A stretch of DNA of 64,000 nucleotides from Halarcobacter sp. GTDB lineage: Bacteria > Campylobacterota > Campylobacteria > Campylobacterales > Arcobacteraceae. The stretch spans positions 1,664,001 to 1,728,000 of the forward strand of contig CP182352.1 of NCBI GenBank assembly GCA_048571215.1, written 5' to 3'. The translations under genes and the position numbers were made by a program. How positions within the stretch are numbered: position 1 is the stretch's first letter; each line of letters starts with the position of its first letter. Below the pieces are notes generated by a model. It had not been told where the DNA came from. It ran no database searches and saw only the letters and a list, made by a program, of their open reading frames with translations. This document shows positions 1-64,000 of the stretch, one piece after another.

Positions 1-249
1 AGAAAAAGTTGTTTTAGATCCCGTCGCTTTATCTAAAAACTTTCGTATATTTTTTTGTTTATATTTAGCAAATATTGCAAAGGCAATTAAAAATAGTAAA
101 AATATTATCCCAAAATAGTATGAGTCTGTTTTTAAGTGTTCACCACTTTTATATAAGGTATATACAAAAAGTACCACCAATATAATTGCTGACATCCCCA
201 TCAACTTGATATTTTTATCTAATATTTTTTTATTTGAATTTTGCGACAT
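1..249 (-). CDS. Partial (5' part) membrane-anchored protein, probably an FtsH-like AAA ATPase
   Basis: Manual translation MSQNSNKKILDKNIKLMGMSAIILVVLFVYTL..., two hydrophobic segments, open to the window edge, overlaps the mtaB stop. Product inferred from position only. Confidence 0.5.
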   Translation of the reverse strand, partial: MSQNSNKKILDKNIKLMGMSAIILVVLFVYTLYKSGEHLKTDSYYFGIIFLLFLIAFAIFAKYKQKNIRKFLDKATGSKTTFS

Positions 250-1498
250 TTTTTTCTATTCCTGCTTCATATTTTTCTAGAAAGATCCAATCTCCAACTA
301 AATCAACCTCACTTTCAACCTCTATTTGATTGAAAAATTGATCCAAACCTATATATTTCCCATTTTTCTTTGACTCTATTAAAACCTCTAAAGGTTTTGT
401 ATTGTTTTTTCTAAACTTATAGTTTTTCTCTTCTATTATTTTTGTAAGTTCATTATATCTAATTTTGGCAAGATCCCCACGAACCATATTTTTCATAACA
501 GCACTTGGTGTTCCATCTCTTTTTGAGTATGTAAAAGCATGGACATGAGTCAAAGGAAATCTATGTAAATTCTCCATCGCTTCACTCCATAACTCGTCAG
601 TTTCACCTGGATGCCCAACTATAAAATCTGTTCCTAAAGCATAACCATTTTCACTTAAAAATTCAAAAAGTTCTAAATCACTTAGTACTTTATTTCTTCT
701 ATTCATTATCTCTAACATTTTTTTAGAAGTGTGTTGTAGTGCTATATGAAGATGTTTTGCCATAAAAGGCTCATTGATAATCTCTTTAAACTCATCATCA
801 ATCTGAATAGGTTCAACACTTCCAAGTCTTACCCTTCTAACCCCTTTTATCATTGAGATTTTTTTCAAAAGTTTTGCTAAAGAGGTGTGTTGTTTTTTTC
901 CATAACTTCCCACATTTGTACCAGTTAAAATAAACTCTCCAAAGCCATTTGATGCTAAAGTGGTGATTTGTTCTAAGATTTTATCTTCTTTATAACTTCT
1001 TGCATCACCTCTTACATAAGGGATAATACAATATGAACATCTAAAGTCACACCCCTCTTGGATTTTGATAAATGCCCTACTCTTACCTATAAACTCTTCA
1101 ACAATAGTATCATCTATATGTTCTAAATCTCCCGCATCGAAAAATCTTTCTTGATTTTGTAAAAGTTCATTTATCTTCTCTTTTTGTGAATGTCCAAAAA
1201 GGGAGTCAACTTTTTTATCATTGAAAAGGGTTTCCCCTTTTGTCCAAACTCCACACCCTGTAAATACAACTCTTGGAGGTTTTTCAAATTTATTTAAAGA
1301 GTTTATATAACCTCTAGCTGTACTATCTGCACTATTTGTTACAGTACATGAGTTTATTACAACTATATCAGCCTCTTTTTCATTTTGAGTAACTTCAAAA
1401 TCTTTTAAATTGCTCATCATAACTTGTGTGTCAAAAACATTTGTTCTACACCCAAAAGTTTTGAAAAATACTTTTTGTTTATTTGTTGAAAAATTCAC
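230..1498 (-). CDS. mtaB: tRNA t6A37 methylthiotransferase (radical SAM)
   Basis: N-terminal TFGCRTN and NSCTVT motifs, radical-SAM CDFRCSYC, C-terminal TRAM-like region. Confidence 0.9.
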   Translation of the reverse strand: MNFSTNKQKVFFKTFGCRTNVFDTQVMMSNLKDFEVTQNEKEADIVVINSCTVTNSADSTARGYINSLNKFEKPPRVVFTGCGVWTKGETLFNDKKVDSLFGHSQKEKINELLQNQERFFDAGDLEHIDDTIVEEFIGKSRAFIKIQEGCDFRCSYCIIPYVRGDARSYKEDKILEQITTLASNGFGEFILTGTNVGSYGKKQHTSLAKLLKKISMIKGVRRVRLGSVEPIQIDDEFKEIINEPFMAKHLHIALQHTSKKMLEIMNRRNKVLSDLELFEFLSENGYALGTDFIVGHPGETDELWSEAMENLHRFPLTHVHAFTYSKRDGTPSAVMKNMVRGDLAKIRYNELTKIIEEKNYKFRKNNTKPLEVLIESKKNGKYIGLDQFFNQIEVESEVDLVGDWIFLEKYEAGIEKNVAKFK

Positions 1499-1516
1499 TA
1501 AATCTAATCCCTTGAT

Positions 1517-3220
1517 TTATCTTTTTATAATCTCATCTTCTAAATCTTTTGGCACTTTTTTTCTTGATGCACCATAATGATTATCTGTTTGGTTGATATT
1601 AATTTGTTGCGTAGGATATGCAATGGTAATATCATCCTCTTTCATAAATGCCTCTAAAATTTCTGGTGACATTGTACTTCTTAATACAAGTGCAGAATAA
1701 GAGTTTGTAAGGTACCAAGCTGAGATAACTATACCATGAGACTCAACAAAAGTATATACTCTTGGTTCTACCCCTGTTGCTCTTAATTGATATTTACTTC
1801 TCATCTTTGATAATTGTTTTCTTGTAATATCTGTATAACCCTTTGAATAATGTTTTAATATCTCTTTTGCAATATGTTGAGCTTTTTTATAGTTTGAATC
1901 ATAAGTAATAACAATATCAATCCCATCCCAAACAGTTCTAAGTCCCGAGTGCGTATAGTTTGCAATCATTTCAGAAAACACATAATTGTTTGGTATAAAA
2001 AAGATTCGTCCGGTTCTTCTATTTACATTATAAGAAGTAAGAGTAATATCTTCTCTAATTGTTATTTTAAACAATGAGATATCTAAAACATCCCCAACAA
2101 CTTGTTGACCATCCCTTGTAACTTTTATTCTGTCTCCCACATGGATTGAACCAGAAGTTACAATAACCATCCAACCAAAAATAGACATAAACCAATCTTT
2201 TAAAGCAATAGCAATACCAGCTGAAGCAAACCCTAGGATTGTTACCACATAAGATACATTGTCTATATATGAAAATAACATTATCATCACTATTATAAAA
2301 ACAACTAAAAAGTTAATAACCTTGTTTGTCATATAGTAGTTTTCATTTTGAGAGAAATACTTTTTAAGTGTCATTTTGATTAAGAATGCGATTAAAAATA
2401 GCACTAATACAATCAAAAAGATATTAAATATTTTTTCAACTTGATTTGAGATTTGAGATTTTGTTTCTAAGATAACTTGTTCTATTTTTCTGGTATATAC
2501 CTCTTCTGTTGTTGATACAATCTCCATAACCATATTGAAATCTTTTTTCTCTTTATCTAAGAAATTTATTACTTCTTTGTATTCTGGTTTTGGGTCTAAA
2601 TTATAAAGTTCAGAATAGGCATAAAGTTTTTCATCTAAAAGATTAACTAAATCATGAATACTCTTCTCAACCTGAACAAAAGTTTTTTTATTTGTTTCTA
2701 ATTTTTTTATATAAGATAGAGCATTTATTATCCCAAAAGGGTTAGATATTGATTCATACTTTTCAATCTCTGGAGGATTGATTAAACTTCCTATTGGTGA
2801 ACCTTTATACTCAGAAATAAGTTCCAACTCGTTTTCTTTAATTCTTATTTTATTATTTAGGTGATAAATCTGTTCTTCTGTTTTATTTGATTTTCTTTTT
2901 AGACTTTTTTTCATATCTACTAACTCATTAGAAAGGGTTCTATAAGCATCATAGTTACTGTATCTTTTTAATAAAATATTATCTTTTAATTTTGACTCAA
3001 TACCTTCAATTCTTTTTTTCAAATCACTAATTTGAGTCTCTTTTTCTATTCTTTTTTGCTCTTCAAGTCTTTGTTTTTCTAGTTCAGCTTCTTTTTCTTT
3101 TTCAATTTTTTCTATATCTTCTATATTATTTGCTACTATTGAAGAGGAGCTATTCTCTTGAGCAAAAGAGATATTTAAAAGTATAAATAAAACCAATAAT
3201 ATTTTAAAATAGCTTTTCAA
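1517..3220 (-). CDS. MscS-family mechanosensitive channel with coiled-coil N-terminus
   Basis: Signal peptide, TM helices, LGFASAGIAIAL, GDRIKV, IPNN, IAYPTQ motifs. Confidence 0.85.
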   Translation of the reverse strand: MKSYFKILLVLFILLNISFAQENSSSSIVANNIEDIEKIEKEKEAELEKQRLEEQKRIEKETQISDLKKRIEGIESKLKDNILLKRYSNYDAYRTLSNELVDMKKSLKRKSNKTEEQIYHLNNKIRIKENELELISEYKGSPIGSLINPPEIEKYESISNPFGIINALSYIKKLETNKKTFVQVEKSIHDLVNLLDEKLYAYSELYNLDPKPEYKEVINFLDKEKKDFNMVMEIVSTTEEVYTRKIEQVILETKSQISNQVEKIFNIFLIVLVLFLIAFLIKMTLKKYFSQNENYYMTNKVINFLVVFIIVMIMLFSYIDNVSYVVTILGFASAGIAIALKDWFMSIFGWMVIVTSGSIHVGDRIKVTRDGQQVVGDVLDISLFKITIREDITLTSYNVNRRTGRIFFIPNNYVFSEMIANYTHSGLRTVWDGIDIVITYDSNYKKAQHIAKEILKHYSKGYTDITRKQLSKMRSKYQLRATGVEPRVYTFVESHGIVISAWYLTNSYSALVLRSTMSPEILEAFMKEDDITIAYPTQQININQTDNHYGASRKKVPKDLEDEIIKR

Positions 3221-3221
3221 A

Positions 3222-4256
3222 TCAAAAACCTTTTAAAATAGTCATAACATCAGCTTTATCTATTTTATCTGTAATTTCACAATCACCCAAACCTTTTGGT
3301 AATATAAACTTGATTTTATTGTCCAATGATTTTTTATCTAAAAAGAAGTGTTCATAAAAATCTTCCACATCTTTTATTTTATACTCAGTTGGTATATCAT
3401 ATTTTTCTAAAAGTTTTTTTACCCTTAGGGCTTCATCTTCTGTCATATTTCCAAGTTTAACAGCTAAAGCATTTGCCATAACCATACCAATTCCTACTGC
3501 TTCACCATGTAAATAGGTATTATAGTTTGTTTCATTTTCTATAACATGTCCAAAGGTATGTCCATAATTTAAAGCAGCTCTTAATCCTTTTTCTTTTTCA
3601 TCTTGTGACACAACCCATGCTTTTGTTTCAACAGATTTTGCAATAGCTGTTTTTATATTCTCTTCATTTGTTAAATCATTTTGTTCTAACCATTGGAAAA
3701 ACTCTTTATTAAAAGTAACTGCCATTTTAACTATCTCGGCAACTCCTGCACCAAACTCCCTTTGGGGAAGTGTAGTTAAAAAGAAAGGGTCTATATAAAC
3801 TGCTACTGGTTGATGAAAAGCTCCAATTAGATTTTTACCAAATTTATTATTGATCCCTGTCTTACCCCCAACACTTGCATCAACTTGTGACAACAAAGTA
3901 GTTGGTATTTGAACAAAGTCAATTCCTCTTTGATAAATAGAAGCAGCAAAACCAGTCATATCTCCTATTACTCCACCACCAAATGCAATAAGTAATGATT
4001 TTCTATCAAGTCTATGCTCAAAACAGTGTTCAAGTATAAACTCTATTGTTTCCATTTTTTTATACTCTTCCCCATCTGGAATAGTTACAACACTAAGCTC
4101 TTTTGCACTAAGTTTCTCATTTAAATACACTAAATGGCAAGCACTTACTGTTGGGTTTGTTACTACTACAACTTTAGTATCAAAATACATATCTTTTAAT
4201 TTATCAATAGTAATATCATAGGTGGTATTATCGGGTAAGGTAATATTTACAATCAT
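3222..4256 (-). CDS. aroB: 3-dehydroquinate synthase
   Basis: GGGVIGD, PTTLLSQVDASVGGKTGIN, LNYGHTFGH motifs. Confidence 0.95.
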   Translation of the reverse strand: MIVNITLPDNTTYDITIDKLKDMYFDTKVVVVTNPTVSACHLVYLNEKLSAKELSVVTIPDGEEYKKMETIEFILEHCFEHRLDRKSLLIAFGGGVIGDMTGFAASIYQRGIDFVQIPTTLLSQVDASVGGKTGINNKFGKNLIGAFHQPVAVYIDPFFLTTLPQREFGAGVAEIVKMAVTFNKEFFQWLEQNDLTNEENIKTAIAKSVETKAWVVSQDEKEKGLRAALNYGHTFGHVIENETNYNTYLHGEAVGIGMVMANALAVKLGNMTEDEALRVKKLLEKYDIPTEYKIKDVEDFYEHFFLDKKSLDNKIKFILPKGLGDCEITDKIDKADVMTILKGF

Positions 4257-4543
4257 TAAAAATCCATTTTTATATTTTCTTGGATTTTATCTTAAATCAC
4301 TTAAAAATGTGTTGAATTATGGGAGTTTACAAGCTAATTTAAATAATAAGATTTCACAATTTATTTAAATTAATTATAGTGATTTAAATAAATAAACTTT
4401 TATAAAATGTTACCTTTTAACTAGAAAAAGTGTTTTTTCTACATATTTATAAATAAATTTTATAAAATTTATCAAAAAAACATATATTTACATTTTATGT
4501 ACATTTCATTTGTATATACTACTTTTAACGAAAAGGAGCAAAA

Positions 4544-5026
4544 ATGGAATTTGAAACAGCAGATTTATGTGATGATAATCAAAATAAAAATCTACAGGTG
4601 CTTTCCTCTGAATTTAAAAACTATGGGGGTTTGCAAAAGTGTTATGGACAAATTGTAACTATTAAACTTGATAAAAGTAATTGGAGATTACTTGAACTAT
4701 TAAGAGATGAAAATGGGGAAGGTAAAATTGTAGTCGTAGATAATGCACAATTTTTTTATGGTGTTGTTGGGGACAAATTAATGGCATACGCTAAAAAAAA
4801 TAATTGGGCAGGAATAATCATAAATGGATATGTTAGAGATACTGCATATACAAAAGATATTGATGTTGCATTATATGCAATAGGTACTTGTCCTTTAAGA
4901 AATTTTGAAAAAACAAACTCATCTATGGGGGATCAACTTAGCTTTGGTGGAGTAACTTTCAATAATGGTGATTATGTGTATGCTGATTGCGATGGCGTAG
5001 TTATAAGTAAAGAAAAGCTTATATAA
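4544..5026 (+). CDS. RraA family / HMG aldolase-like protein
   Basis: TADLCD start, GDKL, GYVRD, GDYVYADCDGV motifs. Confidence 0.85.
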   Translation: MEFETADLCDDNQNKNLQVLSSEFKNYGGLQKCYGQIVTIKLDKSNWRLLELLRDENGEGKIVVVDNAQFFYGVVGDKLMAYAKKNNWAGIIINGYVRDTAYTKDIDVALYAIGTCPLRNFEKTNSSMGDQLSFGGVTFNNGDYVYADCDGVVISKEKLI

Positions 5027-5100
5027 AATATGAAAATTGATGTATTTTCAATTGTCATAATATTATCTATTTTGATATTTTATTCAATTGCATATAACTA

Positions 5101-5123
5101 AAAGAGAAGATTAACTTCTCTTT
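5101..5123. terminator. Hairpin between convergent genes, probable bidirectional terminator
   Basis: aaagagaag-attaa-cttctcttt. Confidence 0.55.
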
Positions 5124-5761
5124 TATAATTCAGAATTTATTAAATCTTCTAAACTTTTAACACTAAAGGTTTCTAGTGGTTTTCCATTTACATAATAGCT
5201 TGGTGTTTTTGTAATATTTAACTTCTCTGTATCTTTCAAATCTTGAATTATGATTTTATCACCATCATCTTTATTCATAAATTCAGCCATTTTATCCATA
5301 TCCAAATCGATATTAGCTAATAGAGAATACAAAATTTGAGGGTTTACTACATGATTTACAACCCATGAACCTTGTGTTTTATACATATACTCCAATGCCT
5401 CTAAAAATTTACCTTGTTGTCTTGCCCCTTCTAACATTTTTACTGCATAGTTGGAATTTTTATGAAAAGGTGCATATCTAAAAACAAGTTTTATTTTGCC
5501 TTTATTTTTTTCCATAATCTGTTTAACATATGGATGAAAATAAGCACAACTACCACAAGCTGGGTCAAAAAACTCTACTAACTCAACTTTTGCATCTTTA
5601 TTACCTAAAACATAAGAATAGTCTCTTTTTAAATTTTGCATATTTTGTTTTGCAATTTGTGTTTGTTCACTACTTTTACTACTTTTATAAAAATAAGTAG
5701 CAGCTACAAAAATAGCTATTAAAATAGCTACTGATGAAAGTATTAATTTACTGTTTTTCAT
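5123..5761 (-). CDS. DsbA/thioredoxin-fold protein
   Basis: FFDPACGSC, TPSYYVNGK, N-terminal anchor. Confidence 0.85.
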   Translation of the reverse strand: MKNSKLILSSVAILIAIFVAATYFYKSSKSSEQTQIAKQNMQNLKRDYSYVLGNKDAKVELVEFFDPACGSCAYFHPYVKQIMEKNKGKIKLVFRYAPFHKNSNYAVKMLEGARQQGKFLEALEYMYKTQGSWVVNHVVNPQILYSLLANIDLDMDKMAEFMNKDDGDKIIIQDLKDTEKLNITKTPSYYVNGKPLETFSVKSLEDLINSEL

Positions 5762-5886
5762 TATCTCTCCAAAAAAAATTATTTTAATATAATAACAAAA
5801 CTATGTGTAGTTTATATGTAATATCTTCACTTTAATGTAATTTTAATATGATATAATCTTTTTTTTTACTAAACAAGGACTTTCAT

Positions 5887-6702
5887 ATGGAAGAAACAAT
5901 CTACCTATATCCAATAGATTGGGACAAAGCTTATTCTATTCGTCATGAAAAAATAGATAATGAACATAAAAGAATATTTCAATTAACCTCTGAAATACAA
6001 AAATATAAAAATGATATAAGTAAAATACAAAAGATTATAAAAGAATTGATTTTATATACAAGAAGTCACTTTTTAAATGAAGAAAATTATATGAGATCTA
6101 TAGATTATGAGCGTTTTGATGAACATAAAATTGAACATAAAAAACTTGTAAGAGAGTTAGGTACAATAATAAAAAACATCACAAGTGAGTCTATAGAAAA
6201 TATAGCCGTTGACATAAATAAATTTATCAATACTAAAATACTAAAACATATACTTATAGATGATAAAAAATTTCATCACTTTAGAAAAGATAGAGATGAA
6301 TTAAAAAATAGTTTTAAATGGAACTCTACTTATAAAATATATGATGATATAATAGATAAAGAGCATAAGGAGCTTTTTGAAATAGCTAGCGATGCCTTAG
6401 ATTATAATAATACTGATATAAAATCCCATATAAAAATTACAATTGGAAAACTTTACAAATATATGCAAACACATTTTGAACATGAAGAGGAGTTTATGAA
6501 AACAATAAACTATCCACTTTTAAAAGAGCATATAAAACTTCACAAAAATATAATATCCCAAATGAATGATTTTATAAAAACTCTAGCAGATATGAAGATT
6601 ACTGATTTTGAAAGAAAACTTTTAGAATATATGGATATTTGGCTTATAAGTCATATTTTATTTGAAGATAGAAAAATCATATATTTTCTAAAAAGTAAAT
6701 AA
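5887..6702 (+). CDS. Tandem two-domain bacteriohemerythrin
   Basis: Two repeats of IDxEH..HFxxEE..H..H..HIxxxD. Confidence 0.85.
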   Translation: MEETIYLYPIDWDKAYSIRHEKIDNEHKRIFQLTSEIQKYKNDISKIQKIIKELILYTRSHFLNEENYMRSIDYERFDEHKIEHKKLVRELGTIIKNITSESIENIAVDINKFINTKILKHILIDDKKFHHFRKDRDELKNSFKWNSTYKIYDDIIDKEHKELFEIASDALDYNNTDIKSHIKITIGKLYKYMQTHFEHEEEFMKTINYPLLKEHIKLHKNIISQMNDFIKTLADMKITDFERKLLEYMDIWLISHILFEDRKIIYFLKSK

Positions 6703-6798
6703 AATTTCAAATTTTGTTTTAAAAGGTAACAGCTTTTACCTTTGTCTAATCTTTTTTAGATATTGTATAACATTAAACTAAAAAAAGGAGATGTCAAT

Positions 6799-7218
6799 AT
6801 GGCTATAGATAAAGAACAAGTTGTAAGCATGATGTATGAATTAAAAATAGATGGAGAGGTAGTTGATAGTAATATTGGCAAAGAACCCTTAGAGTTTACT
6901 TTTGGTACAGGACAAATTATACCAGGATTAGAAAATAGAATCTCAGAACTAAATGAAGGTGAATCTTTAGAGTGTACAGTTCCTGCACAAGAAGCTTATG
7001 GAGAATATAATCCAGAAGCAAAACAACTTGTACCTAAAGAACAATTTGGTGATTTAGAGCTTAAAGTTGGTATGCCTTTACAAGGTCAAGGTGAAGGTGG
7101 ACAACCTATTCAAGTTGTAGTTACAGCAATTACTGATGAAGGTGTTGAAGTTGATTTCAATCACCCATTAGCTGGAAAAGATCTAGACTTTTCAGTAACT
7201 ATAAATACAATTTTATAA
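6799..7218 (+). CDS. slyD: FKBP-type peptidyl-prolyl isomerase (SlyD-like)
   Basis: GQIIPGLE, VDFNHPLAGKDL; ATG at 6799 after AGGAG. Confidence 0.85.
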   Translation: MAIDKEQVVSMMYELKIDGEVVDSNIGKEPLEFTFGTGQIIPGLENRISELNEGESLECTVPAQEAYGEYNPEAKQLVPKEQFGDLELKVGMPLQGQGEGGQPIQVVVTAITDEGVEVDFNHPLAGKDLDFSVTINTIL

Positions 7219-7222
7219 TAAC

Positions 7223-7248
7223 AAAATTGCCACACTTGTGGCAATTTT
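7223..7248 (+). terminator. Intrinsic terminator-like hairpin
   Basis: aaaattgccac-actt-gtggcaatttt just after the stop. Confidence 0.65.
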
Positions 7249-7295
7249 AGCTATAATACCCAAAAATTTAAAACAAACTATACAATCTATAATAA

Positions 7296-7802
7296 ATGGA
7301 AAAACAAATGAATTTTGATATAACAAAAGTTGCCAATGTAATACTATATATGTTGCATAAACAAGTTACCCACCTAAATGATAAAAAAGTTATTATCATG
7401 CTTTTTTTAATAGACTATAAACATCAAAAATATTGTGGTGAGAAAATATTTGGTGATGAGTATATAAAAGGTTCAAGACACCCAGAAGCTGCAATTTTAA
7501 GTGAACTCTTTGATATTATTGCAAATGGTGATGATTTGGATGAGGAGGATGAAAGACTTTATCTAATTCAAGAGTTATTAGGGTATTTGGATATAGAAAT
7601 AACAAAAAATGAAAAATTTATTGAACTAAATTTTCTAAAGATGGAAGAAGATTTTGATGAAACAATATTTACAAAAGATGAATTAAAAACTATACAAAAA
7701 ATTGTAAATGAGTATCTAAATACAACACCAAGAAATACTGCAAATGCATGCTTCAAAATTGAAGAAGTTAGAAAAATACCAAAAGGTGAAATTATAATCT
7801 AA
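7296..7802 (+). CDS. SocA/DUF4065 (Panacea)-like protein
   Basis: KVANVILYM..KK...LFLIDY.H...GEKIFGDEY pattern. Confidence 0.55.
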   Translation: MEKQMNFDITKVANVILYMLHKQVTHLNDKKVIIMLFLIDYKHQKYCGEKIFGDEYIKGSRHPEAAILSELFDIIANGDDLDEEDERLYLIQELLGYLDIEITKNEKFIELNFLKMEEDFDETIFTKDELKTIQKIVNEYLNTTPRNTANACFKIEEVRKIPKGEIII

Positions 7803-8004
7803 TTGCTATATTTTTATATATATCATTAGTAAAACAAAAACTACTTAATAAAAAAGTAGGAGTATATGAATAACTTTTAGAACAATTAATGCTTCTAAAA
7901 TATATATTTAATTATGGTTATGTCATCTTAAAAAATATCACCTATCTAATTTTAAATAAAATATTAGTATAGTTATATCTAATTTTGAAAACAAAAGGTA
8001 AAAA

Positions 8005-8271
8005 ATGAGTAAAGTTAAAGAGTTAGAAAAACTTTTAGAAAATGAAGTTTTAGTTGAAGTAAATGAGAGTATAAAAGAGTTAGAGACTGAATTATCAAAA
8101 AAGAAAAAAAATAAAGATTTAGAAGAAGAATTAAAGTATATGGAACAAGTTAAGCAATATTTTGATGAAGTACTTCTTGATATCTCACATGACAACTTAA
8201 AAGAGAAAGATGCAATTGATATTTTAGAAGCATTAGAAGAGATGGAGTTAGAGAATCAATCAGGTTTTTAA
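8005..8271 (+). CDS. Hypothetical acidic coiled-coil protein
   Basis: ORF with RBS, adjacent to the next gene. Confidence 0.6.
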   Translation: MSKVKELEKLLENEVLVEVNESIKELETELSKKKKNKDLEEELKYMEQVKQYFDEVLLDISHDNLKEKDAIDILEALEEMELENQSGF

Positions 8272-8274
8272 ACT

Positions 8275-8889
8275 ATGAATTGGCTGGCACATATCTTTTT
8301 ATCAGAATATAATATTGAATTTCAAATAGGAAACTATCTAGCTGATCCCCTCAAAGGAAGGGTTTGGCAAGGTGCAAGCCCTTCTATACAAAAAGGTATG
8401 AGTGTTCATAAAATAATTGATTCTTATAGTGATTCCCACAAACTATTTAAAAAAAGTAAAGATTCTTTAGGCAATAAAGGTTTATTAAAGGCTGTAGTTA
8501 TTGATTTAACATATGATTATCTTTTAACAAAACATTGGCAAAAATTTTCACTTATGGATTTAGAAAGTTTTTTAAATGAGTTTTATATCCAAGCAAATAA
8601 ACAAATTTCAAAGCTACCAAATCATGCAAAAGAACCACTTGAAAAAATGGTTAAATATGAGATATTAAATAAGTATAAAACCTTAGATGATTTACAAAAA
8701 GCTTTTTATAGAGTTGACAAAAGACTTTCACCAAGACTTGCAAAAAGAGATAAAGCAAGTTTATATTTTAGAAAAATCTCTTTAAACATAGACTCTATAG
8801 AGGAAAACTTTTTAGAGTTTTTCCCCCAACTATGCCTAGAAGTAAAAAGACATCTGGATGAAAATAAATTAACTCACTGGAGAATATAA
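8275..8889 (+). CDS. ACP phosphodiesterase (AcpH-like)
   Basis: MNWLAH, GNYLAD, HKIIDSYSDSH, DLTYDYLL motifs. Confidence 0.8.
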   Translation: MNWLAHIFLSEYNIEFQIGNYLADPLKGRVWQGASPSIQKGMSVHKIIDSYSDSHKLFKKSKDSLGNKGLLKAVVIDLTYDYLLTKHWQKFSLMDLESFLNEFYIQANKQISKLPNHAKEPLEKMVKYEILNKYKTLDDLQKAFYRVDKRLSPRLAKRDKASLYFRKISLNIDSIEENFLEFFPQLCLEVKRHLDENKLTHWRI

Positions 8890-9857
8890 GCTTTTGATAA
8901 ACTATAATTTTGTTTTTCTAATAAAACTTTATTAAAAGCTTCCACATCATCATAAGTTAAACTGAAGTTTTCCAGTTGCTTTTTTTGTATTATAGGATTC
9001 ATCAAGGCATTTTTACTATTTATATGAGGAACACCTAATAAATGCCCAATTTCATGAGCGATAACTGCTTTTAATTCTTTTAAATTATCAAAACCATATA
9101 TCTCTATTTTACTCATATAGTTTTTTTCTTCTTTTTGTTTTCTAGTTTTTCCATCTTTGTATATATTTTTTGTAATAACTTTTTTATACATAAAAGTTTT
9201 ACCTTTTATCTTTTTAAAACCTCTAGTCATAGCTTCAAGATCTCTTATATTTGAATTATATTTTTGTATAAGATTATTATATGAAGAGATTTTTTTATTA
9301 AAATCTTTTATTGATAAACTTACATTTTTATGTTCTATTTTTACTCTTTTTATCTCACTATTTATAATATCTCGTTCTTTTTTTACATATTGTTTTGCTT
9401 GTTTATACTCTTGCATTGAAATATTTTTTTGTTTTTTTATACTTTTTATAAAACCATTTAGTTTTTTGATTCTATTATTTAATATAGTATTCTCCTTCTT
9501 AAAGGAGTTTCTTAAACTGTACATTTGTTTTTTACCATCTGAGATATAACTTTTATTTTTGTTTATCTCTTCAAGCAATTGGCTTATTATTTTATTTTTT
9601 GATAAAATATTTTGTTCAAGTTTAGTAGCAGGAATATAGATCAAATTTATTGGGATACCATTTTCTGAGTAATCAAATAGATTTGTATTTAACTTAGACT
9701 CAAACTCTTGTTCAATCTCAAATACAATCTCTTCAAGTTTTTCTTTACTAATTATATCTTTATATTGCCAAGCAATAGTACCTATAGTAACTTTTTGAGT
9801 ATTGGCATAACAAAGGTTCAAAAAAAGTATAACTATTAATAAAGCTTTTAAATTCAT
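8874..9857 (-). CDS. Secreted matrixin-family zinc metalloprotease with coiled coil
   Basis: HEIGHLLGVPH plus Met-turn ALMNP; signal peptide. Confidence 0.8.
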   Translation of the reverse strand: MNLKALLIVILFLNLCYANTQKVTIGTIAWQYKDIISKEKLEEIVFEIEQEFESKLNTNLFDYSENGIPINLIYIPATKLEQNILSKNKIISQLLEEINKNKSYISDGKKQMYSLRNSFKKENTILNNRIKKLNGFIKSIKKQKNISMQEYKQAKQYVKKERDIINSEIKRVKIEHKNVSLSIKDFNKKISSYNNLIQKYNSNIRDLEAMTRGFKKIKGKTFMYKKVITKNIYKDGKTRKQKEEKNYMSKIEIYGFDNLKELKAVIAHEIGHLLGVPHINSKNALMNPIIQKKQLENFSLTYDDVEAFNKVLLEKQNYSLSKAYILQ

Positions 9858-9958
9858 TGGGTATTTTATTTAAAATCATATTTATAATAGCTTTTGTGGT
9901 TTTACCTTTATGTAATATTTTTAAGATATAGTTATACTATAAAATACTAAGGATATCT

Positions 9959-10378
9959 ATGGCTATAAAAAAGAATCAAGTGGTAACAATGTTTTACGAA
10001 CTAAAAATCAATGATGAGTTAGTTGAAAGCAATCTAGAGACAAAACCTATTCAGTTTGTTTTTGGTACAGAACAATTAATTTCAGGCTTAGAAGCTGGAA
10101 TAGAAGATATGAATGAAGGGGAAACAAAAGATATAAAAGTTTCGCCAGAAGATGGATATGGGGAATATGATGAAAAGCTCAAAGAGACTCTTCCCATAGA
10201 AAACTTTGAAGGTATTGACTTAGAAATAGGAACTGTTGTTGAAGCTGATGATGAAGATAATGAAGTGATAAGAGCAACTGTAATAGAGGTTACAAAAGAT
10301 GAAGTAACTGTGGATTATAATCACCCTTTAGCAGGTTCTGTTTTAGATTTTAAAGTTACTATAAAATCAATTGTTTAA
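9959..10378 (+). CDS. Second FKBP-type PPIase (SlyD-like)
   Basis: QLISGLE, VDYNHPLAG. Confidence 0.85.
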   Translation: MAIKKNQVVTMFYELKINDELVESNLETKPIQFVFGTEQLISGLEAGIEDMNEGETKDIKVSPEDGYGEYDEKLKETLPIENFEGIDLEIGTVVEADDEDNEVIRATVIEVTKDEVTVDYNHPLAGSVLDFKVTIKSIV

Positions 10379-10401
10379 TGACATAGATTATTAGACTGAC
10401 T

Positions 10402-11316
10402 TTAGGGATTTAAATCATCTAATATTGAACCAAATAGATAAGTTTTATTTTTTTGTAAAAACTCATTAAACTTAATTATCCCTTTTGGTTCATTTTTATT
10501 TCCATGAATAAGCACAAGACTACCCTGCTTTATCATCTCATTTTTTGCCAACCAAGTATCACTTCCAACAGGAATTAGACCTAAAGAATTGATTAAAAGG
10601 GAACTTTTTTTATCTGATATAAGCCCAGGAAACCTAAAAAGGATTGAGGGTGTAAGCCCATAAGATAAAAGAAGTTTTTCCAAATCTAGTACTTCATCTA
10701 TAATATTTGTTTTGTCAATCAATAAAAAATTTTTTTCAAGAGGAAGTTTCTTATTATAAGGATGATTGTAAGTATGATTTCCCCACGTAATATCTAGTAT
10801 TCCTTTTTTTTGTAGGGATAATAATTCTAAAAACTGTTTTTCATGTTTATCAATCCATTTACCTGAAATAAAAATACTAATGGGTATATCTCTATGTTTT
10901 TGATAAATTTTATTTAAACTATTGAAAAAACTATCTTCATAACCACTTTTTGATGAAGGGCATAAATCAACTGTAAGATAAATAGAGTTTGAATTTATAT
11001 GTTTTAAACCATAGTTTTTAAGAGTAAAAATAGGTTTTGAATATTGATTTAATAGTTTTTTATATTTACTGTTATTAAGTTTGTTTTCCCGTGCTTTAAA
11101 AAAATACTCTTTTTTTAAAACTTTTGTTTGCAAACTATTTTCATCAACTACCAAAAAATATTTTTTATCATCAATAGAAAAAGAGCGTAAGATTGTATAG
11201 TATTTATTTTCATTTATAACTGACTTATTTACTATTTTATACTCTTTTATTTGAACTTTTTCATTTGCAAAAATAGCTGTAGACAAAATACATATAAGTA
11301 GAAAAACTGTTTTCAT
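10402..11316 (-). CDS. Polysaccharide deacetylase family protein
   Basis: LTVDLCPS, NHTYNH, FRFPGL, LIHGN. Confidence 0.75.
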   Translation of the reverse strand: MKTVFLLICILSTAIFANEKVQIKEYKIVNKSVINENKYYTILRSFSIDDKKYFLVVDENSLQTKVLKKEYFFKARENKLNNSKYKKLLNQYSKPIFTLKNYGLKHINSNSIYLTVDLCPSSKSGYEDSFFNSLNKIYQKHRDIPISIFISGKWIDKHEKQFLELLSLQKKGILDITWGNHTYNHPYNKKLPLEKNFLLIDKTNIIDEVLDLEKLLLSYGLTPSILFRFPGLISDKKSSLLINSLGLIPVGSDTWLAKNEMIKQGSLVLIHGNKNEPKGIIKFNEFLQKNKTYLFGSILDDLNP

Positions 11317-11371
11317 AAGCCCTCTTTTAATAAAAAAAAGATTATATCATAAGCAAATCAAAACTATTAAC

Positions 11372-12004
11372 TTAAGAATTATTTTTCATTCTTAAAAGTG
11401 CAAAGCCCATAAAAAAGAATAAACCACCTGTTAATTTATTGATTAAATTCATTCTATTTTTATCAGTTAAATAAGCTTTAGATCTTTTTGATAAATAACC
11501 ATAAGTACATAAAGATGAAAAAGAGATTATCAAAAATATACCTGTCATTATAAAAAACTGAATAGTAATTGAACTATTTAAATCTAAAAATTGAGGGAAA
11601 ATTGCAGTAAAAAAAAGTATTGGTTTTGGATTTGTAATAGCTAAAATAAATGATTCAAAAAAATAAACCTTTTTTGTTTTTTTGTTTTTTTCTTCATTAA
11701 CATCTTCTATATTTATTATCCCATTATTTCTAATAAATTTAAAGCCTAAATAGATAAGATAAAAAGCACCAATTATTTTTACTATCATAAAAAGAGTTGC
11801 CGAAGTAGTTAAAATAGCTCCTAAACCTAGTATTGATGCAGTAGATAAAATAAAAAGACCTAAAATATTTGCAAAAGATGTAATTGCTACAGTTCTCATA
11901 TCTGTTCTAATTCCATTTACAATTGCTAATACAATTGCTGGACCAGGACTAGTGATATAAAAAAATGCTACAAGAAAATAAACTAAAAGTGTATCTAAAT
12001 TCAT
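11372..12004 (-). CDS. LysE/RhtB family exporter
   Basis: SPGPA, GAFYLIYLG, TNPK motifs. Confidence 0.85.
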   Translation of the reverse strand: MNLDTLLVYFLVAFFYITSPGPAIVLAIVNGIRTDMRTVAITSFANILGLFILSTASILGLGAILTTSATLFMIVKIIGAFYLIYLGFKFIRNNGIINIEDVNEEKNKKTKKVYFFESFILAITNPKPILFFTAIFPQFLDLNSSITIQFFIMTGIFLIISFSSLCTYGYLSKRSKAYLTDKNRMNLINKLTGGLFFFMGFALLRMKNNS

Positions 12005-12139
12005 AATTCTCCTTTAATTAGGGCTAATATTATATCTAATATGAAGTAAATAAATAATAAATAAACATATTTGTTAAATTGTATAATTTAAGTTTTGATG
12101 ATATATACTTTATTTTATCTATCATATACAGGGAAAACT

Positions 12140-13648
12140 ATGAAAATCATATTTATATTATCTTTTTGTCTTGTAAATCTTTTTTTTGGTCAAGCTTTAA
12201 AAAACAAATTATATCAGGTTTCAACCATTGATGCTTTATTAGCAGGATATTATGATGGAGATAAAACTGTACAAGATATTAAGTCACATGGTGATTTTGG
12301 TCTTGGAACTTTTAATGGTATAGATGGAGAGATGATTTTATATAAAGGTATTGTATACCAAGCAAAATCAACTGGAGAAATAATAAAAGTAGATAATAAT
12401 ATTGGTGTACCTTTTGCTAGTGTAAACTTTTTTGATAGTGATTATGATGAAAAAATAAAAGATATAAAATCTTATAAAGAGTTAAAAACTTTTTTAAATC
12501 AATATGATATATGCAAAAACTATCCTTGTGCATTTAAGATAAAAGGAGAGTTTTCTTATATAAAAACTAGGAGTGCTCCCAAAGCTTCAAAACCATATCC
12601 ACCCCTTGTAAAACATATAACTCAAACACAAAATATTTTTGAAAGAAACAATATAAAAGGAGTGCTTATAGGTTATTATCTTCCTCAATACTTTGCAAAA
12701 TTTAATGTACCTGGATATCATTTTCACTTTTTAAATGAAGATAAAAACTTTGGAGGTCATGTTTTACAATTGGCTATAAAAGATGCATCAATTTTTCTAG
12801 ATAGATTATATGATATTGATTTAGCCCTATTACAAACAAAAGAGTTTGAAGAAGGGGAAATAAAAGTTGGAAAAGATGATTTAGAAAAAGTTGAAAAATA
12901 TAACAATAAAGCTCTTGATAAAGATTACTACAAAAAGATTCTTAAACAAATAAATGAAGAGATAAAAAGTCAGTTTACACAAATGGATAAAAAATTAAAA
13001 ATTACTTCAAAAAAACTATCTTCTATTGATATTACATCAAATGAAGCTTTTAAAATATTAGAAAAAACTTGCAATGAAAACCCATATGCCTATGATTGTA
13101 GTACAATCGATACTAAAGGTATTATTAGACAAATTGCACCAAAAAAATATTCAAATTTTATAGGTGAAAATATAAGTAAGCAAGAACAGATTGTAAGATT
13201 ACATAAAAATAAAAAACCTGTTATTAGTAATGCCATACAAACAGTTGAAGGTTTTCAAGGTTTTGATTTAGAATACCCAATTTTTGATAATAAAAATAGA
13301 TTTATTGGTTCTGTAAGTATTTTAACAAAACCAGATTTTTTTAAAGAAGTAATAAAACAAAAAATCAAAGAAGATTCTGTAGAGATTTGTATTATGCAAC
13401 TTGATGGAAAAATCTTGTATGACTATAATAAAGAAGAGATAGGCAAGTATTTATTTGAAGATGATTTGTATAAACAGTTCCCATCTTTATTAAAAGTTGG
13501 TGAAAATATTGTTAAAAATAAAAAAGGTGAAAGTGAATATGAGTTTTTAGATAAGAAAATGAAACAAACTGTAAAAAAAAGAATATTGTGGAACACAATA
13601 CAACTACATGGTACACAATTTAGAATTACGCTGGCTTATAAGATTTGA
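12140..13648 (+). CDS. Alpha-acetolactate decarboxylase domain fused to a C-terminal Cache-like domain, with signal peptide
   Basis: LYQVSTIDALLAGYYDG, HGDFGLGTFNGIDGEM, GYHFHF, GGHV; C-half with PIFD..RFIGSVS and IMQLDGKILYD..EEIGK. Confidence 0.75.
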   Translation: MKIIFILSFCLVNLFFGQALKNKLYQVSTIDALLAGYYDGDKTVQDIKSHGDFGLGTFNGIDGEMILYKGIVYQAKSTGEIIKVDNNIGVPFASVNFFDSDYDEKIKDIKSYKELKTFLNQYDICKNYPCAFKIKGEFSYIKTRSAPKASKPYPPLVKHITQTQNIFERNNIKGVLIGYYLPQYFAKFNVPGYHFHFLNEDKNFGGHVLQLAIKDASIFLDRLYDIDLALLQTKEFEEGEIKVGKDDLEKVEKYNNKALDKDYYKKILKQINEEIKSQFTQMDKKLKITSKKLSSIDITSNEAFKILEKTCNENPYAYDCSTIDTKGIIRQIAPKKYSNFIGENISKQEQIVRLHKNKKPVISNAIQTVEGFQGFDLEYPIFDNKNRFIGSVSILTKPDFFKEVIKQKIKEDSVEICIMQLDGKILYDYNKEEIGKYLFEDDLYKQFPSLLKVGENIVKNKKGESEYEFLDKKMKQTVKKRILWNTIQLHGTQFRITLAYKI

Positions 13649-13710
13649 TTTTATACTATATAAATATTTATAAATTTGATATATTATTAATTTACAAGTA
13701 AACTAAAAAA

Positions 13711-14121
13711 TTAGTTTACTTGTCTTTTAAAATTATGATTATAGATTAATATACCCATTAAAATAAAAACTACATTTTTAACTATATATTGTCCCACTAA
13801 AGTAAAAGCATATGGTGCTTTTGTAAAAGATAATTCAGGCAATAAGATCAATGGTGAAAAGGTCAAAACCATATGGATAAAAAATAAAATCAATGCATAT
13901 CTTAAATAGATACCAAAAAATAAACCTATACCAACAAAAAGTTCCCAAATAGCTAAAAGTTTTATAGATATAGCTGCAGGAATCAAACCAAAAAATAATA
14001 TATCAATAGTTTTTGTAGCTAATACCTCTGCTGGACTTAACTGTGGAAAAAACTTTAATACTCCATACCAAATAAAAATAACACCAAGTGCCATTCTACT
14101 AAGTTTTAAAACGTCATTCAT
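13711..14121 (-). CDS. DoxX family membrane protein
   Basis: RMALG.IFIWYG.LKF, GQYIVKN. Confidence 0.75.
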   Translation of the reverse strand: MNDVLKLSRMALGVIFIWYGVLKFFPQLSPAEVLATKTIDILFFGLIPAAISIKLLAIWELFVGIGLFFGIYLRYALILFFIHMVLTFSPLILLPELSFTKAPYAFTLVGQYIVKNVVFILMGILIYNHNFKRQVN

Positions 14122-14417
14122 ACTTCTCCTTTTTTTAAAAAAATGATTATATCAGATTTTACTTTAATTTTGATAATCGTTATTGTTTATTTTTTACGAC
14201 TTAAATAATTTTACTTATTTAAGTATAGGTTTTCAGTGATAGATATCACAATAACTTGTGAAAATTAAATATAGATGATTTATATAGAAAGTACTTTTAA
14301 TTTTTTTAAAACTAAATTCCTCTTTAAAATATCCAAATTTTTTATTTTTTAGAGATATTTAAGTTATATGAGTTGTATTACCCTATATAATTGTTAAAAT
14401 TAACAAAAGGGTATTTT

Positions 14418-14888
14418 ATGTCTGGAAAAATAGTAAAACTTCTTTTAGCAAAAGATATTGAGTCTTCTATGCAAAATGTAAATCAAATGGTTTTAGAAGA
14501 GAATAAAGGGATATTTGGAGATAGATATTATAATCAAGAGGGAACATTTTCAAATAAAGGCGAAGTTGAACCAGATAGAGATGTCACTTTAATAGAAATA
14601 GAAAATATAGAATCTTTTAATCAAGAACATAATGAAAACTTAAAAGCTGAGGACTTAAGACGAAATATTGTTATCTCAAATTGTAATTTAAATGACCTAG
14701 TAGATAAGCAGTTCCAAATAGGCAATGTTGTCTTAAAAGGGGTGCGTTTATGTGAACCTTGCAGTTTTTTGGCTAAAAAACTAAATAATGACAAGTTTCT
14801 AAATGCAATGATACATAAATCAGGTCTTAGAGCACAAATAATAAAGGGAGGATGTATAGATTTAGATTGTCAATTAGAAGTGCTATAA
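14418..14888 (+). CDS. MOSC domain protein
   Basis: GDRY, RRNI, CEPC, GLRAQI. Confidence 0.8.
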   Translation: MSGKIVKLLLAKDIESSMQNVNQMVLEENKGIFGDRYYNQEGTFSNKGEVEPDRDVTLIEIENIESFNQEHNENLKAEDLRRNIVISNCNLNDLVDKQFQIGNVVLKGVRLCEPCSFLAKKLNNDKFLNAMIHKSGLRAQIIKGGCIDLDCQLEVL

Positions 14889-14897
14889 AATCTATAT

Positions 14898-15299
14898 TTA
14901 CTCCTTATCAAAGCCATCAACAATAATTGCTCCCATTGATGCTGGCATAGATATAACTATCACTCTTTTGATTGCAACAATAGTTTCATCAATAAGTGGT
15001 AGTTTATCAATTGACAATAATATCAATGATACAACTATAAAAGCTATTAGATAAGCTATAAATACTCTAAATAAAAATGCAAATTTTCTATGTTTAATAT
15101 CTGCTTGAAAAATACTTTCATAAGTATAAAAACCTAAAAAACAAAATGATAATAAAAGTAGTATAAATAGATTTGCAAAAGGAAGTGTTTCACTTAATTT
15201 CCAAGCCTCTTCTGAAAAAGATATAGGAATTGCCAAAGCAAAAGCACCAATAATAATCTGACTAGCGTCTTCTAAATTAAATCGTAAATTATTTATCAT
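14898..15299 (-). CDS. DUF2391-like membrane protein
   Basis: GAFALAIPISFSEEAW, PASMGAIIVD. Confidence 0.65.
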   Translation of the reverse strand: MINNLRFNLEDASQIIIGAFALAIPISFSEEAWKLSETLPFANLFILLLLSFCFLGFYTYESIFQADIKHRKFAFLFRVFIAYLIAFIVVSLILLSIDKLPLIDETIVAIKRVIVISMPASMGAIIVDGFDKE

Positions 15300-15454
15300 A
15301 ATATTAAACTCTTTTATCTTATTTTTTTAGATATTATACTATTTTTTGCTATTTAACCATATTGAATTAAATAAAAATAGTTATAAAAAAAACTTAATTG
15401 CTATTTAATCTTTAGATGTTACATTTCACTTTTAAATATACAAAAAGGATTTTT

Positions 15455-15949
15455 ATGGAAAAAATTGGATTATTTTATGGAAGTGACACAGGAACAACAG
15501 AAGAGATTGTAGAAAAAATCAAAGATACTTTTTCAAAAAAAATAGAGCTTCACAATATAGAAAATAGTACAAAAGAAGATATAGAACAATATAATAAGCT
15601 AATATTAGCTTCATCTACTTGGGGTGATGGGGACTTGCAAGGTGATTGGGAAGATTTTGAATCTAACTTAGAGGAGATAGATTTTTCAAATAAAACAATA
15701 GCCCTAGTAGGTTTAGGTGATCAAGAAGGTTATGAGGATACATTTTGTAATGCCTTAGGACATCTATATGAGTATGTAAAAGATGCAAAGATTGTTGGAA
15801 AAACTTCAACTGAGGGTTATGAATTTGAGGAGTCTACAGCTGTGGTTGATGATCAATTTGTAGGATTAGTAATTGATGAAGACAATCAAAGTGAATTAAC
15901 AGACAAAAGGATTGAGGATTGGGTAAAAGATATTGAAGACTTATTTTAA
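15455..15949 (+). CDS. fldA: Long-chain flavodoxin
   Basis: YGSDTGTTE, STWGDG, GLGDQ, FVGLVIDEDNQ. Confidence 0.9.
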   Translation: MEKIGLFYGSDTGTTEEIVEKIKDTFSKKIELHNIENSTKEDIEQYNKLILASSTWGDGDLQGDWEDFESNLEEIDFSNKTIALVGLGDQEGYEDTFCNALGHLYEYVKDAKIVGKTSTEGYEFEESTAVVDDQFVGLVIDEDNQSELTDKRIEDWVKDIEDLF

Positions 15950-16029
15950 TAATATTTAAATATATTTTTAATTTATCTATATATAAAAAATTTAGATATA
16001 CTATTTGGAACAAATCAAAAAAGGAGTCA

Positions 16030-16140
16030 TTTTCAAGTAGTTGTTACAAATATTTTAGACAATGAAGTTGAAGTTGATTTCAATCACCCATTAGCAGGAA
16101 AAAATTTATATTTTTAATTACTATTCAAGCTATAAAATAA
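16030..16140 (+). pseudogene. 3' remnant of a third SlyD-like FKBP gene
   Basis: Translates FQVVVTNILDNEVEVDFNHPLAGKNLYF*, close to the C-terminus of 6799..7218; no 5' part. Confidence 0.7.
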
Positions 16141-16171
16141 ATATATGCCCAAGAGTAACTTGGGCATATAT
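16141..16171 (+). terminator. Terminator-like hairpin after the SlyD remnant
   Basis: atatatgcccaag-agtaa-cttgggcatatat. Confidence 0.65.
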
Positions 16172-16274
16172 TTATATGTAAACTTTCATATATATAATTA
16201 ATTATAATAATTAATTTCTCTTATTTATACTAAATTTGCTAAAATTTAAATAACTATTCATTAAAGGATTATTA

Positions 16275-17096
16275 ATGAAACTGATAAAATTAATTTTACT
16301 ATTAAGCTTTTTTTCTATACTTTGTGTTGCCGATAGTTTAAAGATAGGTGTAACTCCATATACTAATGCTTTAAAAATAATAAAAATATATAAACCCCTT
16401 ACTGATTTTTTAACAAAAGAATTAAACACTAATGTTGAAGTATACACTTCAAGTGATTATAAAAAATTTTACGAAGATGTTGAAAATGGTGATTTTGATT
16501 TAATTATTACATCACCACATTTTGGCGCACTTCATATCCAAAATGGTTTTATACCAATATATAGATACAATACTTCTTTAGATTTATTAATAATTGTATT
16601 AAAAGATAGTCCTTATAAAAAAATTTCTGATTTAAAAAACACAACTATAGCTACACCTGATTATCTAGCAGCTTTAAATATTGGTGGAGTAAAAACTTTA
16701 TTGGATAATGGTTTAATTGAAGGGAAAAATTTTAATTTAGAAGATTTAGGTTCTCATACTAGTGCTATAAAAAGTGTATTATTAAAAACTACTGATGCAT
16801 CTATAACAACATATAGTCCTCTGAAACAATTTTCAGATAAAGAGCTTTTAAAGAAAATTAGAATTTTAGAATCAGATTTTAAAATGCCACATCTATTTAC
16901 CTTGGCTAATCCAAAACTTAACAAAAATAAGATTAATCAAATAAAAGAAAAACTAAAAAAATTTGAGAAATCTTCTGAAGGAAAAATTTTCTTTAAAAAA
17001 ACTGGATATAAAGGATACATAAACATTTCTAAAGAAGATATTGAAAGTTTATTAACTGTTTCCAAAGATACAAAAAAATATTTAGGGATAAAATGA
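16275..17096 (+). CDS. PhnD-like phosphate/phosphonate-type substrate-binding protein
   Basis: Signal peptide, LKIGVTPY, GSHTSAI; overlaps the kinase start (ATGA). Confidence 0.75.
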   Translation: MKLIKLILLLSFFSILCVADSLKIGVTPYTNALKIIKIYKPLTDFLTKELNTNVEVYTSSDYKKFYEDVENGDFDLIITSPHFGALHIQNGFIPIYRYNTSLDLLIIVLKDSPYKKISDLKNTTIATPDYLAALNIGGVKTLLDNGLIEGKNFNLEDLGSHTSAIKSVLLKTTDASITTYSPLKQFSDKELLKKIRILESDFKMPHLFTLANPKLNKNKINQIKEKLKKFEKSSEGKIFFKKTGYKGYINISKEDIESLLTVSKDTKKYLGIK

Positions 17097-19282
17097 GATT
17101 TTTTAATAGTCTAAGATTTAAACTAGTAGCTTTTTCTCTTTTGATAGAGATTACTGCTTTATCATTACTAATCATAAATGCAGATAGATTAATACTTAAT
17201 TATTTAAGTTCTTCGATAACAAAACAAATAGAAAGTACAAAATCAAACTTTCAAGCATCACTATTGCCTCTATTAGTAGAAAGAGATTACGCGACACTTG
17301 ATTCTTTATTGAAAGATTATGTTGCTTCAGAGGATTTAATATATATTTTAATAAAAAAAGATGACAAAACTATATCAAGTGCAAATTGGCATCAAAATGA
17401 TTCTATTCCTAAACAAAGTTCTTCACTAAAAAATGATGAAAATATTTATCACACAAGTGTTGATATAATGTTTTCTAATCAATCATATGGAAAAGTTTAT
17501 TTTGGTTTTAATACAAGTTTTTTAAATCAAGCAAGTAAAGAACTGTTTTCCCAAAGCTTTTTTATTGCATCTTTAGAGATTTTATTAAGTATATTGCTAC
17601 TTTTTACTATTGGTTATTTACTTACAAAACATCTAACAACATTAACCCAAGCTAGTGAAAAGATATCACAAAATGAGTTTGATATTAATCTTAAAATAAA
17701 GACAAAAGATGAAATAGGTGTATTATCTAAAACCTTTAATAAAATGGTAGGCAAAATTAAATCACAAATATCTATGATAGAAGAAAGAAATCAATTTAAA
17801 AAAGCTATTTTTGATAATATAGCTTACAATGTAGTAGTATTTGACAAAAATGGTTTAATCACATCATTTAATAAAAGAGCTGAGATAAACTTCGGATATA
17901 GTTCCGAAGAAGTTGTAAATAAAAAAAATATAACTATTTTTTGTGAAAAAAAAGATTTAGAAAAAAAAGCTAAAGAACTTTCATTTATATATAAAGAAGA
18001 GATAGAAGCAAATCATAAAGTTATTACATTCAAAACTGATAAGGGTTTGGAAAATCAAAGCTATTGGGAGATTAAAACTAAAAACAATCAAAAAATAATT
18101 GTAAAACTTATAATAACTGCTTTAAGAGATGAAAATGAAAAAGTAACAGGATATATTGGTGTTGCAGAAGATAAGACTGAAAAATACTATCTTGAAAAAT
18201 CTCTAAAAGAAGAAACTCACAGAATAAAGACCATACTTGATAATGCAGGTGACTTTATACATATATTAGATATAAAAGGGAACCTTTATATGTATAGTAC
18301 TTCATTTATAAATTCTCTTGGATATACTGAAGAAGAAGCGAAAACCTTAAATGTAAAAGATTGGGATATGGAATTAGATTTTAAAGATACTATTGAAGAT
18401 TTAATAAACAATCCAAGAACATTTGAATCAAAACATAAAAGAAAAGATGGAACTCTTTTTGATGTTGAAATAAAAATAAAAGATATAGTTTTAGACGGTA
18501 ATCCTTATTTATATGCTGCATCAAGAGACATAACACAAAGAAATCAAATACAAGAAGAATTAAGACAAAAAGATATGCTTTTACAACAACAAACTAGACT
18601 ATCATCTATGGGAGAAATGATGGGGAATATTGCTCATCAATGGAGACAACCTCTTAGTCTTATCTCTGCAATAGCAACCGCTTATCAACTAAAAAATTCA
18701 ATGCAACAAACAATAACTCAAGAAGAAACACTTGAAAATATGAAAAAAATCAATGATACAGTTCAATATTTATCTAAAACTATAGAAGACTTTAGAAATT
18801 TCTTTAGATCAAGTACACAAAAAGAGATTTTTAAATTATCAAAAGTTATTAAAGATTGTGAAAATATCACCTCAGCAACATATAAAAATAATCATATTGT
18901 TTTAAAAAAAGTAATTGAAGATCCAAATATGGAATATAATGGTGCAAGTAGTATGCTATCTCAAGTTATATTAAATCTATTTTCAAATGCAAAAGATGTT
19001 TTAGTAGAAAAACAAATTAAAAATAAAATTGTAAAGATAACATTGCAATATGAAAATAACTCAACTATTATAAAAGTAAAAGATAATGCAGGTGGCGTTC
19101 CTGAAAATATTGTAGATAAGATTTTTGATCCATACTTTACAACAAAACATCAAAGTCAAGGTACGGGAATAGGTCTATATATGAGTTCGCAAATAATTCA
19201 AAAACATTTTAAGGGGATGATTAGTGTTAGAAATGTGGAAGATGAAGATGGATTCGGTGCAGAATTTATAGTAAAAATTTAA
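17093..19282 (+). CDS. HAMP-PAS-PAS sensor histidine kinase
   Basis: DEIGVLSKTFN, two PAS regions, IAHQWRQPL, NLFSNA, DNAGG, GTGIGL. Confidence 0.9.
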   Translation: MRFFNSLRFKLVAFSLLIEITALSLLIINADRLILNYLSSSITKQIESTKSNFQASLLPLLVERDYATLDSLLKDYVASEDLIYILIKKDDKTISSANWHQNDSIPKQSSSLKNDENIYHTSVDIMFSNQSYGKVYFGFNTSFLNQASKELFSQSFFIASLEILLSILLLFTIGYLLTKHLTTLTQASEKISQNEFDINLKIKTKDEIGVLSKTFNKMVGKIKSQISMIEERNQFKKAIFDNIAYNVVVFDKNGLITSFNKRAEINFGYSSEEVVNKKNITIFCEKKDLEKKAKELSFIYKEEIEANHKVITFKTDKGLENQSYWEIKTKNNQKIIVKLIITALRDENEKVTGYIGVAEDKTEKYYLEKSLKEETHRIKTILDNAGDFIHILDIKGNLYMYSTSFINSLGYTEEEAKTLNVKDWDMELDFKDTIEDLINNPRTFESKHKRKDGTLFDVEIKIKDIVLDGNPYLYAASRDITQRNQIQEELRQKDMLLQQQTRLSSMGEMMGNIAHQWRQPLSLISAIATAYQLKNSMQQTITQEETLENMKKINDTVQYLSKTIEDFRNFFRSSTQKEIFKLSKVIKDCENITSATYKNNHIVLKKVIEDPNMEYNGASSMLSQVILNLFSNAKDVLVEKQIKNKIVKITLQYENNSTIIKVKDNAGGVPENIVDKIFDPYFTTKHQSQGTGIGLYMSSQIIQKHFKGMISVRNVEDEDGFGAEFIVKI

Positions 19283-19310
19283 TTATAAAAAACTACTAAC
19301 CAAATCTTAA

Positions 19311-20640
19311 GGGAGTGTTAGAAAATCTGTGTCAGTCTGATATAATAAATATTATAAGGATTGATATAGATGGAAAAGAAAAAACAATTTGATTTTAATG
19401 AAGCTGTACAAGATTTACTTGCAGGTAAAAATATCAATGGTAAAGATGGAGTACTTGCTCCATTAGTAAAACAATTAGTTGAAGCTGCTTTAGAAGCAGA
19501 ATTAGATTCTCATATAACTCAAGATGTATTTGCAGGAAATAAAAATAGAAAGAATGGTAAAAGCTCTAAAACAATAAAATCAACAAGTGGTTCCTTTGAA
19601 TTGAATACTCCAAGAGATAGAACAGGTTCTTTTGAACCACAACTTGTAAAGAAAAACCAAACAACAATGTCTAATGAAATAGAAGAAAAGATATTATCTA
19701 TGTATGGCTTAGGATTAAGCTATAGAGATATTATAAAACATATTGAAGAGATATATCAAATACAATTATCAAGTGCAACAATAAGCACTATTACAGATAA
19801 AATTATAGATAAGGTAAAAGCTTGGCAAAGTAGACCTTTAGAAGCTATTTATCCATTTGTATGGCTTGATGCGATACATTATAAAATAAAAGATGGTGGG
19901 AAGTATGTGAGTAAAGCAGTTTACACAGTTTTAGGGATGGGAATTGATGGTAAAAAAGATATATTAGGATTATATTTATCCCAAAGTGAAGGAGCAAACT
20001 TCTGGCTTAGTGTTCTTACTGATTTAAATAATAGAGGATTAGAAGATATACTAATTGCATCAGTAGATGGTCTTAAAGGCTTTCCTGAAGCTATTAAAAC
20101 AATATATCCAAATACCGAAGTACAACTTTGTGTTGTACATCAAATTCGTAATTCATTGAAGTATGTAGCTTCTAAAGACCAAAAAGAGTTTATGAGAGAT
20201 TTAAAACTTGTTTATCAAGCAACAACAAAAGAACTTGCAGAAGATGAGCTTTTAAAACTAGATGAAAAATGGGGGAAAAGATATCCCATAGTACTTCAAT
20301 CTTGGCAAAATAAATGGGAGAATTTATCTTATTATTTTAAATATCCAAAAGAGATAAGAAAGATTATGTACACTACAAATATTATTGAATCTGTACATAG
20401 GCAATTTAGAAAATTAACCAAAACAAAAGGAGCTTTCCCTAATGAGAATTCACTTTTAAAATTGTTGTATATGGGAATATTAAATGCAAAAGTAAAATGG
20501 ACTCAGCCAGTGCATAATTGGAGTTTAACAATCTCCCAACTTGCTATATTTTTCGAAGGGAGATTGGATAATTATTTAGAGTTGTAACAAGTATGGATTT
20601 GTTACTTTAGGTGACTTGACACAGATTTTTGAACGGTCTC
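19311..20640 (+). mobile_element. IS256-family insertion sequence, intact
   Basis: IRL gggagtgttagaaaatctgtgtca; IRR reverse complement gagaccgttcaaaaatctgtgtca; 8-bp target duplication aatcttaa at 19303-19310 and 20641-20648. Confidence 0.93.
19370..20587 (+). CDS. IS256-family DDE transposase
   Basis: RKNG, PRDRTGSFEP, VWLDAI, DGLKGF, QLCVVHQIRNS, TTNIIES. Confidence 0.95.
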   Translation: MEKKKQFDFNEAVQDLLAGKNINGKDGVLAPLVKQLVEAALEAELDSHITQDVFAGNKNRKNGKSSKTIKSTSGSFELNTPRDRTGSFEPQLVKKNQTTMSNEIEEKILSMYGLGLSYRDIIKHIEEIYQIQLSSATISTITDKIIDKVKAWQSRPLEAIYPFVWLDAIHYKIKDGGKYVSKAVYTVLGMGIDGKKDILGLYLSQSEGANFWLSVLTDLNNRGLEDILIASVDGLKGFPEAIKTIYPNTEVQLCVVHQIRNSLKYVASKDQKEFMRDLKLVYQATTKELAEDELLKLDEKWGKRYPIVLQSWQNKWENLSYYFKYPKEIRKIMYTTNIIESVHRQFRKLTKTKGAFPNENSLLKLLYMGILNAKVKWTQPVHNWSLTISQLAIFFEGRLDNYLEL

Positions 20641-22439
20641 AATCTTAAGGCACTTATACTAGCTTTTTGATTATTTTTAATTAGTGTGGCTAAAATATTT
20701 TGTTCTTGTTTATTTATAATTTCACTTTTTAATAATTCAGCTAAAATAGCTGTTACTGTTCTTTCTAATTTTGAAGATATTATTGTAATATTTATATCTT
20801 TTTTAAATAAACTTTTTAGTTTTATCTTATCTTCTAAACTCCATTTTAAGCCACTTTTTTTGGCTTTTCCTTTTTCAAGATTTTTATTTTCTCTTATTTG
20901 TTGTAATTGTTCAGTATCCATTTTTGATAAAACCACTTTTTGCTTATCACCTTCAAACTCATCTTTAATATCAGATATCCTTTTATCTATTAGTTTCTCT
21001 AACTTAGAACTCATTAGATAATGAAAATTTTCACTATCTTTTATAAGGGTATGTTTTGCTCGTGTTAGTGCCACATAAAAAAGATTGAACTCATCAACAA
21101 GCTCTTGATTTGAAAGTTTTTCTAACTCCTTTTGAAATTGTTTCAAAGTATCAAATCCCATATCAAAAATCAAATCTGCAAAATTTGGAAAATCATCTGC
21201 AACTATAACACTATCCCACTCTAAGCCTTTTGCAGTATGAGCAGTTGTTAAAAAAAGTATCTCATCTAATCTTTTTCCAAAGTTGTTCAGCTCTCTATTT
21301 TGCCAAGCTTTGTAAAATTTTTGAGCAATCTCTTTATATTCAAAAATCTGTTCTTGGTACTCTTTTACAACTTTTAGTGCAGTTCTTAGCTCAAAATCAT
21401 CTGTTTCTTTTGCATAGGATGCCAATTCATCTTCATCATTAAAACCTTTTAAAAAAGGGTTTTTTCTTATTTGATCAGATTCATTGTTTAGTAAATAATA
21501 TATTTCAATACTAAGAGTAAATATCTCTTCTGGATTTCTAACAGTTACGAAAGGTTTTCTTTGTTCTATTCTTTTTGATATTATAGATATAAGCTGAGCA
21601 TTTGTTCTTGATATATATCCAAAAGATTTATTATCTTTGTTGTTTTTACTAGATTTTATATTTACTTTTTCACCTTTGAAATTTGTAAGTAATATATTTG
21701 CATAGTTTGCAATTGTTTCATTGAATCTAAAACTTTGTGATAGATAAAGTTGTTTATCACAAGAGATTTTTTCAAGGGCATTTTTACTTCCCCTAAAAGA
21801 ATAGATTTGCTGATGTTTATCTCCCACATATATTTTAATCTTTGCACTTAGAGCATTAAAGATTCCTATAGTTACTTCATTTGTATCTTGGGCTTCATCA
21901 AGCATCACAATATCGTATTGAAATTGAGGTATTTGTTCTTTTGAGATAAGTAAATAGTAATATTTTAAATAAAAACTATGTGTTGGTTTTAAAACCCCGA
22001 TTAACATATGATCAAACATCTTTTTAGCTGTCTTATGTTCTAAATCATCTTCACTAATTTTATCTTGTGTGTTATTGCAAAAATTCTCAAAGATTTTTAA
22101 AGCACTTAAGGCTTTTTCATAAGCTATTTCAAACTCTTTTGCAATATCAATTGCACGATAATTACGCAATGAACTTAAATCTATATTTGTATATTTTTTT
22201 ATGGCACTATATGCTAAACCATGAGTTGTTTTTACATAAGTATTATTTGGAAAGATATTGCTAGCTTCATTTTTTATGGCACTATTAAAGGCAAGATACA
22301 ATATCTTTTTGTCATTAAACTTTTCAGATATATATCTAAGCGTAGTAGTTTTACCTGTACCTGCAAATGCATTTATTTTTATATTTTTATATTTTGCAAC
22401 TGCATCTATAATCTCTTTTTGCTCATTTGTTAAATTCAT
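20607..22439 (-). CDS. UvrD-like SF1 helicase; C-terminus altered by IS256
   Basis: AFAGTGKTT, DEAQD, VGDKHQQIY, AKGLEW, YVALTRA. Confidence 0.85.
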   Translation of the reverse strand: MNLTNEQKEIIDAVAKYKNIKINAFAGTGKTTTLRYISEKFNDKKILYLAFNSAIKNEASNIFPNNTYVKTTHGLAYSAIKKYTNIDLSSLRNYRAIDIAKEFEIAYEKALSALKIFENFCNNTQDKISEDDLEHKTAKKMFDHMLIGVLKPTHSFYLKYYYLLISKEQIPQFQYDIVMLDEAQDTNEVTIGIFNALSAKIKIYVGDKHQQIYSFRGSKNALEKISCDKQLYLSQSFRFNETIANYANILLTNFKGEKVNIKSSKNNKDNKSFGYISRTNAQLISIISKRIEQRKPFVTVRNPEEIFTLSIEIYYLLNNESDQIRKNPFLKGFNDEDELASYAKETDDFELRTALKVVKEYQEQIFEYKEIAQKFYKAWQNRELNNFGKRLDEILFLTTAHTAKGLEWDSVIVADDFPNFADLIFDMGFDTLKQFQKELEKLSNQELVDEFNLFYVALTRAKHTLIKDSENFHYLMSSKLEKLIDKRISDIKDEFEGDKQKVVLSKMDTEQLQQIRENKNLEKGKAKKSGLKWSLEDKIKLKSLFKKDINITIISSKLERTVTAILAELLKSEIINKQEQNILATLIKNNQKASISALRLRPFKNLCQVT

Positions 22440-22535
22440 AATGGAATATTATCTAAAAATATTAAATCTAAATAAAAATATTGCAAATTGTAAGATTAGA
22501 AAATATAGTCTACTCTTTATTTATATTTTAGGATT

Positions 22536-22799
22536 TTATTTTTTAGGTGGTGGCAATAAACTATTGAAATCATATGGTATTATATTTCTCTCCACCTCTT
22601 CAGAAAAATCATATAGTTTTATACAAATACCAAATAAAACAAACCATGCAAATGTTTTATTTATAATTGGTATGGAAAAAAACAAACCACAAATAACCCC
22701 TACTATACCGATAAGTAATAGATAGTTATGAATATTTTTTCTTTTTAGCAATCTATAATAGTGTTTTATTTTTTCTGTGAGTTTATTATATTCAAACAT
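22536..22799 (-). CDS. Small hypothetical membrane protein
   Basis: ORF with two hydrophobic segments. Confidence 0.55.
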   Translation of the reverse strand: MFEYNKLTEKIKHYYRLLKRKNIHNYLLLIGIVGVICGLFFSIPIINKTFAWFVLFGICIKLYDFSEEVERNIIPYDFNSLLPPPKK

Positions 22800-22940
22800 T
22801 TTATTTCCATTTTCTTATTTAGAGAATACTACTATTTAAAAGTTAGATTAATATAAATTTTTATCGTATCATTTATTATTAATTTTCAACTAATTTAGTA
22901 TTATCCAAATTTATAAAATATTTGCTAGATAAGTCTTGGA

Positions 22941-24173
22941 TTAATCTTTTTTTTCTTGTTCTCTTAATTTGTCTTTTTTGCTTTTTCTTTTACCTTTTAT
23001 TGGGGCATTTCCTTTTTGCTTTTTAGGTGGTGTTCCTCTTAATTCAAACCCTTTTATTTGCTCTCTTTGTAGTTTAAGATTAGATCTTTTTTCAATAAGA
23101 TTAAAATGATGAAAATCTTCATAATCAATAAAGGAGATAGCAAGTCCCGACTTCCCTGCTCTTCCTGTTCTTCCTATTCTGTGAATATAATCAGAAGTTG
23201 AACGGGGAAGATCAAAGTTTACAATACAAGATATATCATCTATGTCTAAACCCCTTGCAGCAATATCTGTAGCAAATAATATATTGATATCACCATTTTT
23301 AAAATCTTCTAGTGTTAAATTTCTCTCCTCTTGTTCTAAATCTCCATGAAAAGACAAGGCTTTAAAGCCGTATTTTCTAAACTTTAAAGATATATTCTCC
23401 GCTGATCTTTTAGTTGACATAAAAACAAGTACACTTTTGAGGTTTTGCTCTTTTATAATATATCGTAAAAGAGCACTTCTATTATGTTTATTTATCTCAA
23501 TCACTCTTTGTGTGATTTTATCAACTGTTAGTTCTTCAGACTTTATGTTTACTTTGATTGCATTAGTTGATATTTTAGAAGCTATGTCCAATATTTTTGG
23601 TGGATAGGTTGCAGAAAACATAAGGTTTTGACGTTTTTTTGGTATCTGTTCTAAGATAGAGTCAAGTTCTTGCGAAAAACCTTGATTTAACATCTTATCA
23701 GCTTCATCCAATACAAAAAACTCTAAAGTAGATAGCTGAATCTGTTTTTTACTTAAAATATCTAAAAGTCTACCCGAGGTAGCAACTACGATATCACAAC
23801 CTTGTTGTATATTATAAAGTTGTTCTCCTATACTCTCACCACCTATCAAACTAACTACCTTTAACTCTTTTTCGCAATTTTTAATAAACATATTAAAAGT
23901 TTGTGCTACTTGAAGAGTAAGCTCCCTTGTGGGAGTTAAAACCAAAGCTTTTATCTTGGCTTTTCCCTTTGATTTATTTTTAAATAAAGTTTGAATCATA
24001 GGCAATACAAAAGAAGCTGTTTTGCCACTACCTGTTTGGGCTTGTGCCATAATATCTTTTTGATTTAAAACAAAAGGTATCACTTTTTCTTGTATAGCAG
24101 TTGGTATTTTGTAGCCATTTTCTTCAATAGATTTTAATAAAAATGGTAAAAGATTTAGTTTTGAAAATGGCAT
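22941..24173 (-). CDS. DEAD-box RNA helicase
   Basis: AQTGSGKT, PTREL, DEAD, SAT, ARGLD, HRIGRTGRAG. Confidence 0.93.
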   Translation of the reverse strand: MPFSKLNLLPFLLKSIEENGYKIPTAIQEKVIPFVLNQKDIMAQAQTGSGKTASFVLPMIQTLFKNKSKGKAKIKALVLTPTRELTLQVAQTFNMFIKNCEKELKVVSLIGGESIGEQLYNIQQGCDIVVATSGRLLDILSKKQIQLSTLEFFVLDEADKMLNQGFSQELDSILEQIPKKRQNLMFSATYPPKILDIASKISTNAIKVNIKSEELTVDKITQRVIEINKHNRSALLRYIIKEQNLKSVLVFMSTKRSAENISLKFRKYGFKALSFHGDLEQEERNLTLEDFKNGDINILFATDIAARGLDIDDISCIVNFDLPRSTSDYIHRIGRTGRAGKSGLAISFIDYEDFHHFNLIEKRSNLKLQREQIKGFELRGTPPKKQKGNAPIKGKRKSKKDKLREQEKKD

Positions 24174-24304
24174 AAATTATCCTAATATTTTATTAGATTG
24201 AATTGTAGGGAAGTTTCACTTTAGTATTTATTTAATATATTTATAAAAGTAAAATAGCCTTTAATTTAAAAAATCAAGTAAACTAGTACCTGATTTTACA
24301 AAAA

Positions 24305-24514
24305 CTATTTTTTAGATTTTCTTCTTGAGGCTTTTGCTATTTTTGCTTTTTTCTTTGCTTTTGCTTTGTTTAAACTTGCAGCTTTTCTTGCATTTACTAC
24401 ATATTCTTTTGTAGTAGTATCTTTTGTAAATGCTTTTGGTGTTGCATTAGTTCTTAGTTCAACAAGATTCATTTTAGTGCTTTTTACACTGTTGTTATTT
24501 TGACTTTTGCCCAT
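24305..24514 (-). CDS. Small basic hypothetical protein
   Basis: Lys/Ala-rich ORF ending KASRRKSKK. Confidence 0.5.
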   Translation of the reverse strand: MGKSQNNNSVKSTKMNLVELRTNATPKAFTKDTTTKEYVVNARKAASLNKAKAKKKAKIAKASRRKSKK

Positions 24515-24678
24515 TTATAGCCCTAGTTTTTATTAAATTAGCTTTTAAAGGAGAGTTTACTTAAAATTGTATTCTATCTTAAAACTTTGAAATAATAGTT
24601 ATTTAAATATTAATATAAGCTTATGCTAAGATCTATCATCTCCCCAATTTCCCTAGATACTTCTATTTTAAATAGATA

Positions 24679-25026
24679 TTACAATTTACTATTTTTACCT
24701 AAACAAAAAAGAACTATTTTTCTTAGTTTCTTAATAAAAGGATATAAAAACTTCTTAAAAAATTGATTATCTTTGAAATACACTTTTTTTGTAGAAAGTC
24801 TATTTAAAAAAATAATTGCATCAGAGCCTTGATAGATTTTTTTTTCATCTACTTTTATAATAAAACCATCATTTATATCAAAACCTAGACTTTCAAACTC
24901 TTTTATTGCCTCTTTATCCTCTCGTGCATTTATAAGCATAAGTTTATGATTCTCTTTTATTTTTATATAGTTTGCATAATATTTACAAAAAGGGCACTCT
25001 TTGTCATAAAACAGTTCTATTTTCAT
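24679..25026 (-). CDS. DCC/DUF393 thiol-disulfide oxidoreductase-like protein
   Basis: YDKECPFC, YQGSDA. Confidence 0.75.
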   Translation of the reverse strand: MKIELFYDKECPFCKYYANYIKIKENHKLMLINAREDKEAIKEFESLGFDINDGFIIKVDEKKIYQGSDAIIFLNRLSTKKVYFKDNQFFKKFLYPFIKKLRKIVLFCLGKNSKL

Positions 25027-25046
25027 ACTAAATTATACAATATAAA

Positions 25047-25499
25047 TTACCATTTTGGTTCAAAGGCTACCCTATCTCCATCATCTGTTGTATACTCTTC
25101 TAGTGAGTTTTCTTTTGATTGAACTACCATATAAATCATAGTTTCATCTGAATCATTTCTAATACCTCTTATACCACTAGGTGCAACACGTATCACAGAA
25201 CCCTCTTTTATCTCAAAAAACTCCCCATCAACTTGAAAAAAGCCGTGACCTTTTAAAATAATATATGACTCTTCATTTTTATAATGTATATGAAAATAAG
25301 GCTGTTCTGTCTTAGGAGCCAAAGAGTTAAAAGATATTTCAGTACCAGTTGATTTTGTAGCCTCTTTTAAAAATACTTTACCCTCTATTTTGTTTTTATT
25401 AACTTTATGAATAAGTGAATATTCCATCAACTCATCTAAACTACCTAAATCAACTGCAGTGTAGTTTTTATCTTCTTTTATTTTTTCAATAGTTTTCAT
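25047..25499 (-). CDS. Cupin domain protein
   Basis: FHIHYKNEESY, GSVIRVAP. Confidence 0.8.
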   Translation of the reverse strand: MKTIEKIKEDKNYTAVDLGSLDELMEYSLIHKVNKNKIEGKVFLKEATKSTGTEISFNSLAPKTEQPYFHIHYKNEESYIILKGHGFFQVDGEFFEIKEGSVIRVAPSGIRGIRNDSDETMIYMVVQSKENSLEEYTTDDGDRVAFEPKW

Positions 25500-25618
25500 A
25501 TTTTATCCTTTTATTTTTCCTTGACTATTTAGTCAAGTATTTAAAATATTAGTATTTATAAACTGAAATTTTAATTAATGTTTGTATATAATCTTTTAAA
25601 TCAATATAAAGAATATAT

Positions 25619-26242
25619 ATGGAAGATTTTAATTTTTGGATTATTTATATTTTTACAGTTTTTGTAGCTTCAATTATCCCTGGTCCTAGTATGATATTAG
25701 CCTTAACCCATGGAATAAAACATGGTAGTAAATTATCTTTATATACAGCTTTTGGTAATAGTATTGCATCAATGATACAAGCAAGTGTTGCTATAACAGG
25801 TTTAGGTATTATTCTTACAACTTCCACAACACTATTTATGATAATAAAATATATTGGTGCTTTATATTTAATCTATCTTGGAATAAAACTATTTAAAACT
25901 CCATTTCATATAAAAGAAAATAAACAAAAGAATAAGAAAGTAAAAAAAATAAAACTTTTCAATGAAGCTTTTATAGTAGCGAGTTCTAATCCTAAAGCAT
26001 TAATATTTTTTACAGCTTTGTTCCCTCAGTTTATAAATGAAAATAAAAATAGCTTTTTACACTATTTTTTATTAGTTTTAATTCTAGGAATTATAGCTTT
26101 TGCTTGTATGATGATATACTCTATAAGTGCAAATAGCATAAAAACTCTGTTTAATAAAACATCCTTAAGTAACTATTTTGGGAAAATAATTGGAAGTTTA
26201 TTCGTAAGTTTTGGAATAGGATTAGCCTTTTCAAAAAGATGA
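25619..26242 (+). CDS. LysE/RhtB family exporter
   Basis: IPGPS, GALYLIYLG, SNPK. Confidence 0.85.
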   Translation: MEDFNFWIIYIFTVFVASIIPGPSMILALTHGIKHGSKLSLYTAFGNSIASMIQASVAITGLGIILTTSTTLFMIIKYIGALYLIYLGIKLFKTPFHIKENKQKNKKVKKIKLFNEAFIVASSNPKALIFFTALFPQFINENKNSFLHYFLLVLILGIIAFACMMIYSISANSIKTLFNKTSLSNYFGKIIGSLFVSFGIGLAFSKR

Positions 26243-26269
26243 AAAAATATATGCAAGTATTAATTAAAA

Positions 26270-26668
26270 CTACAAAGTACCACTTTTAATATACAAAAAA
26301 ACTAATAAGGCAAAATCAATAGTTAAATGCATGATTATTGTTAATTCTGCTCTATATCTAAAAGAACTATTATCAATTTGATTTTTAAATGCATCTGATA
26401 ATTCACTTTTTTTTACTTGTTGACAAATCTCTTTATGAATAGAAATACTTAACTTAGTTGAAGTCCATAACATTATCAAGTTTGCGGCAAAGAAAAACAA
26501 TAATCCAATTGCAATAAAGATTGGAGCATTATTTTTCAAACTCTCTTGGGCAGAATCTGTAAATAACCATCCACAAACGGCAAAAATAGCAACTGACCAA
26601 AAGGTCCAATATTGATTTATACGAGATTCAATAGTTTCTCTGAGATTAAATAGCTCTGACAATGTCAT
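26270..26668 (-). CDS. Hypothetical membrane protein
   Basis: ORF with three hydrophobic segments and RBS. Confidence 0.6.
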   Translation of the reverse strand: MTLSELFNLRETIESRINQYWTFWSVAIFAVCGWLFTDSAQESLKNNAPIFIAIGLLFFFAANLIMLWTSTKLSISIHKEICQQVKKSELSDAFKNQIDNSSFRYRAELTIIMHLTIDFALLVFLYIKSGTL

Positions 26669-26796
26669 TAAATCTTCCTTTTTTTATAATAATTTTTATT
26701 ATATCAAAAGTTTTAAAGTAAAATCAATGCTTATACTTTTTTTGAGAAAAACGCTCCAGAGCTTTAAAAGGTAAAACCTTCTAAAACCCTGTACTC

Positions 26797-27225
26797 TTAA
26801 GATTTTTTTCTTTGAAAAAAACTAAATGCACCAAAAATACCAAAGAGTATTCCTAAGGCACTTAAAATCCCAAGATACCTCTCAACTGGTAGTTTATCAA
26901 AATCTATAACTTTATAGTCATCTGATAATTCAATATTAAACTCTTTTTCATGATTGCCATGATCACTTGACATTGTTACTATTACATGCCACTTACCTGC
27001 ACTATCAGGCATAAAAGCAAAGTTACCATTTATATCTGTATAACCTTTTGCATATGGTAAATTTCCACCTGGGGCAAAAACTTTCACTTTTGCATCACTT
27101 ATACTAATATTATTGGCAGAGGTGATATGTACACTTACCCCTCCCTCTACTACATCATAAAAAAGTCCATGCCCAAATAATGAAATACTTGAAAGTAAAA
27201 AGGCAAAAAAACACTTCTTAAACAC
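26797..27225 (-). CDS. Exported/membrane protein, possible nickel/cobalt uptake accessory
   Basis: Signal peptide followed by His, GYTDINGNFAFMPD, C-terminal TM; overlaps the DUF4198 gene. Confidence 0.55.
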   Translation of the reverse strand: MFKKCFFAFLLSSISLFGHGLFYDVVEGGVSVHITSANNISISDAKVKVFAPGGNLPYAKGYTDINGNFAFMPDSAGKWHVIVTMSSDHGNHEKEFNIELSDDYKVIDFDKLPVERYLGILSALGILFGIFGAFSFFQRKKS

Positions 27226-27911
27226 TATTTTACCTCAAATGAAATACTACTTTGAATAGTTATATTATTAACGTTTGGATCATTTATTTCACTTGAATAG
27301 TATTTTGCTGCTATTATTTGTAATCCACTTGATTTTACGGGTATATATGCTATACCAAATTTATTTGTTTTTACATCTAAGTCTTCATAATCAGATGTTT
27401 CAAAACCTGCATTTTCTAAAGCTTCACCATCTTTTAAAACTAATACTGGTAATTTTTCACCTTTTTTTATTTTTAAGGGATTTATTAAAGGGATAACTTC
27501 CATACTCAAACCTACTGGATTTATAAATTTATCACTCCAAGTGAAATATCTTTTCCCATATTTAATACTTTTTAGAGTATTAAAAACTATCCCCTTATAT
27601 TTACTTGGTTCAATATTTTTATACCCTTCATCTGTTTTAGTCCAATACCCTGCATCAAAAGATAATGCTATCATAGAAGGTTTTTTTGCCATAAATAACT
27701 CTGAACCTTTTGAATAATCAATACCTGTTTTTATCTCTTGATTATTTTCATCATATGCAGTTGCACCTTTTAGTTGTTTTACATCAAAACTATCATATTT
27801 TCCATGAGCCCAAAACTCGGCACTATAAACATTGTTATCTAGTTTTGCTGTTATTTGATGTGCAAATACAAAGCTAGACGTAAGTATTGCTAATAAAATT
27901 ATTTTTTTCAT
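27225..27911 (-). CDS. DUF4198-like (metal uptake) periplasmic protein
   Basis: ATG at 27911 after GGAGA; AH after signal peptide; EVIPLINP, TNKFGIA. Confidence 0.65.
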   Translation of the reverse strand: MKKIILLAILTSSFVFAHQITAKLDNNVYSAEFWAHGKYDSFDVKQLKGATAYDENNQEIKTGIDYSKGSELFMAKKPSMIALSFDAGYWTKTDEGYKNIEPSKYKGIVFNTLKSIKYGKRYFTWSDKFINPVGLSMEVIPLINPLKIKKGEKLPVLVLKDGEALENAGFETSDYEDLDVKTNKFGIAYIPVKSSGLQIIAAKYYSSEINDPNVNNITIQSSISFEVK

Positions 27912-28211
27912 TGTCTCTCCTATTGATTTTGAAAGGAGTTTATCATGTGAAATATAAGCAACAAATGAAATTATTTTTTTCTTATGTACTTTTAGAATTA
28001 AATTTGATAACAATTACTAAAATTATCTAAACTTTAAAGCTTTTTTATAAGATATAAAAATTATTTTTATTAAAAGCTATCATTTATATTATCTCTAGAG
28101 TTTGTAAAATTAAGGTTATGAAAATATTAAGAAAGTGAGATAAGGAGTTTTTTCTATTTTTTAATTTGATATAATATTGAAACTTAATAATCACAAAATA
28201 AAAAGTAAAAA

Positions 28212-28841
28212 TTAACCATTAAATGCATCATTAAAATTATCTAAAGTGATAACCTCACCGCTAATCATACTATCAATATGAATACCACCAATTCTAACTC
28301 TTACTAGTCTTAAGGTAGCAAAACCAACAGCAGCGGTCATTTTTCTTATTTGACGTTTTTTTCCTTCACAAAGAGTGATAGAGATCCAACTAGTAGGACC
28401 ATGTTTTGGATGACGAATATTACGACCGCGAGCAGGAAGTTTTGGATCATCCTCTAGGCTAAATACTTTGCAAGGAAGGGTTAAATATTTACTCCCAGAG
28501 ACAGTAATCTCAACGCCATTTTGTAGCTGTGATATTGCATCTTCTGTAATCTTTCCATCAACTTGAACATAGTATTCTTTTTCTATACCCTTATCTCTTA
28601 TTTTATGGCTCATCATACCATCAGTTGTAAGTAACAATAAACCTTCAGAATCATGATCTAATCGCCCAATAGTCATAGTCTTATTAGGGAAGTTAAATAG
28701 CTCCCCTAATAACTTTTTATTCTTTCGTTTTTCGGGTACAAACTGACTTAAAAAGCCATATGGTTTAAATATCTTAAAATGTTGGTGATTTTGTACCACC
28801 TCAGAAAGTTCTATTGAATTGTTTTGTTTAGTGTTTAGCAT
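28212..28841 (-). CDS. RsuA/RluE-family pseudouridine synthase
   Basis: KPYGFLSQF, GRLDHDSEGLLLLT, EGKKRQIRKMTAAVG. Confidence 0.85.
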   Translation of the reverse strand: MLNTKQNNSIELSEVVQNHQHFKIFKPYGFLSQFVPEKRKNKKLLGELFNFPNKTMTIGRLDHDSEGLLLLTTDGMMSHKIRDKGIEKEYYVQVDGKITEDAISQLQNGVEITVSGSKYLTLPCKVFSLEDDPKLPARGRNIRHPKHGPTSWISITLCEGKKRQIRKMTAAVGFATLRLVRVRIGGIHIDSMISGEVITLDNFNDAFNG

Positions 28842-28848
28842 TAAATAT

Positions 28849-29262
28849 TTATTTGATGTTACATTCTTTATTAAACATTTTAGCTAAACTATCTCTTTGT
28901 AAATCTGCTTTCATCAACCTTTGATATTCTGCTTCATCATTATTCTTTTTGGCTTCAACTTTTGCCATAAATAATTGATAAGAATATATTGAATCATAAA
29001 CAAATAATTTTTTATCAATTTTATCTATCACTAATGCAGCACAATCACAATATTCTAACTCTTTTTTATTTTTAGCTTGTTTTTTACAAGTGCTTTTAAA
29101 CATCTTCTTTGATTTTTCAATTTGTCCATTTTTTAACATCTGTTCATACATCTCTTGATTTGCTTTGATTTTATAAAACTTATCTATATTCATAGATAAA
29201 ATGTCATTTCCAAAACATTGTAACGATACAAAAGCTATAAGAATTAAATATTTTATACCCAT
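28849..29262 (-). CDS. Hypothetical exported protein
   Basis: Signal peptide, CDC motif. Confidence 0.6.
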   Translation of the reverse strand: MGIKYLILIAFVSLQCFGNDILSMNIDKFYKIKANQEMYEQMLKNGQIEKSKKMFKSTCKKQAKNKKELEYCDCAALVIDKIDKKLFVYDSIYSYQLFMAKVEAKKNNDEAEYQRLMKADLQRDSLAKMFNKECNIK

Positions 29263-29432
29263 TATTTTCCTTTTATTTTATACTTTAAAACAAGAGTATA
29301 ATACCACATACCAAGTTTAACTATTATAGTATCTTTTTGAGACTTAAATATCTTTATTAAAATAATAAAAATAGAAATAAAAAGATTTAATCTTTTACTT
29401 AAAAAAGTATTTTAAAGGCAACTTTTGAACTA

Positions 29433-29630
29433 TCAATTTTCTTTTCTCTTATTAATATTCTTTAAAAACTTTATTCCAAATATAATAGGAATTAGTGCAA
29501 TTAAAATTTGAATACCGCTTACAAAAAGTATTTTTTGAATAGGCCAATTATTTCCCATTGCACCAATAGCACTTAATAAAATTCCTACACCAAACGCGAT
29601 TAGTATAATTCCTATAGTTTTATTTGACAT
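29433..29630 (-). CDS. Small two-TM hypothetical protein
   Basis: ATG at 29630 after GGGAA. Confidence 0.5.
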   Translation of the reverse strand: MSNKTIGIILIAFGVGILLSAIGAMGNNWPIQKILFVSGIQILIALIPIIFGIKFLKNINKRKEN

Positions 29631-29965
29631 TCTATTTTCCCCTTTACATGAATATATATAATATTTAAAATGAGAAATCAAAAACCACGCAAGTTTTTGT
29701 TTATTTTCCTTTTTAATTATTATATATTTTCATAGTATTTACAATGCAATAACAATTAAAATCAAAAGTGAGAAAACAATACTCTGACTTTGCTACTAAT
29801 AATATCCAGTCGAAAGATATCAAATCCTTTTTCTTTTGCATAATCAGTTTCATCATCTTTTGATACGTATGTATATTTTATATCTAAAAATACTTAATAA
29901 TAATATTAAATATATAATTACTATATAAAGACTTTTTTAAATTTACATTTTTAAGTAGTAATTTC

Positions 29966-30082
29966 ATGGCAAAAAAATTATTAGAAGTAATGAGAGTAAT
30001 GAAAAATAAAATTCATCCTATTAAGAATAATTTATGTCCCCAATTGTATAGCATATCGGGGGCAATACCGGTGCATTATTAA
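29966..30082 (+). pseudogene. IntI N-terminus-like stub (MAKKLLEVMR...)
   Basis: First ten codons resemble the other stubs, then unrelated sequence. Confidence 0.45.
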
Positions 30083-30093
30083 ATTGCCAATTA

Positions 30094-31350
30094 TTAAGGT
30101 TTTTGCCAGTGACCAGTAATAGTAATCATGGAAAGTAATTTTAAAGTATTACCATAATAGTCTTCTTCATTGATAGATTTTTGATTTATATCCAACCACA
30201 AATCATCAAGCCATTCTTGGTTAGATTTATCTATTGTAGCAGCTACAGCAAACATTGATACAAAAGCCATTGAATCAAAGCCACTCTCTTCTGAATGTTT
30301 ACCATCCAAAGTATAAGTATCTGCAATATTCTTAGGGTCACCACCACTAGCTTTTTTGATCCAGTCATTAATTGGTACTAAAGCATCATATGCTCTTTGC
30401 TCATTGTAAAGTATATAATCAAGGGCAATACGCCAAGGGTAACGAACCGCATTCCAAGAGTACTCACCATCACTCTCACCCTCAATAAAATTAGCTTCTG
30501 CTGGTCGAGGATTATCAGAAACATCAACAATAAAGTCAGGAATTAAAGACGTATTCTGGCTGAAAGAATCACGAATATGATTTATGATTAAATAGGTTTG
30601 ATCCCTCACTAGATACCAACTATTATCTTCACTACTGTCAGCAAATGCTTTAAAATGTGAAACCATAAAATCGGAAGATCTCGTTGTTTGAGAATATTGA
30701 CCATCATCAACACGATCAACCCAGTCACCGATACGCACAAATTGATTTATAGGATCAATTTCCAACTGTTTAATTGCTGAAATAACCTTATCTGCCTCGT
30801 CTTTATAATTAATATCACCGGTACTCCCCCATTTACTATCAGCTAATAAAAGTGCATATGCAATATCGAGATCACCATCAGTAGCGCTATTATCTCCACC
30901 AACATCTTCACCTGCATTCTCACATGTTCTCAATTGATTCCAAGCCATTAAGCCTGGATTTGATTTTGCTGGATGGTCATGAAAAAAATACACCATACCA
31001 TTAAATATTTCTTGTGCATCAGGATCAAAACCCGCCATCATCACAGTAATCAACATACCATAACCATGTCCTTCAGAAATACTAAGCGTTGAATCTGCAG
31101 TTCCACCTTCTACAGCTTTACCATCTCCTGCTACATCAACATAATAGCGCCCTTCCCCACATCCTTGACGTAAATAAGTTGCTTTCCATTGTTGATAGAA
31201 GCCAATCAGCTGAGTATCGAGTTCTGCTTGTTCATAAGTAGGTTTAATAACTTCTAATTGTTTGCTATCACCTTGATTCATACTACCACCACATGCCACC
31301 AATACAAAACTTATTAAAACACTTATTAATATTTTATAGAAAATTTTCAT
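30094..31350 (-). CDS. Glycoside hydrolase family 8 lipoprotein
   Basis: Lipobox LVAC, SEGHGYGM, SATDGDLDIAYALLLA, WNAVRYPWR. Confidence 0.85.
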   Translation of the reverse strand: MKIFYKILISVLISFVLVACGGSMNQGDSKQLEVIKPTYEQAELDTQLIGFYQQWKATYLRQGCGEGRYYVDVAGDGKAVEGGTADSTLSISEGHGYGMLITVMMAGFDPDAQEIFNGMVYFFHDHPAKSNPGLMAWNQLRTCENAGEDVGGDNSATDGDLDIAYALLLADSKWGSTGDINYKDEADKVISAIKQLEIDPINQFVRIGDWVDRVDDGQYSQTTRSSDFMVSHFKAFADSSEDNSWYLVRDQTYLIINHIRDSFSQNTSLIPDFIVDVSDNPRPAEANFIEGESDGEYSWNAVRYPWRIALDYILYNEQRAYDALVPINDWIKKASGGDPKNIADTYTLDGKHSEESGFDSMAFVSMFAVAATIDKSNQEWLDDLWLDINQKSINEEDYYGNTLKLLSMITITGHWQKP

Positions 31351-32122
31351 CTTGTTTACCCGTATTTCCTTTTAATGTGATTTAGGAATAGTAGCTTTTC
31401 AAATGGAAAGATTTCATCGTCATTTTTTCTGTAAAATACTAAATTACAGACCCTACAAATGATTCATCATCTTTTGCCTCATCCAAACTAGGCTTATTTC
31501 TGATTCTCTAAAATTAAAATTCAATTTCGTTCATGACTATACTTAGTGATTAACGTTTAACTAAGAACTAAATAGCATATCAACTAATTATATCTCTCAA
31601 AGACTTTGATATGTTTTTTGTTTTTATTTCCTAAAATATTACCAAGATAATATGAAAATAATATTACAAAAAATGATATCACAATATAATATGGAATTTT
31701 GTTTAGTTTTTCAGTAATCATTTTTTTGTTCTCTCAGTTTTATTTCATTTGATGAAGGTTTATAGTAATGTTTAGTATATAAGTAAATTTCCGATTAATA
31801 TCACACCAATAAATAATCCAAAGGGTAACTCAAATATTTTTCTCATACTTTTACCATTTATTATAATAAAATAATTTGATGGTCTCTTTTGATTTGTTAT
31901 ACCTTATTTTTTGGCTTTACCAGCTTCAAGTATCGGCAAATCTGCTTCAGTTGGAATATAAATACGTTCACCTTTACCATCCTAATGTTATACTATTATA
32001 TAACAAAATAATAAATATATCAGGAGAGCATTATCGATAAAAAATAAAATATATGCTTGCACTTCTTTGAGAAAAAGTAATTCAAAAGCTACAAATTTTC
32101 CCCAAGAAATATTAAGAATCTG

Positions 32123-32740
32123 TTATAATCGTTCACTAAATGCTAGCTTAAGCCCAAGTGCAGCAAAGCTCGTTGCAAAAACTTTTTGTATCAGAATACT
32201 AAACCTCTTAGATTTTATAATATACTTGCTAAACAAACCTGATAAAAAGCCATATACAATAAACACAACAAAGGTCATAAGCATAAATACAAAACCTAAT
32301 AAAAGCATAATACTCAATGGGTTTTCTACACTACTAGGAATAAATTGAGGAAGAAAAGCTAAAAAGAAAATTGAAAGTTTAGGGTTTAAGATATTTAGTA
32401 AAAAACCTTTTATAACAAGATTAAAATAGTTATTATTTGAGTTTTGCTTTGAAATATTTAAAGGTGAAGAAGAGCGCCACATTTGCCATGCTAAATAAAG
32501 AAGATAAGCCGCGCCAATATATTTGACAACTTGAAAAGCAAGGGCACTAGTGTGAAATATAGCAGCAAGACCAAAGCTACTAGCTAATAAAGCAGGAACA
32601 ATACCTAAAGTACAACCAACTGCTGCAAAGAAACTAGCACGTTTTCCGACAAACAAACCAGTAGCAATAGTATATAAAACCCCTGTACCTGGAATCAAAA
32701 CAACTACTAGCGAAGTAAGTAAAAACTCAAAAGATATCAT
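32123..32740 (-). CDS. LysE family exporter
   Basis: IPGTG, GAAYLLYLAW, LNPKLSIFFLAFLPQF. Confidence 0.85.
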   Translation of the reverse strand: MISFEFLLTSLVVVLIPGTGVLYTIATGLFVGKRASFFAAVGCTLGIVPALLASSFGLAAIFHTSALAFQVVKYIGAAYLLYLAWQMWRSSSPLNISKQNSNNNYFNLVIKGFLLNILNPKLSIFFLAFLPQFIPSSVENPLSIMLLLGFVFMLMTFVVFIVYGFLSGLFSKYIIKSKRFSILIQKVFATSFAALGLKLAFSERL

Positions 32741-32827
32741 AATATGTTTCCTTTTCTTTTTTTGATACTCTTCATTTTTAGTTTTCATTGTTTCATATAA
32801 ACAAATTATACAATTTAAGAGTGTATT

Positions 32828-32884
32828 ATGAGTAAAAAATCACTTAATATTTTAAGGGATAGATTTAAATACAAGTATTTTTAG
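32828..32884 (+). pseudogene. IntI N-terminus-like stub MSKKSLNILRDRFKYKYF*
   Basis: Longest match to the integron-integrase start pattern (KKLLD..RD.I+.KHY). Confidence 0.55.
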
Positions 32885-32895
32885 GTGAATATTAA

Positions 32896-33219
32896 CTAAA
32901 ATAGATCAAATGCAGTATCTATAATAAGATCAAATAAAGCATTCTTGAATCTCTCTAGTCTTACCAAAGCAAGTCCAGATTGCTTTAATGCATGTAATTC
33001 TATCACATCTTTTCTTCCCAAAACAAGCCATTCAAAATCATCATGTGTCAATTCACCTTGTGCAAGGAGCTTTGTCCATCGCTTAAAATCATTTTTAGAT
33101 AACTCAAGAAACTCCTTTGCATCAGTAAGTGCCTCATCCTTGAAACCTTTGAGCATTTTTTTGGCAATCTCTTCTACACCTTCTTGAACTGCTTGTGAAA
33201 AATTATCAAAATTTGACAT
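32896..33219 (-). CDS. Hypothetical protein
   Basis: ATG at 33219 after AGGA; follows the lipoprotein gene. Confidence 0.6.
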   Translation of the reverse strand: MSNFDNFSQAVQEGVEEIAKKMLKGFKDEALTDAKEFLELSKNDFKRWTKLLAQGELTHDDFEWLVLGRKDVIELHALKQSGLALVRLERFKNALFDLIIDTAFDLF

Positions 33220-33229
33220 ATCGATTTTC

Positions 33230-33676
33230 CTAATTATTATTTTCTGGTTTAATCTTACCACTTTCAAGACCAATAATCTGGTCAAAGCCAAGAGAAACAT
33301 TTCTTTTAGTTTCAATAATAAAGATTTTTGAAAGAGTCCCTTTCTCTTTCCAGCGAGCTAAGAAACCTCCCAATAAGTTACGACTAGGGTCTTTCATAAT
33401 TTCCCATTGCTTTGTGACTAATTCATTTTTAGGTCGCCCTTTGGCATATTCATAAGCTTTTTCTACTTTTACTTTCAATCTATCCACGATTATTTTATTT
33501 TTAGAGTATGGCTGTGTTGCTTTATCCATTAACTCTAAGGAATCAACTTTGATAGAAGTTGCATTTTGATAAGCAACTGTGTCATATTTATCAATCAACA
33601 ATGAACAACCACTTATTATGAAAGAAAATAAAATCATCCATATAACTGATAAATTTCTATTAACAATGTAGTTCAT
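33230..33676 (-). CDS. Hypothetical lipoprotein
   Basis: Lipobox ISGC. Confidence 0.65.
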   Translation of the reverse strand: MNYIVNRNLSVIWMILFSFIISGCSLLIDKYDTVAYQNATSIKVDSLELMDKATQPYSKNKIIVDRLKVKVEKAYEYAKGRPKNELVTKQWEIMKDPSRNLLGGFLARWKEKGTLSKIFIIETKRNVSLGFDQIIGLESGKIKPENNN

Positions 33677-33706
33677 TTTTTTCCTTTTTGATGAGTAGTT
33701 AGATTT

Positions 33707-33740
33707 ACTTAACTATCTATTAAATATACAATATATGTAT
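33707..33740 (-). other. attI-like site (core GTTAAGT)
   Basis: Plus strand acttaactatctattaaatatacaatatatg, similar to the 50424 site. Confidence 0.55.
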
Positions 33741-33910
33741 TTATCATCTAAAATCCATAATAATTATATATCAGTTTCAGATTCAAAACAATTCCCAACT
33801 TTATAAAAAAGCAACTATTAATATTATATCTAAAATACTTAGAATAATATAAAATTTATAATTATTAAATAAAAATTTTAATAATTATATACTTTAGAAT
33901 TTTATAGCTT

Positions 33911-34066
33911 TTATTCAAATTCAATATTTTCATAATGTGATACACTAAAAGACTCTGCATATTTTTTCATCTCATCTGGAATAATTGCTTGATTCCAATT
34001 CTCACCTGAAAACTCTATAAGGGAAGATTCATCTTCCCATACTGTAACTATTGTATGATTAACCTC
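33911..34066 (-). pseudogene. 3' fragment of a small ABM-like protein gene
   Basis: EVNHTIVTVWEDESSLIEFSGENWNQAIIPDEMKKY...IEFE*; no start. Confidence 0.45.
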
Positions 34067-34189
34067 TTTATAATATTAAATTAAAAACAATAAATTTAAA
34101 ATATTTTATATACCTGAACTACTATTCACTTAATCTATATTTAAAAATAAATAATATACAATTCTTAAATATAGTTGAAAGGATAAATC

Positions 34190-34942
34190 ATGCAAGTAAA
34201 CAGTAATCATCACACACGTATTTATGGAGAAATACAAGAGCTTCCCGAACCTACGCCATTAGATAAAGAGACAGTAAATGCAATAAGAGAAGCTCAGAAA
34301 AAGGTAGATGAAGAAAGAAAAGAGTATGTTCCTACAAGTAAACAATTAGATGAAAATCCTTGGTTAAAAAATGCAGCAACTGGGCTTAATAAAGTCTCAG
34401 ATATTATTAAAGACTATGAAAGAGGCATTGATGGTTCTGGAAAATTTACAATATCGAAATTGACAAATGACTCTTTTGATGTCGTAAATGACAAAGATGA
34501 AGTTACTGGTACCTATGGTATTTTTTCAAAGGTAGATGAAGCAACTATCCACTTACCTTGGGATGATGAGAATTATACAAGAGAAGGTACAAAAGAAACA
34601 ACAGGTATGAGTCTAAGATATACATATACTTCATACGAAGATCATTCTTTTAAAAGTGCTGATATATCATTTGATCTTAAAAACACTGATATAGAGATTG
34701 ATTTTAATAAACTTACTGATAAATTAAAAAGTGACAAAGAGTTTGAAAAAAACTTTTTATCTGCTTTGGATGATTATATGAATAATAATAACAGTAGTAA
34801 ACTCATTAATTATTTAAAACAAGCCTTAGAACTTGAAAATGCAGATTTAAGTGTAAAAGAACCTAGCACTTCATCAATATATGGTAATAAAGGAAATTTA
34901 AACTCTATAAATAATAGTTCACATTTAAGCCTTTTATCATAA
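34190..34942 (+). CDS. Hypothetical protein
   Basis: 250-aa ORF with AAGGA RBS. Confidence 0.65.
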   Translation: MQVNSNHHTRIYGEIQELPEPTPLDKETVNAIREAQKKVDEERKEYVPTSKQLDENPWLKNAATGLNKVSDIIKDYERGIDGSGKFTISKLTNDSFDVVNDKDEVTGTYGIFSKVDEATIHLPWDDENYTREGTKETTGMSLRYTYTSYEDHSFKSADISFDLKNTDIEIDFNKLTDKLKSDKEFEKNFLSALDDYMNNNNSSKLINYLKQALELENADLSVKEPSTSSIYGNKGNLNSINNSSHLSLLS

Positions 34943-35047
34943 TTGTAAACTAAAAATTCTGGGGAGATGATACTTAATTAACTATTTAATCAGTTTAATA
35001 TCCTATCCTTGGAACTCTATGTGATAGTATTGTCGTTATTATCTGCC

Positions 35048-35662
35048 CTATTTGTCTACTTTATTAAACTGTATTTCTAAGTTTGAAGCTTGAGTAAAAC
35101 CAAATGTAAGAGGATAAGCTTGATTTTTATCATTGATATAAAAAAGTGCTGGAAAACCTCTTACTTGTAATTGATAAGTGATATTTAAATGCTCTTGAAA
35201 TTTTTTTTCAGTCTCGTAAGAATTAAATACTTTCAAAAACTCTACTTCATCTAATCCAATTGAAATAGCACACTCAACTAAAGTTTCTTTCAAAGAAGGA
35301 TTCTTCGCTTTTTTGTAATAAGCTGATTGAATAGCCTTTGCCATTTCATATGAGCTTTTATCTTTTAAAGTTTGGGCTGAAATTACAGCACGACAAGCAG
35401 GATATGTTGAACGATAAGGAGTATTTAATTTCCAATATTCATGATTAAAAGTTACTTGTGTCTTTTTTTCTATTTCTACCCAATAAGAAGATATACTCTT
35501 TTTCATATCCTCACTCATTGGCTCATAAGTATCAGGAGCTAAACCACCCATTATATAATCAACATCAAGGGAAGGATGTTTTTGTAAAAAATCTTCTAAC
35601 TCTGGTTGAAAAGCATAACACCAAGCACACATTGGATCCATAATATATAATAATTTCATCAT
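35048..35662 (-). CDS. DsbA/FrnE-like thioredoxin-fold protein
   Basis: DPMCAWCY, STYPACRAV, VRGFP. Confidence 0.85.
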   Translation of the reverse strand: MMKLLYIMDPMCAWCYAFQPELEDFLQKHPSLDVDYIMGGLAPDTYEPMSEDMKKSISSYWVEIEKKTQVTFNHEYWKLNTPYRSTYPACRAVISAQTLKDKSSYEMAKAIQSAYYKKAKNPSLKETLVECAISIGLDEVEFLKVFNSYETEKKFQEHLNITYQLQVRGFPALFYINDKNQAYPLTFGFTQASNLEIQFNKVDK

Positions 35663-35912
35663 ATCCTCATTTTATATACTAATTTTAGTAATTGTAACCA
35701 CTTTATTCTTATCTTTTGTTATCCTTATCACCTACCCTATTTTTAAGCCCTATTTTGTATTTACTTCCTAAAAGCAAATAGATCTAAGCTTTTTTTCCTT
35801 TATACTTGTTCTATTGCACCTTGCACTTGCTTTTCATCTTGTTTTTCTTATCCAAAAGAATAAGAAAAGATAAAAACTTATAAGATTATAAAAATTTGCA
35901 TATGTTTCATGA

Positions 35913-36299
35913 TTATATTACATCTAAGATTTTTTCAAGAAAATAGTGTAAGAAAGCTAAAATAACTAATATTAACAGCATAGAAATTCCACGTTTTAGG
36001 AACATATACTTGGATGAGTTACATTTTTTTTTCAGATAAAAGAGATCAAAAAGTATAAATAGTATAGCTAAAATGGCTCCTATTATACCTCCCACAAAAA
36101 ACACTCCAAAAAAATGCATTTTAGAATAAACAAAAGACAAGATACTTGTTTCTTCAGGCGTTGGACCTGCGATCAAGTATGAAAGCAAATACATATAGCC
36201 AATACCTAGAATCAAGGCAATGACTGTCCAAAGAGCATACTCCAAAATGAGTTTTCCCATTTTATTTGATTGAACAACATTTTTTTCATTCATTTTCAT
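35913..36299 (-). CDS. Hypothetical membrane protein
   Basis: Three TM segments, overlaps the upstream gene. Confidence 0.6.
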   Translation of the reverse strand: MKMNEKNVVQSNKMGKLILEYALWTVIALILGIGYMYLLSYLIAGPTPEETSILSFVYSKMHFFGVFFVGGIIGAILAILFILFDLFYLKKKCNSSKYMFLKRGISMLLILVILAFLHYFLEKILDVI

Positions 36300-37401
36300 T
36301 GGGTATTCCTTTCATTTTAAACTCATTTGCAAACAAATCATAGATAATATGCATTTTGTGATTATTAAAGCTATGCGTAAACTTTTTGTCAAATTGTGGA
36401 TGTGGTCCATCAAAAAGAAAAAACAAAACTGACTTTGCTTCTTTAAACTCCAAGGTATTGATTAGATTATATCGTTGTTTTTTCTTGATATACTTTATAG
36501 ATTTATCTTGAAAATAATTGACAGCATCAGCTTGCCATTTGCCATTTTTTGCAATATTAATGAGTTTTTTTTCATAGTTCTTATACTTTTCATTTGAAAT
36601 CAACTCAAAAAAATAAGCAATATATGCATTACTTTCGTTGTAGAGTTTACTGGGGGAATCGCTGTACTCATTCCATCCAAAATAACTTATAAATTCTTGA
36701 AAACTATCAGGAAAGAGATTTAAAAAAAGTACCTCATTTTTTGTGGAGAACGCCAGCTTTATTTGAGATATGGAAATACTGTTATCTAGCGGTTCTTCAA
36801 CATCAGAAATTGTATCATTGTTATTGAACTTGCGATTGGGTTTATTAATCAAATTTCCCTCATTGAAGAAACTAAACTTTCCACATTTCAAAGTAACATT
36901 GGCTTTACAGTTAGAATAATTAAATTCTGCCAACTTATACTTACTATACATACCTAATTCTTCAGTGACCAAGCCACCTAGATCTTCTTCATTTTCTAAA
37001 AAATATGCTGTACCTTCATCTTGAAAAACACTAAAAGGAAAAGCCTTATAGTACTTATAAAATAAAATCGAATCTTCTTTTTGATAAGCTAGTTTCTTGC
37101 CTGTTGAAAACCCTTTCTTCATGTGTTCTGTTACTTTTTTCCTAATTGCTTGATGAAGAATACTCTGATCTTTTTCAGGATACTTTATTAAATAAAGGTT
37201 AGGATAGACCTCTGATTGTATAAACATCATATTCTTAAAAAAGAAGTGGTTAATAATCTGTACAACAATACCAATAACAAGCAAAGCCAAAGCCACACGT
37301 GACCTTACTTTATTTTGTAAAATCCACTTTATTAATCTAATAGCAAAAAATAGTAAGCCAATACTCAATAGTAGAAAAAATATGATGAGGATTATTTCCA
37401 T
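36286..37401 (-). CDS. Hypothetical protein with two N-terminal TM helices
   Basis: 371-aa ORF. Confidence 0.6.
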   Translation of the reverse strand: MEIILIIFFLLLSIGLLFFAIRLIKWILQNKVRSRVALALLVIGIVVQIINHFFFKNMMFIQSEVYPNLYLIKYPEKDQSILHQAIRKKVTEHMKKGFSTGKKLAYQKEDSILFYKYYKAFPFSVFQDEGTAYFLENEEDLGGLVTEELGMYSKYKLAEFNYSNCKANVTLKCGKFSFFNEGNLINKPNRKFNNNDTISDVEEPLDNSISISQIKLAFSTKNEVLFLNLFPDSFQEFISYFGWNEYSDSPSKLYNESNAYIAYFFELISNEKYKNYEKKLINIAKNGKWQADAVNYFQDKSIKYIKKKQRYNLINTLEFKEAKSVLFFLFDGPHPQFDKKFTHSFNNHKMHIIYDLFANEFKMKGIPNENE

Positions 37402-37435
37402 GAAGTTATATCCTTAGGGCACAGCAATCAATAAG

Positions 37436-37819
37436 CTAATACCACTTAGTCAAATACTTAATACGAGCATTTGTCATTTCAATTTCGCACTCAAGTCTGG
37501 CTTCATTGCGTTGCATACCTCCACTTTGAAGTACATAAAATGCATCACAATTTTTTTTCTTGAATTCAAGCCAGCTACGTTGACTAATAATCAAGCTTTG
37601 TTTCAATTCATTAGCATCAACTAAAGCTGCATCGGGTAGTTCTCCCGTGTTTATGCTACTCATAATAGCTTTATAAACACGATTCAATTCAGCATCAGAT
37701 GACTCTAGTTCAAGCTGTAGCTCACATAAAGAAGCAGGCAAACCACAACGCTCATCAATATCTTGTGCAAACAATTGGAAAGTCGTACAATAAAAAAATA
37801 GAACCATGAACCTAATCAT
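37436..37819 (-). CDS. LprI/DUF1311 family protein
   Basis: DAELNRVY, SQRSWLEF..C, C.IEMT.ARI. Confidence 0.75.
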   Translation of the reverse strand: MIRFMVLFFYCTTFQLFAQDIDERCGLPASLCELQLELESSDAELNRVYKAIMSSINTGELPDAALVDANELKQSLIISQRSWLEFKKKNCDAFYVLQSGGMQRNEARLECEIEMTNARIKYLTKWY

Positions 37820-37841
37820 TTAACTTTCCTTTTCTTAAAAT

Positions 37842-37975
37842 ATATAGTATTTGAGTTGAAAAACAAGGAGATATTTTTACTTAGTTCTTCAAAAGGTTTA
37901 ATTAAATTACTTTACAAGATAAAAGCTTAATAAATGCATTATTACCTTATTTTTCTTTCCAAGGTCTTATTACAC
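37842..37975 (-). other. Degenerate attC
   Basis: Minus strand gtgtaat-aagaccttggaaagaaaaataagg ... ccttgtttttcaactcaaat-actatat; same arms as the 48875 attC, both cores mutated. Confidence 0.6.
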
Positions 37976-38051
37976 GATTTTATTTGATTTTTAATCTACA
38001 AAGATATAACAGAAGTTTTAGAATTGTCTATCACTTTTAAAGCTCTCTTTA

Positions 38052-38642
38052 TTAATTTTTAATCTCTTTAAGTTCTTTAAGTTTTTCAATAATTTTTAAT
38101 TCTTCTGAATTTTTTGGTGTTGTATTATCTTTTTTAGTGAAAAGATAACTTTTTAGTATATCATTTAAGATATCTTCTGTCTGATTAAATTTAGATAAAA
38201 AAGCAAATTGTTCTTTTTGATAATTCTTATCACTAGCCATTTGCTCAATATTTCCATTCAAAATTGTTTGACCTATCATAACTGTTTTAATTGAAGAGAT
38301 CATCTCTTTAACTTCATTATACATTTTCGATATTTTTTCGATATTATCTTTAGAAATACCTTTTTCTCTTATTTCATCTTGTATTCTAGTTAATAAATCT
38401 TCTAATCTTTTAACTTCTTCTTCTGAAATACCTTTTCTTAAAAATGACAAAACAGTAGCAGAAAATTGTTTAAATAAATCATTTACTGATTGCTCAGGTT
38501 CTTCTTTTTGCGTATGTTTAGTATTTTCTTGTTTCTCTTTTAACATATTAGAAAAATTAATATCACTATCTTTTTTTTCTTTTTTTTTGTTATTTTCTAA
38601 CATGCTTGAATTTGTTTGTTGAAGTCCATTTATCATATTCAT
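38052..38642 (-). CDS. Hypothetical protein
   Basis: 196-aa ORF with AAGGA RBS. Confidence 0.6.
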   Translation of the reverse strand: MNMINGLQQTNSSMLENNKKKEKKDSDINFSNMLKEKQENTKHTQKEEPEQSVNDLFKQFSATVLSFLRKGISEEEVKRLEDLLTRIQDEIREKGISKDNIEKISKMYNEVKEMISSIKTVMIGQTILNGNIEQMASDKNYQKEQFAFLSKFNQTEDILNDILKSYLFTKKDNTTPKNSEELKIIEKLKELKEIKN

Positions 38643-38812
38643 AGAAATCCTTCATAAAAAGATTTAAAATTGTAGCATTTCTTTAATAAAATAAGAAAAT
38701 AGAGTATTTACTAGACTTTTAATAGAACTCCACGAACATGATACTAAATTGATTAGGTATCATGTCCCCCAGAACTCTAGATTCATAGTCTGATGCTTTG
38801 TTATACATTCTA

Positions 38813-39604
38813 TCAAATATATATTTTACCTTGCATGTATAATACTGCAAAACCTGAAATAAAAACTCGTTCATTTTTAATTTCACAATATAAAACACCA
38901 CCTCTACTTGAAGCTTGATATGCAATCAAATTTGTTTTTGATAATTTTTTAGCCCAATAAGGAGCTAATCCTGAGTGAATTGAACCAGTTACAGGGTCTT
39001 CATCACCTCCATTTGCAGGCCAAAAATATCTAGATATAAAATCAAATTCTTTAGAAGAAGCAGTAACCACAACATCAAAAGGAGCTAATTGTTTTAACTT
39101 TATTGAATCATATTCGATATTTTTCACATCATCTTCATTATCCATGATAGCAAAATATGCTTGTCTATTTTGTAATACTTTTATTGGTTTGATTGATAAA
39201 CCATCAAGTAAATCTTGTGGAGTATCTTCAATTTCTTGTGGCTCTTGATTAGGGAAACTCATTTGTATTTTTCCATCATCATTTTGATAAACATATAGCG
39301 AACCAACTTTTAATGTTGAAAACTCTATTTCATCTTTACATTTAAAATGATTAAAAATTATAAAAGAAGATGCTAATGTGGCATGTCCACAAAAATCTAT
39401 TTCGGATATTGGAGAAAACCATCTTATCTCATATTTATTTGGAGCAATCTCTTTTATAAACGCAGTTTCAGATAAATTATTTTCCATTGCAATCTTTTGC
39501 ATTAACTCTGGTTCTAACCACTCTTTTAGTGGTACTATCGCAGCTTGGTTACCTTGAAATTGTTTTTGCGTAAATGCATCAACAATATATATGTCTAGTG
39601 TCAT
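38813..39604 (-). CDS. PhzF family isomerase
   Basis: VDAFT..GNQAA, NLSETAF, FCGHATLA, EDPVTGSIH. Confidence 0.9.
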   Translation of the reverse strand: MTLDIYIVDAFTQKQFQGNQAAIVPLKEWLEPELMQKIAMENNLSETAFIKEIAPNKYEIRWFSPISEIDFCGHATLASSFIIFNHFKCKDEIEFSTLKVGSLYVYQNDDGKIQMSFPNQEPQEIEDTPQDLLDGLSIKPIKVLQNRQAYFAIMDNEDDVKNIEYDSIKLKQLAPFDVVVTASSKEFDFISRYFWPANGGDEDPVTGSIHSGLAPYWAKKLSKTNLIAYQASSRGGVLYCEIKNERVFISGFAVLYMQGKIYI

Positions 39605-39608
39605 TCTT

Positions 39609-39779
39609 TTATTCCTTTAATTTTAAAAAATCGTCATCAATTATCATAAGTTTTACTCCATTTTTTATAACATAGCGATGAAAACTTAAACCATCCGATA
39701 CAACATATTCACCTTTATGTTCAGTTTTTTCAATTTTTGACCAATCTATAGTTTGAAATGGTATATTTTTATTATTAAT
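39609..39779 (-). pseudogene. Internally deleted small cupin (DHCW-motif-like) cassette gene
   Basis: NIPFQTIDWSKIEKTEHKGE joined directly to YVVSDGLSFHRY..GVKLMIIDDDFLK; no ATG; directly downstream of an attC. Confidence 0.55.
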
Positions 39780-39805
39780 TTTTAATTATCTTTAACTTTT
39801 ATTTT

Positions 39806-39937
39806 ACATAATGGTGAAATTGAAAAATGAGGGTATTTTACATTTGATAGTTCAATTCACATTTTTGTTAGTTTACAAGATAAAGCTTTAAATTATCGCA
39901 AATAACCCTTGTTTTTCTTTCCAATAATTTGTTATGC
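39806..39937 (-). other. attC with mutated R' core
   Basis: GCATAAC-aaattattggaaagaaaaacaaggg ... ccctcatttttcaatttcacc-ATTATGT; R'' overlaps the stop of 39932..40384. Confidence 0.7.
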
Positions 39938-40384
39938 CCTACCACAAAATCCAGTATTTAGTATAAAAGGACTAATAATAAAACAATATATTAAAAAACC
40001 TATAATTAATACCATTAAAACCAATGCAAAAATAGCTCCGATTCTTGTCATTTTATCACTGCAATATGCTTCATCAGCTATACTTAATGGTGACAAGTAT
40101 TCTAACCCATACTCCAAAACTATATATGTTATTATTGTACCTACAATTGCCACTAAAAAAGAACTTGTAATATAGTTTAAAAAAAAACCAATAAGTAATA
40201 TCCATACAAGCTCTATGAATAATAAACCAGATAAAATAAATAAAATAAAATTCTTATTTTTTTTAATTTTTTCATTACAATTTGGGCATTGAAAACATTT
40301 GATAAAAGTTCCAGATGGAGATTTATTAAAAATAATCCATTTAAGGGGTATTGATTCTTTTCCACAATTAGGGCACAATTTCAT
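39932..40384 (-). CDS. Cassette gene: zinc-ribbon plus TM hypothetical protein
   Basis: Two CPNC motifs; ends in an attC. Confidence 0.65.
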   Translation of the reverse strand: MKLCPNCGKESIPLKWIIFNKSPSGTFIKCFQCPNCNEKIKKNKNFILFILSGLLFIELVWILLIGFFLNYITSSFLVAIVGTIITYIVLEYGLEYLSPLSIADEAYCSDKMTRIGAIFALVLMVLIIGFLIYCFIISPFILNTGFCGRA

Positions 40385-40554
40385 AATTTACCTCATACTA
40401 TTACGATTGACTTCAGTGACTCGATGTATTCACTGCTAGGAGACTGTGAAAGAAGTCAATTTTAATATATATAATATTCTACATAAAAACACCTAAAAAT
40501 AATCATTCTAAAAATACTAAAATATTATAATATATTATATTTTAAAGGTGATTT

Positions 40555-40581
40555 ATGGGTAAAAAACTACTTGATAAATGA
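40555..40581 (+). pseudogene. IntI stub MGKKLLDK*
   Basis: AAGGTG RBS; followed by repeat copy A. Confidence 0.55.
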
Positions 40582-40590
40582 TTGACATCA

Positions 40591-40690
40591 GAAACAATAA
40601 ATAAACACTCGGCTTCTCAAATGTGGGAAAGTGGGAAATTGACCTTTGCATTTTTTGATACCATTTTATTTGAATTGGTGTAATACTCAA
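40591..40690 (+). repeat. Structured repeat copy A (partial)
   Basis: aataaacactcggcttctcaaatgtgggaaagtggg...ggtgtaatactcaa. Confidence 0.85.
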
Positions 40691-40726
40691 TTTATACAAA
40701 GAAAGTTTGCAGCTAGTGTATTTAGT

Positions 40727-40887
40727 CCAGACTTTGTTGAAGCCGAAAGTTTTCTAATTATTTTCGGAGAAGACCGAGGACCGTTCAACTGGATAAAAGG
40801 TACTGAATGTACCTTTTAGGAAGGCGTTCCGCAGGTCAGGAAATAATTATAAAACTGTAGGGAACTTTAGCTTCAACAACCGTCTGG
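40727..40887. repeat. Palindromic element of about 160 bp
   Basis: ccagac-tttgttgaagc ... gcttcaacaa-ccgtctgg ends; inner aaaaggtac-tgaat-gtacctttt hairpin. Confidence 0.65.
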
Positions 40888-41107
40888 TTGCTTTTTGTCT
40901 TACTTTTTACAACTAAAAAGTGAGAAAGCGAAGAACTTGTTCTTTAAGACAATTGCATACAATAAAAACTATTATCAAAATATTTGAGTATAAATAAACT
41001 TTTACTATACGTCTTAATTTCTATCGACTTTCTTTTGTGAAAAAGAAAGTAGCAAAGAAGTTGCCACCTTAAAAAATGATAAAATATAAAATATTTAAAT
41101 CTAATAT

Positions 41108-42091
41108 TTATGATATACTTTTAAATTTATTAGGGTCATATATATTATTATTTTTATATAATGAGTGAGCAATTACAATCATTTTTCGCATTACAGCAAT
41201 TTGTGCTACAGTAGTATGTTTGCCATTCTCTTTTAATCTATTATAAAATATTTTTAATTCTTCATTGTATTGTATCGCTGTCATTACTGCCATAAATAAT
41301 GTACCCCTACATAATTTTGAACCAGATTTTGATATTTTTGTTTTTCCTTTTATTGATGAACCAGAATCTCTACTAACTGGATCTAATCCAGCTAATGAAA
41401 CAATTTGCTTTTGATTTGTATCAGGATATTGTATAAAATGGTGTAATAATATAATTGAAGATAATTCTCCTATGCCTTTTATAGTTTGGATATTTAAAAA
41501 TGCATTATGTAAATTTTTGTCTTTTGCAATAACTTTTTTTATCTCAATAAGAATATCTTTTTCTTTTTTTTCAAATGATTTTATATCTTTTCTTAATGAT
41601 TTAATTATAATAGATGAAGCATCTTTTGAAACTAAAGCTTCCAAATGATTTTTATTTTGAGTTTTAATTTTTGATATAAATTTATAATATGTAATAAGCT
41701 CTTTTAATTCCTCGGCATAAGGATTAATAATGGGTATTTTAATCTGATTTTTTCTTGCAGTAACTATCATCTGAGATAACATTCTAGCATCTAAAAGGTC
41801 AGTTTTATTTCTTTGACCAATTGCTTTAGCAAAGTTAGCACTTTTCTTTGGATTAACAATAAAACAGTGTATACTTTTTTCAGAACAAAACTTTTTAATT
41901 AAAAAGGAATAATTAGCTGTAGGTTCAAAAACAAATACAAGTTTATCTATATCTTTTTTATAAAGTTTTTTTAACTTAGAATAAAAACCTTTAAGTGATT
42001 TCAAATTATTTGATATTTGAATATCTAAATCATTGATAGGGATATAAATATTAATTGTTGACTTACTTATATCTAATCCGATAGAATACAT
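41108..42091 (-). CDS. IS110-family recombinase/transposase
   Basis: IGLDISK, FEPTANY, KTDLLDA, IKGIG, AGLDP..RDSGSS, AVMRKM. Confidence 0.93.
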   Translation of the reverse strand: MYSIGLDISKSTINIYIPINDLDIQISNNLKSLKGFYSKLKKLYKKDIDKLVFVFEPTANYSFLIKKFCSEKSIHCFIVNPKKSANFAKAIGQRNKTDLLDARMLSQMIVTARKNQIKIPIINPYAEELKELITYYKFISKIKTQNKNHLEALVSKDASSIIIKSLRKDIKSFEKKEKDILIEIKKVIAKDKNLHNAFLNIQTIKGIGELSSIILLHHFIQYPDTNQKQIVSLAGLDPVSRDSGSSIKGKTKISKSGSKLCRGTLFMAVMTAIQYNEELKIFYNRLKENGKHTTVAQIAVMRKMIVIAHSLYKNNNIYDPNKFKSIS

Positions 42092-42109
42092 ATCTAGAAC
42101 CTTTGTATT

Positions 42110-42325
42110 AATATAAAGAGTTCGTTAGGGTAGGAATAAAATTCCTACCTGATATTTCGTCATACAAACTTTAGACTCGTAAATACGAACTAGTTATAAA
42201 ACTGTTCTTGTTGCCACTCAAATTTGAAGTATAACTATTGAACTTCTTTACAAGCTAATTAAAATTATTTTTAATTGCTTCAACCACCCACACAATATAT
42301 CATCTTCTATTGAACTCTATGAAAA
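42110..42325 (-). ncRNA. Putative IS110 bridge RNA
   Basis: Two hairpin-centred loops with GGGTGGTT/GTAAAGAA (target-like) and GTGGCAAC/TACGA (donor-like) segments; TATAAT at the element end; boundaries approximate. Confidence 0.65.
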
Positions 42326-42664
42326 TATACTATCATATTTCCAATATTTTATTATACGAACCATCCCACAGGTTTCGAAGGTGAAACTACTCTCGCTTAT
42401 TATTCATCCCTTTTGAGTGCCTAAAAACTTGCTAAAACGTTCTCCCAGAACGTTTCTTTAGGCTTCAAACAGTTTAGTCACTTGTTTTCAAAAGAGATAA
42501 ATAAACACTCGGCTTCTCAAATGTGGGAAAGTGGGATAAGGACCTTTGCATTTTTTATACCATTTTATTTAAGCTGGTGTGATACTCAATAATTATTATA
42601 AAATGTGGAGATTCAACTTCTGGGGTGTTACTTTAGAAGTATCTATTTTTAATAGAAAGATGTA

Positions 42665-42703
42665 AAAGAGAAAAAGAGGAATCAAACTTTCCTTTTCTCT
42701 TTT
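42665..42703 (-). terminator. Terminator-like hairpin
   Basis: aaaagagaaaa ... ttttctctttt downstream of the haem-binding gene. Confidence 0.45.
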
Positions 42704-42736
42704 TTATAATAATTAAATAAATTGTTTCAAAACTTA

Positions 42737-43186
42737 TCAATCATTATCATGTTCTTCTTCACTACCAAATGTTTTTTCTAAGCCTAAAATAAGTTGTTGA
42801 GTTTCAGCTTGAGTAAGTTTAGCTTCAGGATGTGTTGGAAGATAATAAAAAGGTGGCATATCTCCTCCTTTTACTTCTTCTGCAGCTTCATCGCCTTTAT
42901 TTCTTTTTTGTGCACCCCACATAGAAACATTAAAATGTTCTCTACCCTCTTCAACGTCAAATGCAACCAACCAAGAGATAGGTGCAACTTTACTATACCA
43001 TGGATAAGTTGTCTTATTTGAGTGGCAATTAGCACAAGCTTTATCAAATAATACTTTTGTCTGCATTGAATCCCATTGAGGCTCCTTTACTACTGGTGGA
43101 TTTGTATAATCCTTTCCATAAGGAATAAATTGAATTAAGACAGCTACAACAGCTATACCTAAAATAATCTTACCTTTACTCATCAT
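42737..43186 (-). CDS. Haem-binding domain (cytochrome c-type) protein
   Basis: CANCH, YPWYS.VAP.SW, MPP..Y..H. Confidence 0.8.
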   Translation of the reverse strand: MMSKGKIILGIAVVAVLIQFIPYGKDYTNPPVVKEPQWDSMQTKVLFDKACANCHSNKTTYPWYSKVAPISWLVAFDVEEGREHFNVSMWGAQKRNKGDEAAEEVKGGDMPPFYYLPTHPEAKLTQAETQQLILGLEKTFGSEEEHDND

Positions 43187-43330
43187 TCTTCTCCTAAATT
43201 AATAATTTAGACCGATTTTAAACTATTATTATGAATTCAACATGAATATAAAATGAATATTCTATATTAAAAAATATAGGGACATGGTACTCAATCAACT
43301 ATTTAGTCAATTTAATAAGATAGTAGATAA

Positions 43331-43800
43331 TTAATTTAAAGTATTTTTTTTAATTCCCCACTTGAACTTATCTTTATACCACCCATATACATCTGAAATA
43401 GTCACTGAATTTGCTTTTCCCGAACTTGCATGAATAAACTTTCCATTTCCTAGGTATATTCCACTATGATTTACCTCACCTTTTAGACTTGTATCAAAGA
43501 ATACTAAATCTCCTTTTTCAAGTTCTTCAAGAGCAGTTTTTTCTCCTACTTGTGATTGAGATAAAGAGGTTCGGGGTAAGATTATTTTATTTTCTTTGTA
43601 AATATAATAAACAAAGCCAGAGCAGTCAAAACTATCTGGACTTTAGCGTATATATAAGGGTTCCCAAGTTTAGATTTTGCGAGTTTAATTATGTTTTTAG
43701 TAGATATATTATCTTTTACTATCTCTTTATTTTTATTTAAAGGGTCTGCAAATAAATATAAGGAAAAGATAGTAAAAATTGTTAGAAGATACCGTACCAT
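43331..43800 (-). pseudogene. Frameshifted NlpC/P60 peptidase
   Basis: LGNPYIYAK, frameshift near 43641, then PDSFDCSGFV..LPRTS..GDLVFF..NHSGIYLG..FIHASS. Confidence 0.8.
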
Positions 43801-44066
43801 GTTGCTCCAATAAATAAAATAAATACCTGTATCAATGCAAGTAAACTTGATAAAGTAACTCCTAACCAAATAACAATATTCTTACCGTATTTTTTGATAT
43901 GAAAGTTTCCATAGATTATACTTAATGTTAAAAATATAATAACAATCAATGCCATCAATATAAAATTGACTTGAATATTATCAATCCACTCACTTTTCCA
44001 ATTAAAGAATATCACTCCGCTTAGAAAAGCCATTGTAAAAGGTATAAATTCTGAATTTTTTTTCAT
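43782..44066 (-). CDS. Cassette gene: three-TM hypothetical protein
   Basis: ATG just after attC core GTTAAAA; stop lies within TTCTAAC. Confidence 0.6.
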   Translation of the reverse strand: MKKNSEFIPFTMAFLSGVIFFNWKSEWIDNIQVNFILMALIVIIFLTLSIIYGNFHIKKYGKNIVIWLGVTLSSLLALIQVFILFIGATWYGIF

Positions 44067-44072
44067 CTTCTC

Positions 44073-44206
44073 TTTTAACGGCAATCTTGAGGGACAAGTG
44101 AACTAACGGTATAAATATTCAAATTTTACGGTATCTAAATACAACACATAAAAATTTAATATTTCGGCAGTTTTTACTTGTTCTCCTCTCCTAGTATTTG
44201 TTAGAC
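44073..44206 (-). other. attC
   Basis: GTCTAAC-aaata-ctaggagaggagaacaagt ... acttgtccctcaag-attgcc-GTTAAAA; R'' complements GTTAGAC at 47223. Confidence 0.75.
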
Positions 44207-44231
44207 TATTGCCAACTAAATAATGCTTTAT

Positions 44232-47207
44232 TTACTCAACTACTCCAGTACCAAAAGATGTTCCATCTGTCATGATTTTAGCTTGATTTTCTCCATATCC
44301 CATACTCATGTCAAGAAGTATTTTATTATCTAACAAAATCTTATTTATATACAGTTCATCATAAGCATATTTTAAAGTTGGAAATTCTTTTAATAATGTT
44401 GTCCCTTCTGTAGTACCATCACTTATCCATAATTGAATGTAAGTCTCATAGTTGCTAGAAGACGATAAATTTGTGATTTCTGCGACTATTAAAATTTTAC
44501 CATTCAACTCAAAAATACTTTTAATACCTGCCACATTAGTATCATCAATATTAGGTATTTTTTTAACTTCTGTTATAGTTGTTGGATTTATTTTCCATAA
44601 TGCCCCATTTATAACCTTATAGCTTATATTATTAACCGTTAAACTATTACCAAAATATGAATCACTTGAGCCAACTTTCAAATCTTCTACCATAACTGTA
44701 CCAGCTTCAGTTCCATCACTTTTCCATAATTCTTTACCATGTACACCATCATCTGCATCAAAAAACACAGTACCATTAACATCAATTAAGTTTCTTGGAT
44801 AACTCCAATTTGTTCCAACTCTAATATCTTTAATTATACTTGTACCTGCTTCTGTTCCATCACTCTTCCATAATTCTCCACCGTTAGCGCTATCATTATT
44901 ATAAAAAAATAAAATTCCATCACTCATAATTAAATCTTGAGGGGAAGAACCATAATCAGTAAGAGGTATTGTGCCTACTTCAGTACCATCACTTTTCCAT
45001 AATCTAGTTTTGTTATTTCCTTCGTTACCTGCAAAATAAAAAATATTATTATCAGCAACAGTAAAGTTATATAAATACGCAAAGTTATCTTTTATTTTTA
45101 CTGTTCCATTTTCAGTACCATCACTTTTCCAAAGGGAATCTATGCCATTATTGTCTTCAATTGTAAAATATAGAGTTCCATTAACATTGGTTAAATTAGT
45201 AGGGTTTGATGAATTTGCACCAATAACTATATCTTTTACTATCACTGTACCAGATTCAGTTCCATCACTTTTCCATAACTCTTTACCATGCTCTACATCT
45301 AAAGCTGTAAAATAGTATGTATTATTAATCTTAGTTAAACTGCTAACTGATGAACTTGCTATTTTTGTATTTATGTCTTTTAGTATCTTTGTGCCATTTT
45401 CTGTTCCATCACTTATCCATAGTTCAGCTCCATGATTATTATCACTCATAGTATAAATAAATTTTTCTCCCAATATTACACCAGATTCCGAAGTCCAAGA
45501 ATTCGATTCTGAAAGTATATTCGTTTTTAAAGGAGTGAGCGTTTCACTTGTAGTATTAAAGATTGATAATGTTTGATTACCCGTATTCTTATCCATTTGA
45601 GCTATATATAAAATATTATCTATTGGTGATTTTGAGATTGATGTATAATCTGATAAATCTAATAATTTTGTTGTATTATTAACTGTGCCATCAGTTTTCC
45701 ATATACTATCATTTGGCCATACATTATTATGTAAATATACAGTTTGATTATCTTCACTAAAGAAATCAAATGTATTAGATACTTCACCTGATGTTCTTGT
45801 TATTAATTTGATAGTTCCTACTTCAGTACCATCACTAATCCAAACATTTCCTCTTTGATAAAAATATACATTTTCTCCAAAAATTGAAAAAGCACCTGGA
45901 TCATAATCACTATTATATGTATAAAGAGTATTAATCTTTATAGTACCAATGTCTGTACCATCACTTACCCATAAATTTGTTTCTGTGTTGATAGCCGTCA
46001 TAAATATCTTAGTTGCTGTTGCAGCAAGTGTATTGATATATTCTCCTAAGTCTTTTACTAAAATAGTACCACTTCCTGTACCATCACTTTCCCATAATTC
46101 TTTGCCTATAGAAAAATAAAGTTTATTATTAAAGGTTGTGATTTTAGAAAAATAACTTGGTAAATCTTTCACCAAAACAGTACCATTTTCAGTTCCGTCA
46201 CTTTTCCATAAATCACCAGAATTATTATCATCATACAACCTAAAATAAGCAACTCCATTTAGATTTGTAATAGCTTCAATAGAAACATTGGAAGAACCAG
46301 TTCTTGTAAACTCCTTAATGAATGTTGTTCCATTTTCTGTTCCATCACTTTTCCAAATACTACCATATCCGTTTGAAGTATTGCTATCATATCTATTTTG
46401 AGTAAAATAGAGTACTCCCCCTATATCAGTTAATCTTCCACAACTACCTGTTTTTAGTAATATAGTTCCATTTTCTGTTCCATCTGTCCTCCATAGTCCA
46501 CTTCCATTATTATCTGAAGCCGTAAAATAAGTGTAACTACCAACTGTTATGAAATTTGATGGAGATGATGATTGTGTTGCTGTATTTATTTTTTTAACAA
46601 CTGTTGTATCTATTCCGTTAGTACTTATTAATTCTCCATCTCTTGAGACAGTAATATTTTTTTGTGATGATAAGTCAAAAGTATTTTTCAAATGTTCTAT
46701 AGCTTTATATTTGAAAACTGGTTCTTTATTTGAAGCTTTTATTATTGCATCTAGTTTTGTTGTATTTATATCTTTTAAATTTAATGATTCAACAAACATT
46801 CCATGAATAGAACTGTCAATGTTTATTTCATTCGTAATATTTCCATCATCATCTAATGATTGTAATAATATAGCTAATTTTGCTGTGTATTCATCATCAA
46901 AGTTTGTTCTATCTACATTTGCTATATCCTGTAAGTAAATATTTTTATCATTTGTAAAGCCATCTATGCTGCCAATTATTAAATTACCTATCTTAAACGT
47001 AATAGTTGCACCACTTTCACATTCAAACTTTCCATTTGCTTGTGTAGTTCCATTGATGTCTCCACACTCATAATTTATACCAACTACGGGTGAATCAATT
47101 AAATACCCTGTTACTAATTGTGAAGATGAAGTGCTACTTCCACCACCGCAACCATTTAAAAATACTATGAAAAGTATTAAAACTATTATTGAAATTTTGT
47201 TTTTCAT
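44232..47207 (-). CDS. ELWxxDGT-repeat lipoprotein (cassette gene)
   Basis: Lipobox LNGC, many (E)LWKSDGTxxGT repeats. Confidence 0.85.
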   Translation of the reverse strand: MKNKISIIVLILFIVFLNGCGGGSSTSSSQLVTGYLIDSPVVGINYECGDINGTTQANGKFECESGATITFKIGNLIIGSIDGFTNDKNIYLQDIANVDRTNFDDEYTAKLAILLQSLDDDGNITNEINIDSSIHGMFVESLNLKDINTTKLDAIIKASNKEPVFKYKAIEHLKNTFDLSSQKNITVSRDGELISTNGIDTTVVKKINTATQSSSPSNFITVGSYTYFTASDNNGSGLWRTDGTENGTILLKTGSCGRLTDIGGVLYFTQNRYDSNTSNGYGSIWKSDGTENGTTFIKEFTRTGSSNVSIEAITNLNGVAYFRLYDDNNSGDLWKSDGTENGTVLVKDLPSYFSKITTFNNKLYFSIGKELWESDGTGSGTILVKDLGEYINTLAATATKIFMTAINTETNLWVSDGTDIGTIKINTLYTYNSDYDPGAFSIFGENVYFYQRGNVWISDGTEVGTIKLITRTSGEVSNTFDFFSEDNQTVYLHNNVWPNDSIWKTDGTVNNTTKLLDLSDYTSISKSPIDNILYIAQMDKNTGNQTLSIFNTTSETLTPLKTNILSESNSWTSESGVILGEKFIYTMSDNNHGAELWISDGTENGTKILKDINTKIASSSVSSLTKINNTYYFTALDVEHGKELWKSDGTESGTVIVKDIVIGANSSNPTNLTNVNGTLYFTIEDNNGIDSLWKSDGTENGTVKIKDNFAYLYNFTVADNNIFYFAGNEGNNKTRLWKSDGTEVGTIPLTDYGSSPQDLIMSDGILFFYNNDSANGGELWKSDGTEAGTSIIKDIRVGTNWSYPRNLIDVNGTVFFDADDGVHGKELWKSDGTEAGTVMVEDLKVGSSDSYFGNSLTVNNISYKVINGALWKINPTTITEVKKIPNIDDTNVAGIKSIFELNGKILIVAEITNLSSSSNYETYIQLWISDGTTEGTTLLKEFPTLKYAYDELYINKILLDNKILLDMSMGYGENQAKIMTDGTSFGTGVVE

Positions 47208-47222
47208 GTCTGTCCTTCGTAT

Positions 47223-47260
47223 GTCTAACTATTTGTTAGTACTACATTATATATAAATAA
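47223..47260 (-). other. attI-like simple site with adjacent TATAAT
   Basis: Minus strand tataatgtagta-CTAAC-aaata-GTTAGAC; identity with the 56186 copy stops at the core. Confidence 0.75.
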
Positions 47261-47640
47261 TATATAAAATCACCTAATAGCACTACATTTTTTATGATAA
47301 GATACTAAATTGCTATAAAGCCCTTAAATAAGCTATTTTTAATATTATTTAAATAATATATTACAATATATAATATTTTTTAAACCTAAATTGTATATTT
47401 GATATAATTTTTAATATTAGACTATTAACGTATATCTGTAATAGCTTATCAAAATGTTATGCTATTGATTAAAAATCGTAATAGTTTAACAAAATGCTAA
47501 ATATATCAGGAGTAAAAAATGGATAAGAAACTACTAGATATTATGAGTGATAAATTCTAAATATTCACTTTTTTATTGAAAAAAGTAAAACAAAAAGCAA
47601 CCCGCGGGTTTCGAAGGCAGAAGCTTCCCTCGCTTATTAT
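47225..47640 (+). repeat. Near-identical duplicate of 56188-56603 (attI, promoter region, IntI stub, repeat start)
   Basis: Constant offset of 8963 bp, few substitutions. Confidence 0.9.
47519..47560 (+). pseudogene. IntI stub MDKKLLDIMSDKF*
   Basis: AGGAG RBS, divergent from attI, fused to repeat C. Confidence 0.65.
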
Positions 47641-47893
47641 TTATCCCTTTTGAATGCCTAAAAACTTGCTCTTGTGCTTGCACTCTCTGTGAGAAAACGT
47701 GAATTAGTCACGTTTCTTTACGCTTCAAACAGTTTAGTCACTTGTTTTCAAAAGAGACAAATAAACACTCAGCTTCTCAAATGCGGGAAGGTGGGATAAT
47801 GACCTTTGCATTTTTTGATACCATTTTATTTTAGTTGGTGTGATACTCAATAATAATTATAAAAGTGGAGATTCATCCTCTAGGGTGTTATTT
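47555..47893 (+). repeat. Structured repeat copy C
   Basis: Shared conserved blocks, ends gggtgttattt. Confidence 0.9.
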
Positions 47894-47894
47894 T

Positions 47895-47922
47895 AATATT
47901 TCTCTCCAATGATTTGTTAGAC
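47895..47922 (-). other. Truncated attC (left arm only)
   Basis: GTCTAAC-aaatcattggagagaaatat then the repeat end; R'' complements GTTAGAC at 48404. Confidence 0.75.
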
Positions 47923-47940
47923 TTATTAATACTTGAAGAG

Positions 47941-48381
47941 TCAACTCCAAGATTGAATTTCTATAATATTTCCTTCTATATCTCGTAAATATGTAAATTT
48001 TAACAGTCCAACACCTTCAACTTCATTTTCAATAACTTCACCTAATGTTGTTGCTCCATTTTTTAAAGCTTTTGTTAGTATTTCATCTACATTATCCACT
48101 TCAAATGCAATATGTGTAAAACCAATTTGATTAGCCATAATTGGATTTGTATCTATAAACTTTTCATAACTAAATATTTCTAATGTTGGAGGGTTGTCAT
48201 ATCCAGGCAAGGATAAATGAACACCCATTTGTCTAGCATTTTTAATTCCTATAGCTTTATCTAACCATTCACCCTTTAAATCTCTTTCAGGTGGTTTAAT
48301 TTTGCATTCAAAAACTTTAATATAAAAATCTGCTAATGCTTTCCAATCTCTTGCTGCTATGTTTGTATGTGCAAATCTCAT
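47941..48381 (-). CDS. VOC/glyoxalase family cassette gene
   Basis: FAHTNI, GFTHIAFEVD, YLRDIEGNIIE. Confidence 0.85.
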   Translation of the reverse strand: MRFAHTNIAARDWKALADFYIKVFECKIKPPERDLKGEWLDKAIGIKNARQMGVHLSLPGYDNPPTLEIFSYEKFIDTNPIMANQIGFTHIAFEVDNVDEILTKALKNGATTLGEVIENEVEGVGLLKFTYLRDIEGNIIEIQSWS

Positions 48382-48403
48382 TTATTATTTTCCTTTTACT
48401 TTA

Positions 48404-48474
48404 GTCTAACGTTTAAGTTGAGAAATAGTTTTGCCCGCTAGGGTAAACTATTTCTCTCCAAGGTTTTATTATAA
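48404..48474 (-). other. attC (71 bp)
   Basis: TTATAAT-aaaaccttggagagaaatagttt ... aaactatttctcaacttaaac-GTTAGAC. Confidence 0.85.
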
Positions 48475-48476
48475 TC

Positions 48477-48809
48477 TTACTTTATACCCCTAATCATTTT
48501 ATCTTCATCAATTTCATCCTGAATATCTTCTGTAATTTCTCTATTATAATAATTACTAATTGTATTAGCTTGATCAACAATCATGTCAATTTTTTCTTCA
48601 TATTTTTCTGTATTTAAATCTTCGATTTTAAAATTTAAAAAATCAGAACATAAATCACTTTCTAGACCCAAGTGATCATCGTGAAATGCATATACATGTT
48701 CAGAGTTACCTCTTTTTACAATTTCTTGAACAGTATTGTATTCTTTTGGAGAATCCTCATCTTGATTTAAATCATTTATTACATCATGGATATTTTTTAA
48801 CTTCTTCAT
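48477..48809 (-). CDS. Cassette gene: acidic hypothetical protein
   Basis: ATG at 48809 after AAGGA; bounded by attCs. Confidence 0.65.
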   Translation of the reverse strand: MKKLKNIHDVINDLNQDEDSPKEYNTVQEIVKRGNSEHVYAFHDDHLGLESDLCSDFLNFKIEDLNTEKYEEKIDMIVDQANTISNYYNREITEDIQDEIDEDKMIRGIK

Positions 48810-48874
48810 ATATTGAATCCTTTTGTTGTTTATTTTATATATTTTAGCTAATTTTACTTGGTATTTAAATTTAA

Positions 48875-49009
48875 TTATAACGTTGGACTTGAAAAACAAG
48901 GAGGATGATAGCACTTGATTATTTCAGTTCTCATTTTAGCTATTTTGTTCTAAAAAGTTTATACTAACCGCAGTATACCCTTGTTTTTCTTTCCAATGTT
49001 TTGTTATAT
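48875..49009 (-). other. attC (135 bp)
   Basis: ATATAAC-aaaacattggaaagaaaaacaagg ... ccttgtttttcaagtccaac-GTTATAA. Confidence 0.85.
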
Positions 49010-49012
49010 ATT

Positions 49013-50410
49013 TTAAAAACCAAGATTGAAATCATCAATTAAATCAATGATTACATCAGATGGATCATCATTTTTATATTTTCTCAAAAGCATTTCTCTT
49101 AAATGCTCGTTGTTTAAAAAAATAATTAATTTGTTTTTTTCTATAAAAATATCTTTTCTTTTCTCAATGCCACTTTGATTTGGAAGTTTTTTACTACATA
49201 TGATTCCAAATCTACCAATTGTTTGCTTTAAATAATCATCAATTTGAAGCAATACAGATTTGTCAATTTCACTTCCATTTTTAGAATAGTTTTTAAACTC
49301 AAACACTATATATTTTGCATCATAGTCATCCCTAATAAATTTCCAATTTTCATTACTATTTCGATTGGGATATATAGCATCTCTTATATCAATACCAGAT
49401 TCCCTCCGTGATTGTATTTTAGGTTTGCCAAGTGGTGGTACAAATAAGTAATTTAAAATATCTACACAAATATCTTCATATATTTTCCAACCTTCTTTTC
49501 CTTCTGGACATTCATCTAATCTTTTGATTAATTTTTGTATATTTTCTAACTCTTTATCAATTAATTTAATTTTTTGTTTTTTTGTAAAAGTTTTTTTATT
49601 GAAATATTCTTTTATTAAATGAGGGTGTGAAAAAAGTTTTTGAATTAGTTTATGTCTATCCCATATAATAATATTGGAGGTATTTTGCACTAAAAAATCA
49701 TGAGAACTTTTAGTAATTTCAGAATTTGTAATAAGTAAAATATTATTAGCTTTTTCGATAGTTGAAATTCCAATTAATTTCCTTAATACTTCAATTGATA
49801 TTTTCTGATTTTTATAAAACCTAGCTTCAACTATTGTTTTTTCCTCAATACCTAGTATATTTTTTGTCTTGGTTATAAAATCATACCCACCATCTTTTGT
49901 GGGTGGAGTTCTTTTTACTTCAAAATTTTCTGATAAAAGAAGATCATACACTAAATTTTCAAACTTTCTCCCATCAAAACTTGACCAATCTTGTAATTCA
50001 TAATCTACATTACCAGTTTGTAGTAATGCCTTTTTTAGAATATCTAAACCAATTTCTTTATTTTTTGAAAAATCAGCATATAAGTAATTAGATAAATCAT
50101 ATGGGATTGTTGAATTGTCAATTTTAATTGGTAGAATTTTAATGCCTCTATTACTGGCATTTTGTAATAAAGCAGAATTTAGTTCGTATTGCATCCATTT
50201 TGAAGTTAAAGAAGAATTACTTAACACAAAAATAAACGCATTGCTAGATTCAATACCAGATACAATTTTATCTTGAATACTATCACCGAGTTGAATCTCT
50301 TTTTGATCATACCAAATATCATAATTAGTATCTTGTAAATTTGCATTAAGCCATTCAACAAATTCTTTATCTTCATGTGAATAACTAATAAAAACTTGTT
50401 TCTTCATCAC
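49013..50410 (-). CDS. TIR domain + Mrr-like + second restriction-endonuclease-like domain (probable defence cassette)
   Basis: VFISYSHED, SKWMQYEL; FENLV..DGGYDF..VEARFY; RDAIY..FEFKNY. Confidence 0.75.
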   Translation of the reverse strand: MMKKQVFISYSHEDKEFVEWLNANLQDTNYDIWYDQKEIQLGDSIQDKIVSGIESSNAFIFVLSNSSLTSKWMQYELNSALLQNASNRGIKILPIKIDNSTIPYDLSNYLYADFSKNKEIGLDILKKALLQTGNVDYELQDWSSFDGRKFENLVYDLLLSENFEVKRTPPTKDGGYDFITKTKNILGIEEKTIVEARFYKNQKISIEVLRKLIGISTIEKANNILLITNSEITKSSHDFLVQNTSNIIIWDRHKLIQKLFSHPHLIKEYFNKKTFTKKQKIKLIDKELENIQKLIKRLDECPEGKEGWKIYEDICVDILNYLFVPPLGKPKIQSRRESGIDIRDAIYPNRNSNENWKFIRDDYDAKYIVFEFKNYSKNGSEIDKSVLLQIDDYLKQTIGRFGIICSKKLPNQSGIEKRKDIFIEKNKLIIFLNNEHLREMLLRKYKNDDPSDVIIDLIDDFNLGF

Positions 50411-50423
50411 TTTCCTTATCTAT

Positions 50424-50460
50424 ATATAACTATTTATTGAATATACATTATATAAATAAA
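50424..50460 (-). other. attI-like site (core GTTATAT)
   Basis: Core complements ATATAAC at the end of the same cassette (49003-49009). Confidence 0.7.
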
Positions 50461-50705
50461 GTACTTAAATCCACTACTTTATTATATATTTAGTAGAAAA
50501 GCTTATTTCATGCATCTTTATAGAGGAATATTACAAAATACAATATTTTTTCTATATATTTTTATTATAAGTTATAATTTTTATATATATTTAATGTCGA
50601 TATTTGGAACTTTTATATATATAATGTATGTTAAAAGTGAAAATTTAACTTTAAATAACATTTTGATTATTTAACAAAATGATAAATATATTATGTGTAT
50701 TTGGA

Positions 50706-51069
50706 TAATACTATTATCAAAATATTTGAGTGTAAACTAACTTTTGCTGTACGTCTTAACTTATTCCGACTTTCTTTTATAAAAAAGAAAGTAGCAAAGA
50801 AATTATCCCGCAGGTTTCGAAAGTGAAACTTCCCTCGCTTATTATTTCACTTTTCTGTTTTTCAAAACTCGCTAAAACGTAAGTTAGTTACGTTTCTTTA
50901 CGCTCTAACAGTTGAAAAACTTTTCCGAAAAGCAAAATAAACACTCGGCTTCTCAAATGCGGGAAAGTGGGATAAGGACCTTTGCATTTTTTTATACCAT
51001 TTTATTTTAATTGGTGTGATACTCAACAATTATTATAAAAGTGGAGATTCATTCTCTGGGGTGTTATTT
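50706..51069 (+). repeat. Structured repeat copy D
   Basis: Conserved blocks; uninterrupted IS110 target site near 50790-50815. Confidence 0.9.
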
Positions 51070-51276
51070 TAAAGCAACTATAAACAAATGTATAGATGGA
51101 ACATGAAACTATTATCGATGATTATACTACTAAAATGAATACAAAAAAAGCAAGAGATATAGTTAGAAAAAGAGCTTCAATTGTAGAGCATCCATTTTGC
51201 AAGTGTGAATTCCATTTCACTTCATGGTACAATAAAAAGAACTTTAGGTTGGGATCATTTTTTAGTAAGAGGAAAA
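51070..51276 (+). pseudogene. IS1182-like transposase C-terminal fragment with a 28-bp insert
   Basis: RKRASIVEHPF [51198-51225] GTIKRTLGWDHFLVRGK. Confidence 0.7.
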
Positions 51277-51481
51277 CAAAAGGCAAGCATACAACAGCTG
51301 TTCAAATTGCACTTATGCGAAAAATGATAATTATTGCACATTCTTTATATAAAAATGACATACAATATGACAAAGATTTTTATAAAAAAAGTTGTGGATT
51401 TCAAGAGTAGAAAACTACTCTTGATTTAAGAAATTGATTTAATTAAAATTTATAAATTTCAAGTTTTTTTAAGGTGGCGAC
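51277..51481 (+). mobile_element. IS110 3' remnant with element end
   Basis: GKHTTAVQIALMRKMIIIAHSLYKN matches the C-terminus of 41108..42091; ends tttttaaggtggcgac. Confidence 0.8.
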
Positions 51482-51495
51482 TGTTCCCTTATTTT

Positions 51496-53208
51496 TTATT
51501 TTCTTATTTTTGATATTGCCTTGATAACACTGCATTTAGTATTATTTTTAATCCATTCCGCCTTACTTGCCCAAAGTGCTTGACATACTCCATATATTTG
51601 TAAGTTTTCATTTTGTATATCGTCACTTTTCTTTTTTATCTTTTTTAAAAAATTAAACTTGTCCTGGATACGCTTTTTACATATCTTTGAATAAGGAACA
51701 CCTTCACATACGTTTTGTGCTTTTTTTTCTATCAGAGTTTCGGCCTTATTTCTTAATTCTTTTATCTCCTTTGGAAATAACTTTAAATCTTCAAATTGTC
51801 TAATATAAGTCATTATACTTATATTTAAATTCATTTCATGTGCTTTTTGTGCAGTATCTAATCCCATGCTAGAAAGTTCATAAGATGTATAATTTGGATA
51901 CATGGATGTGTAGTCATATTTTGCTGCACAAAATTGATTATTTATAGGGTTCTTAGGTATTAGAATTGAGTTTGATATAAGACCATTTTTTGAATTTTCT
52001 TTTGAATTTTCTTTAGTGCTTTCTAATGTTCTAATCTCATTTGGATAATCGGTAATTGAACCAACGTTTATTTCAATGATTTTTTTCTCTTTAGTACTAT
52101 CATTAACTTTAATTTCTACGGTTCTATTATCATCAACATAGCCTAAATGTGTATGTGCGGAAATGTATCCCAACGCATATTGACTTTTGAATATTTGTTT
52201 AAACTGATCCAATAATTTTGGTTCAAATTCACTTAATGGATGATGTCCAAAAACAATAAAATATTGTTTATTAATCTCTAAATTTTTTACCCATTTTTTA
52301 ATCTCATCCATTTGATCAACTGTTATACCTGCCGTCATTCCTGGATTACGATTTTTTCCATAATGTCGTTTTGAACTTATTGCACCATAAAAATTTAATG
52401 GTTTATTCTTATAATTTGCAGTATCTATTACAATACCCTTGAGGGAACCTTGTTCTGTTTCTTTAGATAAATTGATACGTTGAAGTATAAATGATTTATA
52501 ATTATCTTCTTCTGCTTTAAACCTCTTAACATATATTTTGTCAATTAAAGCATTAAAGCTTTTCTCTTCATTTATATTTTTATCTTTATATTTATCTGAA
52601 TTAAGTATAAATTCTAAATACTTATTTATAAATTTTCCTTTTGTCATTCTTGATGATAAATATTCACTCTTTGATACATTCTTCTCATCATAAATAGATT
52701 TATCATAACAAGATTTTCCCCACTGTAGTTTTATATTATTCGTATAACCAGCAGTTGTACCGAACCAAAAAAAGTCATGATTGCCAGGAGCCATAACAAA
52801 TTTATCTTTGTTTTCGGCAAGTAAATCACTAAAGGTTTTCCATTCATTTTCACAAGCAATATTTAGTGCATCCCCTAAATGAATGATATTTTTTTTCTTA
52901 GCATCTTCTTGTTTTAAAACCCATTTAAATAAATATTCAGAATATATATCAAGCTGAGGAGGTCTAATAGCTACGCTTGATGGTATCTCTGCATATTGAT
53001 TCCTCATTATTGATGGATCTGTAAAGATATTACTAAATTGGTTATCTCCTATCAAAAGAACATCATGTTTTAGATCAAAGCTAGTAAAACCAAGGGTTTG
53101 CTTTGAAACAACATTCCGGTTTTTATAGTTTATATCTAATGCTTTTGGAGCACATCCTGTATAAAATACTATAGCTATAATTAAAGTGATATATTTTTTT
53201 CGTTGCAT
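51496..53208 (-). CDS. Metallophosphoesterase lipoprotein (first gene after attI)
   Basis: Lipobox YTGC; GDNQ, HLGD, PGNHD, GHHP, AHTH. Confidence 0.8.
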   Translation of the reverse strand: MQRKKYITLIIAIVFYTGCAPKALDINYKNRNVVSKQTLGFTSFDLKHDVLLIGDNQFSNIFTDPSIMRNQYAEIPSSVAIRPPQLDIYSEYLFKWVLKQEDAKKKNIIHLGDALNIACENEWKTFSDLLAENKDKFVMAPGNHDFFWFGTTAGYTNNIKLQWGKSCYDKSIYDEKNVSKSEYLSSRMTKGKFINKYLEFILNSDKYKDKNINEEKSFNALIDKIYVKRFKAEEDNYKSFILQRINLSKETEQGSLKGIVIDTANYKNKPLNFYGAISSKRHYGKNRNPGMTAGITVDQMDEIKKWVKNLEINKQYFIVFGHHPLSEFEPKLLDQFKQIFKSQYALGYISAHTHLGYVDDNRTVEIKVNDSTKEKKIIEINVGSITDYPNEIRTLESTKENSKENSKNGLISNSILIPKNPINNQFCAAKYDYTSMYPNYTSYELSSMGLDTAQKAHEMNLNISIMTYIRQFEDLKLFPKEIKELRNKAETLIEKKAQNVCEGVPYSKICKKRIQDKFNFLKKIKKKSDDIQNENLQIYGVCQALWASKAEWIKNNTKCSVIKAISKIRK

Positions 53209-53225
53209 TTTTTTCTCCTATAAAT

Positions 53226-53260
53226 ACTTAACTATTTAATAATAATACATTATATATATT
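53226..53260 (-). other. attI-like site (core GTTAAGT)
   Basis: Plus strand acttaactatttaataataatacattatata. Confidence 0.65.
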
Positions 53261-53466
53261 TATTGCTTAATTATCTCAACTACTAGATATTTACATAAAA
53301 TATCCTTAAAATAGGTATTCAATGAAAGTTTATTACAAAATGTAATATTTTTGAATTGATTTTTTATTTTTAATTATAATTAAAATATATATTTTTTGTC
53401 TAAATAACTGTAATAACAATACACTATGTATGTTAATTGGAAAAAAACATAATAATACTGATACAA

Positions 53467-53508
53467 ATGACTAAAAAATTACTTGATATTATGAGGAATA
53501 AATTCTAA
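53467..53508 (+). pseudogene. IntI stub MTKKLLDIMRNKF*
   Basis: Divergent from the 53226 attI, fused to repeat E. Confidence 0.6.
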
Positions 53509-53853
53509 ATATTCACTTTTTGCCTGCAAGCAGGATTACATATTGAAAAAAGTAAAATAAAAATAACCCGCGGGTTTCGAAGATGAAACTTCCCTCGTTT
53601 ATTATTTATTGTTTCTGTTTCGTCTTGTGCTTGCACTCTCTTTGAGAAAACTCACATAAAAATATGCTCCTAGCATATTTGTTCTGTTCAAACAGTTACA
53701 AAACTTCTCCGAAACAATAAATAAACACATGGCTTCTCAAATGCGGAAAAGTGGGATAATGACCTTTACTTTTTTAAGTATCATTTTATTTTAGTTGGTG
53801 TAATACTCAACAATTATTATAAAAGTGGAGATTCATTCTCTGGGGTGTTATTT
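53503..53853 (+). repeat. Structured repeat copy E
   Basis: Conserved blocks, two mini-inserts. Confidence 0.9.
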
Positions 53854-53886
53854 TTTTCTATATATTTTTATAGTTTAGGAGATATT

Positions 53887-53928
53887 ATGGGTAAAAAACT
53901 ACTTGATATAATAAAGGATAAATTTTAA
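53887..53928 (+). pseudogene. IntI stub MGKKLLDIIKDKF*
   Basis: AGGAG RBS, fused to repeat F. Confidence 0.6.
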
Positions 53929-54153
53929 ATATTCACTTTTTTGCCTGCAAGCAGGATTAGATATTGAAAAAAGTAAAATAAAACCATCCCACAGGTTTCG
54001 AAGATAAAACTTCCCTCGCTTATTATTTATTGCTTCTCAAATGCGGGAAAGTGGGATAATGACCTTTGCATTTTTTGATACCATTTTATTTTAGTTGGTG
54101 TGATACTCAATAATTATTATAAAAGTGGAGATTCATCCTCTGGAGTGTTATTT
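53923..54153 (+). repeat. Structured repeat copy F (inner arm deleted)
   Basis: tatttattg joined directly to cttctcaaatgcggg. Confidence 0.9.
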
Positions 54154-54173
54154 AGTTTTAACAAAATATAATA

Positions 54174-54680
54174 TTAGGATTTATTAATTTTAGATTTAAC
54201 TTTATTAATAAATTCTTCAACATTACCTTCAAGTATATTTCTACATTTTGGAACAATATGTGCACCTCCCAAAGTATTACTTACTAAGATAAAATAATGT
54301 TTTTTTGACTCTACTACTTTAGTTATTGCTGATAAATCATATATAGTTTCATTAACATCTGTCAATTCTTTAAATTTATCTCCATCAATAATTAAAGTAT
54401 GTTCACAAAGTATTCCTTCACCTTTATATAATAAAGCAATAATTCCAGATAAAATAAAACTGATTATAGCCATTACCAATATAAATACTACAATTTGAGA
54501 TAAAATTGAACCTATAATAAATATACTTGAATATCCATCATTAAGCATTTTTAAAAATGACCATACTAAAAAAATAATTAAAACAAAAATTATAGATATC
54601 ATAATGGATTTAATCATAAATATTGACCTAATTTGATAATTAAATAAATCTTTTCGTGTATTTATGTATTTTATTTTCAT
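54174..54680 (-). CDS. YcxB-like membrane protein
   Basis: Two TM helices, GILCEHTL, AHIVPK. Confidence 0.6.
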   Translation of the reverse strand: MKIKYINTRKDLFNYQIRSIFMIKSIMISIIFVLIIFLVWSFLKMLNDGYSSIFIIGSILSQIVVFILVMAIISFILSGIIALLYKGEGILCEHTLIIDGDKFKELTDVNETIYDLSAITKVVESKKHYFILVSNTLGGAHIVPKCRNILEGNVEEFINKVKSKINKS

Positions 54681-54883
54681 TTAAATATTCCTTTATAAAA
54701 GATTTTACTATGATTGCTTATTAATGCATAAAACTTTAATACTAAGTTACCATATAATTATTATCATTATTTTAGTACTTTTAATCTTAATAGATATTAA
54801 ATTAGGACTAAATAGATTTATAATATGTCTTTAGAGTATTAGGTTTAAATGAATTAGTATCTAAAATACCACAAAACTATTAG

Positions 54884-54900
54884 TTTTTAAGGTGGCAACT
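54884..54900 (+). mobile_element. Isolated IS110 end
   Basis: tttttaaggtggcaact, identical to the end of the full IS110. Confidence 0.6.
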
Positions 54901-54914
54901 GACCCATATTTTCT

Positions 54915-54991
54915 TTTAGTTGGTGTGATACTCAATAATTATTATAAAAGTGGAGATTCAACCTCAGGGGTGTTATTTAGGGGTGTTATTT
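54915..54991 (+). repeat. Structured repeat copy G (terminal part, last 13 bp tandemly duplicated)
   Basis: aggggtgttattt occurs twice. Confidence 0.85.
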
Positions 54992-55001
54992 TCAAGGTTC
55001 T

Positions 55002-55682
55002 TTAAAGTTTAATTGCTTTTGTAATAGCAAAATTATACATTCTCCAATAACAAGCACTTTGTTGAAACCCAACTTCTTTTAACCAATCAAAATGATTTGA
55101 TAAAATAATTGGAAAATCTTTTTCAATATGTTTTTCATACCAAAACTCTGGGTTTTCACCTTGCTCTTTCATAAACTGTTTCCAAAGAGAATATTGATGT
55201 TCTCTAACCTCTTTATCTTCATCTATGATAATATCATTTGAGATATAAACTGCATTTTGATTTGCACTATTAAAAAGTTTTTGATAAAAAACTTTTCTCT
55301 CTTCCCAATTTAGATGATGTAGTGTCATACCTGTTAAAATTATATCGTATGATTTTCCAATTGAATCTATTTTATAATCCCCTTGGATCAATTCATAGTT
55401 TTTTGTATATTTTGATATTTTTTGTTCATAAGCTTTTAGCATTTCAGTAGTAATATCAAATCCAGTGATATGTGAATTTGGAAGTTTCTTTAAAACAATT
55501 TCAGACAATATACCATTACCACAACCTAAATCCAATACTTTATAATTTTTACTTTTATTGTTTGGTAATAAATCAAATATGATTTTATGTTGTTCTAAAT
55601 ATTGTGGAACCAATCTTATCATCAATGCTTCATAATCAGAAGCTTGTTGTGCAAAATGTTCTTGTATATTTATATCTTTCAT
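55002..55682 (-). CDS. Class I SAM-dependent methyltransferase (cassette gene)
   Basis: VLDLGCGNG, TLHHL; ATG just after attC core GTTAGAG. Confidence 0.85.
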   Translation of the reverse strand: MKDINIQEHFAQQASDYEALMIRLVPQYLEQHKIIFDLLPNNKSKNYKVLDLGCGNGILSEIVLKKLPNSHITGFDITTEMLKAYEQKISKYTKNYELIQGDYKIDSIGKSYDIILTGMTLHHLNWEERKVFYQKLFNSANQNAVYISNDIIIDEDKEVREHQYSLWKQFMKEQGENPEFWYEKHIEKDFPIILSNHFDWLKEVGFQQSACYWRMYNFAITKAIKL

Positions 55683-55688
55683 TTTATC

Positions 55689-55744
55689 CTCTAACGCCTC
55701 AATCAGCCGATGCATTAGCGGTCGGCTGAATTGATTTGTTAGCG
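55689..55744 (-). other. Short GC-rich attC (56 bp)
   Basis: CGCTAAC-aaatcaattcagccga-ccgctaatgca-tcggctgattgaggc-GTTAGAG. Confidence 0.9.
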
Positions 55745-56172
55745 CATGTAGCTTTAGTAACGAATTCAAAACCAAATACAACACAAAAAGACATCAGCAA
55801 CCAAACAAGCCATTTAAAGAAATTTTGCACCAAGACAACGTGAATTGGATTTCCAACCACATAATCCATAATTGGCTGCCTAAAAAACGCACCATGGATA
55901 GCCATAAGCAAGACAGAAAATACTAAGGCCGCTTTAAATTTACCAAAACCAATTAGCTTATTGCGGGCAAGATAATATAGTGCTATTGCAGCTATCCCGT
56001 ATTCCAGAGAAGTAACTCCAGCAATATAGCGAACATCCCAAGACGGCTGAATTGATAGCCCCTGCATCTGACTACTAATCCAAGAGGGAAGCCATTCTAC
56101 GGTTGCTACATGAACAATGAAACTAGTTGCAGAGGCAACTACAGCAACGATAAAAATAAGAAAAAATTTCAT
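55699..56172 (-). CDS. Cassette gene: four-TM hypothetical protein reading into its attC
   Basis: AGGAG RBS; C-terminus ANKSIQPTANASAD is attC-encoded. Confidence 0.75.
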   Translation of the reverse strand: MKFFLIFIVAVVASATSFIVHVATVEWLPSWISSQMQGLSIQPSWDVRYIAGVTSLEYGIAAIALYYLARNKLIGFGKFKAALVFSVLLMAIHGAFFRQPIMDYVVGNPIHVVLVQNFFKWLVWLLMSFCVVFGFEFVTKATCANKSIQPTANASAD

Positions 56173-56185
56173 AACTCTCCTTGCG

Positions 56186-56223
56186 TGCTAACTATTTATT
56201 AGTACTATATTATATATAAATAA
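56186..56223 (-). other. attI-like site (core GTTAGCA)
   Basis: Duplicate of the 47223 site; GTTAGC complements GCTAAC of the cassette's attC. Confidence 0.75.
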
Positions 56224-56481
56224 TATATAAATTCACCTAATAGCACTACATTTTTTATGATAAGATACTAAATTGCTATAAAGCCCTTAAATAAGCTATT
56301 TTTAGTATTATTTAAATAATATATTACAATATGTAATATTTTATAAACCTAAATTGTATATTTGATATAATTTTTAATGTTAGACTATTAACGTATATCC
56401 GTAATAGCTTATCAAAATGTTATGCTATTGATTAAAAATCGTAATAGTTTAACAAAATGCTAAATATATCAGGAGTAAAAA

Positions 56482-56523
56482 ATGGATAAGAAACTACTAG
56501 ATATTATGAGTGATAAATTCTAA
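56482..56523 (+). pseudogene. IntI stub MDKKLLDIMSDKF*
   Basis: Identical to the 47519 stub. Confidence 0.65.
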
Positions 56524-56812
56524 ATATTCACTTTTTTATTGAAAAAAGTAAAACAAAAAGCAACCCGCGGGTTTCGAAGGCAGAAGCTCCCCTCGCTTAT
56601 TATTTATTGTTTCTGTTTTGTAAAACTCACATAAAAATATGCTCCTAGCATATTTGTTCTGTTCAAACAGTTACAAAACTTTTCCGAAACAATAAATAAG
56701 CACTCAGCTTCTCAAATGCGGGAAGGTGGGAAACTGACCTTTGCATTTTTTAGTACCATTTTATTTTAGTGGGTGTGATACTCAACAATTATTATAAAAG
56801 TGGAGACTCATT
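56518..56812 (+). repeat. Structured repeat copy H (terminus clipped)
   Basis: Conserved blocks up to gtggagactcattc. Confidence 0.9.
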
Positions 56813-57161
56813 CTTTATAGTTTATTTTTTTATAATAACCTGCATTCCTCAAATCATTTATTCTAAATATTAGTACATAATATAAAGATGGCATTACTGA
56901 TACTATATAAACTGCAAAAATTAAAAATAGATAAAAATTTGAGCTATTTATTAAAGTTCTATAAGTATTTATTAAATAAAAGAGAGGATAAATACTAATT
57001 AAACTATAAATAAGATATATAATAAAACCTAAAAAAGTAACAAAATTTTTTTTAAATTTTTTTATTTTTATTAAAAAGTATACATATATTTTAGATATTA
57101 TTAAAAGTAAAACACTTGATATAATTATAAATATAATTAACTCTAATATATTCTCTATCAT
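56808..57161 (-). CDS. Hypothetical membrane protein; stop supplied by repeat H
   Basis: Three TM segments, AGGTG RBS. Confidence 0.55.
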   Translation of the reverse strand: MIENILELIIFIIISSVLLLIISKIYVYFLIKIKKFKKNFVTFLGFIIYLIYSLISIYPLFYLINTYRTLINSSNFYLFLIFAVYIVSVMPSLYYVLIFRINDLRNAGYYKKINYKE

Positions 57162-57247
57162 TTTTCACCTTTGCATGGACAATAATATCAAAAATAATTA
57201 TATTAATAAATAAAGTGATGTTATAAATATTAGATTTTAATTTTAAT

Positions 57248-57325
57248 CAAGGCGAAGTGAAAATTTTAAGAGGAGCGTACATGCAAGTACATGAGTATTA
57301 AATTTTTTACTTCCAACAACGCGTC
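57248..57325. repeat. Short palindromic element with ggagcgtac..gtac core
   Basis: caaggcgaagtgaaaattttaa-gaggagcgtac-atgcaa-gtacatga..ttaaattttttacttc; related to 58741. Confidence 0.55.
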
Positions 57326-57787
57326 TGGTTGCTTTTTGCCTTACTTTTTAGAACATGTAATCCTGCTTGCAGGCAAAAAAGTGAGAAAACGGAAAGCCTC
57401 GCTCTACAAGACAACTGCATACAGTTAATACTATTATCAAAATATTTGAGTATAAATAAACTTTTGAAGTACGTCTTAACTCTTCTCGACTTTTTTTATG
57501 AAAAAAAAGTAGCAAAAAATCACCCGCGGAGTTTTGGAGGTGAAACTACCCTCGCTTATTATTTATTGTTTCTGTTTTGTAAAACTCACATAAAAATATG
57601 CTCCCAGCATATTTGTTCTGTTCAAACAGTTACAAAACTTCTCCAAAACAATAAATAAACACTCGGCTTCTCAAATGCGGGAAGGTGGGATTATGACCTT
57701 TGCATTTTTTTATACCATTTTATTTTAATTGGTATAATACTCAACAATTATTATAAAAGTGGAGATTCATCCTCTAGGGTATTATTT
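57314..57787 (+). repeat. Structured repeat copy I (long form)
   Basis: Colinear with the reassembled copy B. Confidence 0.9.
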
Positions 57788-58431
57788 TAATATTTATAAA
57801 TATATTTAGGTAAAAAAATGAAAATCAAATAATTAAGTATAAAAAGTATACATGCAGGCAACATTGAAATAATAAAAAAAAGCCCACTAAAACAGCCACT
57901 TCCACAAGTGTTTCCTTCATACCAAAGATATAATGCACCTAAGGTGGGGAGAATAGATAAAATAAATAAAAATTTTCCAAAAAATAAATATTTATTTTTC
58001 TTTTTTAAAATATTATATATTTTATAAGAAGGTATTAGTGGTATTAAATGTGCTAATACCAATACAAAAGTAAAAAAAAACATAAACTCGGATTTAATTA
58101 TAAATAAAAAAGGAAAACTCAATAATATTGCAATTAAAAAATAGTATAAAACGAATTTATAATTAATTTTTTCTTTCTTAATACTAATATAATTATTCAC
58201 TTTATATATTTTATTATCTAAAATTAATGTTTTTTCAGTTAATAAAATATAATCATTAATTGTATCATAATAAAAACTTTCATCATTTTCTACGATAAAG
58301 ACAATTTTATTATATAAATTAGTTTCATCAACAGCTAAATATGGGTAGTTTTTCTTAATCTCATCTTCAACTGATAATGGACTTTTTTTATTATTTAATA
58401 ATATAAGTTTTATTGTATCTCTTAAATTCAT
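57787..58431 (-). CDS. Hypothetical membrane protein
   Basis: Four C-terminal TM segments; stop abuts the repeat terminus. Confidence 0.55.
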   Translation of the reverse strand: MNLRDTIKLILLNNKKSPLSVEDEIKKNYPYLAVDETNLYNKIVFIVENDESFYYDTINDYILLTEKTLILDNKIYKVNNYISIKKEKINYKFVLYYFLIAILLSFPFLFIIKSEFMFFFTFVLVLAHLIPLIPSYKIYNILKKKNKYLFFGKFLFILSILPTLGALYLWYEGNTCGSGCFSGLFFIISMLPACILFILNYLIFIFLPKYIYKY

Positions 58432-58740
58432 AGTATTCTTTTTTAAAAATCATAAAAAAGATTATAATATATATGCTCTAAAATATTATTGAATTGTAAA
58501 AAACATCATCCATTTTTACTTTAAAATTGAGATTATAATGCCACTAAAAATTAAGACAAGAATTTTAAAAGATTAATCTCAAAAATAATTAAAGTTAATT
58601 TATGAATTTCCATTTTCATACCTTTTTAATTTAAATTAGTAAATTATAATTAAAATATTTATAATAAAAAATATATATTACAATATGCAATAAAAAGTGA
58701 TGTTAGAAATTTTAAGTTTAGTTAATTAAATAATATAGAA

Positions 58741-58856
58741 AGCTTTAGAATTTAAAGAGGCAAGGCAGGCAAGTTTTTAGAGGCAGGAGCTTACAAGTAG
58801 TAAGTGACTGTCTCTAAAAATGAAGCTGAACGAAGCATATTTAAAAAGCTAAAGCT
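58741..58856. repeat. Palindromic element directly after the guaB stop
   Basis: agctttag...ctaaagct; tttttagaggcag...ctgtctctaaaaa; ggagcttac-aagta-gtaagtga core. Confidence 0.65.
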
Positions 58857-58858
58857 TT

Positions 58859-61679
<2,821 letters not shown>

Positions 61680-61779
61680 ATCTCTCTCCTAAGGGGTATA
61701 GTATTGCGCGGTATTATATATAAAAAATGATTAAAAAGGGGTAAAGTATTTAGGTAAATAAAAATTTATTTTGCAGAAA

Positions 61780-61806
61780 AAAAGGGAGTAATTTCTTACT
61801 CCCTTT
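61780..61806 (-). terminator. Intrinsic terminator of the rpsK-rpsD-rpoA-rplQ operon
   Basis: aaagggagtaa-tttc-ttactcccttt with T-run on the minus strand. Confidence 0.75.
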
Positions 61807-61827
61807 ATATATTTTATTTAATAAGTA

Positions 61828-62178
61828 TTAAACAAATGAGATGAATGCCATTGGTGTAGCATCACCTCTTCTAATTCTTGTTTTAACAATCGAAGTATAT
61901 CCACCATTTCTATCTACATATCTTGGTGCAATCTCAGCGATTAGTTTTTTTGTTGCTTCTTTATCTTGTAATAAAGCAAATACTGTTCTATGAGTATTTA
62001 AGTCTGCATTTCTAGCAGTTGTGATTAATCTTTCGATATATCTTTTTAACTCTTTTGCTTTAGGAACAGTTGTCTCAATCTTCTCTCTTTCGATAATTGC
62101 GATTGCTAAGTTTTTTAGTAACGCTTTTCTATGAGGAGAAGTTCTGTTTAATCTTCTATATCCGTGCTTATGTCTCAT
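61828..62178 (-). CDS. rplQ: 50S ribosomal protein L17
   Basis: [31 protein letters not shown]. Confidence 0.97.
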
Positions 62179-62192
62179 CTCAATCCCTTAAT

Positions 62193-63191
62193 TTATGCTT
62201 TAAGTTGCTCTAGCTTTCTTCTTAAAGCAGAGGCAACGTTCTCAGGAAGTGTATTTTCAATTGGGAAACCTAAAGAATCTAATTTCTCAGCGATTTCATC
62301 AAACGATTTTTTTCCTAAGTTCTTAATGTTTTTAACTTCAACTTCACTCATAAGTACTAATTCACCAAGGAACTTAAGTCCAGCTCTATCTAAAGAGTTG
62401 AAACTTCTAGCACTTAAGTTTAAATCATCAATTTTTACAACTAAATCTTTTAATTCAACTGGTTCTTCACCTGCATCATTAACTGTTACTTCTGATAAAT
62501 CAAAAACTTTGTTAAATACTGACATTTGAGAATACATAACAGATACTGCTTCTTTAAAAGCAGTAATTGGAGTAATTTGTCCATTTGTTTGTACTGTAAA
62601 TACAGCTTTTTCATAGTTAGGATTATCTTCAACTAACATTTTTTCAATATCATATACTACTTTTTTTACAGGAGTAAAGAAAGCATCTAATGGAATATAA
62701 TCTGAACCAACAATATCTCTAATATCTTCAGAAGGCATATATCCAATACCTCTTTGAATGATAACTGAGAAAGTTAAGTTACAGTCACTATTAATAGTTG
62801 CTAAGTGTACTTCAGGAGAAACCACTTCAACATCAGAGTTGATTAAGTCTTCACCTTTTATCTCTTTTGGTCCATCAAAAGAGTATTCAACAACTACTTG
62901 GTCTTCATCACCATTAATTTTGAATTTAATATTCTTAAGATTAATTATAAAAATAGCTATATCTTCAAGCATTCCTCTTAATGAATCAAACTCATGCGAA
63001 GCTCCTTCTATTTTAACTGCAATTGGAGCGTATCCAACTGAAGAACTTAAAAGAAGTCTTCTTAGAGGGTGTGCTAAAGTTATTGCAAAACCACTTTCAA
63101 ATGGATATGCTGATATTTTAGCTTCATTATCACTGATAGCTTCTATCTCAACCTCTGTTGGTAAAAACGGTGTATCTGCAAATTTTTTCAT
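62193..63191 (-). CDS. rpoA: RNA polymerase alpha subunit
   Basis: PFESGFAITLAHPLRRLLLSS, LSARSFNSL, NLGKKS. Confidence 0.97.
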   Translation of the reverse strand: MKKFADTPFLPTEVEIEAISDNEAKISAYPFESGFAITLAHPLRRLLLSSSVGYAPIAVKIEGASHEFDSLRGMLEDIAIFIINLKNIKFKINGDEDQVVVEYSFDGPKEIKGEDLINSDVEVVSPEVHLATINSDCNLTFSVIIQRGIGYMPSEDIRDIVGSDYIPLDAFFTPVKKVVYDIEKMLVEDNPNYEKAVFTVQTNGQITPITAFKEAVSVMYSQMSVFNKVFDLSEVTVNDAGEEPVELKDLVVKIDDLNLSARSFNSLDRAGLKFLGELVLMSEVEVKNIKNLGKKSFDEIAEKLDSLGFPIENTLPENVASALRRKLEQLKA

Positions 63192-63206
63192 AGCCTACCT
63201 TATTTA

Positions 63207-63833
63207 TTATTTAGAATATAACTCTACAATTAATCTTTCTTCCACTGGAATAACAACTTCTTCTCTTGTTGGGATTCTTGTAAAAATTCCAAATACTTTT
63301 TCTTTTTCTACATCTACCCAATCAACAATACCAGTTTGGTTTGTTAATTCTAATGCTCTAACTACTTGTGGATTAGATTTAGATTTTTCTTTAATCTCAA
63401 TTTTTTGTCCTGGTTTTACGATGAAAGAAGGAATATCTACTTTTTTACCATCTACTAAAACATGTCCATGAGTTGTAAATTGTCTAGCATTTGCTCTAGT
63501 TGTAGCAAATCCCATTCTATAAACAACATTATCTAATCTTTGTTCAATTAAAGTAATAAGGTTAGCCCCTGTGTTACCTTCTCTTCTTGCAGCTTCTTTA
63601 AAGTATTTTCTAAATTGTTTTTCAGAAACACCGTATAAGAATTTAGCTTTTTGTTTTTCTCTTAATTGTAATCCATACTCAGAGATTTTAGTTCTTCTTT
63701 GTCCATGTTGTCCTGGAGCAAATGGTCTTTTCTCTAATGCAGATTTTCCGTTAAGTCTTCTCTCACCTTTTAATCCAAGGTCTGCATCAAGTCTTCTTTC
63801 GATTTTTTCTACTGGTCCTCTATATCTTGCCAT
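63207..63833 (-). CDS. rpsD: 30S ribosomal protein S4
   Basis: [31 protein letters not shown]. Confidence 0.97.
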
Positions 63834-63842
63834 AACTACTCC

Positions 63843-64000
63843 TTACACTCTTCTTCTTTTAGGAGGTCTACAACCGTTATGTGGTAATGGTGTAACATCT
63901 TTAAACCATTTTACTGTAATACCTTCAATAGCTCCAACAGATTTAACTGCTGTATCTCTACCTGAACCTGGACCTTGGATTTTAATACCAACGTTTTTAA
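63843..64000 (-). CDS. rpsK: 30S ribosomal protein S11 (3' part)
   Basis: [10 protein letters not shown]...[18 protein letters not shown]. Confidence 0.95.

Follow-up and report, generated by a model that had tools for sequence, protein, structure and literature searches.

The 64-kb stretch of DNA analysed here (the window) comes from a marine Arcobacter-type bacterium with a Halarcobacter-type genome and holds a chromosomal integron array that is linked to guaB and has lost its own integrase gene. The array is divided into segments, each headed by a genus-type attI and an attI-intI spacer of ~300 nt, and an integrase-less front of this kind recurs about 20 times around the genome. The best explanation, which we regard as moderately probable, is that attI fronts with promoter spacers have been multiplied and are served in trans, with exchange between copies of a structured repeat (SR) and a role of SR at the RNA level. 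Literature searches found no earlier description of such an integrase-less, attI-headed array architecture.

Organization of the guaB-side island

The variable island (29900..58858, minus strand), as judged from ORFs, Pfam and TIGR02249, is an integron cassette array whose conserved right flank is guaB (58859..60304, minus strand). By ORF calls its genes lie nearly all on the minus strand, their Pfam functions are mutually unrelated, and the G+C content of the genome is ~27%. Between 29.9 and 58.9 kb the island carries six attC sites of canonical type, a half site and, in addition, five attI copies. The integron-type array that a first-pass annotation had placed downstream of guaB is real, as its attI sites, attC sites, intI stubs and SR were all recovered.

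A search with TIGR02249 detected no integron integrase in the 64-kb window, which contains 13-codon stubs only, and no intI adjoins the array. The sole match above the cut-off (genome 895245-896189, 398 bits vs a cut-off of 265) is the only intact intI of the genome, located 770 kb from the window and adjoining guaA, in agreement with the earlier proposal of an array that lacks an integrase and has an IntI available in trans. The earlier interpretation as a whole holds for the attI and stub homology, the absence of intI from the window and the variability of the locus, but not for the stacking of fronts at a single locus, as front-bearing loci number 10 across the genome. Genome-wide, 21 attI copies at these 10 loci have kept the GTT core intact, and SR is present in 34 near-full copies. 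Two degenerate attI copies also lie inside the guaA-linked integron that carries the intact intI, where an attI-plus-spacer segment is situated directly 3' of a complete attC and another attI copy is only ~50 nt long.

attI copies

The five attI copies of the window are all on the minus strand, and a minus-strand start codon follows 20-37 nt downstream of each core G. The copy at 47216..47275 (core G/TTAGAC, G at 47229) heads a 991-aa lipoprotein cassette and shows homology to the real attI (genome 896440-896505). The copy at 50417..50476 (G/TTATAT, G at 50430) heads a TIR-Mrr cassette and has an identity of 96% with the real attI across 27 nt. The copy at 53219..53278 (G/TTAAGT, G at 53232) heads a 570-aa metallophosphatase gene that is followed by IS fragments, and no matching R'' was found for its first cassette. 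A 157-aa membrane-protein cassette is headed by the copy at 56188..56238 (G/TTAGCA, G at 56192). The fifth copy (33700..33751; G/TTAAGT, G at 33713) is weaker and diverged; it shares 85% identity over 39 nt with the 53.2-kb copy, and neither spacer homology nor a matching R'' was found for it. The pattern TAACTATYT..TACATTATA has three exact matches (47226, 50427 and 53229) against 0.01 expected by chance, a number reached by 0/100 shuffles, and the copies at 56186 and 33707 deviate from it by one or two letters. The five attI-like sites of the first-pass annotation are true attI homologues, which match the attI beside the sole intact intI of the genome.

As in a complete integron, attI heads the array, here in five copies with a conservation break at G/TT. 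In an alignment of 18 copies, pairwise identity averages 0.71-0.76 over the 45 nt before G/TT and 0.28-0.32 immediately after it; most of the ~300-nt stretch further upstream lies at 0.46-0.63, with one thinly covered bin at 0.69. Furthermore, in 13/19 attI copies the first ORF has the reverse complement of the junction hexamer at its end and an attC start after it, compared to 17/316 in mismatched pairings used as a control; the remaining 6/19 copies fail. Cassettes at the attI copies thus bear the junction signature of IntI insertion, and the signature together with the conservation break shows, at the level of sequence, that they were inserted by an integron integrase.

attC sites and cassettes

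The attC sites were recognised by eye and by ssDNA folding, and were scored with a covariance model (R1) made from 11 sites of the same genus, all outside the window, and distinct from the model of IntegronFinder. The short-type site at 48404..48474 (TTATAAT...GTTAGAC), also supported by its fold, reaches 81.3 bits (E 2.6e-16), and with R1 there are ~20 short-type sites with E<1e-3 genome-wide, all within array loci. Long-type sites score only 14-19 bits with this short-type model and were identified by their folds: 48872..49008 (ATATAAC...GTTATAA, 16.1 bits), 44079..44206 (GTCTAAC...GTTAAAA, 14.1 bits), 39806..39933 with a degenerate R' (ATTATGT; 19.2 bits, partial), and an attC-like site with degenerate cores at 37838..37972, which is an addition to the earlier list. 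A short, GC-richer site (55689..55744, CGCTAAC...GTTAGAG) overlaps the end of the 157-aa gene, and a half attC of the glyoxalase cassette (47895..47922, R''-L'' only, 17.5 bits) runs straight into SR. All of these are on the minus strand. The six full sites display the RYYYAAC/GTTRRRY boxes, the imperfect L''/L' helix, the extrahelical bases and the length (~55-140 nt) of attC sites, with degenerate cores in two long sites, and the five sites named at first pass were all recovered by eye and fold.

The complementarity between the cores that open and close each cassette, also reported earlier, is present in all five pairs. The first cassette at attI 47229 opens with GTTAGAC and closes with GTCTAAC at 44206, and that at attI 50430 opens with GTTATAT and closes with ATATAAC at 49008. 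The other pairs are GTTAGAC (48404) with GTCTAAC (47922), GTTATAA (48878) with TTATAAT (48474), and GTTAGC (56192) with GCTAAC (55743); in the last, the attC of the 157-aa cassette begins with CGCTAAC and matches the attI core at 6/7 letters only. R'' is therefore complementary to the first bases of its own cassette, as in integron cassettes, in five window pairs and in 13/19 cases genome-wide.

The TIR-Mrr cassette (49013..50410, minus strand; Pfam PF13676 and PF04471) encodes a TIR plus Mrr-type nuclease that is defence-like and matches PADLOC models PDC-S66 (5e-24) and PDC-M36A (1e-22). The methyltransferase cassette (54995..55736, minus strand) has a 95%-identical copy in another array (genome 1805582-1806323) that closes with a normal long attC; in the window copy the homology ends 7 nt past the stop codon and gives way to an SR fragment. 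Cassette traffic is evident from two window cassettes with 94-98% identical copies in other arrays. In addition, an IS110-family insertion sequence (41058..42360, minus strand; transposase 41108-42091, Pfam PF01548 and PF02371) lies inside an SR copy and is one of four 100%-identical genomic copies, all between an SR end and a degenerate stub. IS remnants at 51096..51480 (plus strand) comprise a C-terminal IS110 transposase fragment and an IS end.

Spacers and intI stubs

The attI-intI spacer of the 47-kb front (47276..47510, strand unassigned), a candidate promoter region, shows homology to the corresponding spacer at the real intI. A further copy is found at 56239-56473, and the spacers at ~53279-53464 and ~50477-50660 are placed by their position between mapped neighbours rather than by separate alignment. 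Promoter-like hexamers are not commoner in the spacers than in shuffles (9 found vs 5.8 expected), a scan that is uninformative in such AT-rich DNA. Four attI copies retain ~300 nt of spacer together with the first 13 intI codons. The stub at 47519..47560 (plus strand) is a 14-codon ORF consisting of 13 codons and a stop (MDKKLLDIMSDKF followed by the stop), and further copies lie at 53467-53508, 53887-53928 and 56482-56523, also on the plus strand. These ORFs match the N-terminus of the real IntI, which starts with MGKKLLDIMKDKIRF (also given as MGKKLLDIMKDKIRFKHYS), so the stubs of the first-pass annotation are true intI remnants. A 'B segment' (50661-50790 and 57426-57508) is a degenerate stub, with a local alignment score of 83 compared to a shuffle mean of 45 (sd 6.2). 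In four fronts the stub is joined to SR at one identical point.

A reading without any integron, in which these features are no more than chance likenesses among AT-rich intergenic stretches, or else plain promoter regions, is extremely improbable. The low G+C content of the genome, the 485 genomic places matched by a loose attI regex and a generic attC scanner that gave no separation of signal from shuffles would suit it, but it is contradicted by the counts of the exact pattern, by homology that extends over ~300 nt, both with the real intI-attI region and with the intI-linked fronts of relatives, by the 81-bit attC match from an independent model and by the junction test.

The structured repeat

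SR is ~300 nt long, is restricted to one genus, and is present in the window as seven near-complete copies and two fragments. The reference copy is at 47560..47905 (minus strand), the other near-complete copies are at 42359-42635, 50775-51072, 53541-53854, 53962-54153, 56523-56828 and 57489-57795, and the fragments at 40599-40691 and 54908-54978. The consensus fold scores -53.5 on the cassette-sense (minus) strand vs -44.2 on the other strand. Scored on the same alignment from which the structure was derived, 95% of the SR cells are paired, compared to 43-52% with slid partners, and 14 pairs are changed on both sides, compared to 2-3 in slid controls and 7 in the other strand's own fold. The cassette-sense fold contains 292 G-U cells vs 21 A-C cells, an asymmetry that points to constraint at the RNA level; the consensus fold of the other strand is also rich in G-U (331 cells). 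Single copies fold no better than shuffles (z -1.6 and -1.3). Structure and covariation favour the cassette-sense strand. Rfam 15 gave no match to SR or the window at gathering score, and permissive settings gave matches of 13-20 bits only, far below gathering. SR is also mosaic: two fronts with a 98%-identical spacer carry different SR variants, and end types and central-stem variants recombine freely.

SR plus its extension shows the terminal inverted repeats, small size and many copies of a MITE. It could accordingly be a non-autonomous transposon that targets the 5' end of intI and the loops of attC, inactivates integrases and, on moving or recombining, takes the adjoining attI front along or copies it, a reading that we consider unlikely. 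Inverted repeats of ~40 nt are formed by the SR end next to the stub and the distal end of the 'extension' (by eye and from opposite-strand matches), the unit of ~550 nt has 34 near-full copies in a single genus, the stub-SR junction is identical although the spacers of the fronts differ by 25-30%, and SR adjoins truncated attC sites. Against this, neither a target-site duplication nor a related autonomous element with such ends was seen in this genome, the G-U asymmetry indicates a constraint at the level of RNA, and tandem units have a constant spacer that includes the degenerate stub, which fits duplication better than repeated insertion.

Relatives within the genus

The distance from the left-flank gene to guaB is 7.8-15.5 kb in four relatives (G012, G016, G006 and G018) vs 30.8 kb here, and 3/23 island ORFs have homologues in the corresponding regions of 10 relatives, so the locus is highly variable between species, as the first reading required. 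The attI-to-stub segment, at 91% and 79% identity in relatives, runs on there into full-length intI (residues 1-320), as had been predicted. The suggestion that the fronts are foreign receives some support: the 47.2-kb front is 91% identical to the intI-linked fronts of two other species (G017 and G008) and 68% identical to that of its own genome.

An intact intI is present in only 7/25 genomes of the genus. G012 and G023 have SR and attI copies and no intI at E<=1e-30, which means that fronts can persist as fossils without an integrase. We think it improbable that the fronts are inert remains of decayed, duplicated integron platforms, in which attI and SR are now only repeats that promote rearrangement and neither capture nor expression takes place today. 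In line with such decay, intI is disrupted by frameshifts and a 23-nt insert in G015, deleted after codon 13 in G011 and deleted entirely between 12-nt repeats in G024; a front at genome 1940 kb is without any stub, and the cores of the 33.7-kb attI and of several copies elsewhere are degenerate. Against this reading, conservation is higher in the attI core than in the flanking DNA and drops abruptly at G/TT, 13 of 19 copies retain an intact junction signature, and the same genome encodes an intact IntI with a matching attI and shares nearly identical cassettes between its arrays.

Proposed mechanism

In the preferred model of multiplied fronts, the single intact IntI beside guaA, whose attI is closely similar, would serve all attI and attC sites in trans, so that one integrase would run many capture-and-expression heads, and each spacer would provide the short segment behind it with a candidate promoter. 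The fronts may have multiplied and dispersed in two steps: copies of SR could exchange by homologous recombination and so generate circles and tandem copies, and an attI-bearing circle could then enter a chromosomal attC by the attI x attC reaction in reverse. SR may work as RNA, read from the cassette-sense strand, and mark where the preceding segment ends on its 3' side. In two cases SR abuts a truncated rather than a complete attC, which is unexplained by circle insertion.

A more far-reaching proposal, which is tentative, is that the integrase-less fronts (attI, promoter spacer, intI stump and structured RNA) are mobile units that spread within arrays and to other parts of the chromosome via attI x attC insertion, and that one integrase with about twenty heads would turn long silent arrays into many short expressed operons. 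SR would then be a new, required RNA element that either delimits segments or regulates the integrase via the antisense stub.

Related systems and significance

A premise of integron biology is one attI and one promoter per integrase. A CALIN is usually defined by at least two attC sites with no integrase nearby and no attI; the six attC sites and the half site found here have no intI within a few kb. CALINs, as outlined by Cury et al. (2016, PMC4889954), are clusters of attC sites without an integrase. The present array resembles a sedentary chromosomal integron combined with a CALIN as outlined there, with promoterless chromosomal cassettes bounded by attC and an intact intI elsewhere in the genome. 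Unlike in a CALIN, an attI, a spacer and an intI remnant accompany every short segment, and 21 such attI copies stand against one intact intI.

The complex class 1 integron of Salmonella genomic island 1 has two attI sites, both with cassettes (PMC7056807), and is similar, by that account, in having more than one attI per structure, each with its own cassette. As described, it comprises two sites in a recent mobile resistance element with a duplicated 5' segment. Here, in contrast, ~20 diverged chromosomal copies belong to a sedentary integron and each is fused to SR. The second integrase of the Salmonella element is reportedly truncated.

Promoter-bearing gene-less cassettes of Vibrio superintegrons (Blanco et al. 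2024, PMC11014356) and group IIC-attC introns with outward promoters (PMC3001079) are likewise non-coding array elements that would restart downstream transcription. In those accounts they are ordinary cassettes or introns without attI, whereas the candidate promoter of the present fronts is accompanied by a second capture site and by what is left of intI. ISPpu9, of the IS110 family, is described as inserting in REP sequences (PMC12288879), which recalls the four identical IS110-family copies at the same position and orientation in SR copies; unlike in that case, the IS here is a secondary invader of SR, outside the front.

To conclude, the array bears on the expression of cassettes that are distal to the promoter or in integrase-less clusters, and on the origin of such clusters. 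It also adds a conserved structured repeat of 300 nt without a match among the known RNA families of Rfam 15. Standard tools ignore chromosomal attI sites, so arrays of this kind would be reported as plain integrase-less clusters, and the same architecture may go overlooked in other genomes. The system offers a direct test of the capture of attI-bearing DNA by attC sites, and the genus provides a natural alternative to the usual arrangement, with many attI-plus-spacer heads, one integrase and conserved sites beside guaA and guaB.

Integron fronts in the guaB-side island

The host genome is a single contig of 3.61 Mb with about 27% G+C, and the window (G000:C1:1664001-1728000, where G000 denotes the host genome and C1 its contig) contains an island bounded on the right by guaB (58859-60304, minus strand), with gatA, rplQ, rpoA and rpsD also on that side. 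From about 29.9 kb to guaB the minus strand carries nearly all genes, and their products are functionally unrelated: GH8, LysE, a DsbA-like protein, LprI, PhzF, a haem-binding domain, a 991-aa repeat lipoprotein, a glyoxalase, a TIR-Mrr protein, a metallophosphatase and a methyltransferase. For many island genes, a Pfam search returned no family.

The attI pattern proposed for five sites in the first-pass annotation holds up, with three exact matches against 0.01 expected and the remaining two copies off by 1-2 letters; a looser regular expression was dropped, as it gave 485 genome matches. On the minus strand, the copies read ...TATATAATGTA-N-AATAAATA|GTTRRRY, followed by a start codon 20-37 nt on. 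The sole integron integrase above the NCBIfam cut-off (398 bits vs 265) is encoded at genome 895245-896189, 770 kb from the window and convergent with guaA. Its N-terminus is MGKKLLDIMKDKIRFKHYS and its attI is TATATAATGTATGTTCAATAAATA|GTTGTTC. Four 14-codon stub ORFs in the window encode MDKKLLDIMSDKF (twice), MTKKLLDIMRNKF and MGKKLLDIIKDKF, each ending in a stop, and the window spacers are homologous to the ~300-nt spacer separating the real attI and intI. The comparison with other integrons that had been suggested as a check showed that the attI-to-stub stretch of the 47-kb front runs on into intI (residues 1-320) in relatives; identity is 91% for G017, whose intI carries a frameshift, and 79% for G015. 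Judged by sequence, the window's attI copies and stubs are genuine integron components.

The fronts had been placed at one locus beside guaB, which proved too narrow. Whole-genome feature mapping found 21 attI copies whose GTT core is intact, spread over 10 loci, at 431k, 896k, 957-967k (three copies), 1465-1473k (three), the window (five), 1803-1807k (two), 1938-1940k (two), 1978k, 2745k and 2823-2829k (two), and about four more copies have a degenerate core. Of seven stub ORFs genome-wide, four lie inside the window. The remaining fronts have a B segment that aligns to the stub region with a score of 83, where shuffles average 45 (sd 6.2), and for the stub part alone the observed score was reached by 1 of 500 shuffles; the B segment thus represents a degenerate stub. 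In cassette sense, the usual order is (extension-SR-degenerate stub)n, stub or degenerate stub, spacer, attI and cassettes, where SR is a structured repeat of ~300 nt and the extension its neighbouring part. SR and attI share the same orientation at every locus that has both.

The sole sizeable plus-strand gene of the island (34190-34942; 250 aa, no family) is divergent from a weak attI at 33713 and occupies the place expected for intI.

Attachment sites and cassette junctions

Canonical attC sites are found where they had been placed from the sequence (48404-48474, 48872-49008, 44079-44206, 39806-39933 and 55689-55744), and an additional one, absent from that list, lies at 37838-37972. The five core pairs named with them are all present, the 56-kb pair matching at 6 of 7 letters only. 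A short family of ~69 nt follows the pattern RYYYAAC-AAAAC-ATTGGAGAGAAATA..loop..TATTTCTC-AACTCAAAC-GTTRRRY and has a bulge of 3 nt. From 11 short-type sites, none of them in the window (eight from the host genome, three from two relatives), a covariance model was made, which scored 48404-48474 at 81.3 bits (E 2.6e-16) and recovered about 20 sites genome-wide at E<1e-3, all within the loci that carry attI copies; long-type sites reached 14-19 bits only, as scored with this model of the short type. A strict L'' regular expression recovered only three true sites. A generic attC scanner performed no better than shuffles; it demanded R''/R' complementarity inside one site, which is not required of in-array sites, and an earlier scan of similar kind overlooked the clear sites.

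The R'' box of a cassette must complement the cassette's own first bases. Among 18 aligned attI copies, mean pairwise identity is 0.71-0.76 over the 45 nt preceding G|TT, 0.46-0.63 over most of the ~300 nt upstream (one thinly covered bin, 0.69), and drops to 0.28-0.32 right after G|TT. In 13 of the 19 copies with a first ORF (two of 21 were excluded for want of an ORF call), the junction hexamer recurs as its reverse complement between -31 and +25 nt from the stop of that ORF, with the start of an attC following it; among mismatched pairings of core and cassette end, this holds for 17 of 316. An integron integrase has thus acted at the attI copies. Two window cassettes recur in other arrays: 43779-44080 has copies that are 98% and 94% identical, and 54995-55736 has one that is 95% identical.

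The predicted 991-aa lipoprotein (44232-47207), the first cassette at attI 47229, contains ~13 copies of a ...LWKSDGTEAGT... unit and has no Pfam match. One metatranscriptome run (contigs only; 9% of sampled words) contains exact pieces of this gene and diverged pieces of SR and the degenerate stub, which give no strand, start or end. attI 50430 is followed first by the gene cassette for the TIR-Mrr protein (49013-50410), which has PADLOC candidate-defence matches; the first gene beyond the real attI (genome 896696-897439) has a start that, by eye, resembles a TIR-domain protein. Intergenic 43187-43581 translates to an NlpC/P60-like fragment (..GNGKFIHASSGKANSVTISD.., by eye), probably the remains of a cassette gene. 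The guaA-linked integron contains two copies of a gene-less, GC-rich cassette that spans ~190 nt and carries an attC of its own, one copy lying immediately at attI (genome 896493-896680 and 898385-898570; about 2494-2681 and 4386-4571 in L052, the extracted locus), and its base composition is foreign to the 27% G+C host.

A structured repeat joined to the stubs

SR has 34 near-full copies in the host genome and multiple strong copies in eight genus relatives; its conserved core, searched as an exact 25-mer, occurs only in three records, all Arcobacter/Halarcobacter MAGs, with 27 stretches. A first consensus fold, from a mixed alignment, was uninformative. A second alignment comprised 42 copies (31 from the host and 11 from relatives' loci), 40 of which were folded after removal of two deletion variants. 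The consensus fold is -53.5 for the cassette-sense strand vs -44.2 for the opposite strand, with 95% paired cells vs 43-52% with slid partners, and two-sided changes affect 14 pairs vs 2-3 in slid controls and 7 in the opposite strand's own fold. An earlier scoring gave similar figures. All were scored on the alignment from which the structure was derived, and the changes group into about three variant lineages. G-U cells number 292 and A-C cells 21 on the cassette-sense strand; the opposite strand's own fold is likewise rich in G-U cells. By eye, compensatory changes fall in the long central stem and its terminal hairpin, in a small hairpin GAA-NN-UUC-N'N'-C-UUC (NN/N'N' being GU/AC, CC/GG or GC/GC), and in a closing helix CCCRCA/UGYGGG that is followed by a U-rich tract. 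Single copies folded individually did not differ significantly from shuffles (z -1.6 and -1.3). There is moderate support for SR being an RNA-level element that would be transcribed together with the cassettes.

SR matches no Rfam family, has neither a reverse transcriptase nor a nuclease gene beside it, and was invaded only later by its IS110 copies; on these grounds its identification as a group II intron, as an omega RNA or bridge RNA, or as a retron RNA was rejected. Small conserved ORFs were sought in SR, and the frames are interrupted in several copies (by eye). The long palindrome of the extension was rejected as an attC, as its box order is wrong (by eye).

SR also harbours small inserts. 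A 23-nt insert, CTCAMAGAGAGTGCAAGCACAAG, preceded by TTTT, is found in six SR copies at two different positions, once in the extension, and once in the intI of G015, where it disrupts the frame (window 47669-47693 and 53622-53646; genome 958064, 971112, 1803910, 1804524 and 387974; about 17856-17880 in L031, the extracted G015 locus). A related insert of ~20 nt, GCCTGCAAGCAGGATTACAT, occupies SR hairpin loops in both orientations, and the two have the palindrome core TGCAAGCA in common. Parts of CTCAMAGAGAGTGCAAGCACAAG have 100% matches in other genera, and the insert resembles a very small mobile hairpin or the footprint of a transposition event. An IS110-family element is present in four copies, all 100% identical (window 41058-42360; genome 1467504, 2521358 and 2826473), which lie at one position and in one orientation between the SR end and the degenerate stub. 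Their left non-coding end holds TGTGGGTGGTT, by eye a near-match to the target flank TGTGGGATGGTT, which would fit the guide of a bridge-type RNA. A second IS110 type has three copies, 75% identical, within the extension.

A possible route of front multiplication

Directly behind a complete attC of the guaA-linked integron lies a segment of attI plus spacer, in the position of a cassette, and another attI copy of that integron is only ~50 nt long. Both would be expected if attI-bearing circles inserted into attC sites, an ordinary attI x attC reaction in which circle and chromosome would swap roles. The SR copies are mosaic: the 47-kb and 56-kb fronts have a 98%-identical spacer and differing SR variants, and all combinations of SR end types and stem variants occur. 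This mosaicism suggests that homologous exchange among SR copies could yield both attI-bearing circles and tandem units.

Ahead of SR, only R''-L'' remains of the attC of the glyoxalase cassette, and the homology of the methyltransferase cassette to its twin, which has a normal attC, ends 7 nt past the stop, at the SR start. SR therefore replaces parts of attC sites as well, which counts against a complete circle-insertion account. In an alternative reading that is retained, SR would be a MITE-like element with intI and attC as its targets.

Integron loci across the genus

An integron adjoins guaA in at least 7 of 24 relatives; there G002, G003 and G024 have an intact intI, G017, G006 and G022 a decayed one, and in G008 the gene is deleted. 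The guaB side is a second integron site in the genus: in G015 the order is attI-spacer-intI-guaB and intI is broken, G011 retains 13 intI codons followed by a deletion, G024 has lost the entire intI between two 12-nt repeats, and G012, G016, G023, G006 and G017 carry SR, stub or attI modules. Intact intI is present in 7 of 25 genus genomes, never adjoining guaB, and in G012 and G023, which have modules, no intI was found at E<=1e-30.

The distance from guaB to a conserved left-flank gene (window 27225-28013) is 30.8 kb in the host vs 7.8-15.5 kb in four relatives, and of the 23 island ORFs only three, encoding LysE, the DsbA-like protein and the haem-binding protein, have homologues of at least 70% identity in ten guaB-side regions of relatives, 5-20 kb each. 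As spacing and ORF content both vary among relatives, the guaB-side locus is hypervariable.

A pseudouridine-synthase-like left-flank gene (window 28212-28841) lies 1-21 kb from guaA on one contig in 12 of the 13 relatives having such a gene, and the integron separates the two in several of them. In the host, 798 kb separate this gene from guaA, and it stands at the guaB-distal end of the guaB-side island, a displacement which suggests that guaA-linked array material joined the guaB-linked array.

Relation to described integrons

Full-text literature searches found no account of a chromosomal integron that combines multiple attI copies and integrase stumps, nor of any integron from the genus. 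The nearest described cases found are the two attI sites in SGI1's complex class 1 integron (PMC7056807), promoter-bearing gene-less cassettes in Vibrio (PMC11014356), group IIC-attC introns that contain promoters (PMC3001079) and CALINs (PMC4889954). The original observation is thus borne out and widened beyond the guaB locus, and the sequence evidence points to a new integron variant, with a segmented, multi-attI, candidate integrase-in-trans architecture and a new structured repeat.

Follow-up and report, generated by a model that had tools for sequence, protein, structure and literature searches.

REP, BIME and REPIN repeats with their RAYT genes are intergenic multicopy palindromes that occur as inverted pairs and in alternating tandem arrays. 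The REP palindromes are short, about 20-40 nt and often arranged as inverted doublets, and the RAYT gene is flanked by the same repeat. Integrons carry another palindrome, the attC site, an imperfect one of the form R''(RYYYAAC)-L''...L'-R'(GTTRRRY), about 57-141 nt long, which lies downstream of the cassette ORF, between cassettes, and acts as a folded single strand. Remnants of the CALIN and In0 types, as described by Cury et al. 2016 (PMC4889954), resemble the locus reported here in that attC cassette arrays lack a nearby integrase and an IntI is found elsewhere in the genome; in that paper, intI pseudogenes lay near only 15 of 279 CALINs, and attI was not searchable in most integrons.

The repeat family analysed here, which we call P, has its closest printed description probably in ffRNA-1/-2 of Stav et al. 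2019 (BMC Microbiol, PMC6429828), the comparison being one of descriptions only. Like P, these motifs are described from an Arcobacter genome, in many copies per genome that share no neighboring gene; they are treated as RNAs in the supplement, and the authors judged ffRNA a likely selfish element. By that account ffRNA-1 comes from several phyla, whereas our P covariance model found no match in 144 sampled genomes from other Campylobacterota families, and the word integron occurs in neither the main text nor the supplements, nor attC in the main text, unlike what we find for P. A full-text literature search on ffRNA gave nothing relevant, and a search on integrons and attC in Arcobacter, judged by title and abstract start, gave resistome surveys, none of them about P.

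P copies and attI platforms in the window

The window is a stretch of 64,000 nt from Halarcobacter sp. (GCA_048571215.1, here labeled G000; contig CP182352.1, positions 1,664,001-1,728,000, forward strand). An earlier note, made from the sequence of this stretch, had described nine co-oriented copies of a structured repeat, and all nine indeed lie on the + strand between 40.5 and 57.8 kb: six full copies, one of them split by an IS110-family element, one internally deleted copy and two 3' pieces. Their nine-way alignment has 58 invariant columns and a mean identity of 61%. The features of the region, including matches to a convergent partner family named M, are as follows.

40555-40581, + strand: intI stub MGKKLLDK*, running straight into the 3' half of copy A; agrees with the real IntI at its N-terminus
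40588-40691, + strand: copy A, 3' part of P only (nhmmer model positions 162-265)
40727-40926, - strand: M element (nhmmer match; end-to-end covariance-model match at 40727-40890, 63.8 bits)
40963-41059, + strand: 5' portion of copy B (5' flank and 5' hairpin H0, truncated by IS110), from pairwise alignment with the copy I region
41060-42357, - strand: IS110-family insertion sequence between H0 and stem P1 of copy B, with its gene at 41108-42091 (Pfam PF01548 and PF02371)
42358-42641, + strand: rest of copy B, including the mod3 tail
47227-47253, + strand: attI-like site of the copy C platform, with cassettes to its left on the - strand
47519-47560, + strand: intI stub MDKKLLDIMSDKF* and its ribosome-binding site, before copy C
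47562-47901, + strand: copy C, with a 23-nt hairpin insert at 47671-47693
47893-47922, - strand: half attC (R''-L'') of a glyoxalase cassette, abutting the copy C mod3 tail
48404-48475, - strand: attC between cassettes, R' GTTAGAC, read from the sequence
48875-49008, - strand: attC after a TIR-Mrr cassette, R'' TATAAC and R' GTTATAA, read from the sequence
50428-50454, + strand: attI-like site of the copy D platform
50757-51077, + strand: copy D
53230-53256, + strand: attI-like site of the copy E platform
53467-53508, + strand: intI stub MTKKLLDIMRNKF*, before copy E
53510-53861, + strand: copy E, with a 22-nt insert in H0 and a 23-nt insert at 53624
53887-53928, + strand: intI stub MGKKLLDIIKDKF*, before copy F
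53938-54161, + strand: copy F, variable middle (stems P2-P4) deleted; weak covariance-model match, 30.8 bits
54889-54906: REP of the RAYT-like family, directly ahead of copy G
54908-54980, + strand: copy G, tail only (last ~35 nt of P and mod3)
56190-56216, + strand: attI-like site of the copy H platform
56482-56523, + strand: intI stub MDKKLLDIMSDKF*, before copy H; identical to the stub of copy C
56525-56836, + strand: copy H
57308-57428, - strand: M element, 5' fragment (nhmmer, 68 bits)
57474-57795, + strand: copy I, adjoining a 214-aa ORF and guaB

Integron context is absent from the earlier account. The tiny ORF ahead of five copies is an intI stub, about the first 8-12 codons of an integron integrase: the five read M.KKLLDI(M/I)..KF* or MGKKLLDK*, and the genuine IntI (398 bits against a cut-off of 265) starts MGKKLLDIMKDK. 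A type I toxin-antitoxin locus pairs a small hydrophobic toxin ORF with an overlapping antisense RNA; type I toxin and leader-peptide readings of this ORF were rejected because it matches the intI start. The stub is the sole conserved small ORF, and in a candidate ORF within P neither the start codon nor the frame is preserved from copy to copy (by eye). The only intact intI of the genome lies far from the window, at 895245-896189, and within the window intI occurs as stubs only.

The stretch from the real attI to intI aligns with the DNA upstream of copies C, H, E and D at a mean identity of 65%, and the platforms share one order on the + strand, namely attI-like site, leader of ~250-300 nt, intI start (five cases) and then P. 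By this comparison, the P copies in the window occupy the integrase position of attI platforms. Among the attI-like matches besides the real site, 11 of 19 have a stub or a P copy within ~310 nt downstream, and the stub-P junction recurs in other genomes, including another genus (loci L084, L088, and L090). At the guaB-adjacent locus of a relative (G090), an attI-like site is accompanied by a full-length intI broken over three frames. None of 19 distant P loci has the attI-like motif, which may have diverged there.

Genes between P copies are cassettes on the - strand, some of them separated by attC sites, and further attC motif matches lie at 39925 and 37963. With attC sites recognized by eye and motif rather than by the published IntegronFinder model, the window contains two full attC sites and no intact intI, as a CALIN does; it departs from a complete integron platform, where intI adjoins attI and cassettes follow, in having intI as stubs only, though its attI-like sites and leaders are homologous to those of the real platform. 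It also differs from CALIN and In0 remnants, in that attI-like site, leader and first intI codons are kept, tandemly repeated, and each headed by P. The region forms a chain of gene-capture sites that would likely rely on a single integrase gene located elsewhere. Should these orphan attI sites be functional, gene capture by the integron in this genome would span more than one locus, the way cassette reservoirs are tallied in environmental Campylobacterota would change, and integrase-less arrays, whose origin Cury et al. 2016 (PMC4889954) leave open, would have a concrete one.

P itself shares with attC sites the co-oriented arrays of imperfect palindromes conserved in structure over sequence, but it is 2-4x longer, has none of the RYYYAAC/GTTRRRY boxes, and is placed on the integrase side of attI instead of after cassettes; we therefore rejected it as an attC site, and true attC sites occur in the window separately from it. 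The mod3 tail was likewise rejected as an attC or attI half-site, having no convincing R boxes and cassette junctions that are not at a GTT crossover point.

Fold and covariation

The P core is a rod-shaped, non-coding fold of ~165 nt, and the whole unit of ~280 nt adds two further 5' hairpins and a tail. Besides the closing stem, P1, there is a side hairpin, P1a, in which one G.T pair is nearly invariant; a long P2 comes next, then P3, and the apical hairpin is P4, together with P4b. Two internal loops, AAAACTC and CAAACAGTT, do not vary. The stems named in the earlier note all exist, its outer arm being P2 and its inner arm P3, and the four different apical hairpins it saw correspond to P4. 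Its AAACTY and CAAACAG motifs do not vary across an alignment of 49 sequences. For the closing stem, the pairings CCCACA/TGTGGG in copy B and CCCGCA/TGCGGG in copy D are as claimed, but CCCAC is mostly mismatched elsewhere in the genome, since 9 of 10 own-genome copies that bear it retain GCGG on the opposite arm, an A.C mismatch. Between genera this stem does covary, as CCAAC/GTTGG and CTGCC/GGCAG.

The note's compensatory changes also held. In 76 copies from this and related genomes, aligned by covariance model on a hand-set structure, the covariation score was 0.430 against 0.134 in shuffles and was reached by none of 500 shuffles; pairing cells made up 90.4% against 71.3%, and both-side changes occurred at 39 of 44 pairs, all of these counts being biased in the structure's favor by an alignment fitted to it. 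When partners were slid, the score fell to 0.035-0.090. Single P copies are more stable than their shuffles (z = -4.58 as RNA and -5.83 as DNA). From a plain MAFFT alignment, RNAalifold derived a poor consensus of 19 pairs and -4.83 kcal/mol, because the module types of P misalign there.

Rfam at gathering thresholds gave no match in the 64-kb window, and no family matches P; at E <= 10 the window search gave six matches, all far under threshold. P and M are among the most strongly covarying unassigned elements of bacterial genomes and are absent from Rfam.

Distribution and nature of the element

Across the family Arcobacteraceae, P is present in 66 of 184 genomes and 15 of 22 genera by BLAST, and a profile search of its own genome gave 38 P and 31 M matches, fragments included, in ~10 clusters. 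The P covariance model also matches M over its full length, on the other strand. M is a convergent, homologous partner of P, one that the earlier account does not contain. In distant genera, convergent pairs lie in intergenic DNA at 13 of 18 loci. P is independent of IntI: a genus without intI (g2, 0 of 44 genomes) still has P matches in 15 of 44.

Of the earlier interpretation, selection for a fold is supported by covariation across genera, whereas its HUH/REP-type branch fails on the associated gene. The genome's only Y1/RAYT-like gene (Y1_Tnp, about 2560378-2560910) has another repeat on its flanks, AAGGTGGCRACTGWCCCC-like/GGTGCCTGTCCCC-type, and no P or M within ~37 kb. TnpB, reverse transcriptase and DDE_Tnp_1 have no match in the genome, so TnpB/omega-RNA, retroelement and DDE transposon partners were rejected. 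A MITE would have terminal inverted repeats, a target-site duplication and a related autonomous element; for P, no related transposase was found, and the unit ends show no clear inverted repeats by eye. At two loci searched for empty sites within the genus, a lone M at 2043 kb and a P-M pair at 635 kb, the DNA is variable and M is present in several relatives; no clean filled and empty pair was obtained, and therefore no target duplication could be read. In these genome gene searches and genus locus searches, none of the hallmarks of mobility (transposase, target-site duplication, empty site) was found. P is like REP, BIME and REPIN repeats in being intergenic, multicopy and palindromic, with inverted pairs and alternating tandem arrays, but it is ~10x larger, with fixed internal loops, and although inverted doublets are present, each unit is branched and 165-280 nt long.

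A large fold that covaries this strongly and keeps its internal loops fixed is usually an RNA, and we know of no chromosomal multicopy DNA element of P's size and complexity. The balance nevertheless tips slightly toward a fold that acts as single-stranded or extruded DNA, and we incline to a selfish repeat acting at the level of DNA rather than to an RNA gene, because wobbles are few and both strands fold almost alike. Excluding the one invariant pair, G.T accounts for 35 of 3031 cells, against 124 for A.C and 2698 for Watson-Crick pairs, a count confounded by the many A.C cells at few subfamily-specific P2 positions and not decisive as a strand test; in 5 of 6 copies, the fold of the - strand equals or beats that of the + strand. 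The P1a G.T pair, kept in 71 of 74 cells, resembles an RNA-type wobble favoring the + strand and counts against the DNA reading.

Our main reading, with a probability of about 0.5, is that P and M are a structured multicopy element of Arcobacteraceae in the integrase position, likely selfish and folding as DNA, like a giant BIME or REPIN, with crossovers that likely duplicated platforms. P would have displaced intI, the orphan attI-like sites may be served in trans by the single IntI, and P would be selfish rather than beneficial to the host. That a new class of large folded-DNA element replaced the integrase gene and multiplied docking sites, with some seven attI platforms in the window, one IntI in trans, and P x P recombination as the engine, seems to us rather unlikely.

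It is possible, with the odds clearly against it, that P and M are instead genes for free-standing structured RNAs acting in trans, for example as partners of a distantly encoded protein. The transcript would run from the old intI promoter, after the 13-codon stub, to the mod3 hairpin or a T-run past the closing stem; transcription of the + strand is plausible, given that P follows the conserved ribosome-binding site and start of intI. Strong covariation together with fixed loops, the RNA fold z of -4.58, the near-invariant G.U in P1a and a terminator-like hairpin in mod3 (weak in a simple scan of copy C, 47874-47887) all suit RNA genes, as do the ribosome-binding site, ATG and TGnTAAAT-type -10-like box kept upstream of copies, read from the sequence, and the handling of the probably related ffRNA motifs as RNAs by Stav et al. 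2019 (PMC6429828). Yet G.U outside the one pair is rarer than A.C, the assumed + strand is not favored by folding, promoter-like sites are at chance level in a promoter scan (34 against 29.1 +/- 5.0), and genome searches found no matching protein partner. The patchy distribution and highly variable copy number also speak against RNA genes, and so do the inverted pairs, tandem arrays and mosaic copies, which repeats typically show.

A role of P as a working part of the platform, in which the folded strand recruits IntI or host factors or insulates platforms while one integrase serves many attI sites, would fit the constant placement with respect to the attI-like site in 11 of 19 cases, the stub-P junctions in other genomes, and the differing content of the cassettes that follow orphan sites. 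We regard it as improbable, given that P and M are common without intI, as in genus g2, that the motif, possibly diverged, is missing from all 19 distant loci, and that P has no attC-type R''/R' boxes. Highly improbable is a repeat without any selection on the fold, in which apparent compensation would come from three to four diverged subfamilies of an imperfect palindrome spread by duplication and gene conversion. Own-genome variation does lie mostly between three module types, and kinship inflates shuffle tests; however, other genera show independent pair types, up to four to five standard types per pair, and the slid-partner controls collapse with kinship retained, so that cross-genus covariation largely refutes it.

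Mosaic copies and IS110 targets

The P copies are mosaics. In C and H, the 5' stretch from attI through leader and stub into P is 97-100% identical (47225-47644 and 56188-56607), and the two differ in their inner modules despite this near identity. The mismatched 3' arm in 9 of 10 CCCAC copies is a further sign of recombination within P. Crossovers inside P likely duplicated platform modules.

All four genome copies of the IS110-family element found in copy B adjoin a P copy cut at the identical point. A bridge RNA is encoded in the non-coding end of an IS110, beside the recombinase; P as an IS110 bridge RNA was rejected, since it is an insertion target outside the IS, and the surroundings of most P copies contain no IS110. 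The targeting of P by IS110 elements parallels that of REPs, which are described as targets of this family in PMC11208160, and it adds to the lean toward a DNA-level element.

A structured repeat confined to Arcobacteraceae

P is a real, strongly structured repeat element restricted to the family Arcobacteraceae. The window (G000:C1:1664001-1728000, G+C of ~27%) is part of a single-contig 3.61-Mb genome whose rpoA shares 99% identity with Arcobacter/Halarcobacter MAG records, and repeat finding with a nine-way alignment recovered, between 40.5 and 57.8 kb, the nine co-oriented copies (A to I) claimed by an earlier note, along with all the stems and fixed motifs it had named. Six copies (B, C, D, E, H, and I) are full; the variable middle is missing from F, A consists of the 3' part only, and G comprises only the final ~35 nt of P plus the 29-nt tail motif, mod3.

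Since three module types misalign, MAFFT with RNAalifold gave a poor consensus and was unsuitable, and the structure was therefore set by hand on a 22-sequence seed, from which we built a covariance model of the P core, R1 (163 positions, 44 pairs). With R1, 76 matches were realigned, from the window, 20 other copies of the same genome, and 29 loci of relatives. In this alignment, which was fitted to the structure and thus biases the figures in its favor, 90.4% of cells pair versus 71.3% in shuffles, both sides vary at 39 of 44 pairs, and the covariation score is 0.430 versus 0.134 when shuffled, with 0 of 500 shuffles as high; sliding the partners by 1 to 3 columns lowers the score to 0.035-0.090. 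The pair types are drawn from different genera, the closing stem being CCCGC/GCGGG, CCCAC/GTGGG, CCAAC/GTTGG, or CTGCC/GGCAG, and single copies compared with shuffles have folding z values of -4.58 as RNA and -5.83 as DNA. The Rfam search proposed earlier returned no family match for P.

A profile of the window copies has 61 matches genome-wide, 31 of them above 190 bits, and weaker opposite-strand matches lie directly 3' of many copies. The latter are a second element, M, homologous to P and arranged convergently with it in units of ~600 bp, three of which stand in tandem at G000 1978.9-1980.7 kb. R1 matches M along its entire length (window 40727-40890, - strand, 63.8 bits), and separate profiles detect 38 P and 31 M matches, including fragments, in about ten clusters. 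By BLAST, P is present in 66 of 184 genomes and 15 of 22 genera of the family, while the covariance model, under Infernal's stricter filters, found none in a sample of 144 genomes from other families of Campylobacterota. In distant genera, convergent pairs occupy intergenic DNA with varied neighbors at 13 of 18 loci examined. An extra small covarying hairpin, outside R1, lies ahead of the 5' hairpin in P/M units (relatives' loci L096-L107; window 40891-40935, - strand; e.g., GAAGAAC-AAG-TTCTTC and GAAGAGG-TAAA-CCTCTCC), indicating that the unit begins near CTCTTGAA.

P in the place of the integrase gene

A single true integron integrase is encoded in the genome (G000 895245-896189; score 398 bits, cut-off 265), with the N-terminus MGKKLLDIMKDKIRF. 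Copies C, E, F, and H each follow a tiny open reading frame with the sequence M.KKLLDI(M/I)..KF*, and copy A is preceded by a shorter stub, MGKKLLDK*. The region spanning the real attI and the DNA up to the start of intI (~330 nt) aligns, at a mean identity of 65%, with the sequence preceding C, H, E, and D; the aligned region includes a AACTATTTATTGAA.ATACATTATATA box that ends at the cassette boundary. Genome-wide, with the real site excluded, a stub or P copy follows within ~310 nt of 11 of 19 attI-like matches. In the relative G090, an attI-like site is followed at the same guaB-adjacent locus by a full-length intI, disrupted across three frames, and then by guaB (L183, G090:C11:773559-778006, at 163-1435), an arrangement that is likely the ancestral state of the window locus, and another relative, G089, keeps an intI remnant matching IntI residues 4-35. 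On these observations, P occupies the former position of intI, in the same orientation. The window is thus a chain of integrase-less platforms (attI-like site, leader, in some cases an intI stub, then P), and P heads multiplied integron platforms in this genome.

The genes between P copies, all on the - strand, are mixed in content, encoding a haem-binding domain protein, a 991-aa repeat protein, a glyoxalase, a TIR-Mrr protein, a metallophosphatase, and a methyltransferase. The interval between C and D contains three genes separated by two attC-type imperfect palindromes, and a half attC adjoins copy C. The window arrays fit the definition of CALINs (attC cassette arrays without a nearby integrase) in PMC4889954; they differ from those described there in retaining an attI-like site, leader, and intI stub. 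Features of the cassette region are as follows:

33711-33737, 37963, and 39925: attI-like box and attC-type motifs left of the P chain, extending the cassette region to at least ~33.7 kb
44232-47207, - strand: 991-aa open reading frame with 13 repeats of ~43-48 aa around a WKSDGT-like motif and no Pfam match
49013-50410, - strand: TIR and Mrr-type restriction-endonuclease fusion, a cassette with its own attC, which looks like a defence gene

Origin of P and growth of the chain

P did not originate as part of the integron. In one genus of the family, g2, intI is found in 0 of 44 genomes, yet P matches occur in 15 of them; an attI-like motif lies upstream at 0 of 19 distant loci versus 5 of 10 close loci, although in distant genera this motif may be diverged. 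Other genomes, including one from another genus, also carry the stub-P junction (L084, L088, and L090), so the composite module spreads as a unit.

The chain was likely built up by crossover between P copies, as we infer from their mosaic sequences. The attI-leader-stub-P 5' stretches of C and H (47225-47644 and 56188-56607) are 97-100% identical and lead into different inner P module types, which places a crossover point within P. Nine of ten CCCAC copies in this genome have the 3' arm of another subfamily, and inner types and side-hairpin variants occur in free combination. Were a circle carrying P to recombine once with a P already in place, the chain would gain a module with direct P repeats on either side; this model agrees with all nine copies pointing strictly the same way.

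Nature of P and associated small elements

The earlier note read P as a folded RNA or single-stranded DNA, either an HUH/REP-type element or an unannotated noncoding RNA. The strong structure stands, and P as a RAYT-linked REP is ruled out, because the only Y1 gene of the genome carries its own, different repeat. No TnpB, reverse transcriptase, or DDE_Tnp_1 match was found in the genome as a partner for P. P as a bridge RNA is likewise excluded, since P is an IS110 target: one IS110 type has four copies in the genome, and each interrupts P at an identical position. This resembles the habitual targeting of repeats such as REPs by IS110 elements, as described in PMC11208160. Between DNA and RNA, the evidence points both ways. 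One G.T pair, in the side hairpin, is nearly invariant (71 of 74 cells); outside it, G.T occurs in only 35 of 3031 cells, against 124 A.C, partly clustered at subfamily-specific positions of the long stem P2, and 2698 Watson-Crick. In five of six window copies the - strand folds at least as well as the + strand, so the fold is nearly strand-symmetric. Scarce wobble intermediates and this near symmetry are odd for RNA and fit a DNA hairpin or cruciform, whereas the invariant G.T and the complex fold argue against DNA and towards RNA. The closest printed description, a candidate match by its described features, is the ffRNA-1/ffRNA-2 pair, found in Arcobacter sp. (Stav et al. 2019, PMC6429828); full-text literature searches returned nothing in print on P or its link to integrons.

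Other elements lie in or near the window copies:

41060-42357: intact IS110-family element (1298 bp) interrupting copy B between the 5' hairpin and closing stem P1
51471-51488 and 54889-54906: AAGGTGGCRACTGWCCCC-like repeat, unrelated to P
42602-42630, 47862-47890, 51038-51066, 53822-53850, 54122-54150, 54947-54975, and 57756-57784: mod3, AAAGTGGAGATTCATCCTCWGGGGTGTTA
47671-47693 and 53624-53646: 23-nt hairpin insert, CTTGTGCTTGCACTCTCTGTGAG
53520-53541, 53941-53962, and 57376 (- strand): 22-nt hairpin insert, TTGCCTGCAAGCAGGATTACAT

A second IS110 type has three genome copies, two of them near P/M. The AAGGTGGCRACTGWCCCC-like repeat (11 genome matches) also matches sequence upstream of the only Y1/RAYT-like gene (G000 ~2560200-2560910) and is probably the REP of that enzyme. 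mod3 forms the end of every window copy except A and H (seven of nine) and has 27 genome copies, 12 attached to a P tail and 15 elsewhere; tandem GGGGTGTTAYTT units sometimes follow it, as in copy G, and a scan predicts a weak terminator-like hairpin within it. The 23-nt insert has nine genome copies, each immediately 5' of AAAA, and the 22-nt insert six, in either orientation. Both inserts take differing positions within P and M, are present in relatives too, and may be miniature mobile hairpins.

What the first reader, a model, noticed from the sequence alone, without database searches (positions are those of the whole stretch)
41057..42365. IS110 whose bridge RNA appears programmed against the structured repeat
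Seen (minus strand): the reconstructed target is gtgggatgg-TTC-tttgc and the donor junction is ggtggcaac-TTC-gtataat. In the non-coding end one hairpin is flanked by GGGTGGTT (42282-42289, like the left target) and GTAAAGAA (42244-42251, near-complement of TTCTTTGC). The next hairpin is flanked by GTGGCAAC (42210-42217, exact left donor) and TACGA (42177-42181, complement of the right donor). Known: IS110 bridge RNAs have separate target- and donor-binding loops arranged like this. Inference: a natural bridge recombinase targeting a multicopy repeat, which could also rearrange modules between repeat copies.
Basis: partly seen in the sequence, partly recalled or inferred. Interest (0 to 1): 0.7.

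Follow-up and report, generated by a model that had tools for sequence, protein, structure and literature searches.

The report
RNA-guided jumping gene in hairpin repeat
This is an intact IS110 jumping gene whose own guide RNA matches one spot in a folded DNA repeat of its host; the mechanism is known, but related elements aim at several different spots of this same repeat.

Summary
Confirmed, with one correction. The element is a 1300-bp IS110 (41059-42358, minus strand) of the IS621 type. G000 holds four identical copies, all at the same base of a ~600-bp hairpin repeat. The four guides are real: they beat shuffles (0 of 2000), lie in loops of a covarying two-loop fold, and track each element's own flanks across 24 distinct target loops (0 of 10,000 permutations).

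Empty sites give target GGGATGG-TT-TCTTTGC and donor GTGGCAA-CT-CGTAT, so a CT donor enters a TT target.

Bridge-RNA IS110s that target repeats are known (IS621, ISPpu10), and this scan has filed about 50 similar findings on other DNA. Two extras: relatives in 13 genomes aim 10 different right-target guides at about 7 positions of this repeat, which I did not find described; and one repeat copy is a chimera joined within 1 nt of the cut sites of both resident IS110s. That is a single, imperfect hint of module rearrangement. No circle, transcript or activity was shown.

The parts
41059..42358 (-). Complete IS110 element, 1300 bp ('subfamily A'); 4 identical copies in G000
   Evidence: (0 differences between copies)
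41108..42091 (-). IS110 recombinase, 327 aa, DEDD (D7, E56, D98, D101) plus Tnp domain with S243
   Evidence: Pfam PF01548 + PF02371; NF033542 over cut-off; aligned to IS621 and ISCro4, E about 6e-27; residues
42096..42358 (-). Left non-coding end encoding the inferred bridge RNA (5' hairpin, target loop, donor loop, two 3' hairpins)
   Evidence: consensus fold, 32 of 44 pairs with two-sided changes; transcript not shown
42282..42290 (-). Left target guide UGGGUGGUU (target GGGATGG-TT: 7 matches, 1 wobble, 1 mismatch; 5, 3 and 1 for the GGGATAA allele)
42243..42251 (-). Right target guide GUAAAGAAG (pairs TT-TCTTTGC with two wobbles; its AG end fits the donor CT core after exchange)
42241..42242 (-). 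Target-loop handshake guide UU, complementary to donor positions 6-7 (AA)
   Evidence: role from PMC11208158
42209..42217 (-). Left donor guide GUGGCAACA (8 of 9 with GTGGCAA-CT)
42176..42181 (-). Right donor guide UACGAG (6 of 6 with CT-CGTA)
42174..42175 (-). Donor-loop handshake guide UC (pairs target positions 6-7 GG with one wobble)
42359..42367 (-). Left half of target with TT core (core at 42359-42360)
41052..41058 (-). Right half of target, TCTTTGC
41059..41067 (-). Left donor with CT core at the element's right end
42351..42358 (-). Right donor CGTAT overlapping a TATAAT -10 box (42351-42356)
   Evidence: sequence
42359..42640 (-). Left part of the interrupted ~600-bp hairpin repeat
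40480..41058 (-). Right part of the interrupted repeat, running into the next unit; folds as DNA with z = -7.3
42097..42123 (-). Conserved hairpin just before the start codon, covering the likely ribosome-binding site (role inferred)
   Evidence: helix 7

Best explanation
An intact, probably recently active IS110-group bridge recombinase element that works like IS621. Inferred cycle: the ends join to give the donor GTGGCAA-CT-CGTAT; the left non-coding end yields a two-loop bridge RNA; its donor loop reads the donor and its target loop reads GGGATGG/GGGATAA-TT-TCTTTGC, a 16-bp spot of the host's ~600-bp hairpin repeat, using G-T wobbles to accept both alleles. The DEDD/Ser recombinase cuts 3' of the core, so the left junction keeps the target's TT and the right junction keeps the donor's CT. 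Only the second core base is shared. The repeat is an abundant non-coding landing pad, onto which this clade has been re-aimed several times by guide changes. Shown here: boundaries, copy number, site identity, guide-flank match and covariation, covarying stems, catalytic residues. Inferred from IS621 work: the transcript, the circle, the chemistry and present activity.
For: 4 of 4 identical copies at repeat position ~279. The paralog B in the same genome (63% aa, 3 copies) keeps the scaffold and left donor guide but has other target guides that match its own site at ~513, and a right donor guide changed in step with its donor. Across 24 distinct target loops, the left guide fits its own flank at 6.21 of 7 against 4.73 +/- 0.13; the right guide (16 with a right end) at 5.09 against 2.52 +/- 0.30; 0 of 10,000 permutations each. 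The target-loop handshake pairs donor 6-7 fully in 20 of 24 (UU/AA 13, UC/GA 7). Guide columns vary (left target guide 0.39 conserved) while stems (0.84) and donor guides (0.86-0.94) hold. Left-junction first core base: C 33, T 8, A 1, G 1 of 43. Cleavage 3' of the core is reported for IS621 (PMC11208158 and PMC13626964, passages).
Against: No circle junction among the joints listed and no evidence of a transcript (contigs only, 4 runs). Single-sequence folds pair part of the guides (z only -2.09). The left guide has a mismatch at position 1 and up to three wobbles, and the best-matching empty sites (382952 in the repeat, 924009 in a gene) are unoccupied. IS621 strongly prefers pairing to a CT core (PMC11208160, passage), so a TT target may be suboptimal. 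No -35 box is evident at the computed junction. Relatives are not independent, so the permutation figures overstate; some anchors were fixed by the parsing (see full report).
Confidence: 0.9

Rival explanations
1. Guide pairing is necessary but not sufficient: a hairpin of the repeat next to the target acts as a second specificity gate, as reported for ISPpu10.
For: 114 empty genome sites can pair with the A guides at 15 positions (Watson-Crick or wobble); only 20 are in the repeat, yet 4 of 4 insertions are (about 0.002 if all 118 sites were equal). The A site lies at the base of a 10-bp hairpin. Precedent: 10.64898/2026.03.19.712850 (abstract).
Against: 78 of the 94 outside sites are in coding DNA, where insertions would be selected against; among non-coding sites the chance of 4 of 4 is about 0.13. 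The ~7 targeted positions have no common hairpin geometry that I could define. An RNA-run contig has the element's right end followed by non-repeat sequence (one contig, depth 4.7).
Confidence: 0.25
2. Besides transposing, the co-resident A and B elements rearrange the repeat: a B copy and an A copy in one array are excised together through their near-identical donor ends (or after homologous recombination between them), joining B-left to A-right.
For: The repeat copy at G000 388064 joins model position 512 to 280; the B core ends at 513 and the A core at 279. It is 1 of 4 distinct internal junctions that I read. A and B share the left donor and its guide. Donor-only excision and composite IS110 units are reported (10.64898/2026.08.31.748434 section 7; 10.64898/2026.03.19.712850 section 5).
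Against: The junction is one base short of the exact product and has a 2-nt microhomology. It was found in 1 of 184 family genomes, and the 8 metagenome matches were unrelated DNA. The other 3 junctions are not at A or B sites. Alleles across the A core are never mixed in 24 empty sites.
Confidence: 0.3
3. Site choice is made by the protein or by homologous spread with the repeat (copies duplicated together with their flanks), and the guide-like matches are incidental.
For: The DNA is AT-rich and wobble scoring is lenient; repeats can spread by gene conversion.
Against: The four copies have different flank alleles yet identical elements. Guides change in step with flanks across paralogs and genomes. 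The shuffle test gives 0 of 2000.
Confidence: 0.03

Closest known systems
IS621 of Escherichia coli and its bridge RNA (PMC11208160, PMC11208158; PDB 8wt6)
   Same: Two-domain DEDD/Ser recombinase (E 5.6e-27); upstream non-coding end; guide order LTG-RTG-LDG-RDG; CT donor core; handshake guides; no duplication; IS110 elements are reported to target REP repeats.
   Different: TT target core at all 4 copies; right target guide naturally pairs 7 bases beyond the core (IS621's is described as four bases); target is a ~600-bp hairpin repeat, not a short REP; no -35 box evident at the junction.
ISCro4 / IS622 (PDB 9t56; 10.1101/2025.05.14.653916; that these two names denote one element is recalled, not from a call)
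   Same: Same fold family (E 6.6e-27); 14-base recognition with handshake guides around a dinucleotide core.
   Different: Distant in sequence; different donor and target; described with CT cores on both substrates.
ISPpu10 of Pseudomonas putida (10.64898/2026.03.19.712850) and ISPpu9 (PMC12288879, listing only)
   Same: All insertions fall in copies of one structured intergenic repeat; composite units and large rearrangements are reported.
   Different: A stem-loop gate was shown for ISPpu10 and is untested here; here several paralogs divide one long repeat into about 7 target positions.
ISEc21 / ISMch6 seekRNA elements (PMC11187229)
   Same: IS110 type with upstream non-coding region; natural re-programming among relatives.
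   Different: Their target lies in IS3 transposase genes; one natural redirection was described, against 29 right-guide types seen here.

Membership tests
IS110 group (IS621-type bridge recombinase element) | DEDD RuvC-like domain followed by Tnp domain with catalytic serine | tested here: met
   PF01548 + PF02371; NF033542 159.9 bits, cut-off 140; D7, E56, D98, D101, S243 align with IS621
IS110 group (IS621-type bridge recombinase element) | Long non-coding end upstream of the gene | tested here: met
   267 bp upstream, 49 bp downstream
IS110 group (IS621-type bridge recombinase element) | Two-loop RNA with guides in the order LTG, RTG, LDG, RDG | tested here: met
   consensus fold and covariation; shuffle test; single-sequence folds only partly agree
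IS110 group (IS621-type bridge recombinase element) | Guides covary with target and donor DNA | tested here: met
   (24 distinct target loops; kin not independent)
IS110 group (IS621-type bridge recombinase element) | Site-specific insertion without target duplication | tested here: met
   4 of 4 copies at one position; empty site = flanks joined with one shared T
IS110 group (IS621-type bridge recombinase element) | CT core shared by target and donor | tested here: inconclusive
   donor core CT, target core TT in 4 of 4 copies; 48 of 61 junction records in the clade have a CT target core. A variant of the core, not a different mechanism
IS110 group (IS621-type bridge recombinase element) | Promoter reconstituted across the circle junction | tested here: inconclusive
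   TATAAT 2 bp inside the left end; the hexamer 17 bp upstream in the computed junction is not TTGACA-like. That Campylobacterota promoters lack a -35 consensus is recalled, not tested
IS110 group (IS621-type bridge recombinase element) | Circular intermediate | tested here: inconclusive
   no such joint listed in contigs of 4 runs; contigs drop rare forms
IS110 group (IS621-type bridge recombinase element) | RNA is expressed, binds the protein and is required for recombination | not testable with these tools
   needs small RNA-seq, pull-down and a recombination assay
IS1111 group (seekRNA downstream, subterminal inverted repeats) | Non-coding region downstream of the gene | tested here: not met
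   it is upstream (definition from PMC11187229)
IS1111 group (seekRNA downstream, subterminal inverted repeats) | Subterminal inverted repeats | tested here: inconclusive
   best match 11 of 12 is nearly all A/T, at unequal offsets 3 and 17, the best of 400 comparisons; not evident in paralog B
Integron attC site (as identity of the target repeat) | Short R''-R' site in a cassette array beside intI | tested here: not met
   G000 has an integron integrase with its own different cassette sites; no repeat interval lies there; the unit is ~600 bp
REP / BIME repeats mobilised by RAYT (as identity of the target repeat) | Short palindromes flanking a cognate RAYT gene | tested here: inconclusive
   one RAYT-like gene in G000 (78.3 bits, cut-off 80) with no repeat interval beside it; the unit has two related halves in inverted orientation, BIME-like only in layout

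The most novel reading that the evidence does not exclude
An IS110 clade of this bacterial family has specialised on one ~600-bp hairpin repeat that I did not find described, re-aiming its bridge RNA to about 7 positions. Co-resident paralogs with near-identical donor ends then act together as a natural editing set that deletes and rejoins repeat modules, and possibly the small variable genes lying between repeats; the B-left/A-right chimera at G000 388064 would be one such scar.
Probability: 0.2. Interest if true: 0.7.

Novelty: new member of a known kind. Interest (0 to 1): 0.4.

Why it matters
The mechanism is known, so the element alone is a clean example and a candidate tool. Three things add value. 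(1) It is a natural test of core rules: a CT donor repeatedly entering a TT target, with the left guide recoded and the right guide left as for CT. (2) The clade is a ready-made series of natural reprogramming events, including handshake guides, that can calibrate guide-design rules such as wobble tolerance and right-guide length. (3) It points to a strongly folded, family-restricted repeat of unknown function that attracts many IS110s. If the chimera is an IS110 product, these elements also remodel that repeat and its gene islands.

Tried and rejected
Repeat as a known RNA family: Rfam on 36000-60000 gave only a chance mir-3 match at E 0.46, outside the repeat. Repeat as attC: rejected. Circle junction or expression: not seen in contigs of 4 runs; the one RNA run has low depth and cannot show transcription; runs X1 and X2 may be the source sample and are not independent. 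Second example of the chimeric junction: 0 of 183 other family genomes; 8 metagenome matches, all unrelated DNA. Tree of 26 recombinases: backbone unresolved (10 of 22 inner branches open), so the order and number of retargeting events could not be fixed. First parses of the homologs misplaced some junctions or dropped 19 of 49 rows; one search replaced them. A naive 14-position score ranked the B element's true sites poorly because its right guide pairs only about 5 bases. Earlier findings by sequence: none for the repeat or the protein; a longer word search was empty. Literature: 0 papers hold IS110 + Arcobacter + insertion sequence; two searches listed nothing on this repeat (20 of 72 and 15 of 15,186 shown). 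No structure or complex prediction was run.

Full report
What is there. The minus strand carries a 327-aa ORF (41108-42091) with PF01548 and PF02371, over the cut-off of NCBIfam NF033542. Its closest solved relatives are IS621 and ISCro4 (E about 6e-27); D7, E56, D98, D101 and S243 align with their catalytic residues. The genome G000 (3.61 Mb, 28.5% GC) holds four copies identical over 1300 bp, three copies of a paralog B at 63% protein identity, and one fragment. The closest named relatives are labelled Arcobacter, Halarcobacter and Arcobacteraceae, so the host family is inferred to be Arcobacteraceae.

Boundaries. A pattern for the empty site found 21 copies in G000; none reads that way, and 14 read GATGG or GATAA followed by TT-TCTTTGC. 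Public contigs of empty copies join 41058 to 42359, a 1300-base skip with one ambiguous base. These come from other repeat copies and are not evidence of excision. The element is therefore 41059-42358, the target GGGATGG-TT-TCTTTGC and the donor GTGGCAA-CT-CGTAT. All four left junctions keep TT and all four right junctions keep CT. This fits IS621, where top strands are cut 3' of the core and any mismatches lie 3' of it (PMC11208158 and PMC13626964, passages).

The guides. They are LTG 42282-42290, RTG 42243-42251, LDG 42209-42217 and RDG 42176-42181. Their ordered match to the junctions scores 29.5 of 34, against 23.7 +/- 1.0 in 2000 shuffles, none as high (a wobble counts half). G residues in the left guide face G or A in the two occupied alleles, which wobble pairing would allow (inference). 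An alignment of 22 non-coding ends (the window's plus 21 of the 29 distinct relatives' ends listed; near-duplicates and long-insert forms left out) gives two internal loops, each with an inner hairpin. Of 44 pairs, 32 have two-sided changes, against 12.3 +/- 2.1 in shuffles and 2-10 in slid controls. Both target guides are unpaired in it. A 3-bp helix between the donor guides is predicted but has no two-sided change. Against this, the window sequence alone folds only modestly (z -2.09), and in long folds the RDG is mostly paired (0.28-0.33 unpaired). Folded alone, the target domain leaves LTG and RTG 0.89 unpaired.

Covariation. Paralog B shares the scaffold and LDG, but its target guides match its own flanks and its RDG follows its own donor. 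Of 49 homolog rows, 43 were parsed and 6 dropped (no anchor, or end missing), giving 24 distinct target loops. The left guide region fits its own flank at 6.21 of 7, against 4.73 +/- 0.13 when permuted. The right guide, in the 16 with a right end, scores 5.09 against 2.52 +/- 0.30. None of 10,000 permutations reached either. The two bases after the RTG pair fully with donor positions 6-7 in 20 of 24, switching UU/AA to UC/GA, as handshake guides should. Caveats: kin are not independent; the parser fixed the T of the left core, the C of the right core and the first three bases of the right donor, so those agreements are partly built in; one left guide (L008) was mis-windowed, which lowers the score.

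The target repeat. It covers 45 intervals and 22 kb of G000, ten of them in this window, mostly between small genes. Six full units are 592-602 bp, and each has two related halves in inverted orientation. A 439-nt part folds as DNA at z -7.3. Rfam has no match. It is not the integron's attC. Matches were found in 9 of 24 other genomes of the family; in other families of the order only short weak matches appeared (12 of 276 genomes). Its function is unknown. My best guess is a non-autonomous mobile repeat spread by local duplication and conversion (inference, low confidence).

One repeat, many guides. The recombinase has close relatives in 27 of 183 other family genomes. With 20 more loci fetched, 61 junction records were parsed and 35 map inside the repeat, one element being counted twice. 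They come from 13 genomes and use 10 of 29 right-guide types. They fall at about 7 position classes once the two-half symmetry is allowed: +279 (A), +513/-209 (B), -556/+165, -175, +422, +458/-271 and -434. Every mapped record of the A (4 of 4), B (11 of 11) and +458 (8 of 8) types is in the repeat. The other 26 records have unrelated or too divergent flanks. The tree backbone is unresolved, so the number of retargeting events is not fixed.

Is pairing enough? 114 empty sites in G000 can pair with the A guides at 15 positions; 20 are in the repeat, 78 in coding and 16 in other non-coding DNA by a crude ORF mask. Four of four in the repeat has a chance of about 0.002 overall, but about 0.13 among non-coding sites. 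A structural gate like that of ISPpu10 (abstract and section 5 read) is thus possible but not required. The two best-scoring empty sites are unoccupied.

Module rearrangement. Alleles left and right of the A core are never mixed in 24 empty sites, and target-target recombination is reported to be weak. Yet the copy at G000 388064 joins repeat position 512 to 280, where the B core ends at 513 and the A core at 279. It is one of four distinct internal junctions that I read. Under uniform breakpoints the coincidence would be about 4 in 10,000 (my estimate, post hoc; breakpoints probably cluster at hairpin bases). It is one base short of an exact product, has a 2-nt microhomology and was not found elsewhere. 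Joint excision of a B and an A copy by donor-only recognition (10.64898/2026.08.31.748434, abstract and section 7) could give it. I put an IS110 origin of this junction at about 0.3-0.4.

What is known. IS110 elements inserting into repeats through a bridge RNA are described (PMC11208160, passages), as are natural reprogramming (PMC11187229, passages) and expansion of IS110 loci (10.64898/2026.08.14.744561, passages). A recent non-coding survey does not mention Arcobacter or Campylobacter in its main text (10.64898/2026.10.21.760802, passages). 10.1101/2025.05.14.653916 was seen as passages; PMC1525189 and PMC12288879 only as search listings. No paper in the library holds IS110, Arcobacter and insertion sequence together. 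Supplements and ISfinder were not seen and may list this element. This scan has 50 findings with the same key words in at least 39 genomes, none on this sequence.

Verdict. It works like IS621 and is a member of the IS110 group by every feature that could be decided here, with a TT target core as a variant. New member of a known kind; interest 0.4, carried by the natural reprogramming series and the repeat rather than by the element.

Noticed in passing
G000:C1 ~388064 (L080:1337-1598): Repeat copy that joins the left half of the B target to the right half of the A target, one base short of an exact bridge product.
   Followed up: partly
G000:C1 478273(-), 810173(+), 1718891(+) (window ~54891), 2553832(+), 2557908(+): Five orphan IS110 right ends (AAGGTGGCAACT) with no recombinase gene, followed by GACC, GACT or CTCC-type sequence like the right target of another subfamily seen in L007, L012 and L027: probably scars or mini-elements.
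   Followed up: partly
window 40480-41058, 42359-42640, 47430-47895, 50619-51071, 53546-54159, 56393-56814, 57306-57789: The ~600-bp hairpin repeat itself: swappable inner hairpin loops, ~25-bp inserts at varying places, co-oriented copies between small variable genes; no Rfam match.
   Followed up: partly
run X5 contig over window 42196-42363: Near-identical element with a change at 42246 inside the right target guide that would fit the TTTTTGC allele of the repeat, and a left flank that diverges after 5 bases: possible single-base retargeting (one contig).
   Followed up: no
run X6 contig at window 41052: The element's right end is followed by TCTTTGC and then non-repeat sequence: possible insertion outside the repeat in another strain (depth 4.7).
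   Followed up: no
L031:1500-3945 (G000:C1 ~895-897 kb): Chromosomal integron integrase over the TIGR02249 cut-off beside guaA-like sequence (name recalled), followed by cassettes with attC-like sites.
   Followed up: partly
L034:1468-1992 (G000:C1 ~2560 kb): RAYT-like tyrosine transposase just under the cut-off, preceded by a GGGACA direct repeat; its frame seems to end early.
   Followed up: partly
window 51240-51386: Fragment of a further IS110 recombinase C-terminus (57% identity, residues 276-324) beside a repeat copy.
   Followed up: no
L003 / L029 (G002:C6 322691-325352): Two different IS110s inserted about 450 bp apart in one repeat array, at different positions: the kind of composite that could yield a chimeric junction.
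   Followed up: partly
window 44232-47207: 991-aa secreted-looking protein with many 'LWKSDGT' repeats in the same gene island.
   Followed up: no
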